A stretch of 64,000 nucleotides of DNA from Azolla caroliniana (GCA_043228905.1 JBHGNT010000011.1:8184001-8248000), one strand, 5' to 3'. Shown: positions 1 to 64,000, counted from the stretch's first letter. The notes: generated from the letters alone by a model not told the origin. Program-made: numbers and translations.

Positions 1-1075
1 GTACAAGTGTAGAGCCACCTGCAAGGTTGAGCTCTACTGTGCCGATTCCGATGATGTCACAGTGTTGTGAGTTGCCGACCCGAACTGAGTCGGAGTGACG
101 GATCGTATATTGCCGAAATTGGGATCGATGAGGAGTCACGTGAAATGACGCGCCCGAATCTAAGAGCCATGTGCTCGATTCTTCAGTCGTGAGTAGAACT
201 TCTGATCCGACTGGATTTTCGATTGATAGTATATTCGGGTCGTCCGGTAGCACATCGGCTGAGAAGCTGACGTAATTGATCTCCTCATGCCGGCCACTCT
301 TCTTGTTGTTCTTGTTCTTGAGTGCGCGGCAGTCGGCTTTGATATGTCCGGGTTTCTTGCAGTAGTTGCAGATTCGGTTATCCCGTGACTGGCTCCGTCT
401 TCGCTGATTGTTCGGCGGTCGTGAGGAATCTCTTCCTCGTATGTTCGATCGGTCTGTCGAACCTTGTACTACATAAGCGTCGTCTGTTGAGTCTTTGGCG
501 AAAGACTTTCTCCGAGCTGCTTCGGTCAGGATTGCGCTCGTGACTTCGGAGTATTTAACAGCCGTGGTTGACGCGTTGCACACGGTTGTGACGAAAGTTT
601 CCCATGATGAGGGAAGGCTGCTCATGAGTATCATTGCTCTGAGTTCATCCTCGATTGCCGTCCCCTGTGACGAGATTTGGGAGCTTATGCTTTCGTACTC
701 ATTGAGGTGTGCTTGAACCGAGTCGGATTCTTTCATCCGCAAGTTGTAGAGGCGCCGGATCAGAAACATCTTCGTTGCAGCGACCTTCTTTTCATAAGTG
801 TCCGACAGTGTTTTCCACAGTTCGAATGCTGTCGTGCACGATTGCACCGTAAAGTATACCGATTCCGATAGGTGCATCCGAATCGTGGCGCGGACGATTC
901 TGTCCAGCTTCTGCCACTCAATTGGTTTGTATCCTTCTGGAGGTTCTTCATTTTCGATGGGATCGATTTGCCCCTTGACTATGAGATAGTCCTGCATTTG
1001 CTCCTTCCAGAAGTTAAAGTTCGATCCATCGAACTTTCGTAGACTCATTTCTGACGAGCCGGATGTTGATGCCAT
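1..1075 (-). CDS. Copia Gag-protease polyprotein (partial, open to window edge)
   Basis: Manual translation: MASTSGSSEMSLRKFDGSNFNFWKEQMQDYL..., zinc knuckle CNYCKKPGHIKADC, protease WLLDSGASFHVTP. No stop seen before position 1. Confidence 0.85.
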   Translation of the reverse strand, partial: MASTSGSSEMSLRKFDGSNFNFWKEQMQDYLIVKGQIDPIENEEPPEGYKPIEWQKLDRIVRATIRMHLSESVYFTVQSCTTAFELWKTLSDTYEKKVAATKMFLIRRLYNLRMKESDSVQAHLNEYESISSQISSQGTAIEDELRAMILMSSLPSSWETFVTTVCNASTTAVKYSEVTSAILTEAARRKSFAKDSTDDAYVVQGSTDRSNIRGRDSSRPPNNQRRRSQSRDNRICNYCKKPGHIKADCRALKNKNNKKSGRHEEINYVSFSADVLPDDPNILSIENPVGSEVLLTTEESSTWLLDSGASFHVTPHRSQFRQYTIRHSDSVRVGNSQHCDIIGIGTVELNLAGGSTLV

Positions 1076-1633
1076 CAAGTTCGGTTTTGGTTGACGAAGC
1101 TCGGTTCGGAGTTGACTACGAACCTTGTTGGAGTGCAGCCGGTTGGCTCACCCGATATCGTTCTAGTCGGATTTGAACCCGAGTCGGTTCGGCTTCGGAT
1201 ATATGTATTGTTGAACTTGCTCGAATTGACTCCGGTAACTTGAGGGACAGAACCGACTGGTCTTCCCGAATGTCGCCAAGTCGGAGTGAGCCCGGTTCGC
1301 TTCGGATATATATGCCGAATACCGATTATTGAAACCGATTATCTGGACCGATTCGGCTTCGGGTGACTGCAGCGACGAGAGAGACGGATCCGACTGATCC
1401 TCCCGAATGTCGATCAGCCAGATGAAGCACGAATTTGGGTTTTGCACAAGGGGATTTCACCTCGAGCGGTTACGATCACAAGGGACAGAGTACAACCTGC
1501 TGGCTTACTCCAAGCAAGGGGATCTAACGCGATGAGGTGCAAACCTCGTTTTTGTTCTTCTTCTCTCTTTCTTCGAATGACGCGAATACTGTGCAGGCCG
1601 TGATGACGGCCGAACCTCTGCTCTGATACCAGA

Positions 1634-1921
1634 TGTTGGAAGCGAGGAGGGTCAATGCGGAAGATCTTGTAGCATTCGATTGCTGTTGCAGTACCTGCGT
1701 ATGACAGTTTGTATGTCCGTTGCACAGAGAGAGAGAGAGAGAGAGAGAGACACAAAAGACACTCTATTTCATAAAGCAATAATACAACAACCAACCCTAC
1801 AAAAAGGTTACAAGGTCACTATATATAGTGACCGACTTAGGGCAGCTACCCTTTATGCTAATTACATAAATGGCCAAAACGGGATAATGTGAATACGTCC
1901 ATTATACACATGTATTCGACA
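1634..1921 (-). repeat. 5' LTR of copia element (about 288 bp)
   Basis: TG...CA termini, adjacent to the PBS, contains a (GA)n tract. Confidence 0.75.
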
Positions 1922-3677
1922 CAAACCCTTCAAATAATGGTCGTATGTACCCTAAACCCTTTAAACTTGCAATAACTATGGAATCTCGTACCACTTTTCA
2001 TGTCCATTGATCTCATGGCTTTCACATAAGCAATTTGAACAATTCCAACATCCTCAAATTACTCCTCTATCTAAATCATATTGAATCCTCACACATAGGG
2101 TTGAGCCCACCTCTAGCCGTTGAACTTGGTTTTTCCTCTTCTAGGTTGACTTGGCATGAAATCTAATTGTGGGTTCTGTCCACTCCCGGTTGAGATTTTC
2201 CCATATAATGCAACCGGTGGGCCCTACACTGCAATTATGAAGATTGAAAAGAACATATTAGTCTCAAACTTTGAGGAATGAATAGGTATTGAAAAACACA
2301 ATACTTACGTAAGATTCATATCCTTTCACAATCTCTGTCTGTATCTTCTCCATCCCCTTGTCTTTTATGGAGTCGTATATCACCATCTTGTCATGTGTAT
2401 AGTTTTGTCCAAATTCAGACTCTATGCGGGTTTAGAGTGGTCCACGGATAACATTGTATGTGTGGAACGCTTTTTCCGTATTAAGCTCTATTATATTTAA
2501 TTTTAGCATTAAAAAGGACTTTATTGACCTTTCCCTTTCGTAGTTACTGAAGTATGAGGGACTCCATTCTTTCCCTTTTGACAACAACTCATATTCCACT
2601 ATCTTTAATCCTCTTCGAAGCACTGTCCTAATGCCATGTTCCTTCAATAAATGCGTCTCTACGTAGACTTTTTTATGAAACCATTACGGGTTTTGTTAGC
2701 ATGACTCTATAATTGTACATACTCAAAATTTGATCCCCATTGGATCTTGGAGACACTTGATAGAAAGTGGGTCAACTCTACCTAATATGATAGTGTTGGA
2801 ATGTTTAATATGCATTAGAATAAACAAATATGTATCTATCCACAACTGGAATAAAATGATCTAATAAACTCTGACATTTTGGAGGAGCATTAACATTTAA
2901 TGTTTCTATTGGTTCATCACGTTTTTGTGGGCTCATCGCTTTTGCATCCTCTATAGTCTCTTCCTTTGGTGCTTCCATGTTGTTTTGGGCCTTCATCTTT
3001 CTTGAATGGTTGCTTTTGATACCCTTTCTTACAAAAAATCTACAACCATTACCGAAGTTAGAACACAAGATCCTGAAGTATAGTCATAAATGCATTTTTT
3101 TTAAAAGAATATGAATAATACGTCCTTTCAGTGGGTCTTCTTTCACCCCAATCTGAATCAATCTCCAGGAACTCTTGGGACCTAGTGGCCATCTATGCAA
3201 GCAAGGCACAAATCAATGGATAAAATGACTTGTATGTGTGTACAAGAATTTGGGGAATAACATCTAGTGCAATCTGAATGCATGCACATTTTGGGCAATA
3301 CCATCCACATTCTTGCACATTTATTCGACAGAGGAAAGGTCTATGCAATTGCTCTACAACTTTGGTTGCAGTACAAACAGAAAGTAAAAGGACATCAATC
3401 AAGAAAGAGGGACATCAATATGAATGCATGCGCTCTCATCCACAACTTTATGTAGGCACAATACCAAATTGAATGCATAAGAATAAGGTAGTAGATTACA
3501 TACCAGATCATATGTGTAGGTACCAGCTGGTGTAGGGAGTTGACAGTGCAAATTGCACAGGATAAGCGAAAAATGTTGTGTTCCTCACTGACCGACCACT
3601 CACGATACCCTCACCTCCTCATCAGGTCTCATTATTTATGATTTGGTAGCAGCAAATAGAAACACGGGTGGGGTGTG

Positions 3678-3682
<5 letters not shown>

Positions 3683-3713
<31 letters not shown>

Positions 3714-3730
3714 ATATATATATATATATA
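3683..3730. repeat. (TATC)n(TA)n microsatellite
   Basis: Directly visible. Confidence 0.95.
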
Positions 3731-3764
3731 AGTACGAAGTGTTCCTACTTAGGCTCGATCTAAT

Positions 3765-6493
3765 GTGGTACATGTGAAGCAAGGGGATGAATTGATAGTG
3801 GATCCTACAACAATAATTGACATATGTCTTCATTACTTTAAGGAGTTGATTGGTCCACAATTGTTAATGACAGATGAGGTGAGTAGAGCACGTCATGAGT
3901 TTTATGATGTGGTTGGATGTATTGTACATGATCTCATTAGTCATGAGTTGGATGCGGATTTCACTGAGGATGAGGTGGATGTAGTTTTAAGGCATCTTCC
4001 TAGTGGTAAGAGCCCTGGTTGGGATGGTTTGACAAATGAAGTTTTTAAGAGATATTCCAACATTTTAAAGGGGCCCTTGACTTTGATGTTTCAACAGTCT
4101 TGGGATTCTGGTTGTCTGCCTCAAGCTTGGAAGATTGGTCTAATTAAACTAGTTCCAAAGGTGGCATCTCCTAAGTCATTTCATCAATGGAGACCTATTT
4201 CTTTGATGGGGGGGTTGTACAAGATATTTACGAAGGTCTTGGCAAATAGATTACAAAAGTATTTGCCAAAGTTGATACACCCCGCCCAATATGGTTTTAT
4301 TGGAGGTAGAAATATATTGCATAATGTGTTGAATGTTCAAATGGCCATGGATTATGCTCGGAACACTCATCAAGAATTGATTATGGTGCAATTAGATTTG
4401 GAGAAAGCTTATGATCATGTTAATTGGTCTTTTGTTTCTGGGTTAATGCATACAATGGGTTTTGGACCTCGTATGTCTCGCCTCATATTTTTATTAGGAC
4501 AAGATGCAGTGTATCGAGTAATGCTTAATGGGGGAGTTACATCAGATATTGCCCTCACAAGATCCGTTCGTCAAGGATGCCCTCTTAGCCCATTGTTGTT
4601 TGCTATTGTTACTCATCCTTTGTTAGTGATGTTATCAAGACTTGCAATAAATGGTGACATTGTGGGTTTACACCTTCCGTCCGGAGGGCAAATAGTAGCA
4701 CAAGCTTTGGTGGATGATTCTTTCATGTTTTTACAAGCCTCATGGGAGAATCTTGAGAAGGGGATGCTTGTATGGAATTAGTTTGCATTGGCTTCCGGAT
4801 TACATATTAATTGGAGGAAGTCTAGTCTCATATCATGCACTGAAAGGGATTTGGAATGTTCAGGATGGCAAGGATCCGTGGTGAAGAAAGGCTCTATTTT
4901 TCGACACTTGGGCTATCCATTAGGAATGAATGTTACAAATGGTCAATTGATTGAATGGATGTCTAGTAAGTTGAAGGATAAGTTCATGTATTGGAAGTCA
5001 CAATCTTGGCCATTTCATGTTCGCTTGAAGGTTGTACAATGTATTATGGAACCCATGATACTATATTACTTGCCATTATTGCCATGGACAAAGAAGGCGT
5101 TGAATTCTGTTTTGCAACCTCTTCGATATTTGTTGTGGAAGAAGAGGGATAAGATGGGAATCACATGGATTGCTTGGAATCATCTAGCAACCCCTAAGCG
5201 ATTGGGGGGGGTTGGAACATTGAACTTATCTATGCATATGATGGCTCGTAGATTTTCATTATTACAAGACATGTGTTCAAACTCACAACCATGGATATCT
5301 ATTGTTCGATATTTCATTGAGAACAAGGGTTTAACAAATGGGAGGACAATGATTAAGGCTTCATGGTGGCAATTACTGAATGGATGTATTTCATTTAGGA
5401 TTCTAGGTTCTTCATGTGTTCAACACTTAGTTACCTCATGGCAAGAAGCACTCTTGTTATGTGTATGCAAAGAGTTACTTGTGTCTTCTCGGTTATTATG
5501 TTGGCCAGGAAAGGAGAGATTGTGTTCTCAATTTAATCGTTTGTTTCGTTTGGGGGTCAAAGAGGTGGGAGATATAGTTGAGGTTCCATCTCAAAGAATT
5601 TTGGAGTTTACTGAAGCACGACAATTATTATGCATCCCGCCTAATTATGGGTTTATTTGGCAACAACTACAGAATATTGCATTGATGCAAGGTCCCTTAC
5701 CTCTACAAACAGGAGAACAACCGTGGATTGATTGGAGTTTAAGGGGTCAAACACCATTGTTACAAATGACTACTAATCTTTTGTATCATTGTTCCGTTGA
5801 GTCTCTTGGATGGTTATTATCTAAGGCTGAAGAAGAATGGAAAATACACAAATATGATCATGGGTGGTGGTAGATCTTACAACGTAGTTGGCATTCTAAA
5901 TTGCCACTTGTTGCAAAGGTATTCATTTAGAGAGTTTTGATCGGAGGATTGCCTTTGGGATTAGCTTTAAAGCATCGTGGACTAACAACGGGTACCTGCT
6001 TCTTTTGCACAGTTCAGATAGAAGATAGTACTCATCGATTTATACAATGTCCAATTGCTTGTCAAATTTGGAGTTACATTTCTCAAATTTGTCAAGTTTT
6101 ATCACGGAGTTATTTGACACCTAGACAATGGGTGTTTGCACAATTTACACAGGCTGACCCAAAATCAGAGATGGAGATTGTTTTCCTATTTCTGAGATAT
6201 TGGGGATTGCGTCATAATTGGAACATACGCAACGCTTTTGTATTCGATGGTAGACATGGAGTGAAAGCATATCTACGAAAGTTGAAGGGAGTACTAATGT
6301 GGCAATTTTCTTTATTGGAACAAGTGGAAATTCTTTCCTCGGTGGAGTGTTCGTCTTGCCTATTGGCAATTCAACATGCTCCCCTACCCATGTAGTGTAG
6401 TGTGGTTAGTGTGTGACCATACTCCATTGTCACACGTATTGTAAGTAGTGTTTTTCACACACATTTATTAATATAATTGTGTGTTTTCACCAA
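3765..6493 (+). mobile_element. 5'-truncated L1-clade LINE, ORF2 (RT plus C-terminal zinc finger) with premature stops
   Basis: KSPGWDG, WRPISL, QYGFI, LDLEKAYD, VRQGCPLSPLLF, LVDD and C-terminal CFFC...HRFIQC. In-frame stops at about 4779, 5871 and 5928. The 3' UTR ends at a GA-rich tract. Confidence 0.9.
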
Positions 6494-6543
6494 AGAGAGA
6501 GGGAGAGAGGGAGAGAGAGGGAGAGAGAGAAAGAGAGAGAAAG
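6494..6543. repeat. GA-rich microsatellite at LINE 3' end
   Basis: Directly visible. Confidence 0.85.
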
Positions 6544-6868
6544 ATATATTAATGCCTTCTAAGGCCAAAATTGGCCCATGAGGCAAATGGTTTACAAAAT
6601 GGGATATTTACCCATTCATCGAAAGTAAAAAATAAAAATAGAGTTTTAAGCTAAATAGTTCTAGTAAAATAAAATAACAAGCATGTTTTGCAATGAAAAT
6701 GATGTTATACTAGGCCTAATTTCCTTTCCATCCAAGTCTCTCGAAGAGAAGCGGGAGGTCAAAGGGTTTGGATGTGGATTTGGCCCGTGGCTCCAATGTA
6801 AAAGGTACCCCAACCATAACTTCTAGTCAACGTAGCTCACGTTCCCTTATCTTCTTAATCCTTTCTAC

Positions 6869-7846
6869 TGTTGGGAGACAGGTCCCTCCGGATGGGAAGG
6901 GAGAAGAACAGTGCCGACGAACAAACTCGGCCGAGGCCGATAGGCCCGGTGAGAACCGGATGAGGAGTACCCGGCTACGGAGAGCCGGATGGCGCAGACC
7001 CGGTATGAACCGGATGAGGAGTACCCGGCTACGGAGAGCCGGATGATACAGGCCCGGTGAGAACCGGAAGAGGAGTACCCGGCTACGGAGAGCCGGATGG
7101 CGCAGACCCGGTATGAACCGGATGAGGAGTACCCGGCTACGGAGAGCCGGATGATACAGGCCCGGTGAGAACCGGAAGAGGAGTACCCGGCTACGGAGAG
7201 CCGGATGGCGCAGACCCGGTATGAACCAGATGAGGAGTACCTGGCTACGGAGAGCCGGATGATACAGGCCCGGTGAGAACCGGAAGAGGAGTACCCGGCT
7301 ACGGAGAGCCGGATGATACAGGCTCGGTGAGAACCGGATGAGGAGCACCCGGCTACGGAGAGCCGGATGACGCAGACCCGGTGAGAACCGGAGGAAGAGA
7401 CATATTCATAAATATGTTTCTGAGAGCCCATTGAGGCTATATTTGTAAATAGCCGAAAAGTCATATTAGTATAAATATGACTTAGGGCAAACTTTTGTTT
7501 GTGTGGTTGTCATTTTCTGTTTTGCACGAGATTGGTGTGCGTAACTGTACATAGAGAGACAGAGAGAGAGAAAGAGGTTGTTGCCTCTGTTGTAACCGCC
7601 GCCTGTGGCGAAGATTTGTGAGCACGAGGTCGGTGCCTCAGTGAACTCACTGTTGTATATTCCTACATAGTGACAGTTTGCAACCTGTGGGCTGCCGTGG
7701 TTTTTCCCCTATTTTGGGGTTTTCCACGTAAACCTCCTGCGTATTCTCTCCTTCTTTGTGTCGCGTTTTATTTCCCGTTTTCTGTGTATCATTCTAAGCT
7801 CGGTTGCGGCCGAGCGTTGCGCATAAGGAACGTTGGGTTCCCGTCA
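6869..7846 (+). mobile_element. Solo LTR related to the copia element at 44510-49785
   Basis: TGTTGGGA...TCCCGTCA termini and 5-bp TSD TCTAC (6864-6868 and 7847-7851). Shares blocks with the LTR at 44510 (GGTCCCTCCGGATGGGA, TTGAGGCTATATTTGTAAATAGCC, TATAAATATGACTTAGGGCAAAC, CCGCCGCCTGTGGCGAAGA). Confidence 0.9.
6945..7395 (+). repeat. 54-bp tandem repeat, about 8.3 copies, inside the solo LTR
   Basis: Units start at 6945, 6999, 7053 ... 7377; core GAGGAGTACCCGGCTACGGAGAGCCGGATG. Confidence 0.95.
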
Positions 7847-7969
7847 TCTACTCCGTGTCGACTTGTTTTGAAGCCCAATATCCGAGGGCGTTTGGTTGTT
7901 CTTTGCGTTTTGACTCCCTTAAGAGAGAGGCTGAGTGGCGTAAGTGTATCCACATTCATCATCTCCCCT

Positions 7970-8393
7970 TGTTCCTGAAAAATTACACTAGTTACAAGTT
8001 GATGAATAGTAAAAGGGTTATGGTTAACACTTTGTAATTTATTCTCCCTATGTTGTTTTAGCTCTAAGATATATCTACCTAGTCTCTTTACATTTGGGGT
8101 ATCTAATAGTTTGGAGAGGGTGGGAGAGGGTCCTAATATGTCTTGGTATTCCACTCGTATCTCGGCATAAGTTGGGCACTTGCACGTGAAGTGATACTCA
8201 TCCTCTATCTCTATATGGCGCAACCTACATAGCCTTTCTTCGCTAGGGACTCTATTAGCCTGACCATTCTCAATCTCGAGTTGGTGAGATGATATTCTAA
8301 GTTGTCCAATGGCAACCCTTAGTGCATTTGATAAGAATGTATCTAGATATATTGGTTGTGTAATAAAACCTAAGTGAGAGAAGTGCAAGAAGT

Positions 8394-8396
<3 letters not shown>
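7970..8396 (-). mobile_element. RTE-like LINE 3' fragment
   Basis: AIGQLRISSHQLEIENG...EERLCRL..IEDEYHFTCKCPTYAEIR is a typical C-terminus of RTE-type ORFs. Confidence 0.75.
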
Positions 8397-8397
<1 letters not shown>

Positions 8398-8438
<41 letters not shown>

Positions 8439-8478
8439 TATATATATATATAATATATATATATATGTATGTATGTAT
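8398..8478. repeat. (GA)n plus (TA)n microsatellites just upstream of the host gene
   Basis: Directly visible. Confidence 0.95.
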
Positions 8479-8527
8479 CACAATCACCTAGGAAAGAAAT
8501 TGTGTGTACGGGGAAGCTCAAATCCTG

Positions 8528-8619
8528 ATGATGGACGATGGAGCTGAGCATGCGTTGTTAATGTTAATGGCCTCCATTCTAGCCATGGAGCCTCCTAAGC
8601 GCGTGCTCTGCTTAGCAAG
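8528..8619 (+). CDS. EEF2KMT: EEF2KMT-like exon 1
   Basis: MMDDGAEHALLMLMASILAMEPPKRVLCLAR, donor AG|GTAAAC. The start codon choice is uncertain. Confidence 0.75.
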
Positions 8620-8791
8620 GTAAACTCATATCCATGCCCTTTTTCTCTTTTTATTTCCCTGGGAAACTAATCCTTAACTTGACTCATAGTGACATCGATA
8701 TATAAATGCAGAGCTTCTGGAAACGGTCATATTACCCAGAAAGTTCAGGCATTTCTATATGACTCCTGCCTCAATCATTCTGTAAGTCTAA

Positions 8792-8831
<40 letters not shown>

Positions 8832-11800
8832 ATAAGAATGATCAACATGACTCATAACAGTTTTAGTTATAGCCGTTAAATCAAGTTGGGAATTTATTTT
8901 CAGATTGCCAGGAAATTTCCTCCAAGTAAAGCGTATGTCCACAATCTGTTGAAGCATGTGATTCTGGCAGCAGAAGGTGAGGGTGAAGAAGTCATGGATG
9001 TCCTGTACCAGGAGCAGGTCTCCTCCTCTCTCAACTCACATGAGGTAAACGCTTCCTTCCTTCCTTCCCCCCGTTTATTATCCTTCAAAAGTATATGGGT
9101 TTCTATATGTGGCATTTTTACTTATTGTTGCAACATATCATACTAAGTGCACGACTCTTTGATATTTTCTTGTAATATTTAAGTTCTAGGAAGATATATC
9201 TGTTTATCATCTTACTTAACAAACCTTTTGTGGGATGTTGTCAAATGTTTTAATAAATGCGTAATATCATCTTTCGTTTTCCTTATGCCTTTCATGTATA
9301 AATATGGTTTTGATCCCCAGTTTAGTCTGTCTGTTGCTTCTAACTGTGAAAATTCATTCTTTGTTTTACAATGTTATATTAATGCAGATTTTGGGGTTTC
9401 GATTATTCAACATGAGTTGGTCGATATTATTCATATTTGTTTAACTTTATTGTGCAGAAATATCGGGGGGAGGAAATGGGAACTCCTAGCAACCATGCCG
9501 ATAGATGTTACAAGTCATATCTTTACTTGATTTCGGAGGACCTAATCACTAAACTATCTGGTTGTTTAGGCAGTGAAGATGCATCCAAGTTCACGGACAT
9601 GATCCTGACTCTAAGAGTTTCATCAAACATGCTGGAAGGAAGCACTGGGTACATATTCTCATCTTTCCTATCAATGCTAATGACATCATACAGAAGGTGG
9701 CATTGTTAATTCATAAATCATAAATTCAAAAGGACACTTTCGAGTACCTTACTTTATATCTTGTTTTCCTTTAGCTTCTCATTACATGTGACAATGAAGT
9801 ACTTATATTGGCATTAGATGCTATGTTTGGCCAGCAGGTCTCTTTCTATCAGAGTTTTTGCTGGCTAATCCCCACATTTTCACAGGACAATGTTGTTTAG
9901 AGGTATGCTTATGTCATTACCTTCTATTTTGTCAATAAACAATATTCCATGGTGAAATGGTGGAAGTGCGTGCAGGTTGGTACAGGTGCTGGTTTGAGCA
10001 GTCTTTGCTTGGCTCAGCTAAAAGCGTCAAAGGTTTACTCAAGCCTTAGAAATCTTCTTTTCTTCCATATCTTTTTGCTGCATGGAGTATGTCTTTCTAG
10101 AAGTGCTTCCATATGAACCATTCTAATTTCATCTGCAAAATGGTCTCTGTTCTCTTGCATTTTGGTATCCAGGAGTCATTGTCAAGTAACTTAAATGTGT
10201 ATTTTGATGAAATATTTTCCCAGAAGCTTGATTTCTCTCATGTCATGGAGTCTTAGGAGTAGAGAGATAACATCTTGTTGTATGGATGGTAACCTGTCCA
10301 TTTCCAGACTCCAGACTCTGATCTCAGAACTGCTCTCTAACAGATGCACGTCTTTCTAGACCTTTTCCTATACGAACCATGCAAATTCCATCTAACAAAA
10401 TGATCTCTATAATCTTGCATTTTGGTGGGCAGGAGCTATCAATTAAGTAACTGAAGTACGTATTTGGATGACTCCATGACATGATGGAAATATTGATGTC
10501 GTCTCTCTAGTCCTAAGACTCCATGACATGATGGAAATATCTCTATACATCATGTCATGGAGTCTTACGACTAGAGAGACAACATCACTGTGTATGGATG
10601 GTAATGTATCCATTTCCAGACTTCAACCTCTGATATGATAACTTCATTCTTAACAGATGCTTGCCACGAAGTTTTAGATCATGCTACTAGGACTCGTGGA
10701 CATTACTTAGGGGCAGTTGAACTTTATTCAACTTTCAGCCTCGGAGGCTAGAGGGGAAAATCCTGTCTTAATATTGTTTCAATGGATCTACAGTGGAGAG
10801 AAACTGATTTCTGTTTGTTTATGAACGGTCCAATTAGTCTGAATGTCCCCAAAGTTTTTCATATACATAAAACACATGAATGTCTACCATTAGGGACTTC
10901 TGATGCTCTTTTTCCTTGTGGTATGCCGATCATATGTCTGTAAACTTAAGGTCATTATACCCAAAATCCCAAGCGACAAATTATAGCATAAATAAATAGT
11001 CATGAACAGCTTACATGCACATGTACTCTAAAATACGATTGGCAGACTCCATACAGACACGAAAATAAAATCTGTTGGGTGGAATGACCATATGCCTAGA
11101 TTGAATGTTACATGCCAAATTGTTAGTAATAGAAAAATAGAAGGTCGAATCAGATAAGTAAAACATTCTAAGATCTATAATCATTATCTCTTTTGTACCT
11201 CTTAAAACACCAACGTAGAAACTATCGTTTTGCACTTTCCTATGTACTGCTCAGTAATGTTTATCTAATTACATTCTTCATCCTTGTGTAAATTATGTAA
11301 GGTGGCTTGAACACTTGCTTGTTGACTATTTCTTCCAGAATGTTTATAAAAAGATTATATGGAGAGAAAATGAATCTTGCGTATTGTTGTCTTTGTATGT
11401 CACCATTTGAAGTTGGTCATAAAAAAGCTTCTTTATATAGTATACAATATATGTATTATTATTTGGCTTATTCATAGGCTTTGTTGTTCTTGTTGGATGC
11501 ATTTGCAGGTCATTGCAACAGATGGTAATCCATCTGCAATGGCGAATTTGAAGCATAATTTCTTGATAAACGGCATACTTAAGAATGAGCACCAAAATGC
11601 TAAAGTAAGCTACCTTATCTACATGAATGATTGAAAACTAGAAAAGCTTGCTAATTAATCTATATATCTAATTATCAACCATATGATTTTCCTAGATGGT
11701 AGTTCCAGAATGAATTTCTCAATGTTTGAGCAATATATGAATTTTCCATGTTTTATGAGTGCTAACAAGCATGAAAATGTTTGCAAACAATTGAAAAGGT

Positions 11801-14800
11801 CATATAGTGCAAGTTGTTCTAGTGTGTCAGCATCGTCTGGCACAATTACACAAATATATATTAACGTTTTTTAAGGGGCCAACATGACCTATGAGGCCAA
11901 TTGAAAGATTCTATGTTAGAATGTTGTCTCATCTTTGGGATTAAAAGAACAAAATAATATAACTAAATGAGAATTGCTTGAGAAATCTGAGAATCTTGAC
12001 AGGTAAGCACTTAATGTCCTCAACTTAGATGGACTGAAACTTTTGCCTTTGAAAGGTCTTCAACAAGGACCGATCAAAGATGGAGAGGTCTCTGAAGTGA
12101 GGAAGGTCTCTTCGTTGTCTAGTGATAGTGGCCTTTATTTGTTAGTGACAAGGGTGGTGGGATCATTGTTAGAGTCTAACTAATTAATTAATCAAAACAT
12201 AATGAATTGTAGACTAAAGAAAGGAAAGAGGGGTGCTAAACCACTCAACCACCCCCTAGCAATGACGTGAGATGGACCCAGACCTCCTCGATGTCCCATA
12301 CCATTGAGGGTTGATGTGAGTTGTACCTTGGGTCTTGCGAGGATCGCACGTGCTTAGTTCACAAGAGCCATAGTCACATTGTCGTAGTCTCAACATAAGT
12401 GAGACATAAGTCAAGGCTCCTTGGATAAGAAGGTAGGTAACCTCGTTACATAGGTAGAAACCTTAGGTTCTGATGTGTTCGTACTTAATAGTTATCCCAC
12501 ACCATAGAATTGAATATTACAATTCATAGCCTCGTTCCTTTCAGAATTAACCCATTGGTACTCATCATAAGATTAGGAAAATCTATAGAAAACCTGGCTC
12601 ATGATCAGTTATGGTTATGCTTTTCCAATGACTATTCGAGGGAAATGTGTTTGATGTGCTTTTCCAACTAAAAGATTGATCAATTAGGCAAGTATACCAT
12701 TATAGTTGAGAACTATAAAAGGTCTACAAACTTATGAGGCTAATTTAGTGCACTTACCCGTAGATAAGGTTTTAAGAGTTTAAAGTATAAATACTATTTG
12801 TCTAAGGTTAAATACACGAGGTTGCCAATGCTTGTTGGCATAAAATCATGCTCTATACTAAGTAATAGTAACTTGTCTCGTGCAATATGAAACATATGTT
12901 TGCATATCTTGTAGTTTATACAATGTATAACTCATGACGGTGAATGTTTGCACCACCTTGAGGCTCGTGGCTAAAATAATACATCAATATAAAGAACTAT
13001 TCTAATCGAGGAGGTTCAGGTCCCTCTCACGTCGTTTCTAGGGGGTGGTCATGAGGTTTGGCACCCCTCTTTCCTTTCAGAATTAACTTACACATACTCA
13101 TCGTAAGATTAGGAAAAAACTACGTAAAACCTATCTCATGATCAATTATCACGTTGTCGTGTTATTCTGCATGCGCAGGAGAAACCAAGGTGGGACTGTG
13201 GGGGCCTTGAACCGGGGAATAACCGAACAGAGGGAGGAGCGACACGAAACCACGACCGAGCCGCGCACACAAATACATAGAGAACTCACAACGAATATCG
13301 AACAACGAATAAGGCAAATATATAGTTATGATCAAGATTACAGCTGGTTAGCCGGTAAGCGTTAACGCTTTGACACCAACTAACACAACGCCCACAGACA
13401 ACGCGAGATGGAGCCTCTGCTAGAAGCACTCGGGCTTTCCACGAAGCAGTGGCAGCCTCCCAAAACCTGCAGAGAACGATGAAAGACAGAGAAGAGCTCG
13501 GTCCTAGTCCGACAACACTTCGTCCTCCACCACGCCCCCCTCACTCTGTCCCCTTTCCTCTCCTTTTATAGCCCAAGGAGAGAGACGTTACAGTCTGTTA
13601 CATCACTTTTATTCCCTGTCCTTTTGGATAGAGATACTCCTCGATTCCCTACCTAATGCATACGCGCTACCTAGGATATTCACATCGCCGACTTGTACCT
13701 AACTATGTACAATACATCAAAACATGTGCCCGCGTGTAAGGGTCGGGTCACGCACACTATTCACCGATTCCTCGTAGGATGGTTTTCTCCACGACATCTG
13801 CCCCCACCTAACCGCGCATCCACTGGTATGCACCAGAATAGCCCTTTGCTGGAGAAGACCGGCCCGCGCTTATCTTTCGTTCTCTGGATCGCCATCCGCT
13901 CTGAACTGGTCGCCGTCGCTATCCATGTCCTCTGGGTTCGGTTAGTCCTCGTGCCACTTCTTGAACGCCTTGTTCCTCTTCCTGGCCACCGGCACAGCTA
14001 TTCTCGTTCCGTTGAGCTCTGCGAGATGGTAGGTGCCGTTGTCATTGGCGCTTGTCACCGCGTAAGGCCCAAACCACCTCGCAAATTTCCGCATCGCCTT
14101 GTGCTGGTTGTCGAGGCTGCTGTCGTAGACCAGAACCCAATCGCTTTCCTCGGTTTTCTTCGGTTGTAATCGGTGAGTTTGGTCGAATCGCCCCTTGTTC
14201 TTTGTCCTTTCCGCATGCAGCTTCGCCGTTGCTTGTTCCACGTCCTCTGGTCTTCGCTCGAGCTGTCGGATTCGCGCTGCTAACAGCTCCTCCCGGCTCA
14301 TCTCGTCTCTCCAGTCCACCGCGGCCCATGAGGAGATCGTTCGCTCCATCGGCATGATCGGTTTTTGCCCGTACATCAGCTCTACCGGCATGAACCCGGT
14401 TATCGAACTGTGCGTAGTTCGGTTTGCCCACAACGCGTTAAGGTAGGAGCCGCGACCAATTCTCGACTTGGCCTTCACATGCTCGTACCAACGCCTTTAC
14501 GATTGGCCCGTGTTTGCGTTCCACCTTCTCGTTTGCCTCCGGATTGTACGCCGTGGTGAGCGAGAGTTTAACCCCTAACCGATCAAACAACTCTTCGGCC
14601 TCTTGTGCATCTAGTTCTCCACGGTCCGCTACGATCTTCCCTACGCACCCATACCGACATACCACCTCTTCGATCACGAACCGGCACACAGCCGCGGTCG
14701 TCTTGTTCGGTAACGCTCGGCCCTCCTCTTAGTTCGTCAGGTCCTCTCGTGCTAGCACCAGGTATCGCATCTGCCCTACACCTATCGACATCGTCACTAG

Positions 14801-17800
14801 ATCCACGATCCACTCGAAGTGGATGGTCGGCGGGTAAGTCGGATGCAGTTTGTCTCGATGTCGGACTATGGAATGCATCTGATAGCTTTCGCGGATGCAG
14901 GTCTCCACGATCTGCTACGATCTTCCCTATGCACCCGTATCGACATATCACCTCTTCGATCACGAACCGGCACATGGCCGCGGTCGTCTTGTTCGGTAAC
15001 GCTCGGCCCTCCTCCTGGTTCGTTAGGTTCTCTCATGCTAGCACCAGGTATCGCATCTGCCCTACACCCATCAACATCGTCACCAGATCCACGATCCACT
15101 TGAAGTGGATGGTCGGCGGGTAAGTCAGATGTAGTTCGTCTCAATGTCGGACTATGGAATGCATCTGACAGCTTTCGCAAGTCGTTACGAACCGATGCCG
15201 TCTCGGTATAGTCCCAACCACAAGTACTTCTCCTGTAGCTTCTCGAACGTGGCCCATGTCCCCCGATGTCTGGCCCAAGGACTCTCGTGGTACGCCGTCA
15301 GCAATGCTTCCTGTTCCTCCTTTCTCGCCACTACCCGGAGTGGGACGCCGTCTCGCTTCTTCGGGTGCTTCCATATGCTTCTGTCCCGTAGGAAGAATCG
15401 GTACGCTTTCTTTCGGATCTGGTTAGCCTTTTCCTTTGTCCACCCCGCGTCCGGCGTCATCGTTTTCAGGAACCCACTGATCTGGAGCCACTCCCCGTCG
15501 TACTTGCTCTCGTCGAACTCGTTAAGCACCGGAGTGCCCCCCTTTCTTGTCGTCACGTAAGCTATCTCGAAGAAGTCCACGCCAACTTCTTCGTCGTTTG
15601 AAACCAAGCCGCCCTTGTCATCAAACCTCGTTCTCGAACCTCGAAAGCATGTCGGCCATGGTGTTGTCCTTCCCGGAGATGTGCCGTATCTCCGGATTCA
15701 GGGACTTCATGTACGCTATCCACCTGAGCATTGCCAGGTTCGGCACCGCGCATCCGGAAACCATACCGAGAATCGGTAGGCAGTCCGTCTCTATTATTAC
15801 CTCTGTCCCTATTAGGTAGTCTTTGTCGGCCTTGACCGCCGAAACGATACCCCAGAGTTCGCGTTTAACTTGGGCGTATCCTTGCTGTCGCTCGCCGAAC
15901 CGGATGGGGAACCTCGTGCCATTCTCATCCTCCTGGTTGATCAGCCATCCGATTCTAGTCGGACTCGTGTCTACGGTTACATGAATCAGAACATGTTTAC
16001 CGTAGACCGCTTTTGGAAGTGTTAGTGCTGCGGCAAGCGCTTCTTTCATTTTCCGGACGGACTCTACATGCTCCCCGCCCCACTTGAACTTGCGCCCTTT
16101 TTTCAACAACCCGTAGAGTGGTTCCGCGATATGGGTGTAATGTGGGATCCAGATGTGGTAGAAGGCGCAAGCTCCCAAGAACCTCCGAACTTCTATAACT
16201 GCCCTGTAGTCTCCCTTCATTGCGGAGATAGCTTCCACCTTAGTCGGAGACGGTTTCCGGCCATAAGGCCCACACAGGTGTCCAACGATCATGATTTTCG
16301 ATTGTCCGAAACCCGATTTCTCCCCGGAGAAGGTGAGCTGCGTGCCTTCCAGCTTTTGTAGCACCTTCTCGCAGTCTCCGATGTGATCCGAGACGAATTT
16401 TTGACACCCGTCCGATCCGATTGTTTTGTCCTTATCCTCCACCGGACTTCCCTTGATCGGAATGTCATCCAAAAACGGCATGGTGATGTCCGGGATGCAG
16501 TCCCTTAGCACCTTATTCATCGGATTCACCATGTGCGCTACCGAGTTTGTTCCCCCTTGCGGAAGGGTACACATCCGCACTAGGTCGAGAGGAGTCCGCA
16601 TTGTCGTAATATCCTTGCTCTCTACGGCTAGTTGGAATTGGTCGTACCCCGAGTACAGATCCCCAATTGAGTAAATCGACCTTCCGTTGAAGGCCTTCGT
16701 GAACTTGTCAATGGTCGGTCCGATTCCTACGTTCCAAATGGTCACCCTGTTGACCGGCTGCAAGTCCTGAATAAAGCGCAACGTGCCGTTCTTCTTTGGC
16801 ACGGTAAACCACCGATTCGAGTATGGGGCACTTGACGGTTCGAGGATGCCCATCTCCACCTTCTGCTTCAACAGTTCCATCAGCTTCGGGATGTGAGCTC
16901 TGGGTATTGGAATTGGTTTGAGATTCCACGACACATGTGGTACCGTGAAGATAACCATCGGCTCAACAACTGTCGGGTCTACGCACCTGATCTCTTCCGA
17001 CGAGAATGCGAAGACCTTCCCGTGCCTCCCGAGCATTCTTTGAAACCGTTCCTCCTGCGCCGGCAGTAGAAAGCCACCCCCACCAACCTTGCGCTCCCGT
17101 AGCGTTATGTTGGTGAACCAGTGTCCTATGCCGGCCGGATCTCGTAGACTTGGGTTCGACGCGACCCCTTTCATCCGTAACTCGTTGCCCTCCGGCAAGG
17201 GTGCCGCGACTGGCCTCACCTTCCGGTCCGCAGTCTTGTACTTCGTATGCACATGGACCGTCTGATCCAACTCGACCCTCTCCCCGAAGTCGGCGATGAC
17301 TTCGTACATCATTTCCAAACTAACCGGAATGGTCCGGTCTTCGTTGGGGCCTTCTTCGAACACCTTCTTTAAGTCCCCCAAGGTGTCGTTGAAAGAGACC
17401 GCCTCCACGGCTCCACCAATCTCATCATTGGGGCCTAGGACTCCGCAGGCCCTGAGATGTTCCACCGTCCGTTTCTTCTCCCGACCGCTAATGTCGGGTA
17501 TCGTACAACCTCCGTTGTCGGAGAACCAAAATTTCCTATCTATAGTACAGGGTTTCCTTCCTATGGTACACGTTTGGGATTTTTCCAGGGTGTTCGGACT
17601 ACTGCGGCCCCACGCCTTGATAGCCCTCTCTAAAAATTCCCTCGGCTTTCGCCGCCGAGGGTCTCGCGGTTGCGCTCGTGGTTCAGTCGCATCGTCAGAA
17701 ATTGGACGGAGTGTCGCCCATCTTGGCTCTTCACGCGTACATAAGTTGAACCGTTATCCAGCACCTTCATCTCCATGCATGTTGCCGTAATGTATGATTC

Positions 17801-20800
17801 TCTGAGTATCAGCGGGTGCGAGAATGTCTCCTGCACGAAGAAGTGCTGGTCAATCTCGACATCACCGATTTTGACCCGTACATTTGGGCAGGTCCCGTGT
17901 AGATCCTCCGTGGCGCGCGTCGCCGCTCGTACTTTCCGCCTGTGCGTGGTGTTGATCGGCCACTTGCCCTTCTTGTAGAAGTCCATAGACATCAGGTTGA
18001 TCTCCGAATTGTGGTCTACCAACGCTACCACCAGCTCCTGGACGTCTCCGATCCGAACGGGGGTCTCTGTAGTGGCTCTAGCCCAATGCAGCCTCGAATA
18101 GTGGCTTTTTGCCAACTCGTCCTCCAGGGCCATATCTTCCAGGTGCGTCGTTCGCACCTCCACCGGCTTCTCCGGCTTTGGCTCCGGCTTCGTCGAAAGC
18201 CGTTTCCTCTTCACCAAGTCCACGATGGAGTCGTGGAACTCCTTGGCGATCCCGAGCACTTCCCTTAACGACAGTTCCACCTTGCTGTCGAGGATTCGTT
18301 CCTCTAGGACCTTTTGCAGATTCGTCGTCCTTTCTATCTCGGTGCTCAGCCGATAACCGGCCTTCTTTGTCTTGTTTGGTGCGCCGGTGGTATCAACGTC
18401 ATTCTTCTTTGACCCGAACCGGGTCTCGTACCGCTGCGAGGGTCTGGCCCCTCCGGCTTTTCCCGCACGCTTGTCCTCTACCAGAACCTTGTAGTTCTGG
18501 CACGCGGCTTCAACGAAGTTGGTCTTTTCCTCGACCGAGTCGTCCCACCCGGTGACCTCCCGGACCCGCCTTTCCGCGCGGTTCGCTTCCTCCTTCCTCA
18601 GCCGCATGCCGGCGAGGCCTTCTAGCACCAACGGCCAGAACCCGGAGTCCTTCGTCCTCCGGCCTTCGTCACTCCCGACCCGGATTCCTGCCAACACCGA
18701 GTAGTGGATGGTCTCCGCATGGCGCGCCGACCGGGTTGTCCCACCCGGTGACCTCCCGGACCCGCCTTTCCGCGTGGTCTGCTTCCTCCTTCCTCAGATG
18801 CATGCTGGCGAGGCCTTCTAGCACCAACGGCCAGAACCCGGAGTCCTTCGTCCTCCGGCCTTCGTCACTCCCGACCCGGATTCTTGCCAACACCGAGTAG
18901 TGGATGGTCTCCGCATGGCGCGCTGACCGGGTTGTCCCACCCGGTGACCTCCCGGACCCGCCTTTCCGCGTGGTCTGCTTCCTCCTTCCTCAGATGCATG
19001 CTGGCGAGGCCTTCTAGCACCAACGGCCAGAACCCGGAGTCCTTCGTCCTCCGGCCTTTGTCACTCTCGACTCAGATTCCTGCTGATGTCGAGTAGTGGA
19101 TGGTCTCCGCATGGCGCGCCGCCGCTTCGTCCATCAGCCGCTTCATTCCTCTGCATCCGATGTTCAACTCCAGGGCTCTCCGGGGCTCACTAGCATGCAC
19201 CTGCCTGTTCCACAAGTACACCACGTAGCCCTGAGCGCTTCCGCGAAATCCTCGTAGTCCTTTCGGATGTGACCGACCGCGTCACACAAGCACCGATGCC
19301 CAGCCGGAGGCCTTCAGTCGTGAGGCCGCTCGCCGCCGTCCCTCCTTGCCTGTGCAATTTGGAGGTCTCGTACCATCTGCGTCAGCTCTTCTAGAGCCGC
19401 TCCTCCGGACGGGCCTTTGACCACACTGGTCGATGTTGAGCCTATCTCGAGCCAATCTTGGGTTTCCTCCCTTAGCACCGGCGGGGTCCCTCGAGCTTTC
19501 TTGCCGCAACAGATCCCGCCCCTGATGAGCCCTTGTCGCCCCACTCACGCCGTCGGTCGAAATGGCCGCACACTCTTTTCACCACGGCCCAATCGGTCGT
19601 CAGGCCGTCGTCTGTCTCCAGCAAGAGACCCACTTGCTCTTTTCACCACGGCCCAATCGGTCGTTAGGCCGTCGTCTGTCTCCAGCAAGAGACCCACTTG
19701 CTCCCGGTCCCACACGTCCACAGCCTTTACGAACAACGGAACCCGGTTCGTATCTAGTATGGTCTTGTCCAGTGTCGAGAGCTGTGCAAAGCGTTCCTCA
19801 AACTCCCGGAGGAGCACCGACGTGTTTCTCCCCTTTTCGGGTGTCTCCACCCATTCCATGAAGTCCCGCTTCGATAGCCGATGCGCGTCATCAAGCCTGT
19901 ACTTCTCCAGGAGTTGACCTTTGAATTCTTCCCAGGTCCGGCACTCAACCCGCACCTCGAGCACGTCCGTATGGATGCCCGACATTGCCACCCGAGGGAA
20001 TCCGGCCAGCCGCCTGTCCTCTAGAATGTCCCTGATTACCATTTCGGCTCGGTAGGCCTCCAGATAGCTTGTGGCGTCCTTCCCACCGAACCGGCCTATT
20101 GTACCAACAATCGCTTTGATGGCCCTGTCGAGGGCGCCTGTACCCTCACGTGCACTCACTATCCAATCAACAGCAAAAGCCATGGCTTCGGCAAGCTCCG
20201 ATCCCCTCATCTTTCGATTCCTCTACCGCCTTGTTTCACGTCGGGTTCACCAAATAATGTCTTGTTATTCTGCACGTGCAGGAGAAACCAAGGCGGGACC
20301 GTGGGGGCCCTGAACCGGGGAATACCCGAACAGAGGGTGGAGCGACATGAAACCACGGCCGAGCCGTGCACACAAATAAATACATAGAGAATTCACAATG
20401 AAGATCAAACAACGAATAAGGCAAATATATAGTTATGATCAAGATTACAGCTGGCTAGCCGGTAAGCGTCAACGCGTTGACACCAACTCACACAACGCAC
20501 ACAGACAACGCGAGATGGAGCCTCTGCTGGAAGCACTCGGACTTTCCACGAAGCAGTGGCAGCCTCCTAAAACCTGCAGAGAACGATGAAAGACAGAGGA
20601 GAAGAGCTCGGTCCCAGTCCAACAGCACTTCGTCCTCCACCACGCCCCCCTCACTCAGTCCCCTTTCCTCTCCTTTTATAGCCCAATGAGAGAGAGACGT
20701 TACAGTCTGTTACATCACTTTTATTCTCTGTCCTTTTGGATAGAGATACTCCTCGATCCCTACCTAATGCATACGTGCTACCTAGGATATTCACATCGCC

Positions 20801-23171
20801 GACCTGTACCTAACTATGTACAATACATCAAAACATGTGCCCGCGTGTAAGGGTCGGGTCACGCTATTCACCGATTCCTCTTAGGGACGGTTTTCTCCAT
20901 GACAACGTCGTTGCTAGGGGGTGGTCAGGTGGTTTGGCACTCATCTTTCCTCTCAGAATTAACCCACACTGTTAGAGATTATTCCTAATGTAAGCATGAA
21001 ATAAAGAAATAAATGATAGGTAGATAAGAGAAAGAGAGAGAAAGAAGGGTGTCCATCCACCCGACCACCCCTGAGTGAAGGAATTGAGATGGACTCGAGC
21101 CATGATTGGCGTCCCATGCCTCGGTGTCCCATACCACCGCCATGGCATTGAATCGTACCTAGTATTGGCACCGTTGCCACAAGATTTTGTTCACCACAAG
21201 ATTACAGTCTCAACGTAGTTGAAAAAGGTGTCTAATGAGGGTAGCAAGACCTCATATTTATAGCCAGACCTAAGGCCCCCAGGCAAGTTCACTCTTGGCC
21301 CTTATGGGTTGTCTCAATTCCTAGAGGATTAAAAGTAATCCTCCCTTCTTTACACTCTTAATTAACCCTCGCACTTTATCCTCGTGTATAGAATACTACG
21401 ATACAACTTACCACGGGATAAGTTCACCACAAGATTACAGTCTCAACTTAGTTGAATAGGTGTCTAATGAGGGTACCAAGGCCTCATATTTATAGCCAGA
21501 CCTAAGGCCCCCAAGCAAGTTCACTCTTGGCCCTTATGGGTTGTCTCAATTCCTAGGATTAAAAGTAATCCTCCCTTCGTTACACTCTTAATTAACCCTC
21601 ATACTTTATCCTCGTGTATAGAATACTACGATACGACTTACCATGGGATAAATTATGGTGACATGTGTACTCATCATAAGCTTAGGAAAAACTACGGAAA
21701 ACCTATCTCATGAGCAGTTATGGTTATGCATGTAACAATCATGTTTGTGATCTAATGGATGTGGTATAACTACGCAACAAATGAAGGTCATCGTAACCCC
21801 TTCTGATTATTGTGGACAATCCAAGCTATATTGGATGGGGGGAGTGCATTTATATTTATGTCACTTGATTGGAACCATTCTTTCATTTTAGCATCCAACA
21901 ATAATTATCTCCATGTTTAAACAGCTGGTTTAATGACATAAGTGTCAATCTTTGAGTATTTTTGCTTTGAGATCTCCCAAGTCCCGTGGATACTGCACTG
22001 ATAGGAATATTGACTTGGCCATTATTGGGATTGTGCAAATTTCCACCTACATTATATCGTGGGTACTCATGTATTTCTCCTTATCATGTGGGCAATTAGT
22101 GAGAGTAAAGATCCCTCTTAATCTGTCCAAATATATGCCCTATGAAGGCTGCTTCATCAAGTTTCTATTCCATAGAGAAGAGTCGGTTTTATTAGTGTAT
22201 CAATCAACCACAACTTACTTTGCAGTTCTTGGAACTATATGTGCATATTCATCTTTCAAGGGCACCAAAGGTAGGTGAGATACTATTGAATAAAACTGAC
22301 AGGCATCTATTGCCATAGAGGGCCTATTGAAGTCATTATTAAACATTGTGCCAAAGTAGTCGCCAGTTCTGGACACAGTTTATGAGAGATATTCACGTAT
22401 GCTAGAATGCAAAAAGTTCAGGAGTCACGTTCACATGGCATGCCTTCATTTATTACCAAAGGCAAAGTAAGAATACAAAAAGAAAGTAAATGCTAATAGA
22501 ATAAATAAGCTGGTTAGGAAGGTGATTTGGCCAGGTGTTTCCACCAAGATTGCCTCCTTTTTTGTCTCCTATACGCCTAGCCCTTAGTCTTGTGTGCCTT
22601 CATTCATAAACATGACGTAAAGACACAATAGTAACACAACTTGCATTTTAAATTTGATTGATCTTTTTTGGCCCTTTGAAGGTTTGTTTAGGTGTGCATT
22701 TATTTGTCTTGATTGTAGGTTGAATTCAGGGAACTTGTGTGGGAGACAGCAACAGAGGATGAAGTCAAGAGCTTTGATGCAGATATAATGTGTGTCATTG
22801 TTTACCAAGTTCTCTTCATATTTTCTGGATCTGTATGGCTTACTGAAAGTTAAATTATCTCTTGCAGAATTGGTGCTGATGTTATTTATAATCCTGTCTG
22901 TGTACCTCATCTTATCCGATTGTTGTCATGGTTTCTTTTGAAGCACAGACAAGATGGAGATCCATCAGGAGTTTCTGAGTCAATGCCTATTGCTTTCATT
23001 GCAACAGTTATTAGGAACGTAGAGACATTAAACATGTTCATATCATTGGCACATTTAAGCGGGCTTGTTGTCGAGGATATACCAGAATCTATGAGACCGC
23101 CTGTTCTTTTGCCTCAGCTAACCGACATTGACAGGTCTAGAATCTGTCTGCATAAACTCAAGCGCAAGTGA
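8528..23171 (+). CDS. EEF2KMT: Protein-lysine N-methyltransferase EEF2KMT/FAM86A-like, 9 exons, about 368 aa
   Basis: Exons 8528-8619, 8712-8781, 8904-9044, 9458-9648, 9818-9902, 9976-10032, 11509-11604, 22719-22789 and 22868-23171. All introns are GT-AG with consistent phase (1107 nt total). FAM86-type N-terminus (LAMEPP..., FPPSKAYVHNLLK) and Methyltransf_16 motifs TGCYVWPAGLFL, LEVGTGAGL, VIATDG, DIIIGADVIY. Confidence 0.9.
8712..8781 (+). CDS. EEF2KMT: EEF2KMT-like exon 2
   Basis: CAG| ASGNGHITQKVQAFLYDSCLNHS |GTAAGT. Confidence 0.85.
8904..9044 (+). CDS. EEF2KMT: EEF2KMT-like exon 3
   Basis: TTTTCAG| IARKFPPSKAYVHNLLKHVILAAEGEGEEVMDVLY... |GTAAAC. Confidence 0.85.
9458..9648 (+). CDS. 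EEF2KMT: EEF2KMT-like exon 4
   Basis: TGCAG| KYRGEE...CYKSYLY...LRVSSNMLEGSTG |GTACAT. Confidence 0.85.
9818..9902 (+). CDS. EEF2KMT: EEF2KMT-like exon 5
   Basis: TAG| CYVWPAGLFLSEFLLANPHIFTGQCCLE |GTATGC. Confidence 0.9.
9976..10032 (+). CDS. EEF2KMT: EEF2KMT-like exon 6 (SAM-binding motif I)
   Basis: TGCAG| VGTGAGLSSLCLAQLKASK |GTTTAC. Confidence 0.9.
10494..10587. repeat. Intronic inverted repeat (40-bp arms, 14-nt loop) within a local tandem duplication
   Basis: Arm 10494-10533 is the reverse complement of 10548-10587 with 2 mismatches. Confidence 0.85.
11509..11604 (+). CDS. EEF2KMT: EEF2KMT-like exon 7
   Basis: TGCAG| VIATDGNPSAMANLKHNFLINGILKNEHQNAK |GTAAGC. Confidence 0.9.
13155..13796 (-). 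repeat. 3' LTR of gypsy A
   Basis: Direct repeat of 20258-20904 with TGTCGT...ACGACA ends. Confidence 0.9.
13942..17620 (-). pseudogene. Gypsy A pol (RT, RNase H, integrase), fragmented
   Basis: ORFs 15621-17465 (RT/RH), 15185-15607, 14438-14975 and 13942-14478 (integrase with GPY motif WFGPY). Confidence 0.9.
17630..20210 (-). pseudogene. Gypsy A gag-protease, disrupted by internal tandem duplications
   Basis: ORFs 19545-20210 and 17630-18697; protease motif ALVDHNSEINLM. Confidence 0.85.
20235..20252 (-). promoter_or_regulatory. Primer binding site complementary to tRNA-Trp
   Basis: The plus strand reads TTCACGTCGGGTTCACCA, matching the 3' end of plant cytosolic tRNA-Trp plus CCA as I recall it. 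Confidence 0.8.
20258..20904 (-). repeat. 5' LTR of gypsy A
   Basis: Direct repeat of 13155-13796. Confidence 0.9.
20970..21663. repeat. Degenerate solo-LTR-like insert with an internal tandem duplication of about 230 bp
   Basis: TGTTAG...GTGACA ends; 21189-21420 is repeated at about 21422-21650; no clean TSD. Confidence 0.45.
22719..22789 (+). CDS. EEF2KMT: EEF2KMT-like exon 8
   Basis: TGTAG| VEFRELVWETATEDEVKSFDADI |GTGTGT. Confidence 0.85.
22868..23171 (+). CDS. EEF2KMT: EEF2KMT-like exon 9 (terminal)
   Basis: TGCAG| IGADVIYNPVCVPHLIRLL...IAFIATVIRNVETLNMF...RK stop. Confidence 0.9.
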
Positions 23172-24199
23172 TCCATGGATTTTAGAATTTTTGGATTTTA
23201 TCAACAGAGTTCTCCTATAATATAGTTATCTGGTTAAATTTTATTTGGCTATTGAAATTTGATCATGATGCTCCTTATTTGTCAGTCTGCTTTCTTGCAT
23301 TTGTATTAATGTTTTTCATGTGTATCTGTTTCTATGGATTTATGACCATGTATCATGACTTCCCAAGTGATTTTAACTGATGTGCGGTGCGTGAAGGTTT
23401 GCATCTTCATTGCTCATGAGCTCAAGGAATACTAGATTGTCCTTGAGATTTGGGTCATGATTTGTATATGACACAGCACCTTGTGGTAAGACCTATAAAA
23501 AAGATATTATTGGAGAATGCTTGATTAGATAGTTGATCCTGATTAGTAATTGTATCAGCTGCTCCTAGGTTATGCGTATTTCCACCTAGATACAGTTCTA
23601 GTCTTAAGTAGCAGTCTTGCTGCTTTCATGGGGAATCAATTGAAAAATCCTTTGTATGATACTATAATCCCATATTTTAATCACTCTGTATTTGCAAGCC
23701 TTATGATTGACATTCATTTGCCATTAGGGGAGCTGTCGTGGGAGACCCAATACATCTTCATGTAGAACCTAACAATGTCATTATCATGTTTTTGACCTTG
23801 AGGCGTGCACCTTGCTTGTCAGCCAATGAAGGTGGGCCATTTAAGGAAAGTAGATTAATTATTGACATTTTCCCACCATGGACATGTCAAGCTGATCTCA
23901 TGGTAAGCCCAAATGCTCTCATAAGATTTTTTGTGATGAAGAAGGTAACAATGTCATTATGAGGTTTTTGACCTCGTACCATATCCTCCATTGAAGGTGG
24001 AACATTTAAGGTAGTATGCTCCCATTTCTTGTACATTTAAACCTATTTAAAAAACAAGAATAAACCTGAAATTATAGCAAGTGCTATTTATAATATAACA
24101 AAAGTAGACCAATTATCGATTTTGGCCCCCTTGGACAAGTCAAGATGATCTCATGGTAAGCCTAATGCCCTCGTAGATTTCTTGCGACGAAGAAGGGAA

Positions 24200-25315
24200 G
24201 TATATTTGCTGAATGGAATGAAGGAATGGTTTATTTGATTCCAAAGCCAGATGGTATGGTGATGATATTAACAAATGGAGGCCTATAACTATTTTAAATA
24301 CAGTATATAAAGTTTATGCTAAGTTATTAGCTACATGTTTGTAGCCTTTTCTTCCGCATACAATGCATAAATGATAATATCTTTGTGTTTTCGGAGATGG
24401 TAGCAATAGTACGAGAAACAAAACAAGATCTAACAATATTGCTTTTGGATTTTGTGAAAGCTTATGACAGATTCGATTGTAAATTTTTATATGAGGTTAT
24501 GGATTGCCTAGGTTCTCTAGTTGTCTAGGTAAAGGTTGTTTATGTATTATATAATTCAACATATAGTCAAGTTCTTGTTGGAGAACTAGGTAGTAATTTC
24601 CCGATTACTAGATTAGTGAGACAAGGATGTCATTTGGCTCCATATTTATTTCTATTTGTAGGAGACACCTTTAGTGCATTCGTGAATAACAATCGGCAAT
24701 GGTTTCGTTTGAACCGAACCGAACCGCGAAACCACGCCTTAATGGTTTAAACGGTTCGGGTCGGTTTCAATAGTTAGAAACCACGGTTTAAATGGTTTTC
24801 TATTTTTTATTGTTTTTAAATTTAAAAAAAATTAAAAAAATTGTTTGTAAACAATCTTTTCATTTTCATGCCTTATTCTCACATTTTTAGAAAATCTTTA
24901 AAATTTTGAAAATTTAAATAATGAAATATTTAAATTTTAATATTTTTAAAATTTTAAAATTTAAATTTGACCTAACCTAAAACCGAAACCGAACCACAAA
25001 ACCGTGGTTTTACCGGTTTGAATTTTTTGAATAGTTCGGTTCGGTTTCAAACTGGTTTGGTTTTGACCCTCTCGAACCAAACCGAACCATCACCAATTGT
25101 TATTCGTGAATAGAAATATTTTATATATTAAGGGTATACAATGGCCAAGTGTGGAGGAGGCTGTGTGAGACTATGAATTTGCAGATGAGATAGCTTTGTA
25201 TGTTTTAGGAGATGACAAAAATCTTTGTAATGCACAAATTGTGATCCATGATTTTTGTGATGCTTCAGGTGCTATTATTAATTGGCATAATTCAATGGGA
25301 TTTTGGGTTGGGGTG
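24200..25315 (+). pseudogene. Degenerate L1-type LINE RT fragment interrupted by a MITE
   Basis: WRPITILNTVYKVYAK, LLLDFVKAYD, LVRQGCHLAPYLF, then after the MITE EFADEIALY...ASGAIINW. Confidence 0.75.
24687..25102. mobile_element. hAT-type MITE (416 bp)
   Basis: 8-bp TSD TTCGTGAA (24679-24686 and 25103-25110), imperfect TIRs TAACAATCGG.../...CCAATTGTTA, subterminal AACCG/CGGTT motifs and an AT-rich core. Confidence 0.85.
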
Positions 25316-25323
25316 ATGAGGAC

Positions 25324-27290
25324 ATGTAGGTTAGTGTCAAGTAAACAACATAGTAAACTAGTGAGTAGATATGTGCACTGTAAATAAAATCAAGAGGATG
25401 ACACCGAGAAACAGTTACATAGAAAGTTAGCTCAAAAATAAACTCTGTTGTTCCTTCCAAAACTCTCTCACCATAAGTTCCAATGACTTAGCTAGGCTTT
25501 AAATAGTTAAGCCCTAACTAGTTCGTGTGTTCACACGAGATACAAATGGGTAGAGTTGGCCTTTTATGCCAACAGACTCCCTCGTAAAAGGACTACTCTA
25601 TATTGGTATACAATTTGTTGGGGTTATCTTCCCCGTAAACCTAGATTACAATTTGAATCTCAAAGTACAATTGCATAATTACAAGTAGGCCGGCTTACGG
25701 CCGAATCAACAAAGGTTAAATCTGAATTTAGCCTAATTCAGCTGCTATTCGGATCCGGTATCGTTCAGACTGGCTCTCCGGATCGGATCGAGTTTGATTC
25801 CTGCTTTTGGCCTCTAGTCGTCCTTTGGTTCTCCACTTGCACTCACTCCTGTGCTCCTCGCTGGATCCTTGATCGGTCTTTGGCTTCACTTGCCCCTCGA
25901 TCGTCTCCTTTCTAGTCGACTTCCTCGCACACTGTTACGTCCTTAGCCTCTTGGCTTTCCAGCTTCTTTGCCTTTGCCTTTGTTGGCTTGGCCAGTTTTT
26001 GAGTTACCTGTTGCATCTGTTTATTTGGCTCTTTGCTGGTCGTCACTTGTAGTCCCATATGCTCTCTTAGTGCTCCGAAGTGTTGTTCTAGAGTGGCTTC
26101 GTTAGGCTGTTGGCGATATTCACCTTGATGTTTATATTTCGAACTTCGAGGTTTTTCTCTATTATGAGCTTCCAGATGTGATGGTACCGTACCTTAATAT
26201 GCTTTTTTCTTGCATGATAAACCAGATTCCGGATGAGGTGTATTGTGCTTTGTGAGTCACAATGCCCGGTCAACGCCGAATGGTCGATTTGGCTTTTTGC
26301 TGAAAAATTGATTGACTATCGGTGGAGCCAGATCGCGTCCTTGACTATCTCCAAAACGACTATATAGTCGTCCTTTTTTGTCGAGAGTGTTGTGCATTCT
26401 TGAAGCTTTGACCTCCAGGATATGGCTCCGCCACCATAGGTGAATACGTACCCAAATGTGGATTTCCGATTATCTTGATTGCCGACATAGTCAGAATCCA
26501 TGTAGCCTTCAACTTTGGTCAGATTATCTGATGTGAATGTTAGCTGTGGATCTTCAACTCCTCATAGGTACCTAAAGATGTTCTTCACAACTTCCCAATG
26601 CTTTCGTCCGGGATTGGACATGTACCGGCCGACGACCCCTAAGACATATGCAAGGTCGGGTCGGGTTGGGTCGTCACCATTGTGTACATAATACTTCTTA
26701 TGGCTGATGCGTAGGATATTCTACTTATGAGCTCTCTCTCCTCTTCCGTCGAAGGAGAGTCTCTGCCCGATAGTTGATATGATGTTGGACGCGGAGTTGG
26801 TGCCGGCTTCGTGTTCTCCATGTTGAATTGCCTCAGCACCTTCCGGATGTAGTCGGACTGCCATCCGATTTCGCTCCTATTCGAATGCCCAATATGTGTC
26901 AGGCTTGTGCAAGCTCCTTCATTGTGAATTTCTCAAGACGGTTCTGTTTCAACTTTTTGATTTGAGCTCGATTGTTGCCGGAGATGAGCATGTCTTCGAC
27001 ATATAGGATCAGATAGATCCAGGACTCGTTGGCTAGTTGCAAGATATAATACATACATGGGTTAGAGTCCAATCGGCCATAACCAAGCTACCATATATAG
27101 GTATCAAATTTTTGGTAGCACATTCATGGCGCGGCGAGTTGATCTTGCTCCCTTGTCGCCCTGAAGCCTTCCGGTTGAGACATGTACATGTCTTTGTCGA
27201 GATCTCCGTGTAGGAAGACTGTCTTGACATCGAGTTGTTCAAGCTCTAGGTCTTCGAGGATGATGATGGTGCGAATGGCCCACCGAAAAT
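25324..27290 (-). mobile_element. Decayed copia 3' part (RT/RNase H, possible LTR at about 25324-25612)
   Basis: LEQLDVKTVFLHGDL, ISYASAIRSIMY, DSDYVGNQDNRKSTFGYVFTYGGGAISWRSK, CDSQSTIHL...HIKVRYH. LTR limits are uncertain. Confidence 0.8.
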
Positions 27291-27387
27291 TGGGCCAAAG
27301 TGAAAAGGGTATATGCCAGCGACATGACAAGAGGAGGAAGAGAATCTTGTCGACAATGTCATGGCCCATGAGGGACGATAGAAGGAG

Positions 27388-27705
27388 TGTTGAGAGATCA
27401 AGCTCAACTTAGTTTAGTTAGTTAGTCAACCATGTAACTTTGTAGTTACCTAGATAGAATCTAGTTAGAAGTATTGACTATAACGCCTTAAATAGGACCT
27501 TGTACTTAAGTGGGATATTCTAGATCATCCACTCCTAAGTACATTTAATATAGGACTTACACATTAGTACCTATATTCTACTCACACATGTGCACCTTTG
27601 TGCACGAGATGTATATATACCTCATTTTGGGTATTTTTGTATTTGATGATGCTAATGCTAATTTAACATAGTTACTCATCCCCCATCTTGTGTTGTTCAT
27701 AAGCG

Positions 27706-27739
<34 letters not shown>

Positions 27740-30700
27740 TCTTACACACATACACACATATCACATAATCTTCCGTGCTTAACTTAATCACATAATTAGG
27801 TACTAATTAACCCTTGCTTAATTACCTAATTATTAACATGGTATTAGAGCGTGTGGTTTAGAAAATCCACTAAACCCACCCAACTCTTCGTAATTGTGTG
27901 TTCGAAATGCCGACGACAAATTCCGGCCATTCGCTACCGTAGTGCCGCTACGTAGCACGTACAAGTGATCAAAGGAAGAAAAACAAAAGAAGAGAAGACA
28001 CAATCAACATGAACACACAAATGGGTAGCTCGCTCCCTAGCGAAAAGCTAGACCGGAGCAATTATTCATCTTGGGAGTACAAGATGACCAAATACCTTGT
28101 CGGCCAAGGGTATTGGAGCTACATTAACGGTGCACTCGAAAACAAGCCCGACTCAAAGAATGCCGACTAGGCAACATGGGAGCAAGCGGCGAGTCGAGTA
28201 ATGCATTGCTTGGCAACATGTGTCCACGACCACATGCTTAGCCACATACGAGACGCCAAAACGCCTAAAGAAGTGTGGGCGAATTTAAAGAAAATTTTCG
28301 CCGCCAACACGACCGGCCGAAAGCTTCAACTCCGACAAGAGTTGAACAACATTCGGCAAGAAGATATGTCTGTGTCGGATTACACCGCCAAGCTCAAGAG
28401 CATTTGCGACTCACTTGGCTCCATCAACATAAACGTCAACGAAGACTAGATGGTTCAAGTATGCTTGGGCGGCCTCGCACAACGATTCGATCCATTATGG
28501 ATGGCAATCTTGGCGAGAGAAAACCCTCCTTCATTCTTCGACCTCCAATCAATGCTATTGGTCGAAGAGAACCACGTCTGAACCAAAAGCAAGACGTCAG
28601 AAGGACAAATGTTCCTTCTCGAATTCGGATGGTGGCCGAGGAGGAGGTCACAACGGTAGAAGAGTCAATTCGGCCCATCACACGAAAGGAATTCAAACCT
28701 TCACGGAAGAAGGGGGAGCTTCCACACCGAACATGGTTGGCAAATGAGGCCTGCAACTTGCAACTATTGAGGCAAAATCGGCCACTGCGAGGAGGAATGC
28801 CGAAAAAGAAGAAGCGAGTCGGCTTCCACAAATCGACAACACACGAATTACGCCATCAACTCCGAATACGATGATTACGACAGACTATTCATAATGAGGC
28901 ATAGAGCGAACTCTATGACGGCCTATGACTCCGCAAGAACCTCCAATTCGAAAGACGTGTGGTTCGTCGATTCCGGCGCCTCACATCACATGACATCTCA
29001 CGAAGAGTGGTTTCGTGATTTATGAACGCTAGATCGACCTGGCTTCATAGAGGTGGGAAACGACACCACGCACCCCATTCGTCACATCGGCAATGTCCCA
29101 TTCGGGAATGAAGGCGAGCAAACTTGCATCAAGAATGTATTGCACGTGCCCACAATAACGAAGAATTTGGTCTCGGTCGGCCAAATCCTGGAGCAAGGCA
29201 TGCAAGTCTGCTTCAACAACGAAGGTTGTTTCATTGAGAAAGATGGCTGACTCATAGCTAAGGGGCGAAGAGACAACCAAATGTTCATCCTTGATACGAA
29301 CGAGGTGAAATCGGCAATGTACGCCAAAGGTCTCAAAACTGAGACAAGCATCGATTTGTGGCACAAGAGAATCGGCCACATAAACCTCCAATAGCTTCGA
29401 GCGATGCAAACCAAGGGAGTCGTCATCGGACTTTCGACATTCGAGTCGAAACGAGTCGACCGAGTATACGAAGCGTGTCAACTCGGCAAACAACATCGAC
29501 TCCCATTCCCGAAGGAGAGCTCCGCAAGCAAAGGCCTCCTCGACATCATACACTCGGATGTATGGGGACCGGCTCAAACGTCGACGATCGGCGGATGCCG
29601 ATACTACGTAACCTTCATCGACGACTACTCGTGCTACACGTGGATCTACCCGATGAAGAAGAAGAGCGAAGTGTTCTCCCACTTCCAAAAGCTCAAGGGG
29701 CAAGTCGAAAAAGAAACTGGTCGGCACATTCGATGCCTACGATCGGATGGAGGCAAGGAGTACTTCTTCGACGAATTCACCTCCTACCTCCAAAGTGAAG
29801 GCATTCGAAGAGAATTCTCGTGCCGACACATCCCCCAACAAAATGGAGTCGCCGAAAGGAAAAATCGGCAAATACTCGAGGTAGCACTTGCCATGATGCA
29901 TGAGAAGCACATGCCAAATTTCTATTGGGCTGAAGCGGCATCCACGGCTGTCTATCTCATGAACCGATGCACCACTAATGGAGTCCATGAGCTAACTCCA
30001 TATGAGCTCCTCGTCGGAAGGAAGCCGATCCTGTCACACCTCAAGGTGTTCGGAAGCATTGCGAATGTACGCATCCCGAACGAACAATGACAGAAGCCCG
30101 ACGCGAAGTCGGAGGAATGTATCCTCATAGGATACTCGTCCGAGAAGAAGGCATACAAGTGCCACAACCCTTCTACCCGAGTGGTTTGGGTAAGTTGAGA
30201 CGTAGTCTTCGACGAGTCTGCATCTTGGTACGCACCAGAGACAACTTCGACTCTGACTCCGCTCGACCCGAAATCCGCCGAACAAGAGGTAGAAGATGGA
30301 GATCGCTTCGAACACATGTTCGAAGAAAGTTCGATTATGGCAAAGCCTAGTGGGCGACAAGAGCCCCCACGTGACCCAAGCATGTCGCGGCCAAGTACGA
30401 ACTTGGACAAAGGCAAAGGTAAGATGCCCGAATACGAAGTCGATCACCCTGACGACAATGATTAAGATGGATCGGCTCCCTCACTAGATAGTGAGTTCGG
30501 TGTACCCATCATGCAGACACCCGGAGTAAAGAAGGCGCTCACATCGGCGAGCGAAAAACTTCGATGCTCATCTAGAGCTAAGAACTCCGTCACGCGGCTC
30601 GGCTACAACGAGTATATGGCCCACCACTATGCCTTCGCGATGAAGGTAGCGGCCGAACAAGAGCCCAAGAGCTCCACCAAATCAGCTCGTCACCCACGAT

Positions 30701-31343
30701 GGGTGGAAGTAGTCAGCCTTCGCCCACACACTACAAGCCTTCGTCACCGGCTTGAGGGGGAGGACCCGAGATTGCCACGGAGAAGAAAGCCGAAGGTCGG
30801 ACGGAAGCCGCACAGAAGCCAACATCGAAAGCCGGACAATGCCGAAAACAACGCCGGATGTAAGACACCTCACACTTGAGCTTGAGGGGGCGTGTTGAGA
30901 GATCAAGCTCAACTTAGTTTAGTTAGTAAGTCAACCATGTAACTTCGTAGTTACCTAGATAGAATCTAGTTAGAAGTGTTGACTATAACGCCTTAAATAG
31001 GACCTTGTACTTAAGTGGAATATTCTAGATCCTCCACTCCTAAGTATATTTAATATAGGACTTACACATTAGTACCTATATTCTAGTCACACATGTGCAC
31101 CTTTGCACATGAGATGTATATATACCTCATTGTGGGTATTTTTGTATTTGATGATGCTAATGCTAATTTACAATAGTTACTCATCCCCCATCTTGTGTTG
31201 TTCATAAGCGTATCTCTCTCTCTCTCTCTCTCTCTCTCTTCCTCTCACACACATACACACACATATCACATAATCTTCCACGCTTAACTTAATCACATAA
31301 TTAGGTACTAATTAACCCTTGCTTAATTACCTAATTATTAACA
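27388..31343 (+). mobile_element. Ty1/copia element with RT/RNase H deleted
   Basis: LTRs 27388-27838 and 30893-31343 (451 bp each), TSD AGGAG, Met PBS TGGTATTAGAGC at 27839-27850, PPT at about 30878-30892. Gag, protease (WFVDSGASHHMT) and integrase (HSDVWGP, LRSDGGKEY, QNGVAERKNR) are present; RT is absent. Confidence 0.92.
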
Positions 31344-31719
31344 AGGAGGAAGAGATGCGGCAACACACCACCACTGAAGGGAGAGCGCTTGAAGAAGGAA
31401 GGTTCCACAGTACTCGACATAGAAGCCTTGATGAGAGAGGCATTCAAGAACTTAAAGGCGCAAGTCGAGGCTCAAGAGAAGCTTAAAATGGAGACAAAAG
31501 CAAGGCGAATGGTGATCGAGGAAGAAGAGACCTCTCGACAAATGCGGGTTAATGAAGTGCCCGATACGAAGGCTCAGGTTCGGTATGATTGTACCACGAG
31601 AGAAGGTGCAGAAAAAGTCATCTTCTTCTCTTGCAGAGAAACAACGGCCAAGGATGAGGCCAATGACTCAAAGACGAATGTTTCAGAGCATGCATTGTGT
31701 TCGAAACATAGCGCGTGAT

Positions 31720-32940
31720 ACCCTTTCTCCCCTCTCTCTTCTCCTTTTTATCCCCATCCTCCTGTCAATTCGCTTTATTCCCTATCCCCCCTTGACAGAG
31801 ATACACACAATCCCCTAATAAATGTGTGCTGCTTAGTATTTACATCCACCGATCCATTTATGAATCGTGTACAAAATGTCAAGTCACACGTCTATCCGTG
31901 TAAGAGCCGGTTTATGCACTTACTCACCAATTCCGCCTATGGCCGGTTTTCTTCACGACATCCACCCCCACTAAACCACGCATCCACCGGTATGCGCCAG
32001 AGATGGGTAGATACCGAAGAAACCCGGCCTCACTCGTTGCTCTCCGATTCTCCGCCGGACCCGAACTGATCGTCGTTGTTGCTCCCACTCGCAGGCTCTG
32101 GCTCGTCTTCGAACCGCTTTTTGAACGCTTTGATCCGCTTTCCGGCCACCGGCACCGCTAACTGTGTCCTGTCGAGTTCCGCGAGGTGGTACGTGCCGTT
32201 GTCGTTCGCACTCATCACCGTGTAGGGCCCGAACCATCTCCTAGCGAACTTTCGCACCGCCTTGTGCTGATTGTTGAGGCTGCTGTTGTATACCAAGTCC
32301 CAGTCGCCTTCCTCGATCTTCTTTGGTTGCAACCGGTGCGTCCGGTTGAACCGGGTCTTGTTCCGCTCCCTTGCCACTCGCAGCTTTTCCTTCGCCTGTA
32401 TCACGTCCTCCGGCCTCCGCTGGAGTTGCCGAATCCGCGCCGCCAGCAACTCCTCCTGGCTCATTTCGTCCTTCCAATCTACCGCCGCCCATGAAGAAAC
32501 CGTCCGTTCCACCGGGATGATCGGCTTCTGTCCGTACATCTGGAAACCATGCTGAGTATCTGCAGGCAGTCCCGATCAGATAATTCTTGTCGGCCTTGAC
32601 TGCCGAAATGACACCCCAAAGTTCGCGCTTAACTTGGGTGTATCCTCGCTGCCGCTCGCTCAATACCTTCGCCCCGAACCAGATCAGGAATCGTACGCCG
32701 TCCTTGTCCTCCTGACGGATTACCCACCCGATCCCGGTCGGGCTGGTGTCCACCGTCACGTAGATGGGAACATCCTTGCCGTAAACCGCTTTACGGAGAG
32801 CCGGCACTACTGTAAGCGCCTCCTTTAGTCTCCGTACGGACTCCGTGTGCTCCGTTCTCCACTCAAAGCTACGCCCCTTTTTCAATAGTCTGTAGAGGGG
32901 TTCCGCGACATGTGCGTAGTGCGGGATCCAGATGTGGTAC
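31720..32940 (-). mobile_element. Truncated gypsy fragment of the Trp-primed family (partial LTR, integrase tail, RNase H)
   Basis: LTR end CTTCACGACA at 31960 followed by the PPT complement; ORFs 32030-32539 (WFGPY) and 32241-32885 (VTVDTSPTGIGW) joined by an internal deletion. Confidence 0.85.
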
Positions 32941-33099
32941 TACTAACAAAGTACTTCATGGTCACTTATGAGCTCTAACATTAAACCACCTATAATTATA
33001 TTTCTATTACTAAAATAGGAATATAGGTCCTAATGGCATGTCGGTTTCTAGCCGAATTCTTTTAGCCGATTCGGTTCATGTTGAGCTTGTCACTCAACA

Positions 33100-33329
33100 T
33101 TGTTCAACAACCAACATATCATCTACATAAAGTAAGAGAATCAAGAAATCCCCTTCATCTTACCTCTTCATCAAAACACAACGATTGGCTTGTGTTTTGT
33201 GGAATTGTTGTTTCAGCATGAAGGATTCAAACTTCTTATATCACTGTTGAGGGGCTTGTTTCAATCCATACAAGCTCTTCCTTAAACTCCATACAGGCTT
33301 CTCATTTCCTTTCACCTCAAAACCCTCAA
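33100..33329 (-). pseudogene. Copia RT fragment (host site of the DNA-transposon-like unit)
   Basis: EGFEVKGNEKPVWSLRKSLYGLKQAPQQ...LILLLYVDDML; similarity stops abruptly at 33330. Confidence 0.8.
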
Positions 33330-34085
33330 CACGGTCGCGTTCACAAGTGGAAGAATCGCGCATAAATGGAAGGATAAGGAATATTTTGGTTGATTTTAGT
33401 ACTTTTTCAATGATTTTACAAAACACATTGATACCAGTATCATACATGTTCAAATATACTATGAAAAAGGTTAAAAATCTACTATTTTCGTGATTTAGAA
33501 ATAAATAAAAAAAGAGGAATTTCAAAAAGTTACATTCTCAATTTATATCACAAACTTTACAACCAATGTTATTCTATAAGAAATGATTTTTTAGAAATCA
33601 TAAGAATTCAAAAGACATGCTTTTATATTACTCGATTTGTTACAAGCGGAATGTAGTTACATAATAATAGCCAAAACTACATTCATGATCACTCCTTTAC
33701 GAAGAATCACTACTATAACTAATATACAATGACGATTCCTCCTCGTCATCCTCGGATGTACCAATCAGTGCATTATCTTTGTCATAAACCAAATGGTTTG
33801 ACTCTAGATTATATGTAGCAGATCTCGTTTGCCTTCGACTCGAGCCACCTCGTAGACCTGGTCAATTTTCTTTTATTATATCTATTGTTGACTTCATTAA
33901 TCGTCCGGCTTTTGTAAGCGTGAACTTGTACACGATGATATCCACATAAGAGATATCAAGGGTCGAGGTGTTACGAATGTTTCGCTTCCTCTTCCTACCT
34001 CCCCTTGTCGTTCGGCATTCAATCATCTCCAATGTATACTTACCCATAAAAGCATTTGCACTTCTAGTGTTTTACCAATTAACAT

Positions 34086-35034
34086 TGTCGTGAAGATTTT
34101 CAGCAACGGTATGAAAATTGCATGGAATGTACAAAATCGAGTGTGGTTCTTCACACACAATATGAAACAATAATAGGGAAGATACTATTTTATATTAGTT
34201 TAATATCTTGACCGGACAAACGACGACGGAACTGGAACCAGAACGGACGGACAACGATGGAACCGAAACCGGACTAGCGGACAACGACGGAACCGAAACC
34301 AGACTAGTGGACAGCGCCGAACCGGAACCGGGCGGGGACGGTGAACGAATTGGGACCGACACCGGCACCGGAACCGGATCGGATAGACCGGGTAGACAAA
34401 TCGACGATTTTGGTGTGAAACGAACAAAATCATCTCAACTAAACAATCTAGTAAGAATTTGTATACAAAGGGATGCAAGTAAGGCTTGAACCTTGCACGT
34501 CCAAGATAAGAGGGAGTAAACTTACCACTAAGCCAAGTCATTTCTCTAAAAATGATTTTTCTATCATTATACTTTTACATGTAAATTCTCATATTAGAGC
34601 TTGATTGAGTGACATGGTTATCATGCATCATATGTAATGCATGAGCACCAAATGGCAAACATGCATTCCATGCATTGTATGCATGTCTTGTACCCTCACA
34701 TGCATCATATGCATGGGGGCGTCTATAAAAGAGTGGATGAAAAAGATCAAAGGGAGCTATGTATGAATCAAGAATTTAATAAGAAGAAAAATCATTATCC
34801 AATTGATGATATATGTTGTTCTTCAAGTCTAAAGTCTAAAGTCAAGAGTTCAATCTTAATCTCTCTCTCCATTTCAATCGTTCTCAATCTTTGGAATCTT
34901 AATCTCAATGTCTCTTTCTCAATCTATCTTACATCCTTTCTCGCTAAAGCTAGTGCAAACTTCGAATCCTTTAGGTCCAGAACCCCGGCAGTTCCGCCTC
35001 ACGATCCGCACGTAGTGATGGGTTTTTCATGACA
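34086..35034 (+). repeat. 5' LTR of gypsy B
   Basis: Direct repeat of 40829-41752. Confidence 0.9.
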
Positions 35035-35078
35035 CATTTAAGTGGTGAACCTGACGTGAAAGAGGCAGTAGGAAGGAC

Positions 35079-38000
35079 ATGTCGAGGATCGACCGATACT
35101 TGAAGATGGCGTCCTCAAGCAATCAAGCACGAGAGTTCGAAAGGATGATGCTAATTGTCGAACAAATGACAAGATCTCGAGACAACGATGCGAGCGTGGA
35201 GAAGGGCATCGACCATGTCGTAGAGCTCGAGGGTCAATTTTATGGAAGGAAAATTACGAATTTCCTTGATGTATATAGAAGGGAGATGAATAAGAGGGAC
35301 GTGTCTGAAGCGCATCAAATCACAAGTTTCAAGAGAGTGGTCGCCAATAACATCCAAAGATGAGTCACCGAGCTTCAAGAAGGCAAGACAACATGATCCA
35401 AATTCGAGAAAGCGATATTAGCGGAGTTCGCGATGGAAGATTTGTTGAGGATGACTCGACATGCCTTGATGAAGTGGATAGAGAAGAAAAATAAGAATAT
35501 GAGCACCTCGAGAATGTACGATGAATTCGACCAGATGTTTAATCGTCTCCCCGCCACAGACCAAGTGTTCCTTGAGGAGGATAAGACTTTGTACTTCTTG
35601 AAAGTCATGGAGATGAAGGATAGACAAGAATTGGGGACTCTTCTTGAAGATGATACCCAAGCAAACAGGCTTGTGGCAGATTGGATTGCGGTGAAGCGGG
35701 TGTGCAATAGGCTCGACAAGCGTCGCGAGTGGGTTGATGACACCAACTTGGTAGGATAGACTGTGGAAAAAATGAAATAACCGAAAGTCGCTGAACCAGC
35801 CAAACAAAGCAGCCCGGAAGAAAAGAAGATTGATGATGACATCATCGAAGAATTGGTGAAGAAGTTCGAGATGGTCACACTAGCGAACATGAATCGTCGG
35901 GGCTTGAAAGGAAAAGAACCCTTTAGATGTGTGTGGTGCGATAGCTTGGACCACATGAGAAGGGAGTGCGCGAGCCTTCGAGAGGCCATCCGACAAAATA
36001 TAGTATACATGGATGACAACATGATCTGCTCGAGTGAAACTCGAAGACCCCTGCGGGTGAATTTCGGAAGAGGGGGAATGAAGAAATCTGTGGAAGATGC
36101 TGAGGCGATTCATGTGGATGCGATGCACTATGCGGCATCGACAGGAATTTAAGTAGGAAAAGATAAAAATGAAGCTGCTAGAACAAGAACAAAGTTTTGG
36201 TCTTCTGTTCTCGAGCGTAAGAAGAAGGGCAAAATTACATCAGACGATGTAGAGCTTGCGGACCGAAGTGTACAAAGTATCATTGGATGGTCGGATCTGG
36301 TAGATGACAACACCATACTCGCGGAACTGATGTGTGAGAACCACGAGGTGTTCATGGGTGAAAAGAGAAAAAGAATGGAAGGGCAAGATAGCCCATCAAA
36401 AAGACATAAAACAAGGCGCACGAAGAAGAAAGAAGATGTAGAAACGAGTCGAGCTTTACAAAATTTAGAGGAAGGAGACTCAAGCCGGAAAGGGGAGTCG
36501 AAGAAACGGTACGGCCCGTGAAGGTTGGTGTCGAAGTCCCCGCTCGGAAGACAAGAACTATGCCTACCTATAAACTAAAGTCGGACATAGAACAGACGAC
36601 AGACTTGAAGAAGATTCTCGAGGAACGTGTTCTTGATAGCCACGTCACCTTGTCCTTGAGGGAATTGCTCGGAATTACGAAGAAGGACTTCCATGATATG
36701 ATTGTGGACCTCATAAAGAGAAAAAGGAAACAATTGGACGAAGAAGAAGAGAAGCCACTAAAAGCAAAAGCGAATGCCATAACGATGGCAAGAGACGAAG
36801 TCGAGGAAGATATGGTGGACAACCACTATACTCGCCTCATTGGGTGCGAGCAACGACGAAGACGCAAGTAAAGTTGGGGGAAAGAGAAGAGACAGTCGTA
36901 GCGTTAATAGACCATGGGTCCAAAATTAACCTTATGTCGACTGAGGTCTAGAGGAAGGGAAGATGGCCCATAAATACGAATCATGGGTGGAAGATCCGTG
37001 CTGCTACGAAAGCTACCAGAGACTTGTATGGGGCATGTCATAACATCCCCATCATGATTGGTGATGTCGAGAGAGATCAACATTTTTTTGTTCAAGACTT
37101 GGCGTCCCATCCCATCATTCTTGGGCAACCATACATAACATCATCACGGATGGAAACCAAAGTGTTGGACAATGTTGCGGCGTTTGCTGGAGTAAGGAGT
37201 CTTGATGGGAAGAAGGTCGTACAATTCTTGATTGTACGTGCCAACCATGAAAGGATTCGGGATTGTCTCGGAGAAGATGCTTCGGATTTTTAGAGCAAAC
37301 TATTGAAGCATGAGGCACAAATAGTTTGAGCAATCACAAGTCCCCACAAGAAAGTAGAGCACGTGGATTGCAAGGAGAAGCAACATGTGTCACACTTAGT
37401 GGCGCATGTAAACTAGTACTACCCAACAAAAAGGATAAGTGTTGGATACAAGACTTCGAGAAGATGTTGAAAGAAGAAAACATAATAGAAGAAGAAGAAT
37501 TCGTGACTCATATTATGGAAGAAGCCTCATTTAACGACACCATCAGCGAAATTGAGGAAGTCGTGGACTTGAGCTATCTTCACGATCAACACGTGATTTC
37601 GGTTAACTCCGTCAACATGTACGCTATCATCGATGAATACCATCGAAGCATCTTGATGGACGAAGTTGAAGTCAACACAAAATATAAAACAGTGGATAGA
37701 AAGATGAAGCCAGTTGTGGTTCCGCTACCAAAAGATAGCTGGCAAAAGATGAAGGAAGTTGCTAATGATCCAAGCTTAAGGGATCCAAAGGAAATAGGTC
37801 ATGTCTTCACCGAAGAGATAAAAAGAAAGCTATGAGTTGGAAAGGACGATTTCCTCCTCCCTGAAGAGGAGTGAATGTTTCGCAACATGCCTGAGAGACA
37901 TGGGAAGGCTTTCACGTTTTTCCCACAAGAAATCAGATGCGCTGATCCAAGGGCGATAGAACCGATGGTGATCTTCATGGTGTCGCACGGGCCTTGGAAT

Positions 38001-40756
38001 TTGAAACCGATACCGGTTCCAAGAGCACACCTACCAAAGCTGATTGAGCTCTTAAAAGAAAAGGTGGATATGGGAATTTTGGAACCGTCGAATGCTCCCT
38101 ATTGTAATAGGTGGTTCACGGTGCCGAAGAAGAATGAATCATTGCGATTCATCCAAGATCTTGAACCTGTTAACAAGGTGACAATTCAGAATGCTGGAAT
38201 CGTTCCGAGTGGGGATGAATTTGCCAAAGTGTTTGCAGGTCGGTCTATCTACTCCATTGGCGATCTCTACTCTGCATACGATCAATTCTAGTTGGCAGTC
38301 GACAATCGTGATATTACAACTACGAAGACTCTGATCGGGCTTGTGCAGATGTGTACCTTTCCTCAAGGTGCAACGAACTTGGTGGATCATATAGTGAATG
38401 CCATGAACAAGGTCTTGAAGGATTGCATCCCGGGCATCACGATGCCATTCTTGGATGATATTCCGATAAAAGGGTGTTCGGATGAGGAGAAGGATGAATC
38501 TAAAGATAACGAAGGGCGTAGAAAGTTTGTTGTGGATCATATGAAAGATTGCGAAAAGGTGCTCCAAAGGCTCGAAGATGTGAATTGGACATTTTTGGGA
38601 GAAAAATCCGCATTCGGGCAACCAGAGATCTTGGTGGTAGGTCACTTATGTGGAGCATACGGCCGGAAGCCTTCACCTTCCAAGGTGAATATGATCCAAG
38701 ACATGGAAGAAGAATGCGTAAACCAAACGCAGGTTTGAAGATTCCTCGGAGCATGCACGTTTTATCATATCTGGATTCCGCACTACGCTCATGTCGACGA
38801 GCCATTCTATGCATTGCTAAAGAAAAGAATGAAGTTCGAATTGCGAGACGAGCATACAAACGTGATGCGGAGATTGAAGAAACTACTTCTTGAAGCCCCA
38901 ACACTAAGGAAGGCCGACTATACCGAAGGAAAGCTGATTTATGTGACTGTAGATACGAGCCCAACCGGAATTGGGTGGGTCATTAACCAAGAAGGAGAAG
39001 ATAATGTGCGGTATGCCATTCGGTCCGGAGCAAACTCTCTCAACGAAAACAACAAAGATACGCCCAAGTCAAGCGAGAACTTTGGGGTATTGTGTCTGTA
39101 GTGAAGATGGCCAAAGATAACCTGATCGGGTCGGAAGTGATAATTGAGACAGATTGTCTCGCAATTCTCGGGATGATCTCAGGATGTGCGACACCAGATC
39201 TAGCTATGCTAAGGTGGATCGCCTAGATTAAGTCTTTAAACCCAGAGATCTGCCACATTGCAGGGAAGAAGAACACCATGGCTGACATGTTGTCAAGGGC
39301 AAGATTTGAGAATGAAAGTGACATGGTTTCGGATGATGAAGACGTAACCCTCGACTTCTTCAAGATGCCCCGACTATCGGCGGAAGACAAGGACATGCTA
39401 ACCCTCCACTTCTTTAACGAGGACGAGTACGAAGGATAGTGGTTAGTGATCGGCATATTCTTAAGAACAATGTTAGCGGATGCTTCGTTGACGAAAGAGG
39501 AGGCTCTACGAATCCGGAAGAAAGCTTACCATACTTCCTGAAGGGAGGATTCCTCTGGCGACACCCAAAAAGAAGGAAAGAAATGCCACGTCGAGTGGTG
39601 GTGAAGAAAGAAGAGCAAGTGATGCTAATGACCAAATTCCACGAGAGTCCTTGGGTGGGTCATAGAGGAACATGGGCGACATTCGAAAAGTTGAAGGAAA
39701 AGTACTGGTGGCCAAGCATGTACAAAGATGTACTACATTTCGTGTCCACATGCGAAACTTGCCAAGTACATTCGAACATACGTCATCGTGATGAGTTACA
39801 ACCGACATACTTGCTCACCATACACTTCAAATGGATGGTGGATTTGGTCTCGATGCCAATGGGAGTGGGACAAATGAAGTACTTAGTATTGGCAAGAGAA
39901 GAGCTGACAAATCAAGTGGAAGGACGGGCCTTGGCAAATAAGACAATGTCACCTGTTTGCAAATTTCTACTCGAAGAGGTTGTCTGCCGATATAGATGTG
40001 TGGGAAAGATAGTGGCTGATCGAGGGGAGTTGGATGCACGTGAACCAATGGACCTCTTCGATCAACTAGGCGTGAAGCTCTCCCTCACGACTGCCTACAA
40101 TCCAGAAGCAAATGGGAAGATCGAGCGAGGGCATGCACCAATCGTCAAAGCCATCGTACGGGCATGCAATGGTCAAGTCGGGAACTGACCACAACTATTG
40201 CCCTATGCATTGTGGGCCGACAGAACTACACACAGTTCAGTGATAGGGTATATGCCAACAGAGCTTATGTATGGATAGAAACCGGTAATGCCCATCGAAA
40301 GGATGATCGCCTGAAGACTTATTAGCGGCACGGATAGGGCAACTTGAAAGAAGGCTTGAAGATTTAGAAAAAACGCGAAAGATGATGGAGGCAGGCTAAG
40401 TGAAGAACAAGATTCAGTTCGATAAGACACATCGACTGCATCCCAAGAAGATCGAAGAAGGAGAATGGGTATTTGTCTACGATAGCAGCCTGGACAATCA
40501 ACACAGAACAACAAGGAAGTTCGCAAGAAGATGGTTCGGACCGTATGTGGTGACAAGTGCCAACGACAATGCCACATACCATCTCGCAGAGCTAGACGGA
40601 TCAAGGATGGCCATACCCATTGCAGGAAAAAGAGTAAAGATTTTCAAGAAAAGACAAGACGAGGATCCTGCCCTCGATCACCTCGATGATGAAGATAGTA
40701 GGACTGAACCTATAGACTTGAGTTATGTGAACGAGGACATGGAGGAATCTGATTAA
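35079..40756 (+). pseudogene. Gypsy B gag-pol, many stops and frameshifts
   Basis: ORF fragments homologous to gypsy C: CVWCDSLDH zinc knuckle, MPFLDD, WFGPY. Confidence 0.9.
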
Positions 40757-40828
40757 TCCCCGTAGCTCAAATCTCACACTCTCTCTTCTTGGCACGTATC
40801 GGAGGACGTGCGGTTTGGTGGGGGTGGA

Positions 40829-41752
40829 TGTTGTGAAGATTTTCTGCAACGGTGTGAAAATTGCATGGAATGTCCAAATTCGAGTGTGGTTCTTCACACA
40901 CAATATGAAACAATAATAGTGAAGATACTATTTTATATTAGTTTAATATCTTGACCGAATGGATGACGACGGAACCAGAACTGGAACCGAAATCGAACGG
41001 ACGGCGACGGAACCGAAACCAGATTGGCGGATGGCATCGAACCGGAACCAGACAGGGACGGCAACCGAACTGGGACTGACACCGGCACCAGATAGACTGG
41101 ATCACCGGGTCAGATATGGTCTGGATGGACAAATCGATGATTTCAGTGTGAAACGAACAAAATCATCTAAAATAAAAAATCTAGTAAGAATTTGTATACA
41201 AAGGGATGAAAGTAAGGCTTGAACCTTGCACCTCCAAGTTAAGAGGGAGTAAACTTACCACTAAGCCAAGTCATTTCTCTAAAAGTAATTTTTCTCTCAT
41301 TATAGTTTTACATGTAAATTCTCATATTAGAGCTTGATTGAGTGACATGGTTATCATGCATCATATGTAATGCTTGAGCGCCAAATGGCAAACATGCATT
41401 CCATGCATTGTATGCATGTCTTGTACCCTCACATGCATCATATGCATGGGGGCATCTATAAAAGAATGGATGAAAAAGATCAAAGGGAGCTATGTATGAA
41501 TCAAGAATTTAATAAGAAGAAAAATCGTTATCCAATTGATGATATATATTGTTCTTCAAGTCTAAAGTGTAAAGTCAAGAGTTCAATCTTTCTCAATTTG
41601 TTTCAAAATTGGAATCTTAATCTCAATGTCTCTTTCTCAATCTATCTTACATCCTTTCTCGCTAAAGCTAGTGCAAACTTTGAATCCTTTAGGTCCAGAA
41701 CCCTGGCAGTTCTGCCTCACGATCCACACGTAGTGACGGATTTTTCACGACA
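40829..41752 (+). repeat. 3' LTR of gypsy B
   Basis: Direct repeat of 34086-35034. Confidence 0.9.
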
Positions 41753-44509
41753 ACGTTTATAGACTTGATCGTGTTTTCTATTTCATGCATTAGCACTTCT
41801 AGAATTTTACCAACCCAAAATTGGTGGCCATGTGAGTTCTCATCAGTCGGCGTTCCAATCAACATCCCCGCATCGAGCTCTTGCAAATTACCTTGCCATC
41901 TAGCTTCGACTGCTTTGGTCATCCTTGGTCCCACATAAATGTCTCTTTGTTGTGGATGGACCAAACTGTCATTAATTGCATTTGCTAGTTGCTCCGGAGT
42001 TTTATTTACACGATCATGTTGTAGCGACCATGTGAATGGCGTTTCCAAATTCCAATTATCACCAAATACACAATTGTCTATAATTCCTTTCTGATCACTA
42101 AAAAATACATCCCACCATGACGTGTTTGGTTGTGCGGCATATTTCTTTTCGGCCTCAATATGCTTTCTTTTTTCTTCTAAGGCTTGGAGCCATAATTGTT
42201 TTTGTTCCGATACCAAGTCACTATGCAATTGTCCTTTCTTCACAATTGGCATTTGTTTAGCTCCATGGACAATTGTACTCAGCATACAAAGTAATAATTG
42301 GCAACCACCTTCAGGTTCCCATGTTGTAGAAGATGAATATTGTTTAGCGTACAAAAGCATAGAACCACTTATTTCATTTTTCTTTGTCATAAAAATGTGA
42401 TTGAAGCTTATATTGTTTAACTAGGCAAGCACTTTAACATTCCCAACACCCCCATGTGATATATATCTCTTAAAGTCATATACCTCCTTCAAGTGTAACA
42501 CTTTTGGGCGTGGTGTATATGCATCACAAATGACATCAAATAGTTTTGGTAATGTGAAAGCATCATGCCAAAACAATTGCCTGGAGAGTGTGCTAAACAT
42601 CTGACCTATATGATCATGTGTGTGGCCAACCAAAAGAATATTGACTTTCACTTTTCTAAACAATCCTTGGTTGACCAACATACTTAGATAGCCAAACACT
42701 GTTGAATTTTTGTTCTGTATAGCAGTATTGTCCAATTGAATGTATAGAACAGAGGGGAACGGTTGGCCCCAAGACATCAAAACTTGGTGAATCACTTTAA
42801 CTATTAGGTTGTGGTCATTGTGAACATTGGGGTATGTAACGAAAACATGAGGTCCAACAGACCTATTATAAGCCAAGCATCCCAGCAAGTGCATTTGAAC
42901 AAGGCACTCATCATTGATGTCTTTGGGGAGCCTCAGCATATGCAGCAAGCACGTCTTCTTCTAGTTCATGCCATCTATCATTAAGCACCTGTATTGTTTC
43001 GGCCTCTTCAAACACTTCTCTCTATGATGCATCGCCTTCTTTCGTTCTAACGATTGTGCCTCACGATGCTCCTGTAGTAACTTCTTACTCATATCCTTTT
43101 CCATTGATGTCTTTGCACCTTTAGCCAAACTTTTAAGATTTGCACAAATGGAGCAATACCCCATGCGTACTTTACGTGGAATGGTAACATTTGAAAACCG
43201 AGCTCTCCATAATCTTGTGAATTGGCTATATGTGATAGATTTATTACGTGACCATATCTGATCGATAGACACCATAAACTTCCCGACATGTGTAATTATC
43301 AAAGAGGTGCATCTAACCTGTAGTGGGCATTACTTCACAATTTAACTGAAAATAACTTTTCATCCAACCAATAGCATGTCTTCCAATTGCACCTTTCATA
43401 CTTGGAACCTCTTTACAATTGAGCATCTGATCCCTGCTAAGTAGACGTTGTTGTACTCTATGTAGCCGCATGTTACTAACACATAACAAAATTTTGAATG
43501 CAACTCTACATACCTGTTGCACATGGAAGATATAATGCTCGAATGATACTTTGATCCCCGTACACTTGTCAAACACTAGTTGCATATGTGACCCGAGGTA
43601 AGTGTCTTGCTCATCACCAGTCATCGAAAAATAGTATCGCCTTAATTCTCACAACTTTGATTTTCCAATCATAGACATACAACCACGGGCACAACATATT
43701 TTGTTGACATCAAATTCAATCTGCGTATCTGATGTCACCAAGTTAAATATGGCCAGAGAAATTCTACGTGGGATTCTTCTAATATGCATAGGGCTTGCAG
43801 ATTTCTCTTCTTGCATAGAAGTTGGGGTAACCTTGTTACAATCCAATTCTTTGTTGTCACCATCGCCCATGATCTTCGATGTTTCATTGGCACTACCTTC
43901 ATTCTCCGTATGTTTATTAATATCATATTCTTCAATAGAAAACTCGTCACATGTGTCATTATTCACATGTGTTTTAGGTGAAGATGAGCTCAAACAATAC
44001 TCTTCGATAGAAATGGGTGAGTCTGTTGACAAACAATATTCTTTGATAGAAAATGGTGAGTCTGTCGACAGACAATACTTTTTAGTAGAAAACGAAGAGT
44101 CTGATGACAAACAAAATTCTTCAATCGAGAACGGTGAGTCTTCAGTCATGGCTTAAGGTCCACACAGAGCTCTTCAATTTATGTGCTTGGGCTAATATAA
44201 AAAACTGATAAACTCCTCTCTAAACAGAAGCTCCCTCAATATAATGTCTATATTATTTAATATTATATTAATAGAATAAATAAAGATATAATTTTTAATA
44301 TAATAATTTTATTCAACCTATTAATAATTACTTAAACTAGTCAGTATAAAGTTGAATCATTTATATTTTATACCTTATTAATCCTATAATATATAATTTA
44401 AATTAAATTTACTTTAGCCATCAAGTATAATATAATTACAATCATTACCAAGCCATATATATGTTGGTTTAAAGTTAAAATCATTGGTTAATTAATGGCA
44501 CCCATATTT

Positions 44510-47500
44510 TGTTGGGATTTCGGTCCCTCCGGATGGGATGTCCGGAGATGAATGACGGCAAGCCCGGTTGCGGTTACGGAGCCGGATGATGAAGACCCCG
44601 GCTACGGAGCCGGATGACGAATGTACCCGGAGAGAGATCCGGATGCGGGGACATATTTGTGAATATGTTTGCCAAGGGCCCTTGAGGCTATATTTGTAAA
44701 TAGCCCGAAAGTCATATGTGTATAAATATGACTTAGGGCAAACAGTTTTGTTGTTGTTGCTCATTTTTCTGTTTTCCACTTAGAGGGAGTGAAGAGAGCA
44801 GCCGAGAGAGAGAGAGAGAGAGAGACGAAGAGGTCGTTGCCTCTGTGTATTACCGCCGCCTGTGGCGAAGACAGTGAGCTCAAGGTTGTTGCCTTGTAGC
44901 TTCACCACTGTACATCTCTGTTTATAGTGATAGTTGGAGTCCGAGGACTCCCGTGGTTTTTCCCATTTAGGGTTTTCCACGTAAAACATCCTGTGTACTC
45001 TTTTCTCTATTGTCTTCGTGCATTTTGTATTTCCTGTTTTCTGTGAGTTGATCCTATTCCTCGGTTGTGGCCGAGCACTGTGTTTAACAAACTGGTATCA
45101 GAGCGACGGTAACACAGAAAATGGAAGGCGGCGGTAGTGGGCCTCCGGGCATGATGGTGTTGAACTCACAGAACTACGCCGACTGGAAGATAAAGATGGA
45201 AGACCTTCTCATCGTCCGAGACCTGTACGAACCGATCGACAATGCCGAGATACCCAAGGGGGTAATAGAGTCGGAGTGGAAGCTCCTGAACCGGAAAGCC
45301 GTAGCGACGATCCGGCAATATGTCGATGTAAGTGTTCTGCAACATGTGGCGAACGATACGAACGCCTATGAGATGTGGCAGAAGCTGTCCGGACTGTATG
45401 AGAGGAAGAATGCTCTGACCCGGACCTCCCTGATGAGGAAGATAGTGAATCTTAAGTACCGGGACGGCGAGAGCATGGTCGAACACGTCAGCACGTTCAT
45501 GGGATTCGTGAACCAGCTTGCGGCGATCAAGTTCCCGTTGGATGACGCAATGCAAGCCATCATGCTGATGTGTACCCTTCCGGAGAGCTGGGAGAACTTG
45601 GTAGTTACTCTCAGCACCTCCTATAAGGAAGAGAACTTGTCTTTACTAACGGTAAAGACAAGTATTCTAAATGAAGAAGCGCGTCGGAGAGATAAAGAAC
45701 CGGCCTCCGACTCGAAGGCGCTGCTTACCGAATCGGAACGGGGAAGACAACGGAACCGGAGTCCGCAAAGACGGGAGAAGTCGGGGACACGGTCGCAGTC
45801 GAGGGGAAGACCTGCATGCTTCTACTGTGGGAAGCCGGGGCACTTCCAGAAGAACTGTCGGCATTTCCGGAAAGACAACGGAACCGACGGTACCGATTCG
45901 AAGAAGTCACCGGAGCGAAACGGTGCATACCGGGGAGCCACGGACCGGAGAGGTCCGGATCGGCGAGGGCAGGACCGGAAAGGAACGACGGCACTCGCGG
46001 CAAGTGAAGAAGAGATAATGCTCATTACCGAAGAGAGGGAGCTGAACCTTGCCGGTGAAGAGATGACCTGGGTGGTCGATTCCGGAGCGTCGTTCCACCT
46101 GACCCCGGAGAAGAAATACTTCTCATCCTATACAGCCGGTGAGCACGGCTGTGTCCGGATGGGAAATGAAGGTACATGCCGGATTGCCGGCATAGGAGAC
46201 GTGTGGCTGATGACATCAACCGGATGCAAGATGCTGCTGAAGGATGTTCGACACGTTCCGGAGGTTCGATTGAACCTGATTTCGGCCGGGAGGCTAGACG
46301 ATGAAGGCTACACAGGTAGCATCCGGAACGACGTAATGAAGTTCAGCAAAGGGAGCCTGATAGTGGCTCGGGTCCGGAAGGTCAACACACTGTACCTGAT
46401 GAATTCCTCGGCTATGTCCGGAGGAGCTGAACGTGGCAGCTGACACTGCCGGTGAGCTGTGGCACAAGAGACTGTGCCACATGAGCGAGAAGGGGATGAA
46501 GAGGCTTGCCGAAGACAACCTGATACCGGTAAAGCATGTGCACCTGGAGAAGTGCACCGATTGCCTGGCCGGTAAGCAGAACCGAACCTCCTTCCGCTCA
46601 AGACCACCGACGAGACGTAGCGCACCATTGGAATTGGTGCACACTGATGTGTGTCAGGTAGAAACGAAGTCACATGGCGGAGCCCAGTACTTCGTAACAT
46701 TCATTGATGACCACAGCCGGAAGCTGTGGACGGCACCGTTGAAGACAAAGGACCAAGTGTTGTGCGTCTTCAAAGAACTCCACGCGAGAGTGGAAAGGGA
46801 ATCCGGCAAGAAGCTGAAAGCGATACGAGCGGATAACGGAGGGGAATACCGGGGGCAGTTCGAGGAGTACTGTCGCTCGAAGGGAATCCGGCTCGAGTTT
46901 CCTGTGCCGAAGACGCCGGAACTGAACGGGCTGGCCGAGAGGATGAACCGGACCATAATGGAGAGGGTCCGGAGTATGCTAGCACATGCGAAATTACCCA
47001 AGGGATTTTGGGCTGAGGCAATGTCGACGACGACATACTTGATAAATAGATCACCCTCAGTACCCCTGGATGGAGACACGCCACAGAGAGTGTGGACCGG
47101 TAAGGAAGTGTCCTACCGGCATCTGAAGGTGTTCGGTTGTCTCGCATACGTGCATGTGGCAAAGGACCGGAGAGGAAAGTTAGATCCAAAGACCCGGCCA
47201 TGCATATTCCTCGGTTACGGCGATGACGAGTTCGGCTACTGAGTATGGGACCCGGTCGACAAAAAGATATTCCGGAGTCGTGATATCATCTTCATGGAGG
47301 ACAAGACACTCGCCGACTGGGAATCGGAGAAGAAGATGAAGAGCTCCAAGTCGACCGGTGAGGATCAACTCTACGAGGAGCAGTCCCGACCGGCAAGGGA
47401 CCGGTTAGTACTCGAGGATCCGGCCGAAGACGGTGAAGAAACAGAACCGGCCGAGGAAGATGAAACTGATACCGAAACCGGCCCCGATCCCGAAATGGAT

Positions 47501-49785
47501 TCGGATGAAGAGGAAACGGAGGAGTCGGTCACCGAAGCTCCGGAACGGAGATATCCTCTAAGAGAGAGAAGGGCCCCCCGGAGATTTCCGGAACCAGAGC
47601 ACGTGCTGCTAACCGACGAGGGGGAGCCAGAGAGTTTTGAAGAAGCAAAGCTTGACACCCATAGCTGCAGGTGGTTAAGTGCCATGCAGGAGGAGATGGA
47701 TTCCCTGCATGAGAACCACACATATGAACTTGTGGAGTTGCCGAAAGGAAAGCGGGCACTTCGAAACAAGTGGGTGTTCAAGCTGAAACCGGGAGATGCC
47801 GGAAACCCCCCGAGATACAAAGCCAGGATCGTGGTGAAGGGGTTCCAGCAGAAGAAGGGCGTCGACTTCGACGAGATATTTGCCCCGGTAGTGAAGATGA
47901 CCTCCATCCGGACGGTGCTGAGCATAGCGGCAAGCATGGACCTCGAGGTAGAACAGATGGACGTGAAGACGGCATTCCTTCACGGTGACCTCGAAGAAGA
48001 GATCTACATGCAGCAACCGGAAGGATTCGAGAAGAAAGGGAAGGAGCACCTGGTATGCTGGTTGAAGAAGAGCCTTTACGGACTGAAGCAGGCTCCCCGG
48101 CAATGGTACTGGAAGTTTGACTCTTTCATGACCGACGAAGGGTACCACAAAACGCAGTCCGATCACTGTGTGTTTGTGAAGAAGTTCGAAGGAGGAGATT
48201 TTCTAATACTCCTCCTGTATGTGGACAACATGTTGATCGTTGGACGGGACCAGGTCAAGATACGGATGCTGAAGAAAGCGCTTCACCAAACTTTCTCAAT
48301 GAAGGACCTGGGTCCGGCGAGGCAAATACTAGGGATGCACATCATCCGGGACCGGAAGAAGAAGCAGTTGTGGCTGTCACAGGAGAAATACGTGACAAAG
48401 GTGCTTCACCGGTTCAACATGTCGGAAGCAAGACCGGTCGGGTCAACCCTCCCGGCAAACTGCAAGTTGTCCAGCAAGCAAAGCCCCAAGACAAAGGCTG
48501 AGAAGGAGGACATGATGAAAGTGCCATATGCCTCTGCCGTCGGAAGCTTGATGTACGCAATGGTGTGTACAAGACCGGACATAGGATATGCAGTCGGAGT
48601 GGTGAGCCGGTACATGAGCAATCCCGGCAAAGAACACTGGAACGCGGCCAAGTGGATACTCCGATACCTGAAGGGCACGACAAACGTGTGCCTCCGATTC
48701 GGCTCCGGTAAGCCCGAACTCGACGGCTTTACCGATTCGGATATGTCGGCTGATGCAGATACCAGCCGGTCCACATCAGGGTATGTGATGACGTATGCAG
48801 GGGGAGTTGTTTCGTGGCAGTCGAGGCTGCAGAAGACGGTTGCGTTGTCAACCACGGAGGCGGAGTACATGGCGGCTGTTGAAGCCGGCAAGGAAATAAT
48901 ATGGATGAAGGACTTCATTAGAGAGCTCGGTATCCGGCAGGAGGAGTACCGACTCTACTGCGACAGTCAGAGTGCCATCCACCTTGCGAAGAACGTGGCC
49001 TATCACTCCCGGACGAAGCACATCCAGCGAAGATATCACTGGATCCGGGAAAGGATAGAAGACAAGGAGTTCGTGCTGACGAAGATCCACACGGACGAGA
49101 ACGGGTCGGATATGCTGACCAAGGTGCTCACACCCGACAAGCTGGAAGCATGCCGGAAGAGGATCGGATTGGAGAGACATCCCATGCCGAAGTGAAGGGG
49201 GAGTTTGTTGGGATTTCGGTCCCTCCGGATGGGATGTCCGGAGATGAATGACGGCAAGCCCGGTTGCGGTTACGGAGCCGGATGATGAAGACCCCGGCTA
49301 CGGAGCCGGATGACGAATGTACCCGGAGAGAGATCCGGATGCGGGGACATATTTGTGAATATGTTTGCCAAGGGCCCTTGAGGCTATATTTGTAAATAGC
49401 CCGAAAGTCATATGTGTATAAATATGACTTAGGGCAAACAGTTTTGTTGTTGTTGCTCATTTTTCTGTTTTCCACTTAGAGGGAGTGAAGAGAGCAGCCG
49501 AGAGAGAGAGAGAGAGAGAGACGAAGAGGTCGTTGCCTCTGTGTATTACCGCCGCCTGTGGCGAAGACAGTGAGCTCAAGGTTGTTGCCTTGTAGCTTCA
49601 CCACTGTACATCTCTGTTTATAGTGATAGTTGGAGTCCGAGGACTCCCGTGGTTTTTCCCATTTAGGGTTTTCCACGTAAAACATCCTGTGTACTCTTTT
49701 CTCTATTGTCTTCGTGCATTTTGTATTTCCTGTTTTCTGTGAGTTGATCCTATTCCTCGGTTGTGGCCGAGCACTGTGTTTAACA
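44510..49785 (+). mobile_element. Ty1/copia (Tnt1/Tork-like) full-length element, very young
   Basis: LTRs 44510-45089 and 49206-49785 (580 bp each, no difference seen by eye), TSD TATTT, Met PBS at 45093-45104, PPT GAAGGGGGAG before 49206. Confidence 0.96.
45121..49195 (+). pseudogene. Copia gag-pol polyprotein with one frameshift, one stop and a YVDN active site
   Basis: ORFs 45121-46443 (CFYCGKPGHFQKNC, WVVDSGAS), 46433-47242 (integrase) and 47294-49195 (RT/RNase H). Confidence 0.92.
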
Positions 49786-50249
49786 TATTTAATATAGAAC
49801 TTCTCAATCATTGGTTCATCCATGCCCACCATTTTAAATATAAGCCTTTTCAATCATTTGTTCATTCATGGCCACATCTTTAATACAAAACATTAGAGAG
49901 TCATAAAAATGTTGCTTTGAGTATTCAATCATTGGTTCATTCATGAACCTCTATCATTGTTTTCTTTATGACCTTCAAAGGCATTGTATGTTAGTTTGAG
50001 TATAAAATAATCATTAATATGTTAGTTTGAGTATTTAATCATTGATTCATTCATAAGCATCATTTAATTCAAATCCATTAGAGAGTCATTCGTACATTCA
50101 AGACTCTGTACTAAATAAAGTGTACTAAGGTCTAAGAAAAAAGTGTCCTAAGGTCAAAGAAACTCTTTCTTAGGTTTAACTAACTAACCTTAAGCTTACC
50201 AACCCTAGTTAAAGTAATTGTGGTTACTTTAACCACAGTGGTCAATCCC

Positions 50250-50257
50250 TATAAATA
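50250..50257 (+). promoter_or_regulatory. TATA box of the ParB-like/MTase gene
   Basis: CCTATAAATAGG about 95 bp upstream of the inferred ATG at 50345. Confidence 0.5.
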
Positions 50258-50457
50258 GGAAGACCTCCTCATTTCGCAATCACTCACACGCAGAATAGAG
50301 CACATAGAGCACAAATAGCCCATAACACGAGGCACCAAATCATCATGTCCCCGTAAACATCGACAATGCGAATCATGTCTTCGAAGAAAATGGAGTGCCA
50401 ATAATCTAGGTAAGCGCTTGGCAATATGGACATTTTAGTAAATATGTTTTAGCACTC

Positions 50458-50667
50458 AAGAACTCGATACAGCTTATCGAGTTCTTGTTTAAAGTTTGTG
50501 TTTTATATAGGAACTCGATACGGCATATCGAGTTCCTGTTTAAAGTTTGTGTTTTATATAAGAACTCGATACGCCGTATCAAATTCCTGTTTAAAGTTTG
50601 TGTTTTATACATGAACTCGATACGTCGTATCGAGTTATTGTATAAAACACAAATTTTAAACAGGAAT
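50458..50667. repeat. 51-bp tandem array of palindromes with a terminal inversion
   Basis: Units at 50458, 50509, 50560 and 50611, each with GAACTCGATA-N5-TATCGAGTT. 50583-50610 is inverted at 50640-50667. Confidence 0.9.
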
Positions 50668-51551
50668 ATTGTGTCTTTGGGGGAACAATTTGGTATATGT
50701 GTGAAAAGATACCAATTTTATGTCCAATTCAGACTTTTTAAGTGACATTTGCTACATTTTGTAACATCTAGTGGCATTACTTAAAAAGGTTTTATGACCT
50801 ATAATAGCTTAAAATAATAGAAAATAACCCACGAATTACCTTTATGATACCAAATTCAAGTCTATCGTATTAAAATTATCAACAATATGCGATATGGAAT
50901 CAATATAAGCCATACCTACCCTCCAATATGATATATATCCTTGTATAATTATTAAGATATATAATATTCGAAGTTGAATAGCCCTTACTAGATTTAAATT
51001 CACAATAAAGGTTTGTCATGTTCACAGAAAGTATGATTGATATCTAGAGTTTTTGTCTTGGTCTACTTATGTATATTTTAATATGCAACCTTAATCTAGG
51101 CAACCACCTAACTTATATTTTCGCACGTCGTTTCTTAAATAGGTCGTTTGAGAACTTGTCGGACCGACCTATGAAGAAAATAAAGCTCCAGATTTAGGGC
51201 TCTCCAATTGAGACCTAGAAACAAATAGTTCCTCAAAACATGAAGAGAGTAAAAAAGCTTCTCTTCAACGATCAGACAAAATCTCAACCATCCGATGATG
51301 TTAGCTAAAACAAAATGTTAGCTGCTACTAGTGGTGAGGACCTTCCTGACCGTGATCCAACGGACAAGGAATGGTGTATGCAGTACATCGACTCCAAGAA
51401 AAAAGTCATGTTGTATACAACAAAGAAGAAGGGCGACGATCAGCTTGAAAATGACACTGCATTTATGTATGGGCGTATTCTACGATTTTACTACGAAGAT
51501 TTAGATTCATCCAACATTCTTGTAATGATAGAGTGCTTGGAGGGGGTACGT

Positions 51552-52782
51552 TGTCGTGAAGATTTTCGGCAATAGTGTGAAAATCCCATAAAACGTACAA
51601 AATTGAGTATGAATCACATAATACAATAATTGTGAAGATAACATTTTAAATACATTTAATATCTAAGTACAAAATGATGGAAGTTTCGAATGCACTTTAT
51701 TACACGAGAAACAGACAACTAAATGTCAAGATATGAGGGTATAAAGTTTGTGAAAGGAAAAGAGAAAATTGTGAGATATCCCACATAGGCACGACAAATA
51801 CGGCTCTCATCATATATAAGGTAGAGCAAAAGATATTATCTTTGTGTCTATGTGTGGAGCATAGAGTGGAGGTGGGCTAGCTACTCGTAAAGGGTTTTGG
51901 CCAACCAAAACCGGACCGGCGATAGAGCCGGTGATCCGGCGCCAGTGAGACACCGACATCCGATGGCAATCCAGCGACGGCGAGGTGGCGGCATCCGATG
52001 ATGGAATCCGGCGGCAATCTGGTGACGGCGAGGTGACGTATCCGGCGACGACGAGGTGGCGGCATCCGGTGACGGCATCCGGCGCCAGTGAGACGACGGC
52101 ATCCGACGACATCCGGCTGCGGCACCAGTATCCGGTGGCGAGGCACCGGTAACAGACGGCATCCGGCGGCATCCGACGAACCGGCGTCCGGTGACTAGAT
52201 AAATAAATATATAAATATATATACATATATACATATAGACATATACAAGGAGGGCAAGTAAGATTTCGAACCTTGCACCTCCGAGTTAGGAGTCAATTAA
52301 CTTACCATTAAGCCATGCCATTTAGTTGAATTTATATTTCTATCATTGTACTTTTACGTGTAAATTCTCATACATGAGAGCTAAAATGAGTGACATGGTT
52401 ATCATGCACCACATGTAATACATAAGCGCCAAATGGCAAGCATGCATTTTATGCATGTCTTGTACCCTCACATGCATCATATGCATGAGAGCATCTATAA
52501 AAGAAGGAAGGGGGAGGAGGAAAAACGCGTTTTGTTTTGATGAAATTAAGAAGAAGAAATTCGTTATCAAATTGATCGTGTAACTTGTTTCTTAAATCTA
52601 AAGTTAAAAGTTCAATCAATCTCTCTCAATTGTGTAATCTCAACTTCTCTCTTTCCCAATCTATTTTAAGTACTTTCTCGCTAAAGCTTGCGCCAAAGCT
52701 TGTACCGACTTTGAATCCTTCCGGTCCAGAACCCCGGCGGTTCCGCCTCACGATCCGCGCGTAGTGACGGATCTTCACGACA
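51552..52782 (+). repeat. 5' LTR of gypsy C
   Basis: Direct repeat of 58605-59777; GC-rich GGCATCCGGC microrepeats at about 51915-52195. Confidence 0.92.
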
Positions 52783-52843
52783 TAATTAAGTGGTGAACCT
52801 GACGTGAAAGAGGCGGTAGAAAGGATCAAGTCAAGATTAATAC

Positions 52844-55047
52844 TTGGAGATGACGTCCTCAAGCAACCAAGCGGGAGAGCTCGAAAGGATGATGCTAATC
52901 GTCGAGCAAATGATGAGATCTCGGGACAACGACGCGAGCGTGGAGAAGGTTGTCGATCAAGTAGTAGAGCTCGAGGGCCAATTCTATGGAAGGAACGTTA
53001 CGAAGTTCCTTGATGCATATAGAAGGGAGATGAATCAGAGGGACGTGTCCGAGGCACGTCAAATCGCAAGCTTCAAGAGAGTTGTCACCAACAACATCCA
53101 AAGATGTGTCATCGAGCTTCAAGAAGGTAAGACAACATGGTCTGAGTTTGAGAAAACGACACTAGCGGAGTTTGTGACTGAAGACTCAACGAGGATGACT
53201 CGACATGCCCTGATGAAGTGGATAGAGAAGAAGAATAAGAAGATGAGCGTCTGGAGGGTGTACGACGAATTCGACCAAATGTTTAGTCGTCTCCCCAATA
53301 TGGACCAAGTGTTGCTTGAAGAGGACAAGACTTTGTACTTCTTGAAGGCCGTGGACATAAAGGATAGATGGGAGTTGGGGACTCTTCTCAAAGATGATAC
53401 CCAAGCAAATGGGTTCGTAGCGGACTGGATCGCGTTGAAGCGGTTATGCAATAGGCTCGACAAGCGTTGCCAATGGGTTGATGACACCGACTTGACGGGA
53501 TCGACTACCACGGAGAAAGCAAGACCGCCGAAAGTAGCTAAGCCGCCAAGACAAAGTAACGTGGAAGAAAAGAAGATTGATGACGACATCATTGAAGAGC
53601 TAGCGAAGAAGTTCGAGAAGGTCACCCTAGCCAACATGAATCATCGGGGCCCTAAAGGAAAAGAACCCTTTAGATGCGTGTGGTGCGATAGCATGGACCA
53701 CATGAGAAGGGATTGTGCGAGCCTTCGAGAGGCGATTCGACAAAATATCGTATACATAGAGGACAACATGATCTGCTCAAGCGAGACTAGAAAACCCCTA
53801 CGGGTGAATTTCGGAAGAGGAGGAATGAAGAAATCTATGGAGGATGCCAATGCGACTCATGTGGATGCGATGCACTATGTTGCGTCGGCCGGAATAAGAG
53901 TCGGGAAAGACAAGACTGAAGCTGCTAGAGCGGGAGCAAAGTTTTGGACTTCCGTTCTCGAATATGAGAAGAAGGGAAAAGTCACATCAAACGAGGTAGA
54001 GCTTGCGGACCGAAGTGTGCAAAGCATAACCGGGTGGTCGGATCCAGTGGACGACAACACCATACTCGCAGAGGTGATGTGCGACAACCACGACGTGTTC
54101 GTCAAAGAAAAGAGAAAGAGAATAGAAGAGCAAGGCCCATCAAAAAGACATGAAACAAGTAACGGGAAAAAGAAGGACGATGCGGAGATGAATCGACCTT
54201 TACAAACGGAGGAACGAGAATCAAGCCGAAAAGGGGGGCCGAGCATACGAGTTGAAGAAACGGTTCGGCCCGTGAAGGTTGGTGTCGAAGACCCCGCTCG
54301 GAGGACAAGGACTATACCTACCTATAAGCTAAGGTCGGACATAGAGCAGACGACGAACCTAAAGAAGATTCTCGAAGAACGAGTTCTTGATAGCCACATA
54401 ACTTTGTCCTTGAGGGAATTGCTTGGCATTACGAAGGAGTTCCATGACACGATCATGGACCTTGTAAAGAGAAAGAGACAACAATCGGACGTGGAAGAAG
54501 AGAAGCCACAAAAAGCAAAAACGAATGCCATAACGATGGCAAGAGACGAAATCGATGAAGATATGGTGGACAGCCACTACACTCGACCTCATTGGGCACG
54601 AGCGACAACGGAGACGCCGGTGAAGATCGGGGAGAAGAAAGAGACCGGGTGGTAGCCTTGATCGACCACGGCTCGGAGATTAACCTCATGTCAACCGATT
54701 TCTACAAAAAAGGAAGGTGGCCAATCAATACAAACCACGGATGGAAGATTCGCGCGGCAACAAAGTCTACGGAGGACTTGTACGGAGCTTGTCCCAATAT
54801 CAAAGTCACGATCGGGGGTGTAGAGATGGATCAACACTTCTTCGTACAAGAATCGGCGTCACATCCTGTCATCCTAGGGCAACCTTATATCACATCATCT
54901 CGGATGGAGACCAAAGTGTTCGATAATGAAGCAGCCTTCGCACGAATAAAGAGTCTTGACAACCAAAGTTTGGTCCAATTCCTAACGGTGCGAGCCAATC
55001 ATGAAAGGAATCGAGATAGTCTCGGAGGCGAATCCTCGGATTTTTAG
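52844..55047 (+). pseudogene. Gypsy C gag-protease (one frameshift near 54650)
   Basis: ORF 52844-54655 (CVWCDSMDHMRRDC) and ORF 54592-55047 (ALIDHGSEINLM...ILGQPY). Confidence 0.88.
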
Positions 55048-55112
55048 AGCAGACTATTGAAGCATGGGGCACAAATAGTCCAAGCAATCAAAAGACCCCA
55101 CAAGAAAGAAGA

Positions 55113-58100
55113 GTGCGTGGATTGCGAGGGGAAGCAACATGTGTCACACCTAGTGGCGCATGTAAACTAGTACTACCCGACAAGAAGCACAAGCACCGGA
55201 TACAAGAATTCGAGAAGATGCTGAAAGAAGAAAACATAATAGAAGAAGGAGAGTTCGTGACTCATATTATGGAAGAAGCCTCATTTAACGACACCATCGG
55301 TGAAATCGAGGACGTCGTGGACTTGAGCTATCTTCACAACCAACGCATGATTTCGGTTAACTCCGTCAACATGTACGCTATCATCGATGAATACCATCGT
55401 GGCATCTCGATGAAGGAAGCTGACATCAACACAAAATATAAAACGGTGGATAAGAAGATCAAGCCAGTTGCGGTTCCGCTACTAGAAGATAGCTGGCAAA
55501 AGATGAAGGAAGTCGCTAATGATGCAAGCTTAAGAGATCCGAAGAAGATAGGTCATGTCTTCACCAAAGAGACGAAGGGAAAACTATGAGTTGGAAAGGA
55601 GGATTTCCTTCTCCCTGAAGAGGAGCGAATGTTTCGCGATATGCTTGAGAGACATGGGAAGGATTTCGCATTCTTCCCACGAGAAATCGGATGCGCCGAC
55701 CCAAAGGTTATAGAGCCGATGGTGATCTTCACGGTGCCTCATGTGCCTTGGAATTTGAAACCGATACCAGTTCCGAGAGCACACCTTCCGAAGCTGATCG
55801 AGCTCTTAAAGGAGAAGGTGAGTATGGGAATTCTAGAACCGTCGAATGCTCCTTATTCCAATAGGTGGTTCACGGTGCCGAAGAAGAATGGATCATTGCG
55901 ATTCATCCAAGATCTTCAACCCGTCAACAAGGTGACAATTCGAAATGCCGGAATCGGTCTGAGCGTGGACGAATTTGCCGAAGCGTTTGCGGGCCGGTCC
56001 ATCTACTCCATTGGCGATCTCTACTCCGGATATGACCAATTCCAATTGGCGATCGACGGTCGGGACATTACAACCATGAGGACTCCGATCGGGCTTGTGC
56101 GGATGTGTACCTTACCCCAAGGCGCAACGAACTCGATGGCTCATATGGTGAATGCCATGAATAAAGTCTTGAAGGATTGCATCCCGGACATCACGATGCC
56201 ATTCTTGGATGATATTCCGATAAAAGGATGTTCGGATGAAGAGAAAGATGAATTGAAAGATAAGGAAGGTTGTAGAAAGTTCGTTGCGGATCATATGAAA
56301 GATTGCGAGAAGGTGCTTCAAAGGCTCGAAGATGCAAATTTGACATTTTCGGGAGAAAAATCCGCATTCGGGCAACCGGAGATCTTGGTGGTAGGTCACT
56401 TGTTTGGAGCATACGGCCGGAAGCCCTCGCCATCCAAAGTGAATGCAATCCAAGACATGAAAGAAGAATGCGAAAACCAAACGGAGGTTCAAAGGTTCCT
56501 TGGAGCGTGCGCGTTTTATCATATATGGATTCCTCACTACGCTCATGTCGCCGAACCGTTATATGGACTACTAAAGAAAAGAATGAAGTTCGAATGGCGA
56601 GACGAGCTCACAAATGCGATGCGAAGATTAAAGAAACTGCTTCTTGAAGCTCCGGCACTAAGGAAGGCCAACTATGCCGAAGGGAAATCAATTTATGTGA
56701 CCGTAGATACGAGCCCAACCAGAATCGGGTGGGTCATCAATCAAGAAGGTGAAGATAATGTGCAATATGCCGTCCGGTTCGGAGCAAAGGTTCTCAGTGA
56801 ACGGCAACAAAGATATGCCCAAGTCAAGCGGGAACTTTGGAGTATTGTGTCGGCAGTGAAGACGGACAAAGATTACCTGATCGGGTCAGAAGTGATAATA
56901 GAGACAGATTGTCTCCCAATTCTCGGAATGGTCTCGGGATGTGCGACCCCAGATCTTGCTATGCTAAGGTGGATCGCCTACATCAAGTCTTTAAACCCAG
57001 AGATCCGTCACATTGCAGGGAAGAAGAACGCCATGGCTGACATGCTGTCGAGGGCAAGATTTTCAAATGGAACTAACATGGTTTCAGAAGATGAAGATGT
57101 CACCCTCGACTTCTTCAAGATGGCTCCATTGTCGGCGGAAGACCAGGACACGCAAACCCTCCACGCCTTCAACAAGAACGAGTACGAAGGAGAGTGGTTA
57201 CTCATCGGTAGATTCCTAAGAACATTGACGACAGATCCTTCGTTGACAAAGGAGGAGTCCCTACGAATCCGAAAGAAAGCTTACCGATACTTCTTGAAGG
57301 GAGGATTCCTTTGGCGACATCCAAAAAGAAGGACAGGAATACCACGTCGAGTGGTCGTAAAGAAAGAAGAGCAAGAGACGCTGATGACCGAATTCCACGA
57401 GAGTGCTTGGGCAGGTCATAGAGGAACATGGGAGACATTCGAAAAGTTGAAGGAGAAGTACTGGTGGCCAACCATGTACAAAGATGTACTCCATTTCGTG
57501 TCCACATGCGAAACTTGCCAAATATATTCAAATACACGTCATCGTGATGAGTTACAGCCGACATACCCACTCACCATACACTTCAAATGGATGGTGGATT
57601 TGGTCTCAATGCCAATGGGAGTGGGACAAATGAAGTACTTAGCGCTGGCAAGGGAAGACTTAACAAATCAAGTGGAAGGACGAGCCTTGACAAATAAGAC
57701 GACTTCAACCGTTTGCAAATTTCTACTTGAAGAGGTTGTTTGCCGATATGGATGTGTAGGGAAGATAGTGGTCGACCGAGGGGAGTTGGACGCGCACGAA
57801 GCGACGGAGCTCTTCGAAAGACTAGGCATGAAGCTCTCCCTCACGACTGCCTACAATCCGGAAGCGAATGGGAAGATCGAGCGAGGGCATGGACCTATCG
57901 TTAAAGCCATCGTACGGGCATGCAACGGTCGAGTCGGGAATTGGCCACGACTATTACCCTATGCCTTGTGGGCCGATAGAACGACACATAGCTCGGTGAT
58001 AGGGTATATGCCGACGGAGCTTATGTATGGACAAAAGCCGATTATGCCCATCAAAAGGACGATCGCCTCATGGGTAGCGATACCGTGGGAGAACGAGATG

Positions 58101-58532
58101 AGCCGAGAAGAGTTATTAGCGGCGCGGATAAGGCAACTTGAAAGAAGACCTGAAGATTTAGAGAAATCGTGAAAGATGATGGAGGCAGCCCGAGTAAAGA
58201 ACAAAGTTCGGTTCGACAACACGCATCGACTTCGTCCCAAGAAGATTGAAGAAGGGGATTGGGTTTTGGTTTACGACAGCACCCTTGACAATCAACACAG
58301 TACAACAAGGAAGTTCGCAAGAAGATGGTTCCGGTCGTATGTGGTGACAAGTGCCAACGATAATGCCACATACCACCTTGCGGAACTAGACGGATCAAGG
58401 TTGGCCGTACCCATTGCGGGAAAAAGAGTAAAGATTTTCAAGAAAAGACAAGACAAGGATCCTGACCTCGATTACCTCGATGATGAACATAATAGGGCGG
58501 ATGTAAATGAAGACATGGAGGAATCTAATTGA
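55113..58532 (+). pseudogene. Gypsy C pol (RT, RNase H, integrase) with two in-frame stops
   Basis: ORFs 55113-55589, 55629-58172 and 58176-58532 lie in one frame; MPFLDD, VDTSP, HHCC zinc finger and DDE integrase. Confidence 0.92.
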
Positions 58533-58604
58533 TCGCCATAGCCGAAATCTCACTTTCTCCCTTCTTGGCACGTACCGGAGGACGTGCGGTTTGGTGGGGG
58601 TGGA

Positions 58605-59777
58605 TGTCGTGAAGATTTTCGGCAATAGTGTGAAAATCCCATAAAACGTACAAAATCGAGTATGAATCACATAATACAATAATTGTGAAGATAACATTTT
58701 AAATAAATTTAATATCTAAGTACAAAATGATGGAGGTTTCGAATGCACTTTATTACACGAGAAACGGACAACTAAATGTCAAGATATGAGGGTATAAAGT
58801 TTGTGAAAGGAAAAGAGAAAATTGTGAGATATCCCACATAGGCACGACAAATACGGCTCTCATCATATATAAGGTAGAGCAAAAGATATTATCTTTGTGT
58901 CTATGTGTGGAGCATAGAGTGGAGGTGGGCTAGCTACTCGTAAAGGGTTTCGGCCAACCAAAACCGGACTGGCGATGGAGCTGGTGATCTGGCGGCATCC
59001 GGCGCTGGTGAGACGACGGCATCCGACGGCAATCCGACAACGGCGAGGCACCGGTAACCGACGGCATCCGGCGCCGGTGAGACGACGGCATCCGGCGAGG
59101 CACCGGTAATCGACGACATCTGGCGGCGGCACCGGTATCTGGTGACGGCATCCGGCGGCGATGAGACGACGGCATCCGGCGAGGCACTGGTAACCGACGA
59201 ACCGGCGTCCGGTGACTAGATAAATAAATATATACATATACAAGGAGGGCAAGTAAGGATTCGAACCTTGCACCTCCGAGTTAGGAGTCAATTGGCTTAC
59301 CATTAAGCCACACCATTTAGTTAAATTTATATTTCTATCATTGTACTTTTACATGTAAATTCTCATACATGAGAGCTAAAATGAGTGACATGGTTATCAT
59401 ACACCACATGTAATACCTAAGCGCCAAATGGCAAGCATGCATTTTATGCATGTCTTGTACACTCACATGCATCATATGCATGAGAGCATCTATAAAAGAA
59501 GGAAGGGGGAGGAGAAAAAACACATTTTGTTTTGATGAAATTAAGAAGAAGAAATTCGTTATCAAATTGATCGTGTAACTTGTTTCTTAAATCTAAAGTT
59601 AAAAGTTCAATCAATCTCTCTCAATTGTGTAATCTCAACTTCTCTCTTTCCCAATCTATCTTAAGTACTTTCTCGCTAAAGCTTGCACCAAAGCTTGTAC
59701 CGACTTTTAATCCTTCCGGTCCAGAACCCCAGCGGTTCCGCCTCTCGATCCGCGCATAGTGACGGATCTTCACGACA
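58605..59777 (+). repeat. 3' LTR of gypsy C
   Basis: Direct repeat of 51552-52782. Confidence 0.92.
59247..59315 (-). other. tRNA-like module with Pol III A and B boxes inside the LTR (copies at 52252-52320, 34475-34540 and 41207-41273)
   Basis: Minus strand reads TGGCTTAATGGTAAGCC...GCAAGGTTCGAATCCTTAC. D-arm and T-arm stems can fold, but there is no convincing acceptor stem. Confidence 0.6.
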
Positions 59778-62040
59778 ACGTAAAGTGTACCTTTCTAAAG
59801 ATCAACTAGTAAAGGAATCTTGTGGGGATAAAATTTTAAAAAAGATTTACAAAGCTCACAAAACCTTATTGTCACCATGAGGCCTTATATACAAGGCGAT
59901 GTAACTCTAAGGGAGCCTTTTCCCTCCCCGTGAAGGCCCCAAAAAGGGCATCTAAAGTGCAATCCAGACCAGCAAAAAAGAAGACCACTAAAATGTCAGA
60001 CTCTGACTCATCAAGCTCAAACGAAGATGGGGACAGTAGGGGGACGTCGGGTGCTGAGCTAGCATCTGGTGTGTTGTCATCCGAGCAGAATAAGATACGG
60101 AGAGAGTTAATGCAGCATAAACTAGTGAGAAAAGGGCAAGTGTTTAATTTGCCTATAACACACATCCATCGGCCTCCAATAGATGAAAAAACTAGATGAA
60201 GACCACTTGAGATCAGAGAGCCACACCGAATGCATGTTCAGAATCTCAAGAAAAAAATGAAAATAAATTTGCATGCTACAGTTGTGCCTTTCATTGTGAT
60301 GGTAGATCCCGAAGAATTTTCCACAACTGAGGAGTTCAACGTAAGAAAGCATGATCAATACAATTACTTTGTAATTGGTGGATCACATTCGGCTGAGGCA
60401 TGCCGACAACTTGTTAGAGAGCACCCAATGACTTTCTTCTTCAAGTATGCCGAGTGCAAAATATACATGGGCCTCACAACTGAAGAGGCAAAGCTTTTGG
60501 CATGGAACCACAAGAACGACAATGACTATAGGCAAAAAATGTCATCTATTGAACGGATAAGGTTCTTCTACCATGAATACTTGGACGTCAAACAAAAGTT
60601 TGGTGTGAAGCTACACCCCGGCCTACGAAGTCAATGCCTTCATGAGGTCGGCATTGTGGTGGACGATAATGTTTAAGTCGGATGGTCTTCGGAAATATGA
60701 GTCCTGGTTTCAACTTGCCTTTAGAGATGGAGAAGTATGGGACCTACAAGATCAAATCTTGTCAATGTGGGAGAATAAGGAGGTCAAGGGTCGACGACAA
60801 AAGAAATGTAAGGTAGACCCTCAACTAGAATTAAAGTCACAAGCGGCCAAGAAAATTGATTTGACAATTGAAGAAGCGGTTGGCGACATGAAGCTGTCTC
60901 TGTGGAGAGTGATGCAAGGTATTAAGGACGAGCAACTTCTTGTGTTTGTTTTGTCAAGGGTTGTGGTGAAAGATTGAAGCCTTGAAGAAATGGTCACTGA
61001 GTTCAATAAGTAAGTCTTTCAAATAGTGATATTGAATTCAATATGATGCAATTGAAAGTTCTAATCTCGTTTTCTAATTTCACAGTCATAAGGTGTACAT
61101 GAAGATCCAAGAAGTTATGATGAAACAACTTGGATGTATAACTTGGGAACAAGTGATCGAGAATTATCCTGTAACGTCTTCATATAAGGTGTTATCCGAG
61201 TATTTTATTGCATTCAAGCATTGGTGTTTTTCATTAAGTTTTCCTCATATGTAGAGGTTGTGTAATAATACTTGATGTCTTATTGCTTCTATGAGAAACC
61301 ATGTTGTAGCAAGAAACAAGGAGAAGTTAAGGATATACACGATTTCCCGACATCCTTCCTTGCACATCTCGAGAGAGCCAGAAAAGAAAAGGATCGTCGC
61401 TTAGTCAAGGCATACAAAATTGAGGAAGATGGCTCCTCCAAAAAATTTATCCACAAAAAGGATATTACGAGAGATCTTTACTCCAACATGATTTGCGGTG
61501 AAGTCATTGACATGATACAAAAACTCCCAAAGAAGGAATATATGCTAATGATTGCTGATATTCCATACGGATTTCGAATGGCAGGGTCATCATACGATGA
61601 TGAACCGTTTAGGTTCAAATAGTTAGAGAAGATGGTCAAGGATTTTGCGGAGCTAACGACTGCATCCTTGTGGAGGATAGTTGTCTTTCATAGTATAGAC
61701 CAAGGGTACTCGGTAGCTCAAGCTTTGAGATCTCGTTGCCATGGCATCGAGAACCTTGCATGGTAAGGATTATTTATAAGTCTCATTCACTATATTGCCT
61801 TTCTTAAGATTGTTCAATCTATTCTTAACTCGATGCAATATTTGTTATAGGAATAAAAGCCAATGTTAATAGAGGGCCAACCTTTCGGTTCATAAATGCC
61901 ATTGAATACATTACGATTGGCTACTTCGATGAAATAAAGAAACAAAGAATCAAGGAGCATTCTAATGAAGTCGGAGGTTCAAATCTGCTCGTATATCCAG
62001 CAATGACAGGGAAATTGCGACATGTCACCACGACTGAACA

Positions 62041-62542
62041 AGGAAATTGGAGATATTGTCTAAACAAAGCATACATTCAGAATTGGGAGTATCACACTCT
62101 GAATGATAAGGAAGTAGTTGATGGAGAAACATGGCAGAATGTTGACTTCACATATGAGGGACTTGGAGATACTTTGAGTGATGTCTTGAACATTGGGGAT
62201 AACTTCGCTGTAAATGCTGAAAAAGGCAATTCAGAGGGTGCTGATTTCTATATATTGAAGTGCACGGTTAGTAAACAGTGTGCAAGGCAGAATATTGTAG
62301 ATACATGGGGAAATTATGTATCTGCCGGGACATTCTACATCGAAGGCATTTTTTATACAAAACTAGATGACTACGAATATGTGTACAGGCTGTTAGAAGA
62401 CAAACCAGCAGCGTACATGTACTCTCATTTGGTCAGGTGCATCAACGTCCCAATATCAGAATACAATAGTTGCTCAGGTTTATACACTGTTGGTGCTAAT
62501 GTGTATGAATGTATTTACAATAGTATGCCATGGAATTTGTAG
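62041..62542 (+). pseudogene. C-terminal part of a second, probably transposase-related protein fused in frame after a deletion
   Basis: GNWRYCLNKAYIQNWEY...IGDNFAVNAEKGNSEGADFYILKC...WGN...YSHLV resembles tails of plant DNA-transposon proteins and is unrelated to an MTase fold. Confidence 0.45.
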
Positions 62543-62982
62543 CTACAAGTAGCACTTACCATGTTCTCTTGTAAAACAAACATGTATTTTACGAAAATAG
62601 TTAAATAAATTCGTTTGAGAATCAATTTCTTGTATACAGTCTACTTTCTGTGCTTCTTTCTCAATAAAATCATGTCTTTTTTGTTAAGCTTTAAGTTATA
62701 AGTTATAGCGAAATAGTCATCAGTAGCTAATTAGCTGTACAAATGCAGTTAATTAGTTGTCAATAGCTAAATAGTCATCAATAGCATGAAATCAACAATC
62801 TGCAACATATTCCTCAAATTACACAGTAGATAAGTACAGTGGGAACAAGTAATTAAATTCTTCATTGAATAATGTCATCTCTTTACATATTTATAAATTA
62901 CCACTGGAAATGTCTACAAATCTCCTATAAACAGCTAAGCTCTTGCTAGTCAATGGAACGAGTCTACATATATTATCGCATA

Positions 62983-63984
62983 TCAAGCTTGGTATGGAGT
63001 CCACAACCATGCACCTAGTTGGCAGCTCATTGTTTGCACCAGGTACTGTTCAGGCATTTCCTCGGGCAGAATGAGACAACATCTCCGAATATTGAAGTAG
63101 TGCCGGAAATGTTCAGTATCCAAAATCAATGTATTGTCGGCATTACATTCAGGCCAAGTAGCCCAAAAATCAGAAAGTCTCTTGAATCTTGCAGCTTCCA
63201 TTTGCTCACAATTTTCTCGTGCCCATTGACCTTTAAAACGACTTCGCCATTTTGGGAAGAATCTTGCTAAACACTTCCACACATCTGATTTTGGCTTTTC
63301 ACTCCAAATAAACAAATCAAAGTATTGCACAGCCCACTCTAGAAACTAGTTCGCGTCCCTCCATGGCTGCATATATCTCACACTCATCAAGACTTTATCA
63401 AGCTCTAAGATCAAGGCTCTTCTTTCGACTTCTAGTGGTTTAGGTTTCCATTCCTGAAACTGAGCCGCTGTTACACCATTTTCTAGTAGGATATGATCAA
63501 TTTCAATCAGCTCAGGTTCGGCCGACACAACTGGCGTCCTTTCCCTCTTCAAACCCCTAGTCGACTGTGTTGGGCCTGGCTTCACATTCTGGTGCTCTTG
63601 TTTTCTCGACTTAGTTATCAATCCTTGGATTACCTCGGTGCATGTAGCTACTGATCTGCTCGATATCAGTCCACTAGTATCACATGCTGCATCTACCTGC
63701 AACACCAAGTCATCCGTGCAACATGTTGCATCTACCTGCAACACCAAGTCACCCATGCAACATGCTTGATCAACTTGTGTGACCAGATCACTTGTGTCAG
63801 TTGCTACATCTACTTTTAAGATGGGGCCCTTTAAACATGCCGCAACATCAATAGTATCCACATTGCCATTGGCCTTACGAGCAATAGAATCAAACCCTTT
63901 AGACTCTGCAACATCAGAAAACACCAACATATTCACACTCACAAAGTAACTAACAGTCTCACAAAACAACATCTTGAACATCAA
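62983..63984 (-). pseudogene. FCP1/NIF (HAD-like phosphatase) domain protein with 13-aa repeats, one in-frame stop
   Basis: ALILELDKVL (degenerate DxDxT), RDAN*FLEWAVQYFDLFIWS, KRLSDFWATWP...NTLILD. A probable splice acceptor at about 63906 suggests the gene starts beyond the window. Confidence 0.65.
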
Positions 63985-64000
63985 TGAGTTTCAGTCATAG

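Follow-up and report, generated by a model that had tools for sequence, protein, structure and literature searches.

A dead two-gene DNA transposon of Azolla caroliniana with a ParB-methyltransferase gene and a candidate parS-like palindrome array

In Sola1-1_Ec32, an element of the brown alga Ectocarpus, a Sola1 transposase is accompanied by an opposite-strand gene for a fusion of a ParB-like protein and an N4C/N6A methyltransferase (PMC12477816). The view, taken in an earlier note on the DNA described below, that Sola elements carry a transposase only is thereby outdated. Sola1-1_PPa of Physcomitrella is a land-plant Sola1 element, likewise with a DDD transposase and a 4-bp target duplication; a methyltransferase cargo goes unmentioned in the sections that describe it, although it may still exist there (PMC12477816, PMC10741241, PMC9033089). 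The Plavaka elements of the red alga Bostrychia, with the accessory genes PAG2 and PAG3, encode a ParB-like protein and an N6-adenine methylase, have inverted-repeat arrays beside the ParB gene and have been proposed to be bound by their own proteins. They differ from the present family in their EnSpm-type transposase, in their fusions (ParB with a 2OG oxygenase, methylase with SET) and in their size of 17-19 kb (bioRxiv 2025.02.11.637652). ParB-methyltransferases carried by algal transposons are proposed to act on the very elements that encode them, by binding and marking these (PMC12477816; bioRxiv 2025.02.11.637652), and no test of such self-binding or marking was found in the parts of this literature that were covered. 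Finally, MpDN4MT1 of Marchantia is also a prokaryote-type amino-methyltransferase of a seed-free plant, but, compared by description, it is the product of a host gene, has a TSPPY motif and makes 4mC; a link to ParB or transposons is not mentioned in the sections covered (bioRxiv 2021.02.12.428880).

The window, i.e., the whole stretch of 64,000 nucleotides of A. caroliniana DNA that was analyzed, contains at 33328-62041 a dead copy of a DNA transposon with terminal inverted repeats (TIRs) and two genes, an architecture of which we are very confident (Table 1). When the three nested LTR retrotransposons are subtracted, 7,545 + 1,959 = 9,504 bp remain, in agreement with the ~9.5 kb estimated previously. 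The earlier note had put the start of the element at 33330, where a copia reverse transcriptase (RT) gene is cut; the cut is indeed exact at the element end, but the terminus is at 33328 (AACAC), a position common to 15 loci with 14 different flanks. The element would have inserted into the copia RT and would then have received the three LTR insertions.

Table 1. Positions of features in and around the element, counted from the first nucleotide of the window.
Feature	Position	Strand	Evidence or remark
Target site: old copia RT fragment	33106..33327	-	tblastn 64% identity to young copia RT, starts exactly at 33327
Predicted target duplication	33324-33327		Last 4 bases of copia RT fragment; inferred from L023
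Transposase-side TIR, ~35 bp	33328..33362	+	5'-AACAC; 15 loci, 14 different flanks
Transposase, C-terminal part, residues ~805-930	33697..34085	-	tblastn 84-87% to P0001/P0002
Gypsy B, nested, not element	34086..41752	+	LTRs 7.4% diverged; 4-bp duplication, one mismatch
DUF7869 DDD transposase, residues 1-805	41753..44149	-	Pseudogene
Divergent intergenic region	44150..51155 (44150-44509 + 49786-51155)		Split by young copia
Young copia, nested	44510-49785		Splits intergenic region; identical LTRs, 5-bp duplication
Four 17-bp palindromes TCGATRC-N3-GYATCGA, 51-bp period	50458..50636 (50464, 50515, 50566, 50617)		Predicted parS-like operator
ParB-MTase exon 1, 5' part	51156..51551	+	65% to P0039 residues 1-132
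Gypsy C, nested, not element	51552..59777	+	LTRs 4.7% diverged; 4-bp duplication
ParB-MTase exon 1, 3' part	59778..61009	+	ParB/sulfiredoxin-fold domain and helical region; stops, frameshifts; 85-88% to P0039
ParB-MTase exons 2-4 (~61086-61224, 61296-61762, 61851-62041)	61086..62041	+	Alignment to L012
Deletion joint, element/second sequence family	62039..62044		3-4 bp microhomology; loose ends on both sides in 4/4 runs
Tail: last 166 codons of another gene	62042..62542	+	53% to L019 15054-15548
FCP1/NIF-like gene, convergent with tail	62891..64000	-	NIF E 1.6e-6

The extent of the element follows from its relatives. TIRs of 30-37 bp were found in four complete loci and in L012 and L013. Both TIRs are present in L019 (7,805 bp), L023 (7,724 bp), L030 (7,594 bp) and the internally deleted L040 (6,044 bp), and the transposase and ParB-methyltransferase (ParB-MTase) genes are the only ones between them. 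A second copy of the TIR is absent from the 64-kb window, in which the sequence has one match only (none in 100 shuffles); its reverse complement is located past the methyltransferase in L012. Since the recovered loci include no complete member of the subfamily to which the window copy belongs (87-100% identity), the right end of the window copy was inferred from L012, a 69% relative. L023 is inserted in a gypsy pol gene; when it is excised together with a 4-bp duplication, the pol reading frame is restored and aligns without gaps with an independent gypsy, which is not so if a 1-bp duplication is assumed. The 4-bp target duplication is seen in this one of the four complete copies. In the other three, the two flanks do not match, perhaps because their contigs collapse many copies. 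A fixed TTAA-type target was rejected, because the flanks differ between loci and the AA is part of the TIR. Intact family members are likely ~7.6-9 kb long and mobilized by cut-and-paste, and complete copies, with two genes in 6.0-7.8 kb, do not bear out the giant multi-gene element of the earlier note. A 30-residue match in genome contigs (L079, E 2e-4) was treated as chance, and viral contigs contained no relatives of the transposase, the ParB alignment or the FCP1-like protein.

The transposase on the minus strand, previously described as a Sola-like DDD enzyme, is a DUF7869 protein (Pfam E 2e-43). By segment, it is 76-88% identical to an intact open reading frame of 932 aa, and it has six stops and one frameshift over the whole gene and a Gly in place of the third catalytic Asp. 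Across the family, the triad is kept (D395 in 29 of 30 aligned rows, D476 and D518 in 33/33). The core of the structural model has a pLDDT of ~80-90. Foldseek gave no match at E < 0.001; the best was TnsB (2.4e-3), and the weak matches were mostly RNase H-fold proteins. A DDD transposase of this kind would cut and paste the element at its AACAC ends.

The second gene lies on the plus strand, head-to-head with the transposase gene, and consists of four exons, of which the last is truncated in the window. Of 15 related loci that include ≥ 2.5 kb of upstream DNA, 13 have such a head-to-head pair, and the other two are decayed copies with 37-40% identity. The identities of transposase and ParB co-vary over the 13 loci (rho 0.56; 1 of 5000 permutations). 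By its pairing with the transposase in these loci, the ParB-MTase is a fixed cargo of the transposon family, as the earlier note had supposed. Relatives of the cargo are present in ferns, in Riccia and in Ginkgo. The ParB and MTase profiles found nothing in 17 distant loci, which are decayed and mostly without upstream DNA.

For the ParB part, the ten best Foldseek matches of the model were ParB/Noc proteins (E 6e-6 to 3e-4). In VIA, the fold compared best with PadC (Z 10.1, rmsd 3.1, 101 aligned), and the repressor KorB was among the best matches (Z 8.8, rmsd 12.5, 166 aligned). In the model, a ParB/sulfiredoxin fold is followed by a helical region, as in the ParB CTPase family, in which such a region binds DNA; for the N-terminus of the cargo protein, matches were limited to PH-like ones (Z ≤ 6). 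In Pfam searches with P0040 and P0058, ParB was not matched and DUF6551 only weakly. The atlas gave a lead, and no more than that, to DUF3723 clusters (score 0.96). In ParB CTPases, CTP is bound by an arginine patch, GxxR. The family has Ser or Thr in place of this arginine (GGSHS, GGTHS or GGNHT); therefore, clamp and CTPase activity may be absent, and the cargo protein, which is not classed here as a CTPase, would work like ParB at most.

The methyltransferase of the family matches PF01555 (E 1e-10), above the cut-off in all three loci tested (L012, L019 and L030). It has the β-class motif order, in which motif IV, (D/S)PPY, precedes motif I, FxGxG; here, these read DIPY and then DLFSGTG, with both motifs intact in seven loci. 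Exons 2-4 of the window copy encode the N-terminal half with motif IV, and the SAM-binding motif is absent because the methyltransferase is truncated. The best solved relatives in a profile search were M.MboIIA, DpnA and CcrM (E 8e-14 to 6e-12); N4-cytosine enzymes ranked lower (7e-7 and 9e-4). By sequence similarity, the predicted mark is, therefore, likely N6-adenine, with N4-cytosine less likely. The protein thus shares fold and motif order with bacterial ParB, Noc and KorB, which use parS-type palindromes, and with these β-class enzymes, but differs from them in being a fused, intron-containing, eukaryotic protein in which the CTPase arginine is replaced and motif IV reads DIPY instead of DPPY.

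A conserved array of 17-bp palindromes in the divergent intergenic region is reported here as a new feature and is likely a parS-like operator. The palindrome, the pattern of which was derived from the same sequences as those on which its enrichment was counted, has 93 matches in 18.4 kb of intergenic DNA vs. 6 in 96.8 kb elsewhere, and it is present in 15/15 loci. There are 1 to 15 copies per locus, with a single copy in 4 of the 15. What is conserved across subfamilies is the 17-bp dyad and not the spacer, and the dyad shows no resemblance to the TIR.

We propose that the ParB/helical region would recognize the palindromes as ParB recognizes parS, and that the fused enzyme would write N6-adenine or, less likely, N4-cytosine marks at the array in cis. 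These marks would oppose 5mC silencing of the divergent promoter by the host and, thereby, keep the element expressible. It is somewhat probable, judging from sequence, that the palindrome is the site of the ParB-MTase, and the purpose of the system may be anti-silencing, to which we give slightly less than an even chance. An anti-silencing system of eudicots, VANDAL/VANC, is of the Mutator type and induces loss of 5mC, and it has no ParB or methyltransferase domain. It works alike in that an accessory protein targets motif arrays in its own element (as cited in bioRxiv 2025.02.11.637652).

Instead of counteracting silencing, the ParB-MTase might act as a repressor or loop-former on the array, with methylation tuning transposase expression or the usage of the ends. 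Such autoregulation, which we consider somewhat unlikely, would fit the location of the array between divergent promoters, its period of about five helical turns in the window and several relatives, and the match to KorB. Precedent is provided by Dam methylation, which controls the ends of bacterial IS elements. However, an intact catalytic methyltransferase kept across subfamilies that are 52-70% identical in the transposase exceeds the need of a repressor, and the authors of the algal studies interpret their cases, in the sections covered, as self-modifying accessory proteins (PMC12477816; bioRxiv 2025.02.11.637652); neither argument is decisive. An unlikely alternative is that the palindromes serve as an internal enhancer to which the transposase binds, or are mere expanding tandem repeats, and that the ParB-MTase acts elsewhere, on host chromatin or RNA. 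Their variable copy number is consistent with this, the helical N-terminal domains in the transposase model could bind DNA, and related enzymes have repeatedly been recruited to RNA in eukaryotes (PMC4738411). Conservation of the dyad without its spacer and its dissimilarity to the TIR argue against it, as do the inverted-repeat arrays next to an unrelated ParB accessory gene in the red-algal Plavaka elements.

From its features and published descriptions, the element quite probably belongs to the Sola1 group. Its architecture matches that of Sola1-1_Ec32, and it represents, in land plants, an already described kind of element. The two share AAC...GTT termini, a 4-bp duplication and, as far as described, an opposite-strand ParB-MTase gene. 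Sola1-1_Ec32 differs in its size of 21.5 kb and its imperfect TIRs of 282 bp, whereas the land-plant family has two genes only, within 7.6-9 kb, and TIRs of 30-37 bp; the sections on the algal element make no mention of a palindrome array (PMC12477816). That the element comes from a DDD transposon lineage of its own, defined by DUF7869 and merely convergent with Sola1, appears improbable. Pfam gives only DUF7869, and Sola1 was compared by description; still, the DDD triad, duplication and size fit Sola (PMC10741241), and the combination shared with Sola1-1_Ec32 speaks for common membership.

At the joint, the methyltransferase gene breaks off and runs into the C-terminal end of an unrelated gene, so that the transposase-like tail, previously taken as part of the element, likely is not; its only match among the loci is outside the TIR of L019, at 12446. 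In contigs of all four runs, one side of the joint continues into the normal methyltransferase exon and the other into a different gene, with a Cys-rich motif, and none among 32 of 252 contig pieces bridges it. The tail has no Pfam or atlas match. Its Cys motif presumably resembles Sola2-type C-termini, and because of this resemblance the tail is read as likely the end of a second transposase, in a second element and not cargo. The adjacent gene does have an FCP1/NIF domain, as claimed, but it is very probably not cargo: in contrast to the methyltransferase, it accompanies the transposase in 0 of 78 loci, and the TIRs of 4/4 two-TIR copies exclude it, an outcome that the earlier note had itself named as counting against its proposal. 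An FCP1-like protein is encoded on a contig equal in length to that of L012, but it does not match L012. The catalytic motif of FCP1/SCP CTD phosphatases is DxDx(T/V). In the window and in 4/4 intact homologues, this motif reads ELDKV, the first Asp being missing. Decay is similar over the region only in that stop and frameshift densities are of the same order; identity to the nearest intact relative is 94% for the FCP1-like gene vs. 83-84% for transposase and ParB. The tail shows 0 differences over 59-69 bases to high-depth contigs, and the methyltransferase side 5-8 over 57-67. Summed contig depths across the joint differ in opposite directions between runs; they were left out as evidence, because contig depth cannot rank genes.

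The FCP1-like gene is, therefore, very probably separate from the ParB-MTase element and, given its absence from the loci, the cut methyltransferase and the diverging, unbridged contigs, likely lies with the tail in a second element. Their adjacency and the fact that both are about equally near to high-depth contigs suggest that the two are in one element, although none of the contigs in the four runs spans both. A later microhomology deletion would have fused the methyltransferase gene to the end of this apparently younger, high-copy element. A single giant transposon with transposase, ParB-MTase, tail and FCP1-like gene is very improbable, since its adjacent parts, all high-copy in the same four runs and with comparable stop densities, and the lack, among the recovered copies, of a right end from the subfamily of the window copy are outweighed by the four complete relatives, which end ≤ ~1.2 kb past the methyltransferase stop without FCP1, by the absence of FCP1 from the loci, by the location of the tail's match and by the joint. 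The whole explanation, i.e., a two-gene transposon, a self-targeting ParB-methyltransferase and an FCP1-like gene in a second element, is considered probable.

The family offers material for testing in its intact, compact copies (7.6-7.8 kb), co-diverging subfamilies, 17-bp candidate site and relatives in the model fern Ceratopteris. In the widest reading, which is possible but doubtful, Sola1 elements present in high copy number in liverworts, ferns and gymnosperms alike would combine ParB-parS-like targeting with an adenine methyltransferase and escape 5mC silencing through 6mA on their own promoter array, as a writer-type counterpart of VANC in land plants and a source of non-5mC DNA methylation in fern genomes. 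If the system is active, a plant transposon would be placing a DNA mark other than 5mC at defined sequences, which would be relevant to the origin of 6mA and 4mC in seed-free plants.

The decayed DNA transposon begins at 33328 (AACAC), directly next to a minus-strand fragment of a copia reverse transcriptase that is cut exactly at 33327. This left end is a true terminus, since it is common to 15 loci with 14 different flanks. After subtraction of three LTR retrotransposons, 9,504 bp of 33328-64000 are left, as had been claimed (~9.5 kb). The copia element is very recent, because its 580-bp LTRs are identical; in its pol gene, however, the reading frame shifts near 46400 and meets a stop at 47240. 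The duplications on either side of the two gypsy elements are 4 bp long and lie at ACGT-like sites (34082-34085/41753-41756 and 51548-51551/59778-59781). Target duplications of plant LTR elements are usually 5 bp; the shorter ones possibly represent a target preference of this gypsy family.

Features of the region in window coordinates
Feature	Position	Strand	LTR divergence	Evidence
Gypsy B	34086-41752		7.4%	self-comparison and end inspection, matching target duplication
Copia	44510-49785		0.0%	self-comparison and end inspection, matching target duplication
Gypsy C	51552-59777		4.7%	self-comparison and end inspection, matching target duplication
Transposase gene (joined across gypsy B)	41753-44149 + 33697-34085	minus
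ParB-methyltransferase gene (spliced, interrupted by gypsy C)	starts 51156	plus
Tail (C-terminal gene piece)	62042-62542	plus
FCP1-like gene (NIF domain)	62891-64000	minus

The two transposase pieces constitute one gene, with 76-88% identity by segment to an intact, intronless ORF of 932 amino acids. It contains DUF7869 (E 2e-43), and its closest named relative is from the fern Ceratopteris (65%). Three aspartates are conserved in 29/30, 33/33, and 33/33 aligned rows, and the core of the structural model has a predicted RNase H-like topology. A Foldseek search with this model gave no matches below E 0.001; its weak rows comprised TnsB, PIWI, UvrC, RNase H, integrases, and Mos1, plus the unrelated acetyl-CoA carboxylase. 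A C-terminal β-barrel (residues 760-880 of the related protein P0002; window 33860-34085 + 41753-41900) gave a weak row with DNMT1 BAH1 (E 0.036). The window copy is dead: its frame is broken by six stops and one frameshift, and its third aspartate is replaced.

The family was defined by 78 loci from one scan. A head-to-head ParB gene was reached in 16 of the 50 loci that hold the 5' part of the transposase gene, most of the others ending first, and it was present in 13 of the 15 whose upstream sequence spans ≥2.5 kb; the two exceptions are decayed copies of 37-40% identity. Across 13 loci, the pairwise identity of the transposase rises and falls with that of ParB (rho 0.56, 1 of 5000 permutations); as kin are not independent, this shows only that the two genes travel together. 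Four loci have both ends: L019, L023, and L030 measure 7.6-7.8 kb, and L040, which has an internal deletion, measures 6.0 kb. Of the window's gene set, they contain only the transposase and the ParB-methyltransferase. L023 lies within a gypsy pol gene. Its excision with a 4-bp duplication restores the gypsy frame, and the result aligns with an independent gypsy element without gaps; excision with a 1-bp duplication does not achieve this. The flanks of the other three complete copies are unmatched, perhaps because contigs merge copies. In L012, a 69% relative, the methyltransferase-side end lies ~0.9 kb past the stop codon, and adding its 3' part, missing here, to the 7,545 bp in the window predicts an intact element of ~9 kb. 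At L022 4040, L077 93, and L025 6831-7160, one copy of the family sits inside another copy's transposase gene, or an end is duplicated. Distant decayed transposase relatives (34-54% identity) lie among retroelement debris (L046-L051, L053, L057, L060, L065, L067), and a 3.7-kb block with many long inverted repeats lies directly left of the element in L019 (630-4371).

The closest named relative of the ParB region is also from Ceratopteris (75%), so that the host is probably a fern or another seed-free plant. Exon 1 has a predicted ParB/sulfiredoxin domain plus helices (pLDDT 70 overall, pTM 0.47); the top ten Foldseek rows of this model were ParB and Noc (E 6e-6 to 3e-4), and a VIA ranking placed PadC, KorB, and other ParB-fold proteins on top. 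The CTPase motif of ParB contains an arginine, and the cargo protein lacks this residue. In complete relatives, the later exons encode a β-class amino-methyltransferase: PF01555 was above cut-off in 3/3 loci tested, DIPY followed by DLFSGTG is present in seven loci, and the best solved relatives are the N6-adenine enzymes M.MboIIA, DpnA, and CcrM. A search with the cargo protein gave 175 matches among 1.84 billion representatives. Fifteen of these proteins were looked up; Adiantum accounts for six, Ginkgo for two, and Riccia for two, and the remaining five are annotated as "hypothetical" at most. The N-terminal domain (residues 62-184 of the relative's protein P0039; window ~51330-51551 + 59778-59930) is β-rich with a confident fold and weak PH-like/SANTA matches (Z ≤6.1); it could be a chromatin-reading module.

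The earlier note had described a giant multi-gene element that also carries the tail and the FCP1-like gene. The cut copia gene, the transposase, and the ParB-methyltransferase as fixed cargo stand, but the size is ordinary and the last two genes lie outside. Similarity to L012 ends at 62037. The FCP1-like protein matched 0/78 loci at E 0.05, and the tail matched only L019, 2.6 kb outside the terminal inverted repeat. No contig bridging the joint (62039-62044) was found among the 32 pieces listed of 252 from four runs over 61970-62110. In all four runs, loose ends on the left continue into the normal methyltransferase exon (GLVNPYQKP), and those leading into the right side come from a different gene's Cys-rich motif. 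Three to four bases are common to both parent sequences at the joint and point to a deletion by microhomology. Tail and FCP1-like gene are both high-copy and closer to their intact relatives (94%) than is the case for the first element (83-84%), although stop densities show no clear difference. They likely form one second element; if this is nested inside the first, the right end of the latter may lie beyond 64000. The second type (window 62042-64000; L019 12447-15592) has a transposase-like C-terminus and a Cys-rich motif and is convergent with a low-complexity gene. The window version of that gene has a terminal NIF domain without the catalytic Asp; no NIF match was found in the L019 counterpart. 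The FCP1-like protein is likely a pseudophosphatase, since all four intact homologues lack the first catalytic Asp. Members of its cluster are found on many 9-10 kb contigs.

Between transposase and cargo gene, the window contains four palindromes, TCGATRC-N3-GYATCGA, with a 51-bp period. The pattern is present in the intergenic stretch of 15/15 loci examined, in 1 to 15 copies and in subfamilies with transposase identity as low as 52%. Its enrichment (93 matches in 18.4 kb intergenic vs. 6 in 96.8 kb elsewhere) is partly circular, because the pattern was drawn from the same sequences. The dyad persists across loci while the spacers change, and the array is a candidate operator.

Comparable systems have been described. 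Sola elements are DDD transposons of 2-9 kb with 4-bp duplications and occur in moss (PMC10741241). In Ectocarpus, Sola1-1_Ec32 spans 21.5 kb, has AACCG-CGGTT termini and a 4-bp duplication, and matches Sola1-1_PPa best; it has an opposite-strand gene for ParB plus an N4C/N6A methyltransferase, and similar proteins from green and red algae are cited (PMC12477816). A Bostrychia preprint reports Plavaka elements with ParB and methylase accessory genes and adjoining inverted-repeat arrays. Related background is found in PMC4738411, PMC4455052, PMC5751038, PMC9033089, PMC6431247, and a Marchantia preprint. No description of a land-plant ParB-methyltransferase transposon surfaced in the literature covered; Bao et al. 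(2009), Iyer et al. (2011), Repbase entries, and bioRxiv supplements lay outside and may already record one.

The main rival explanation for the cargo is that it acts as an autoregulator at the same palindromes. In the self-methylation mechanism proposed here, the transposase would move the two-gene unit by cut-and-paste, and the ParB-helical region would bind the palindromes. The fused enzyme would then mark the DNA near the divergent promoters with 6mA (4mC is less likely), most likely so that these promoters stay open despite host 5mC. What the analysis itself shows are the ends, one 4-bp duplication, the fixed gene pair, the folds, the motifs, and the palindrome. The element is a real cargo-carrying two-gene transposon, a land-plant representative of a type already known in algae, and its candidate binding site renders the idea of self-methylation directly testable.
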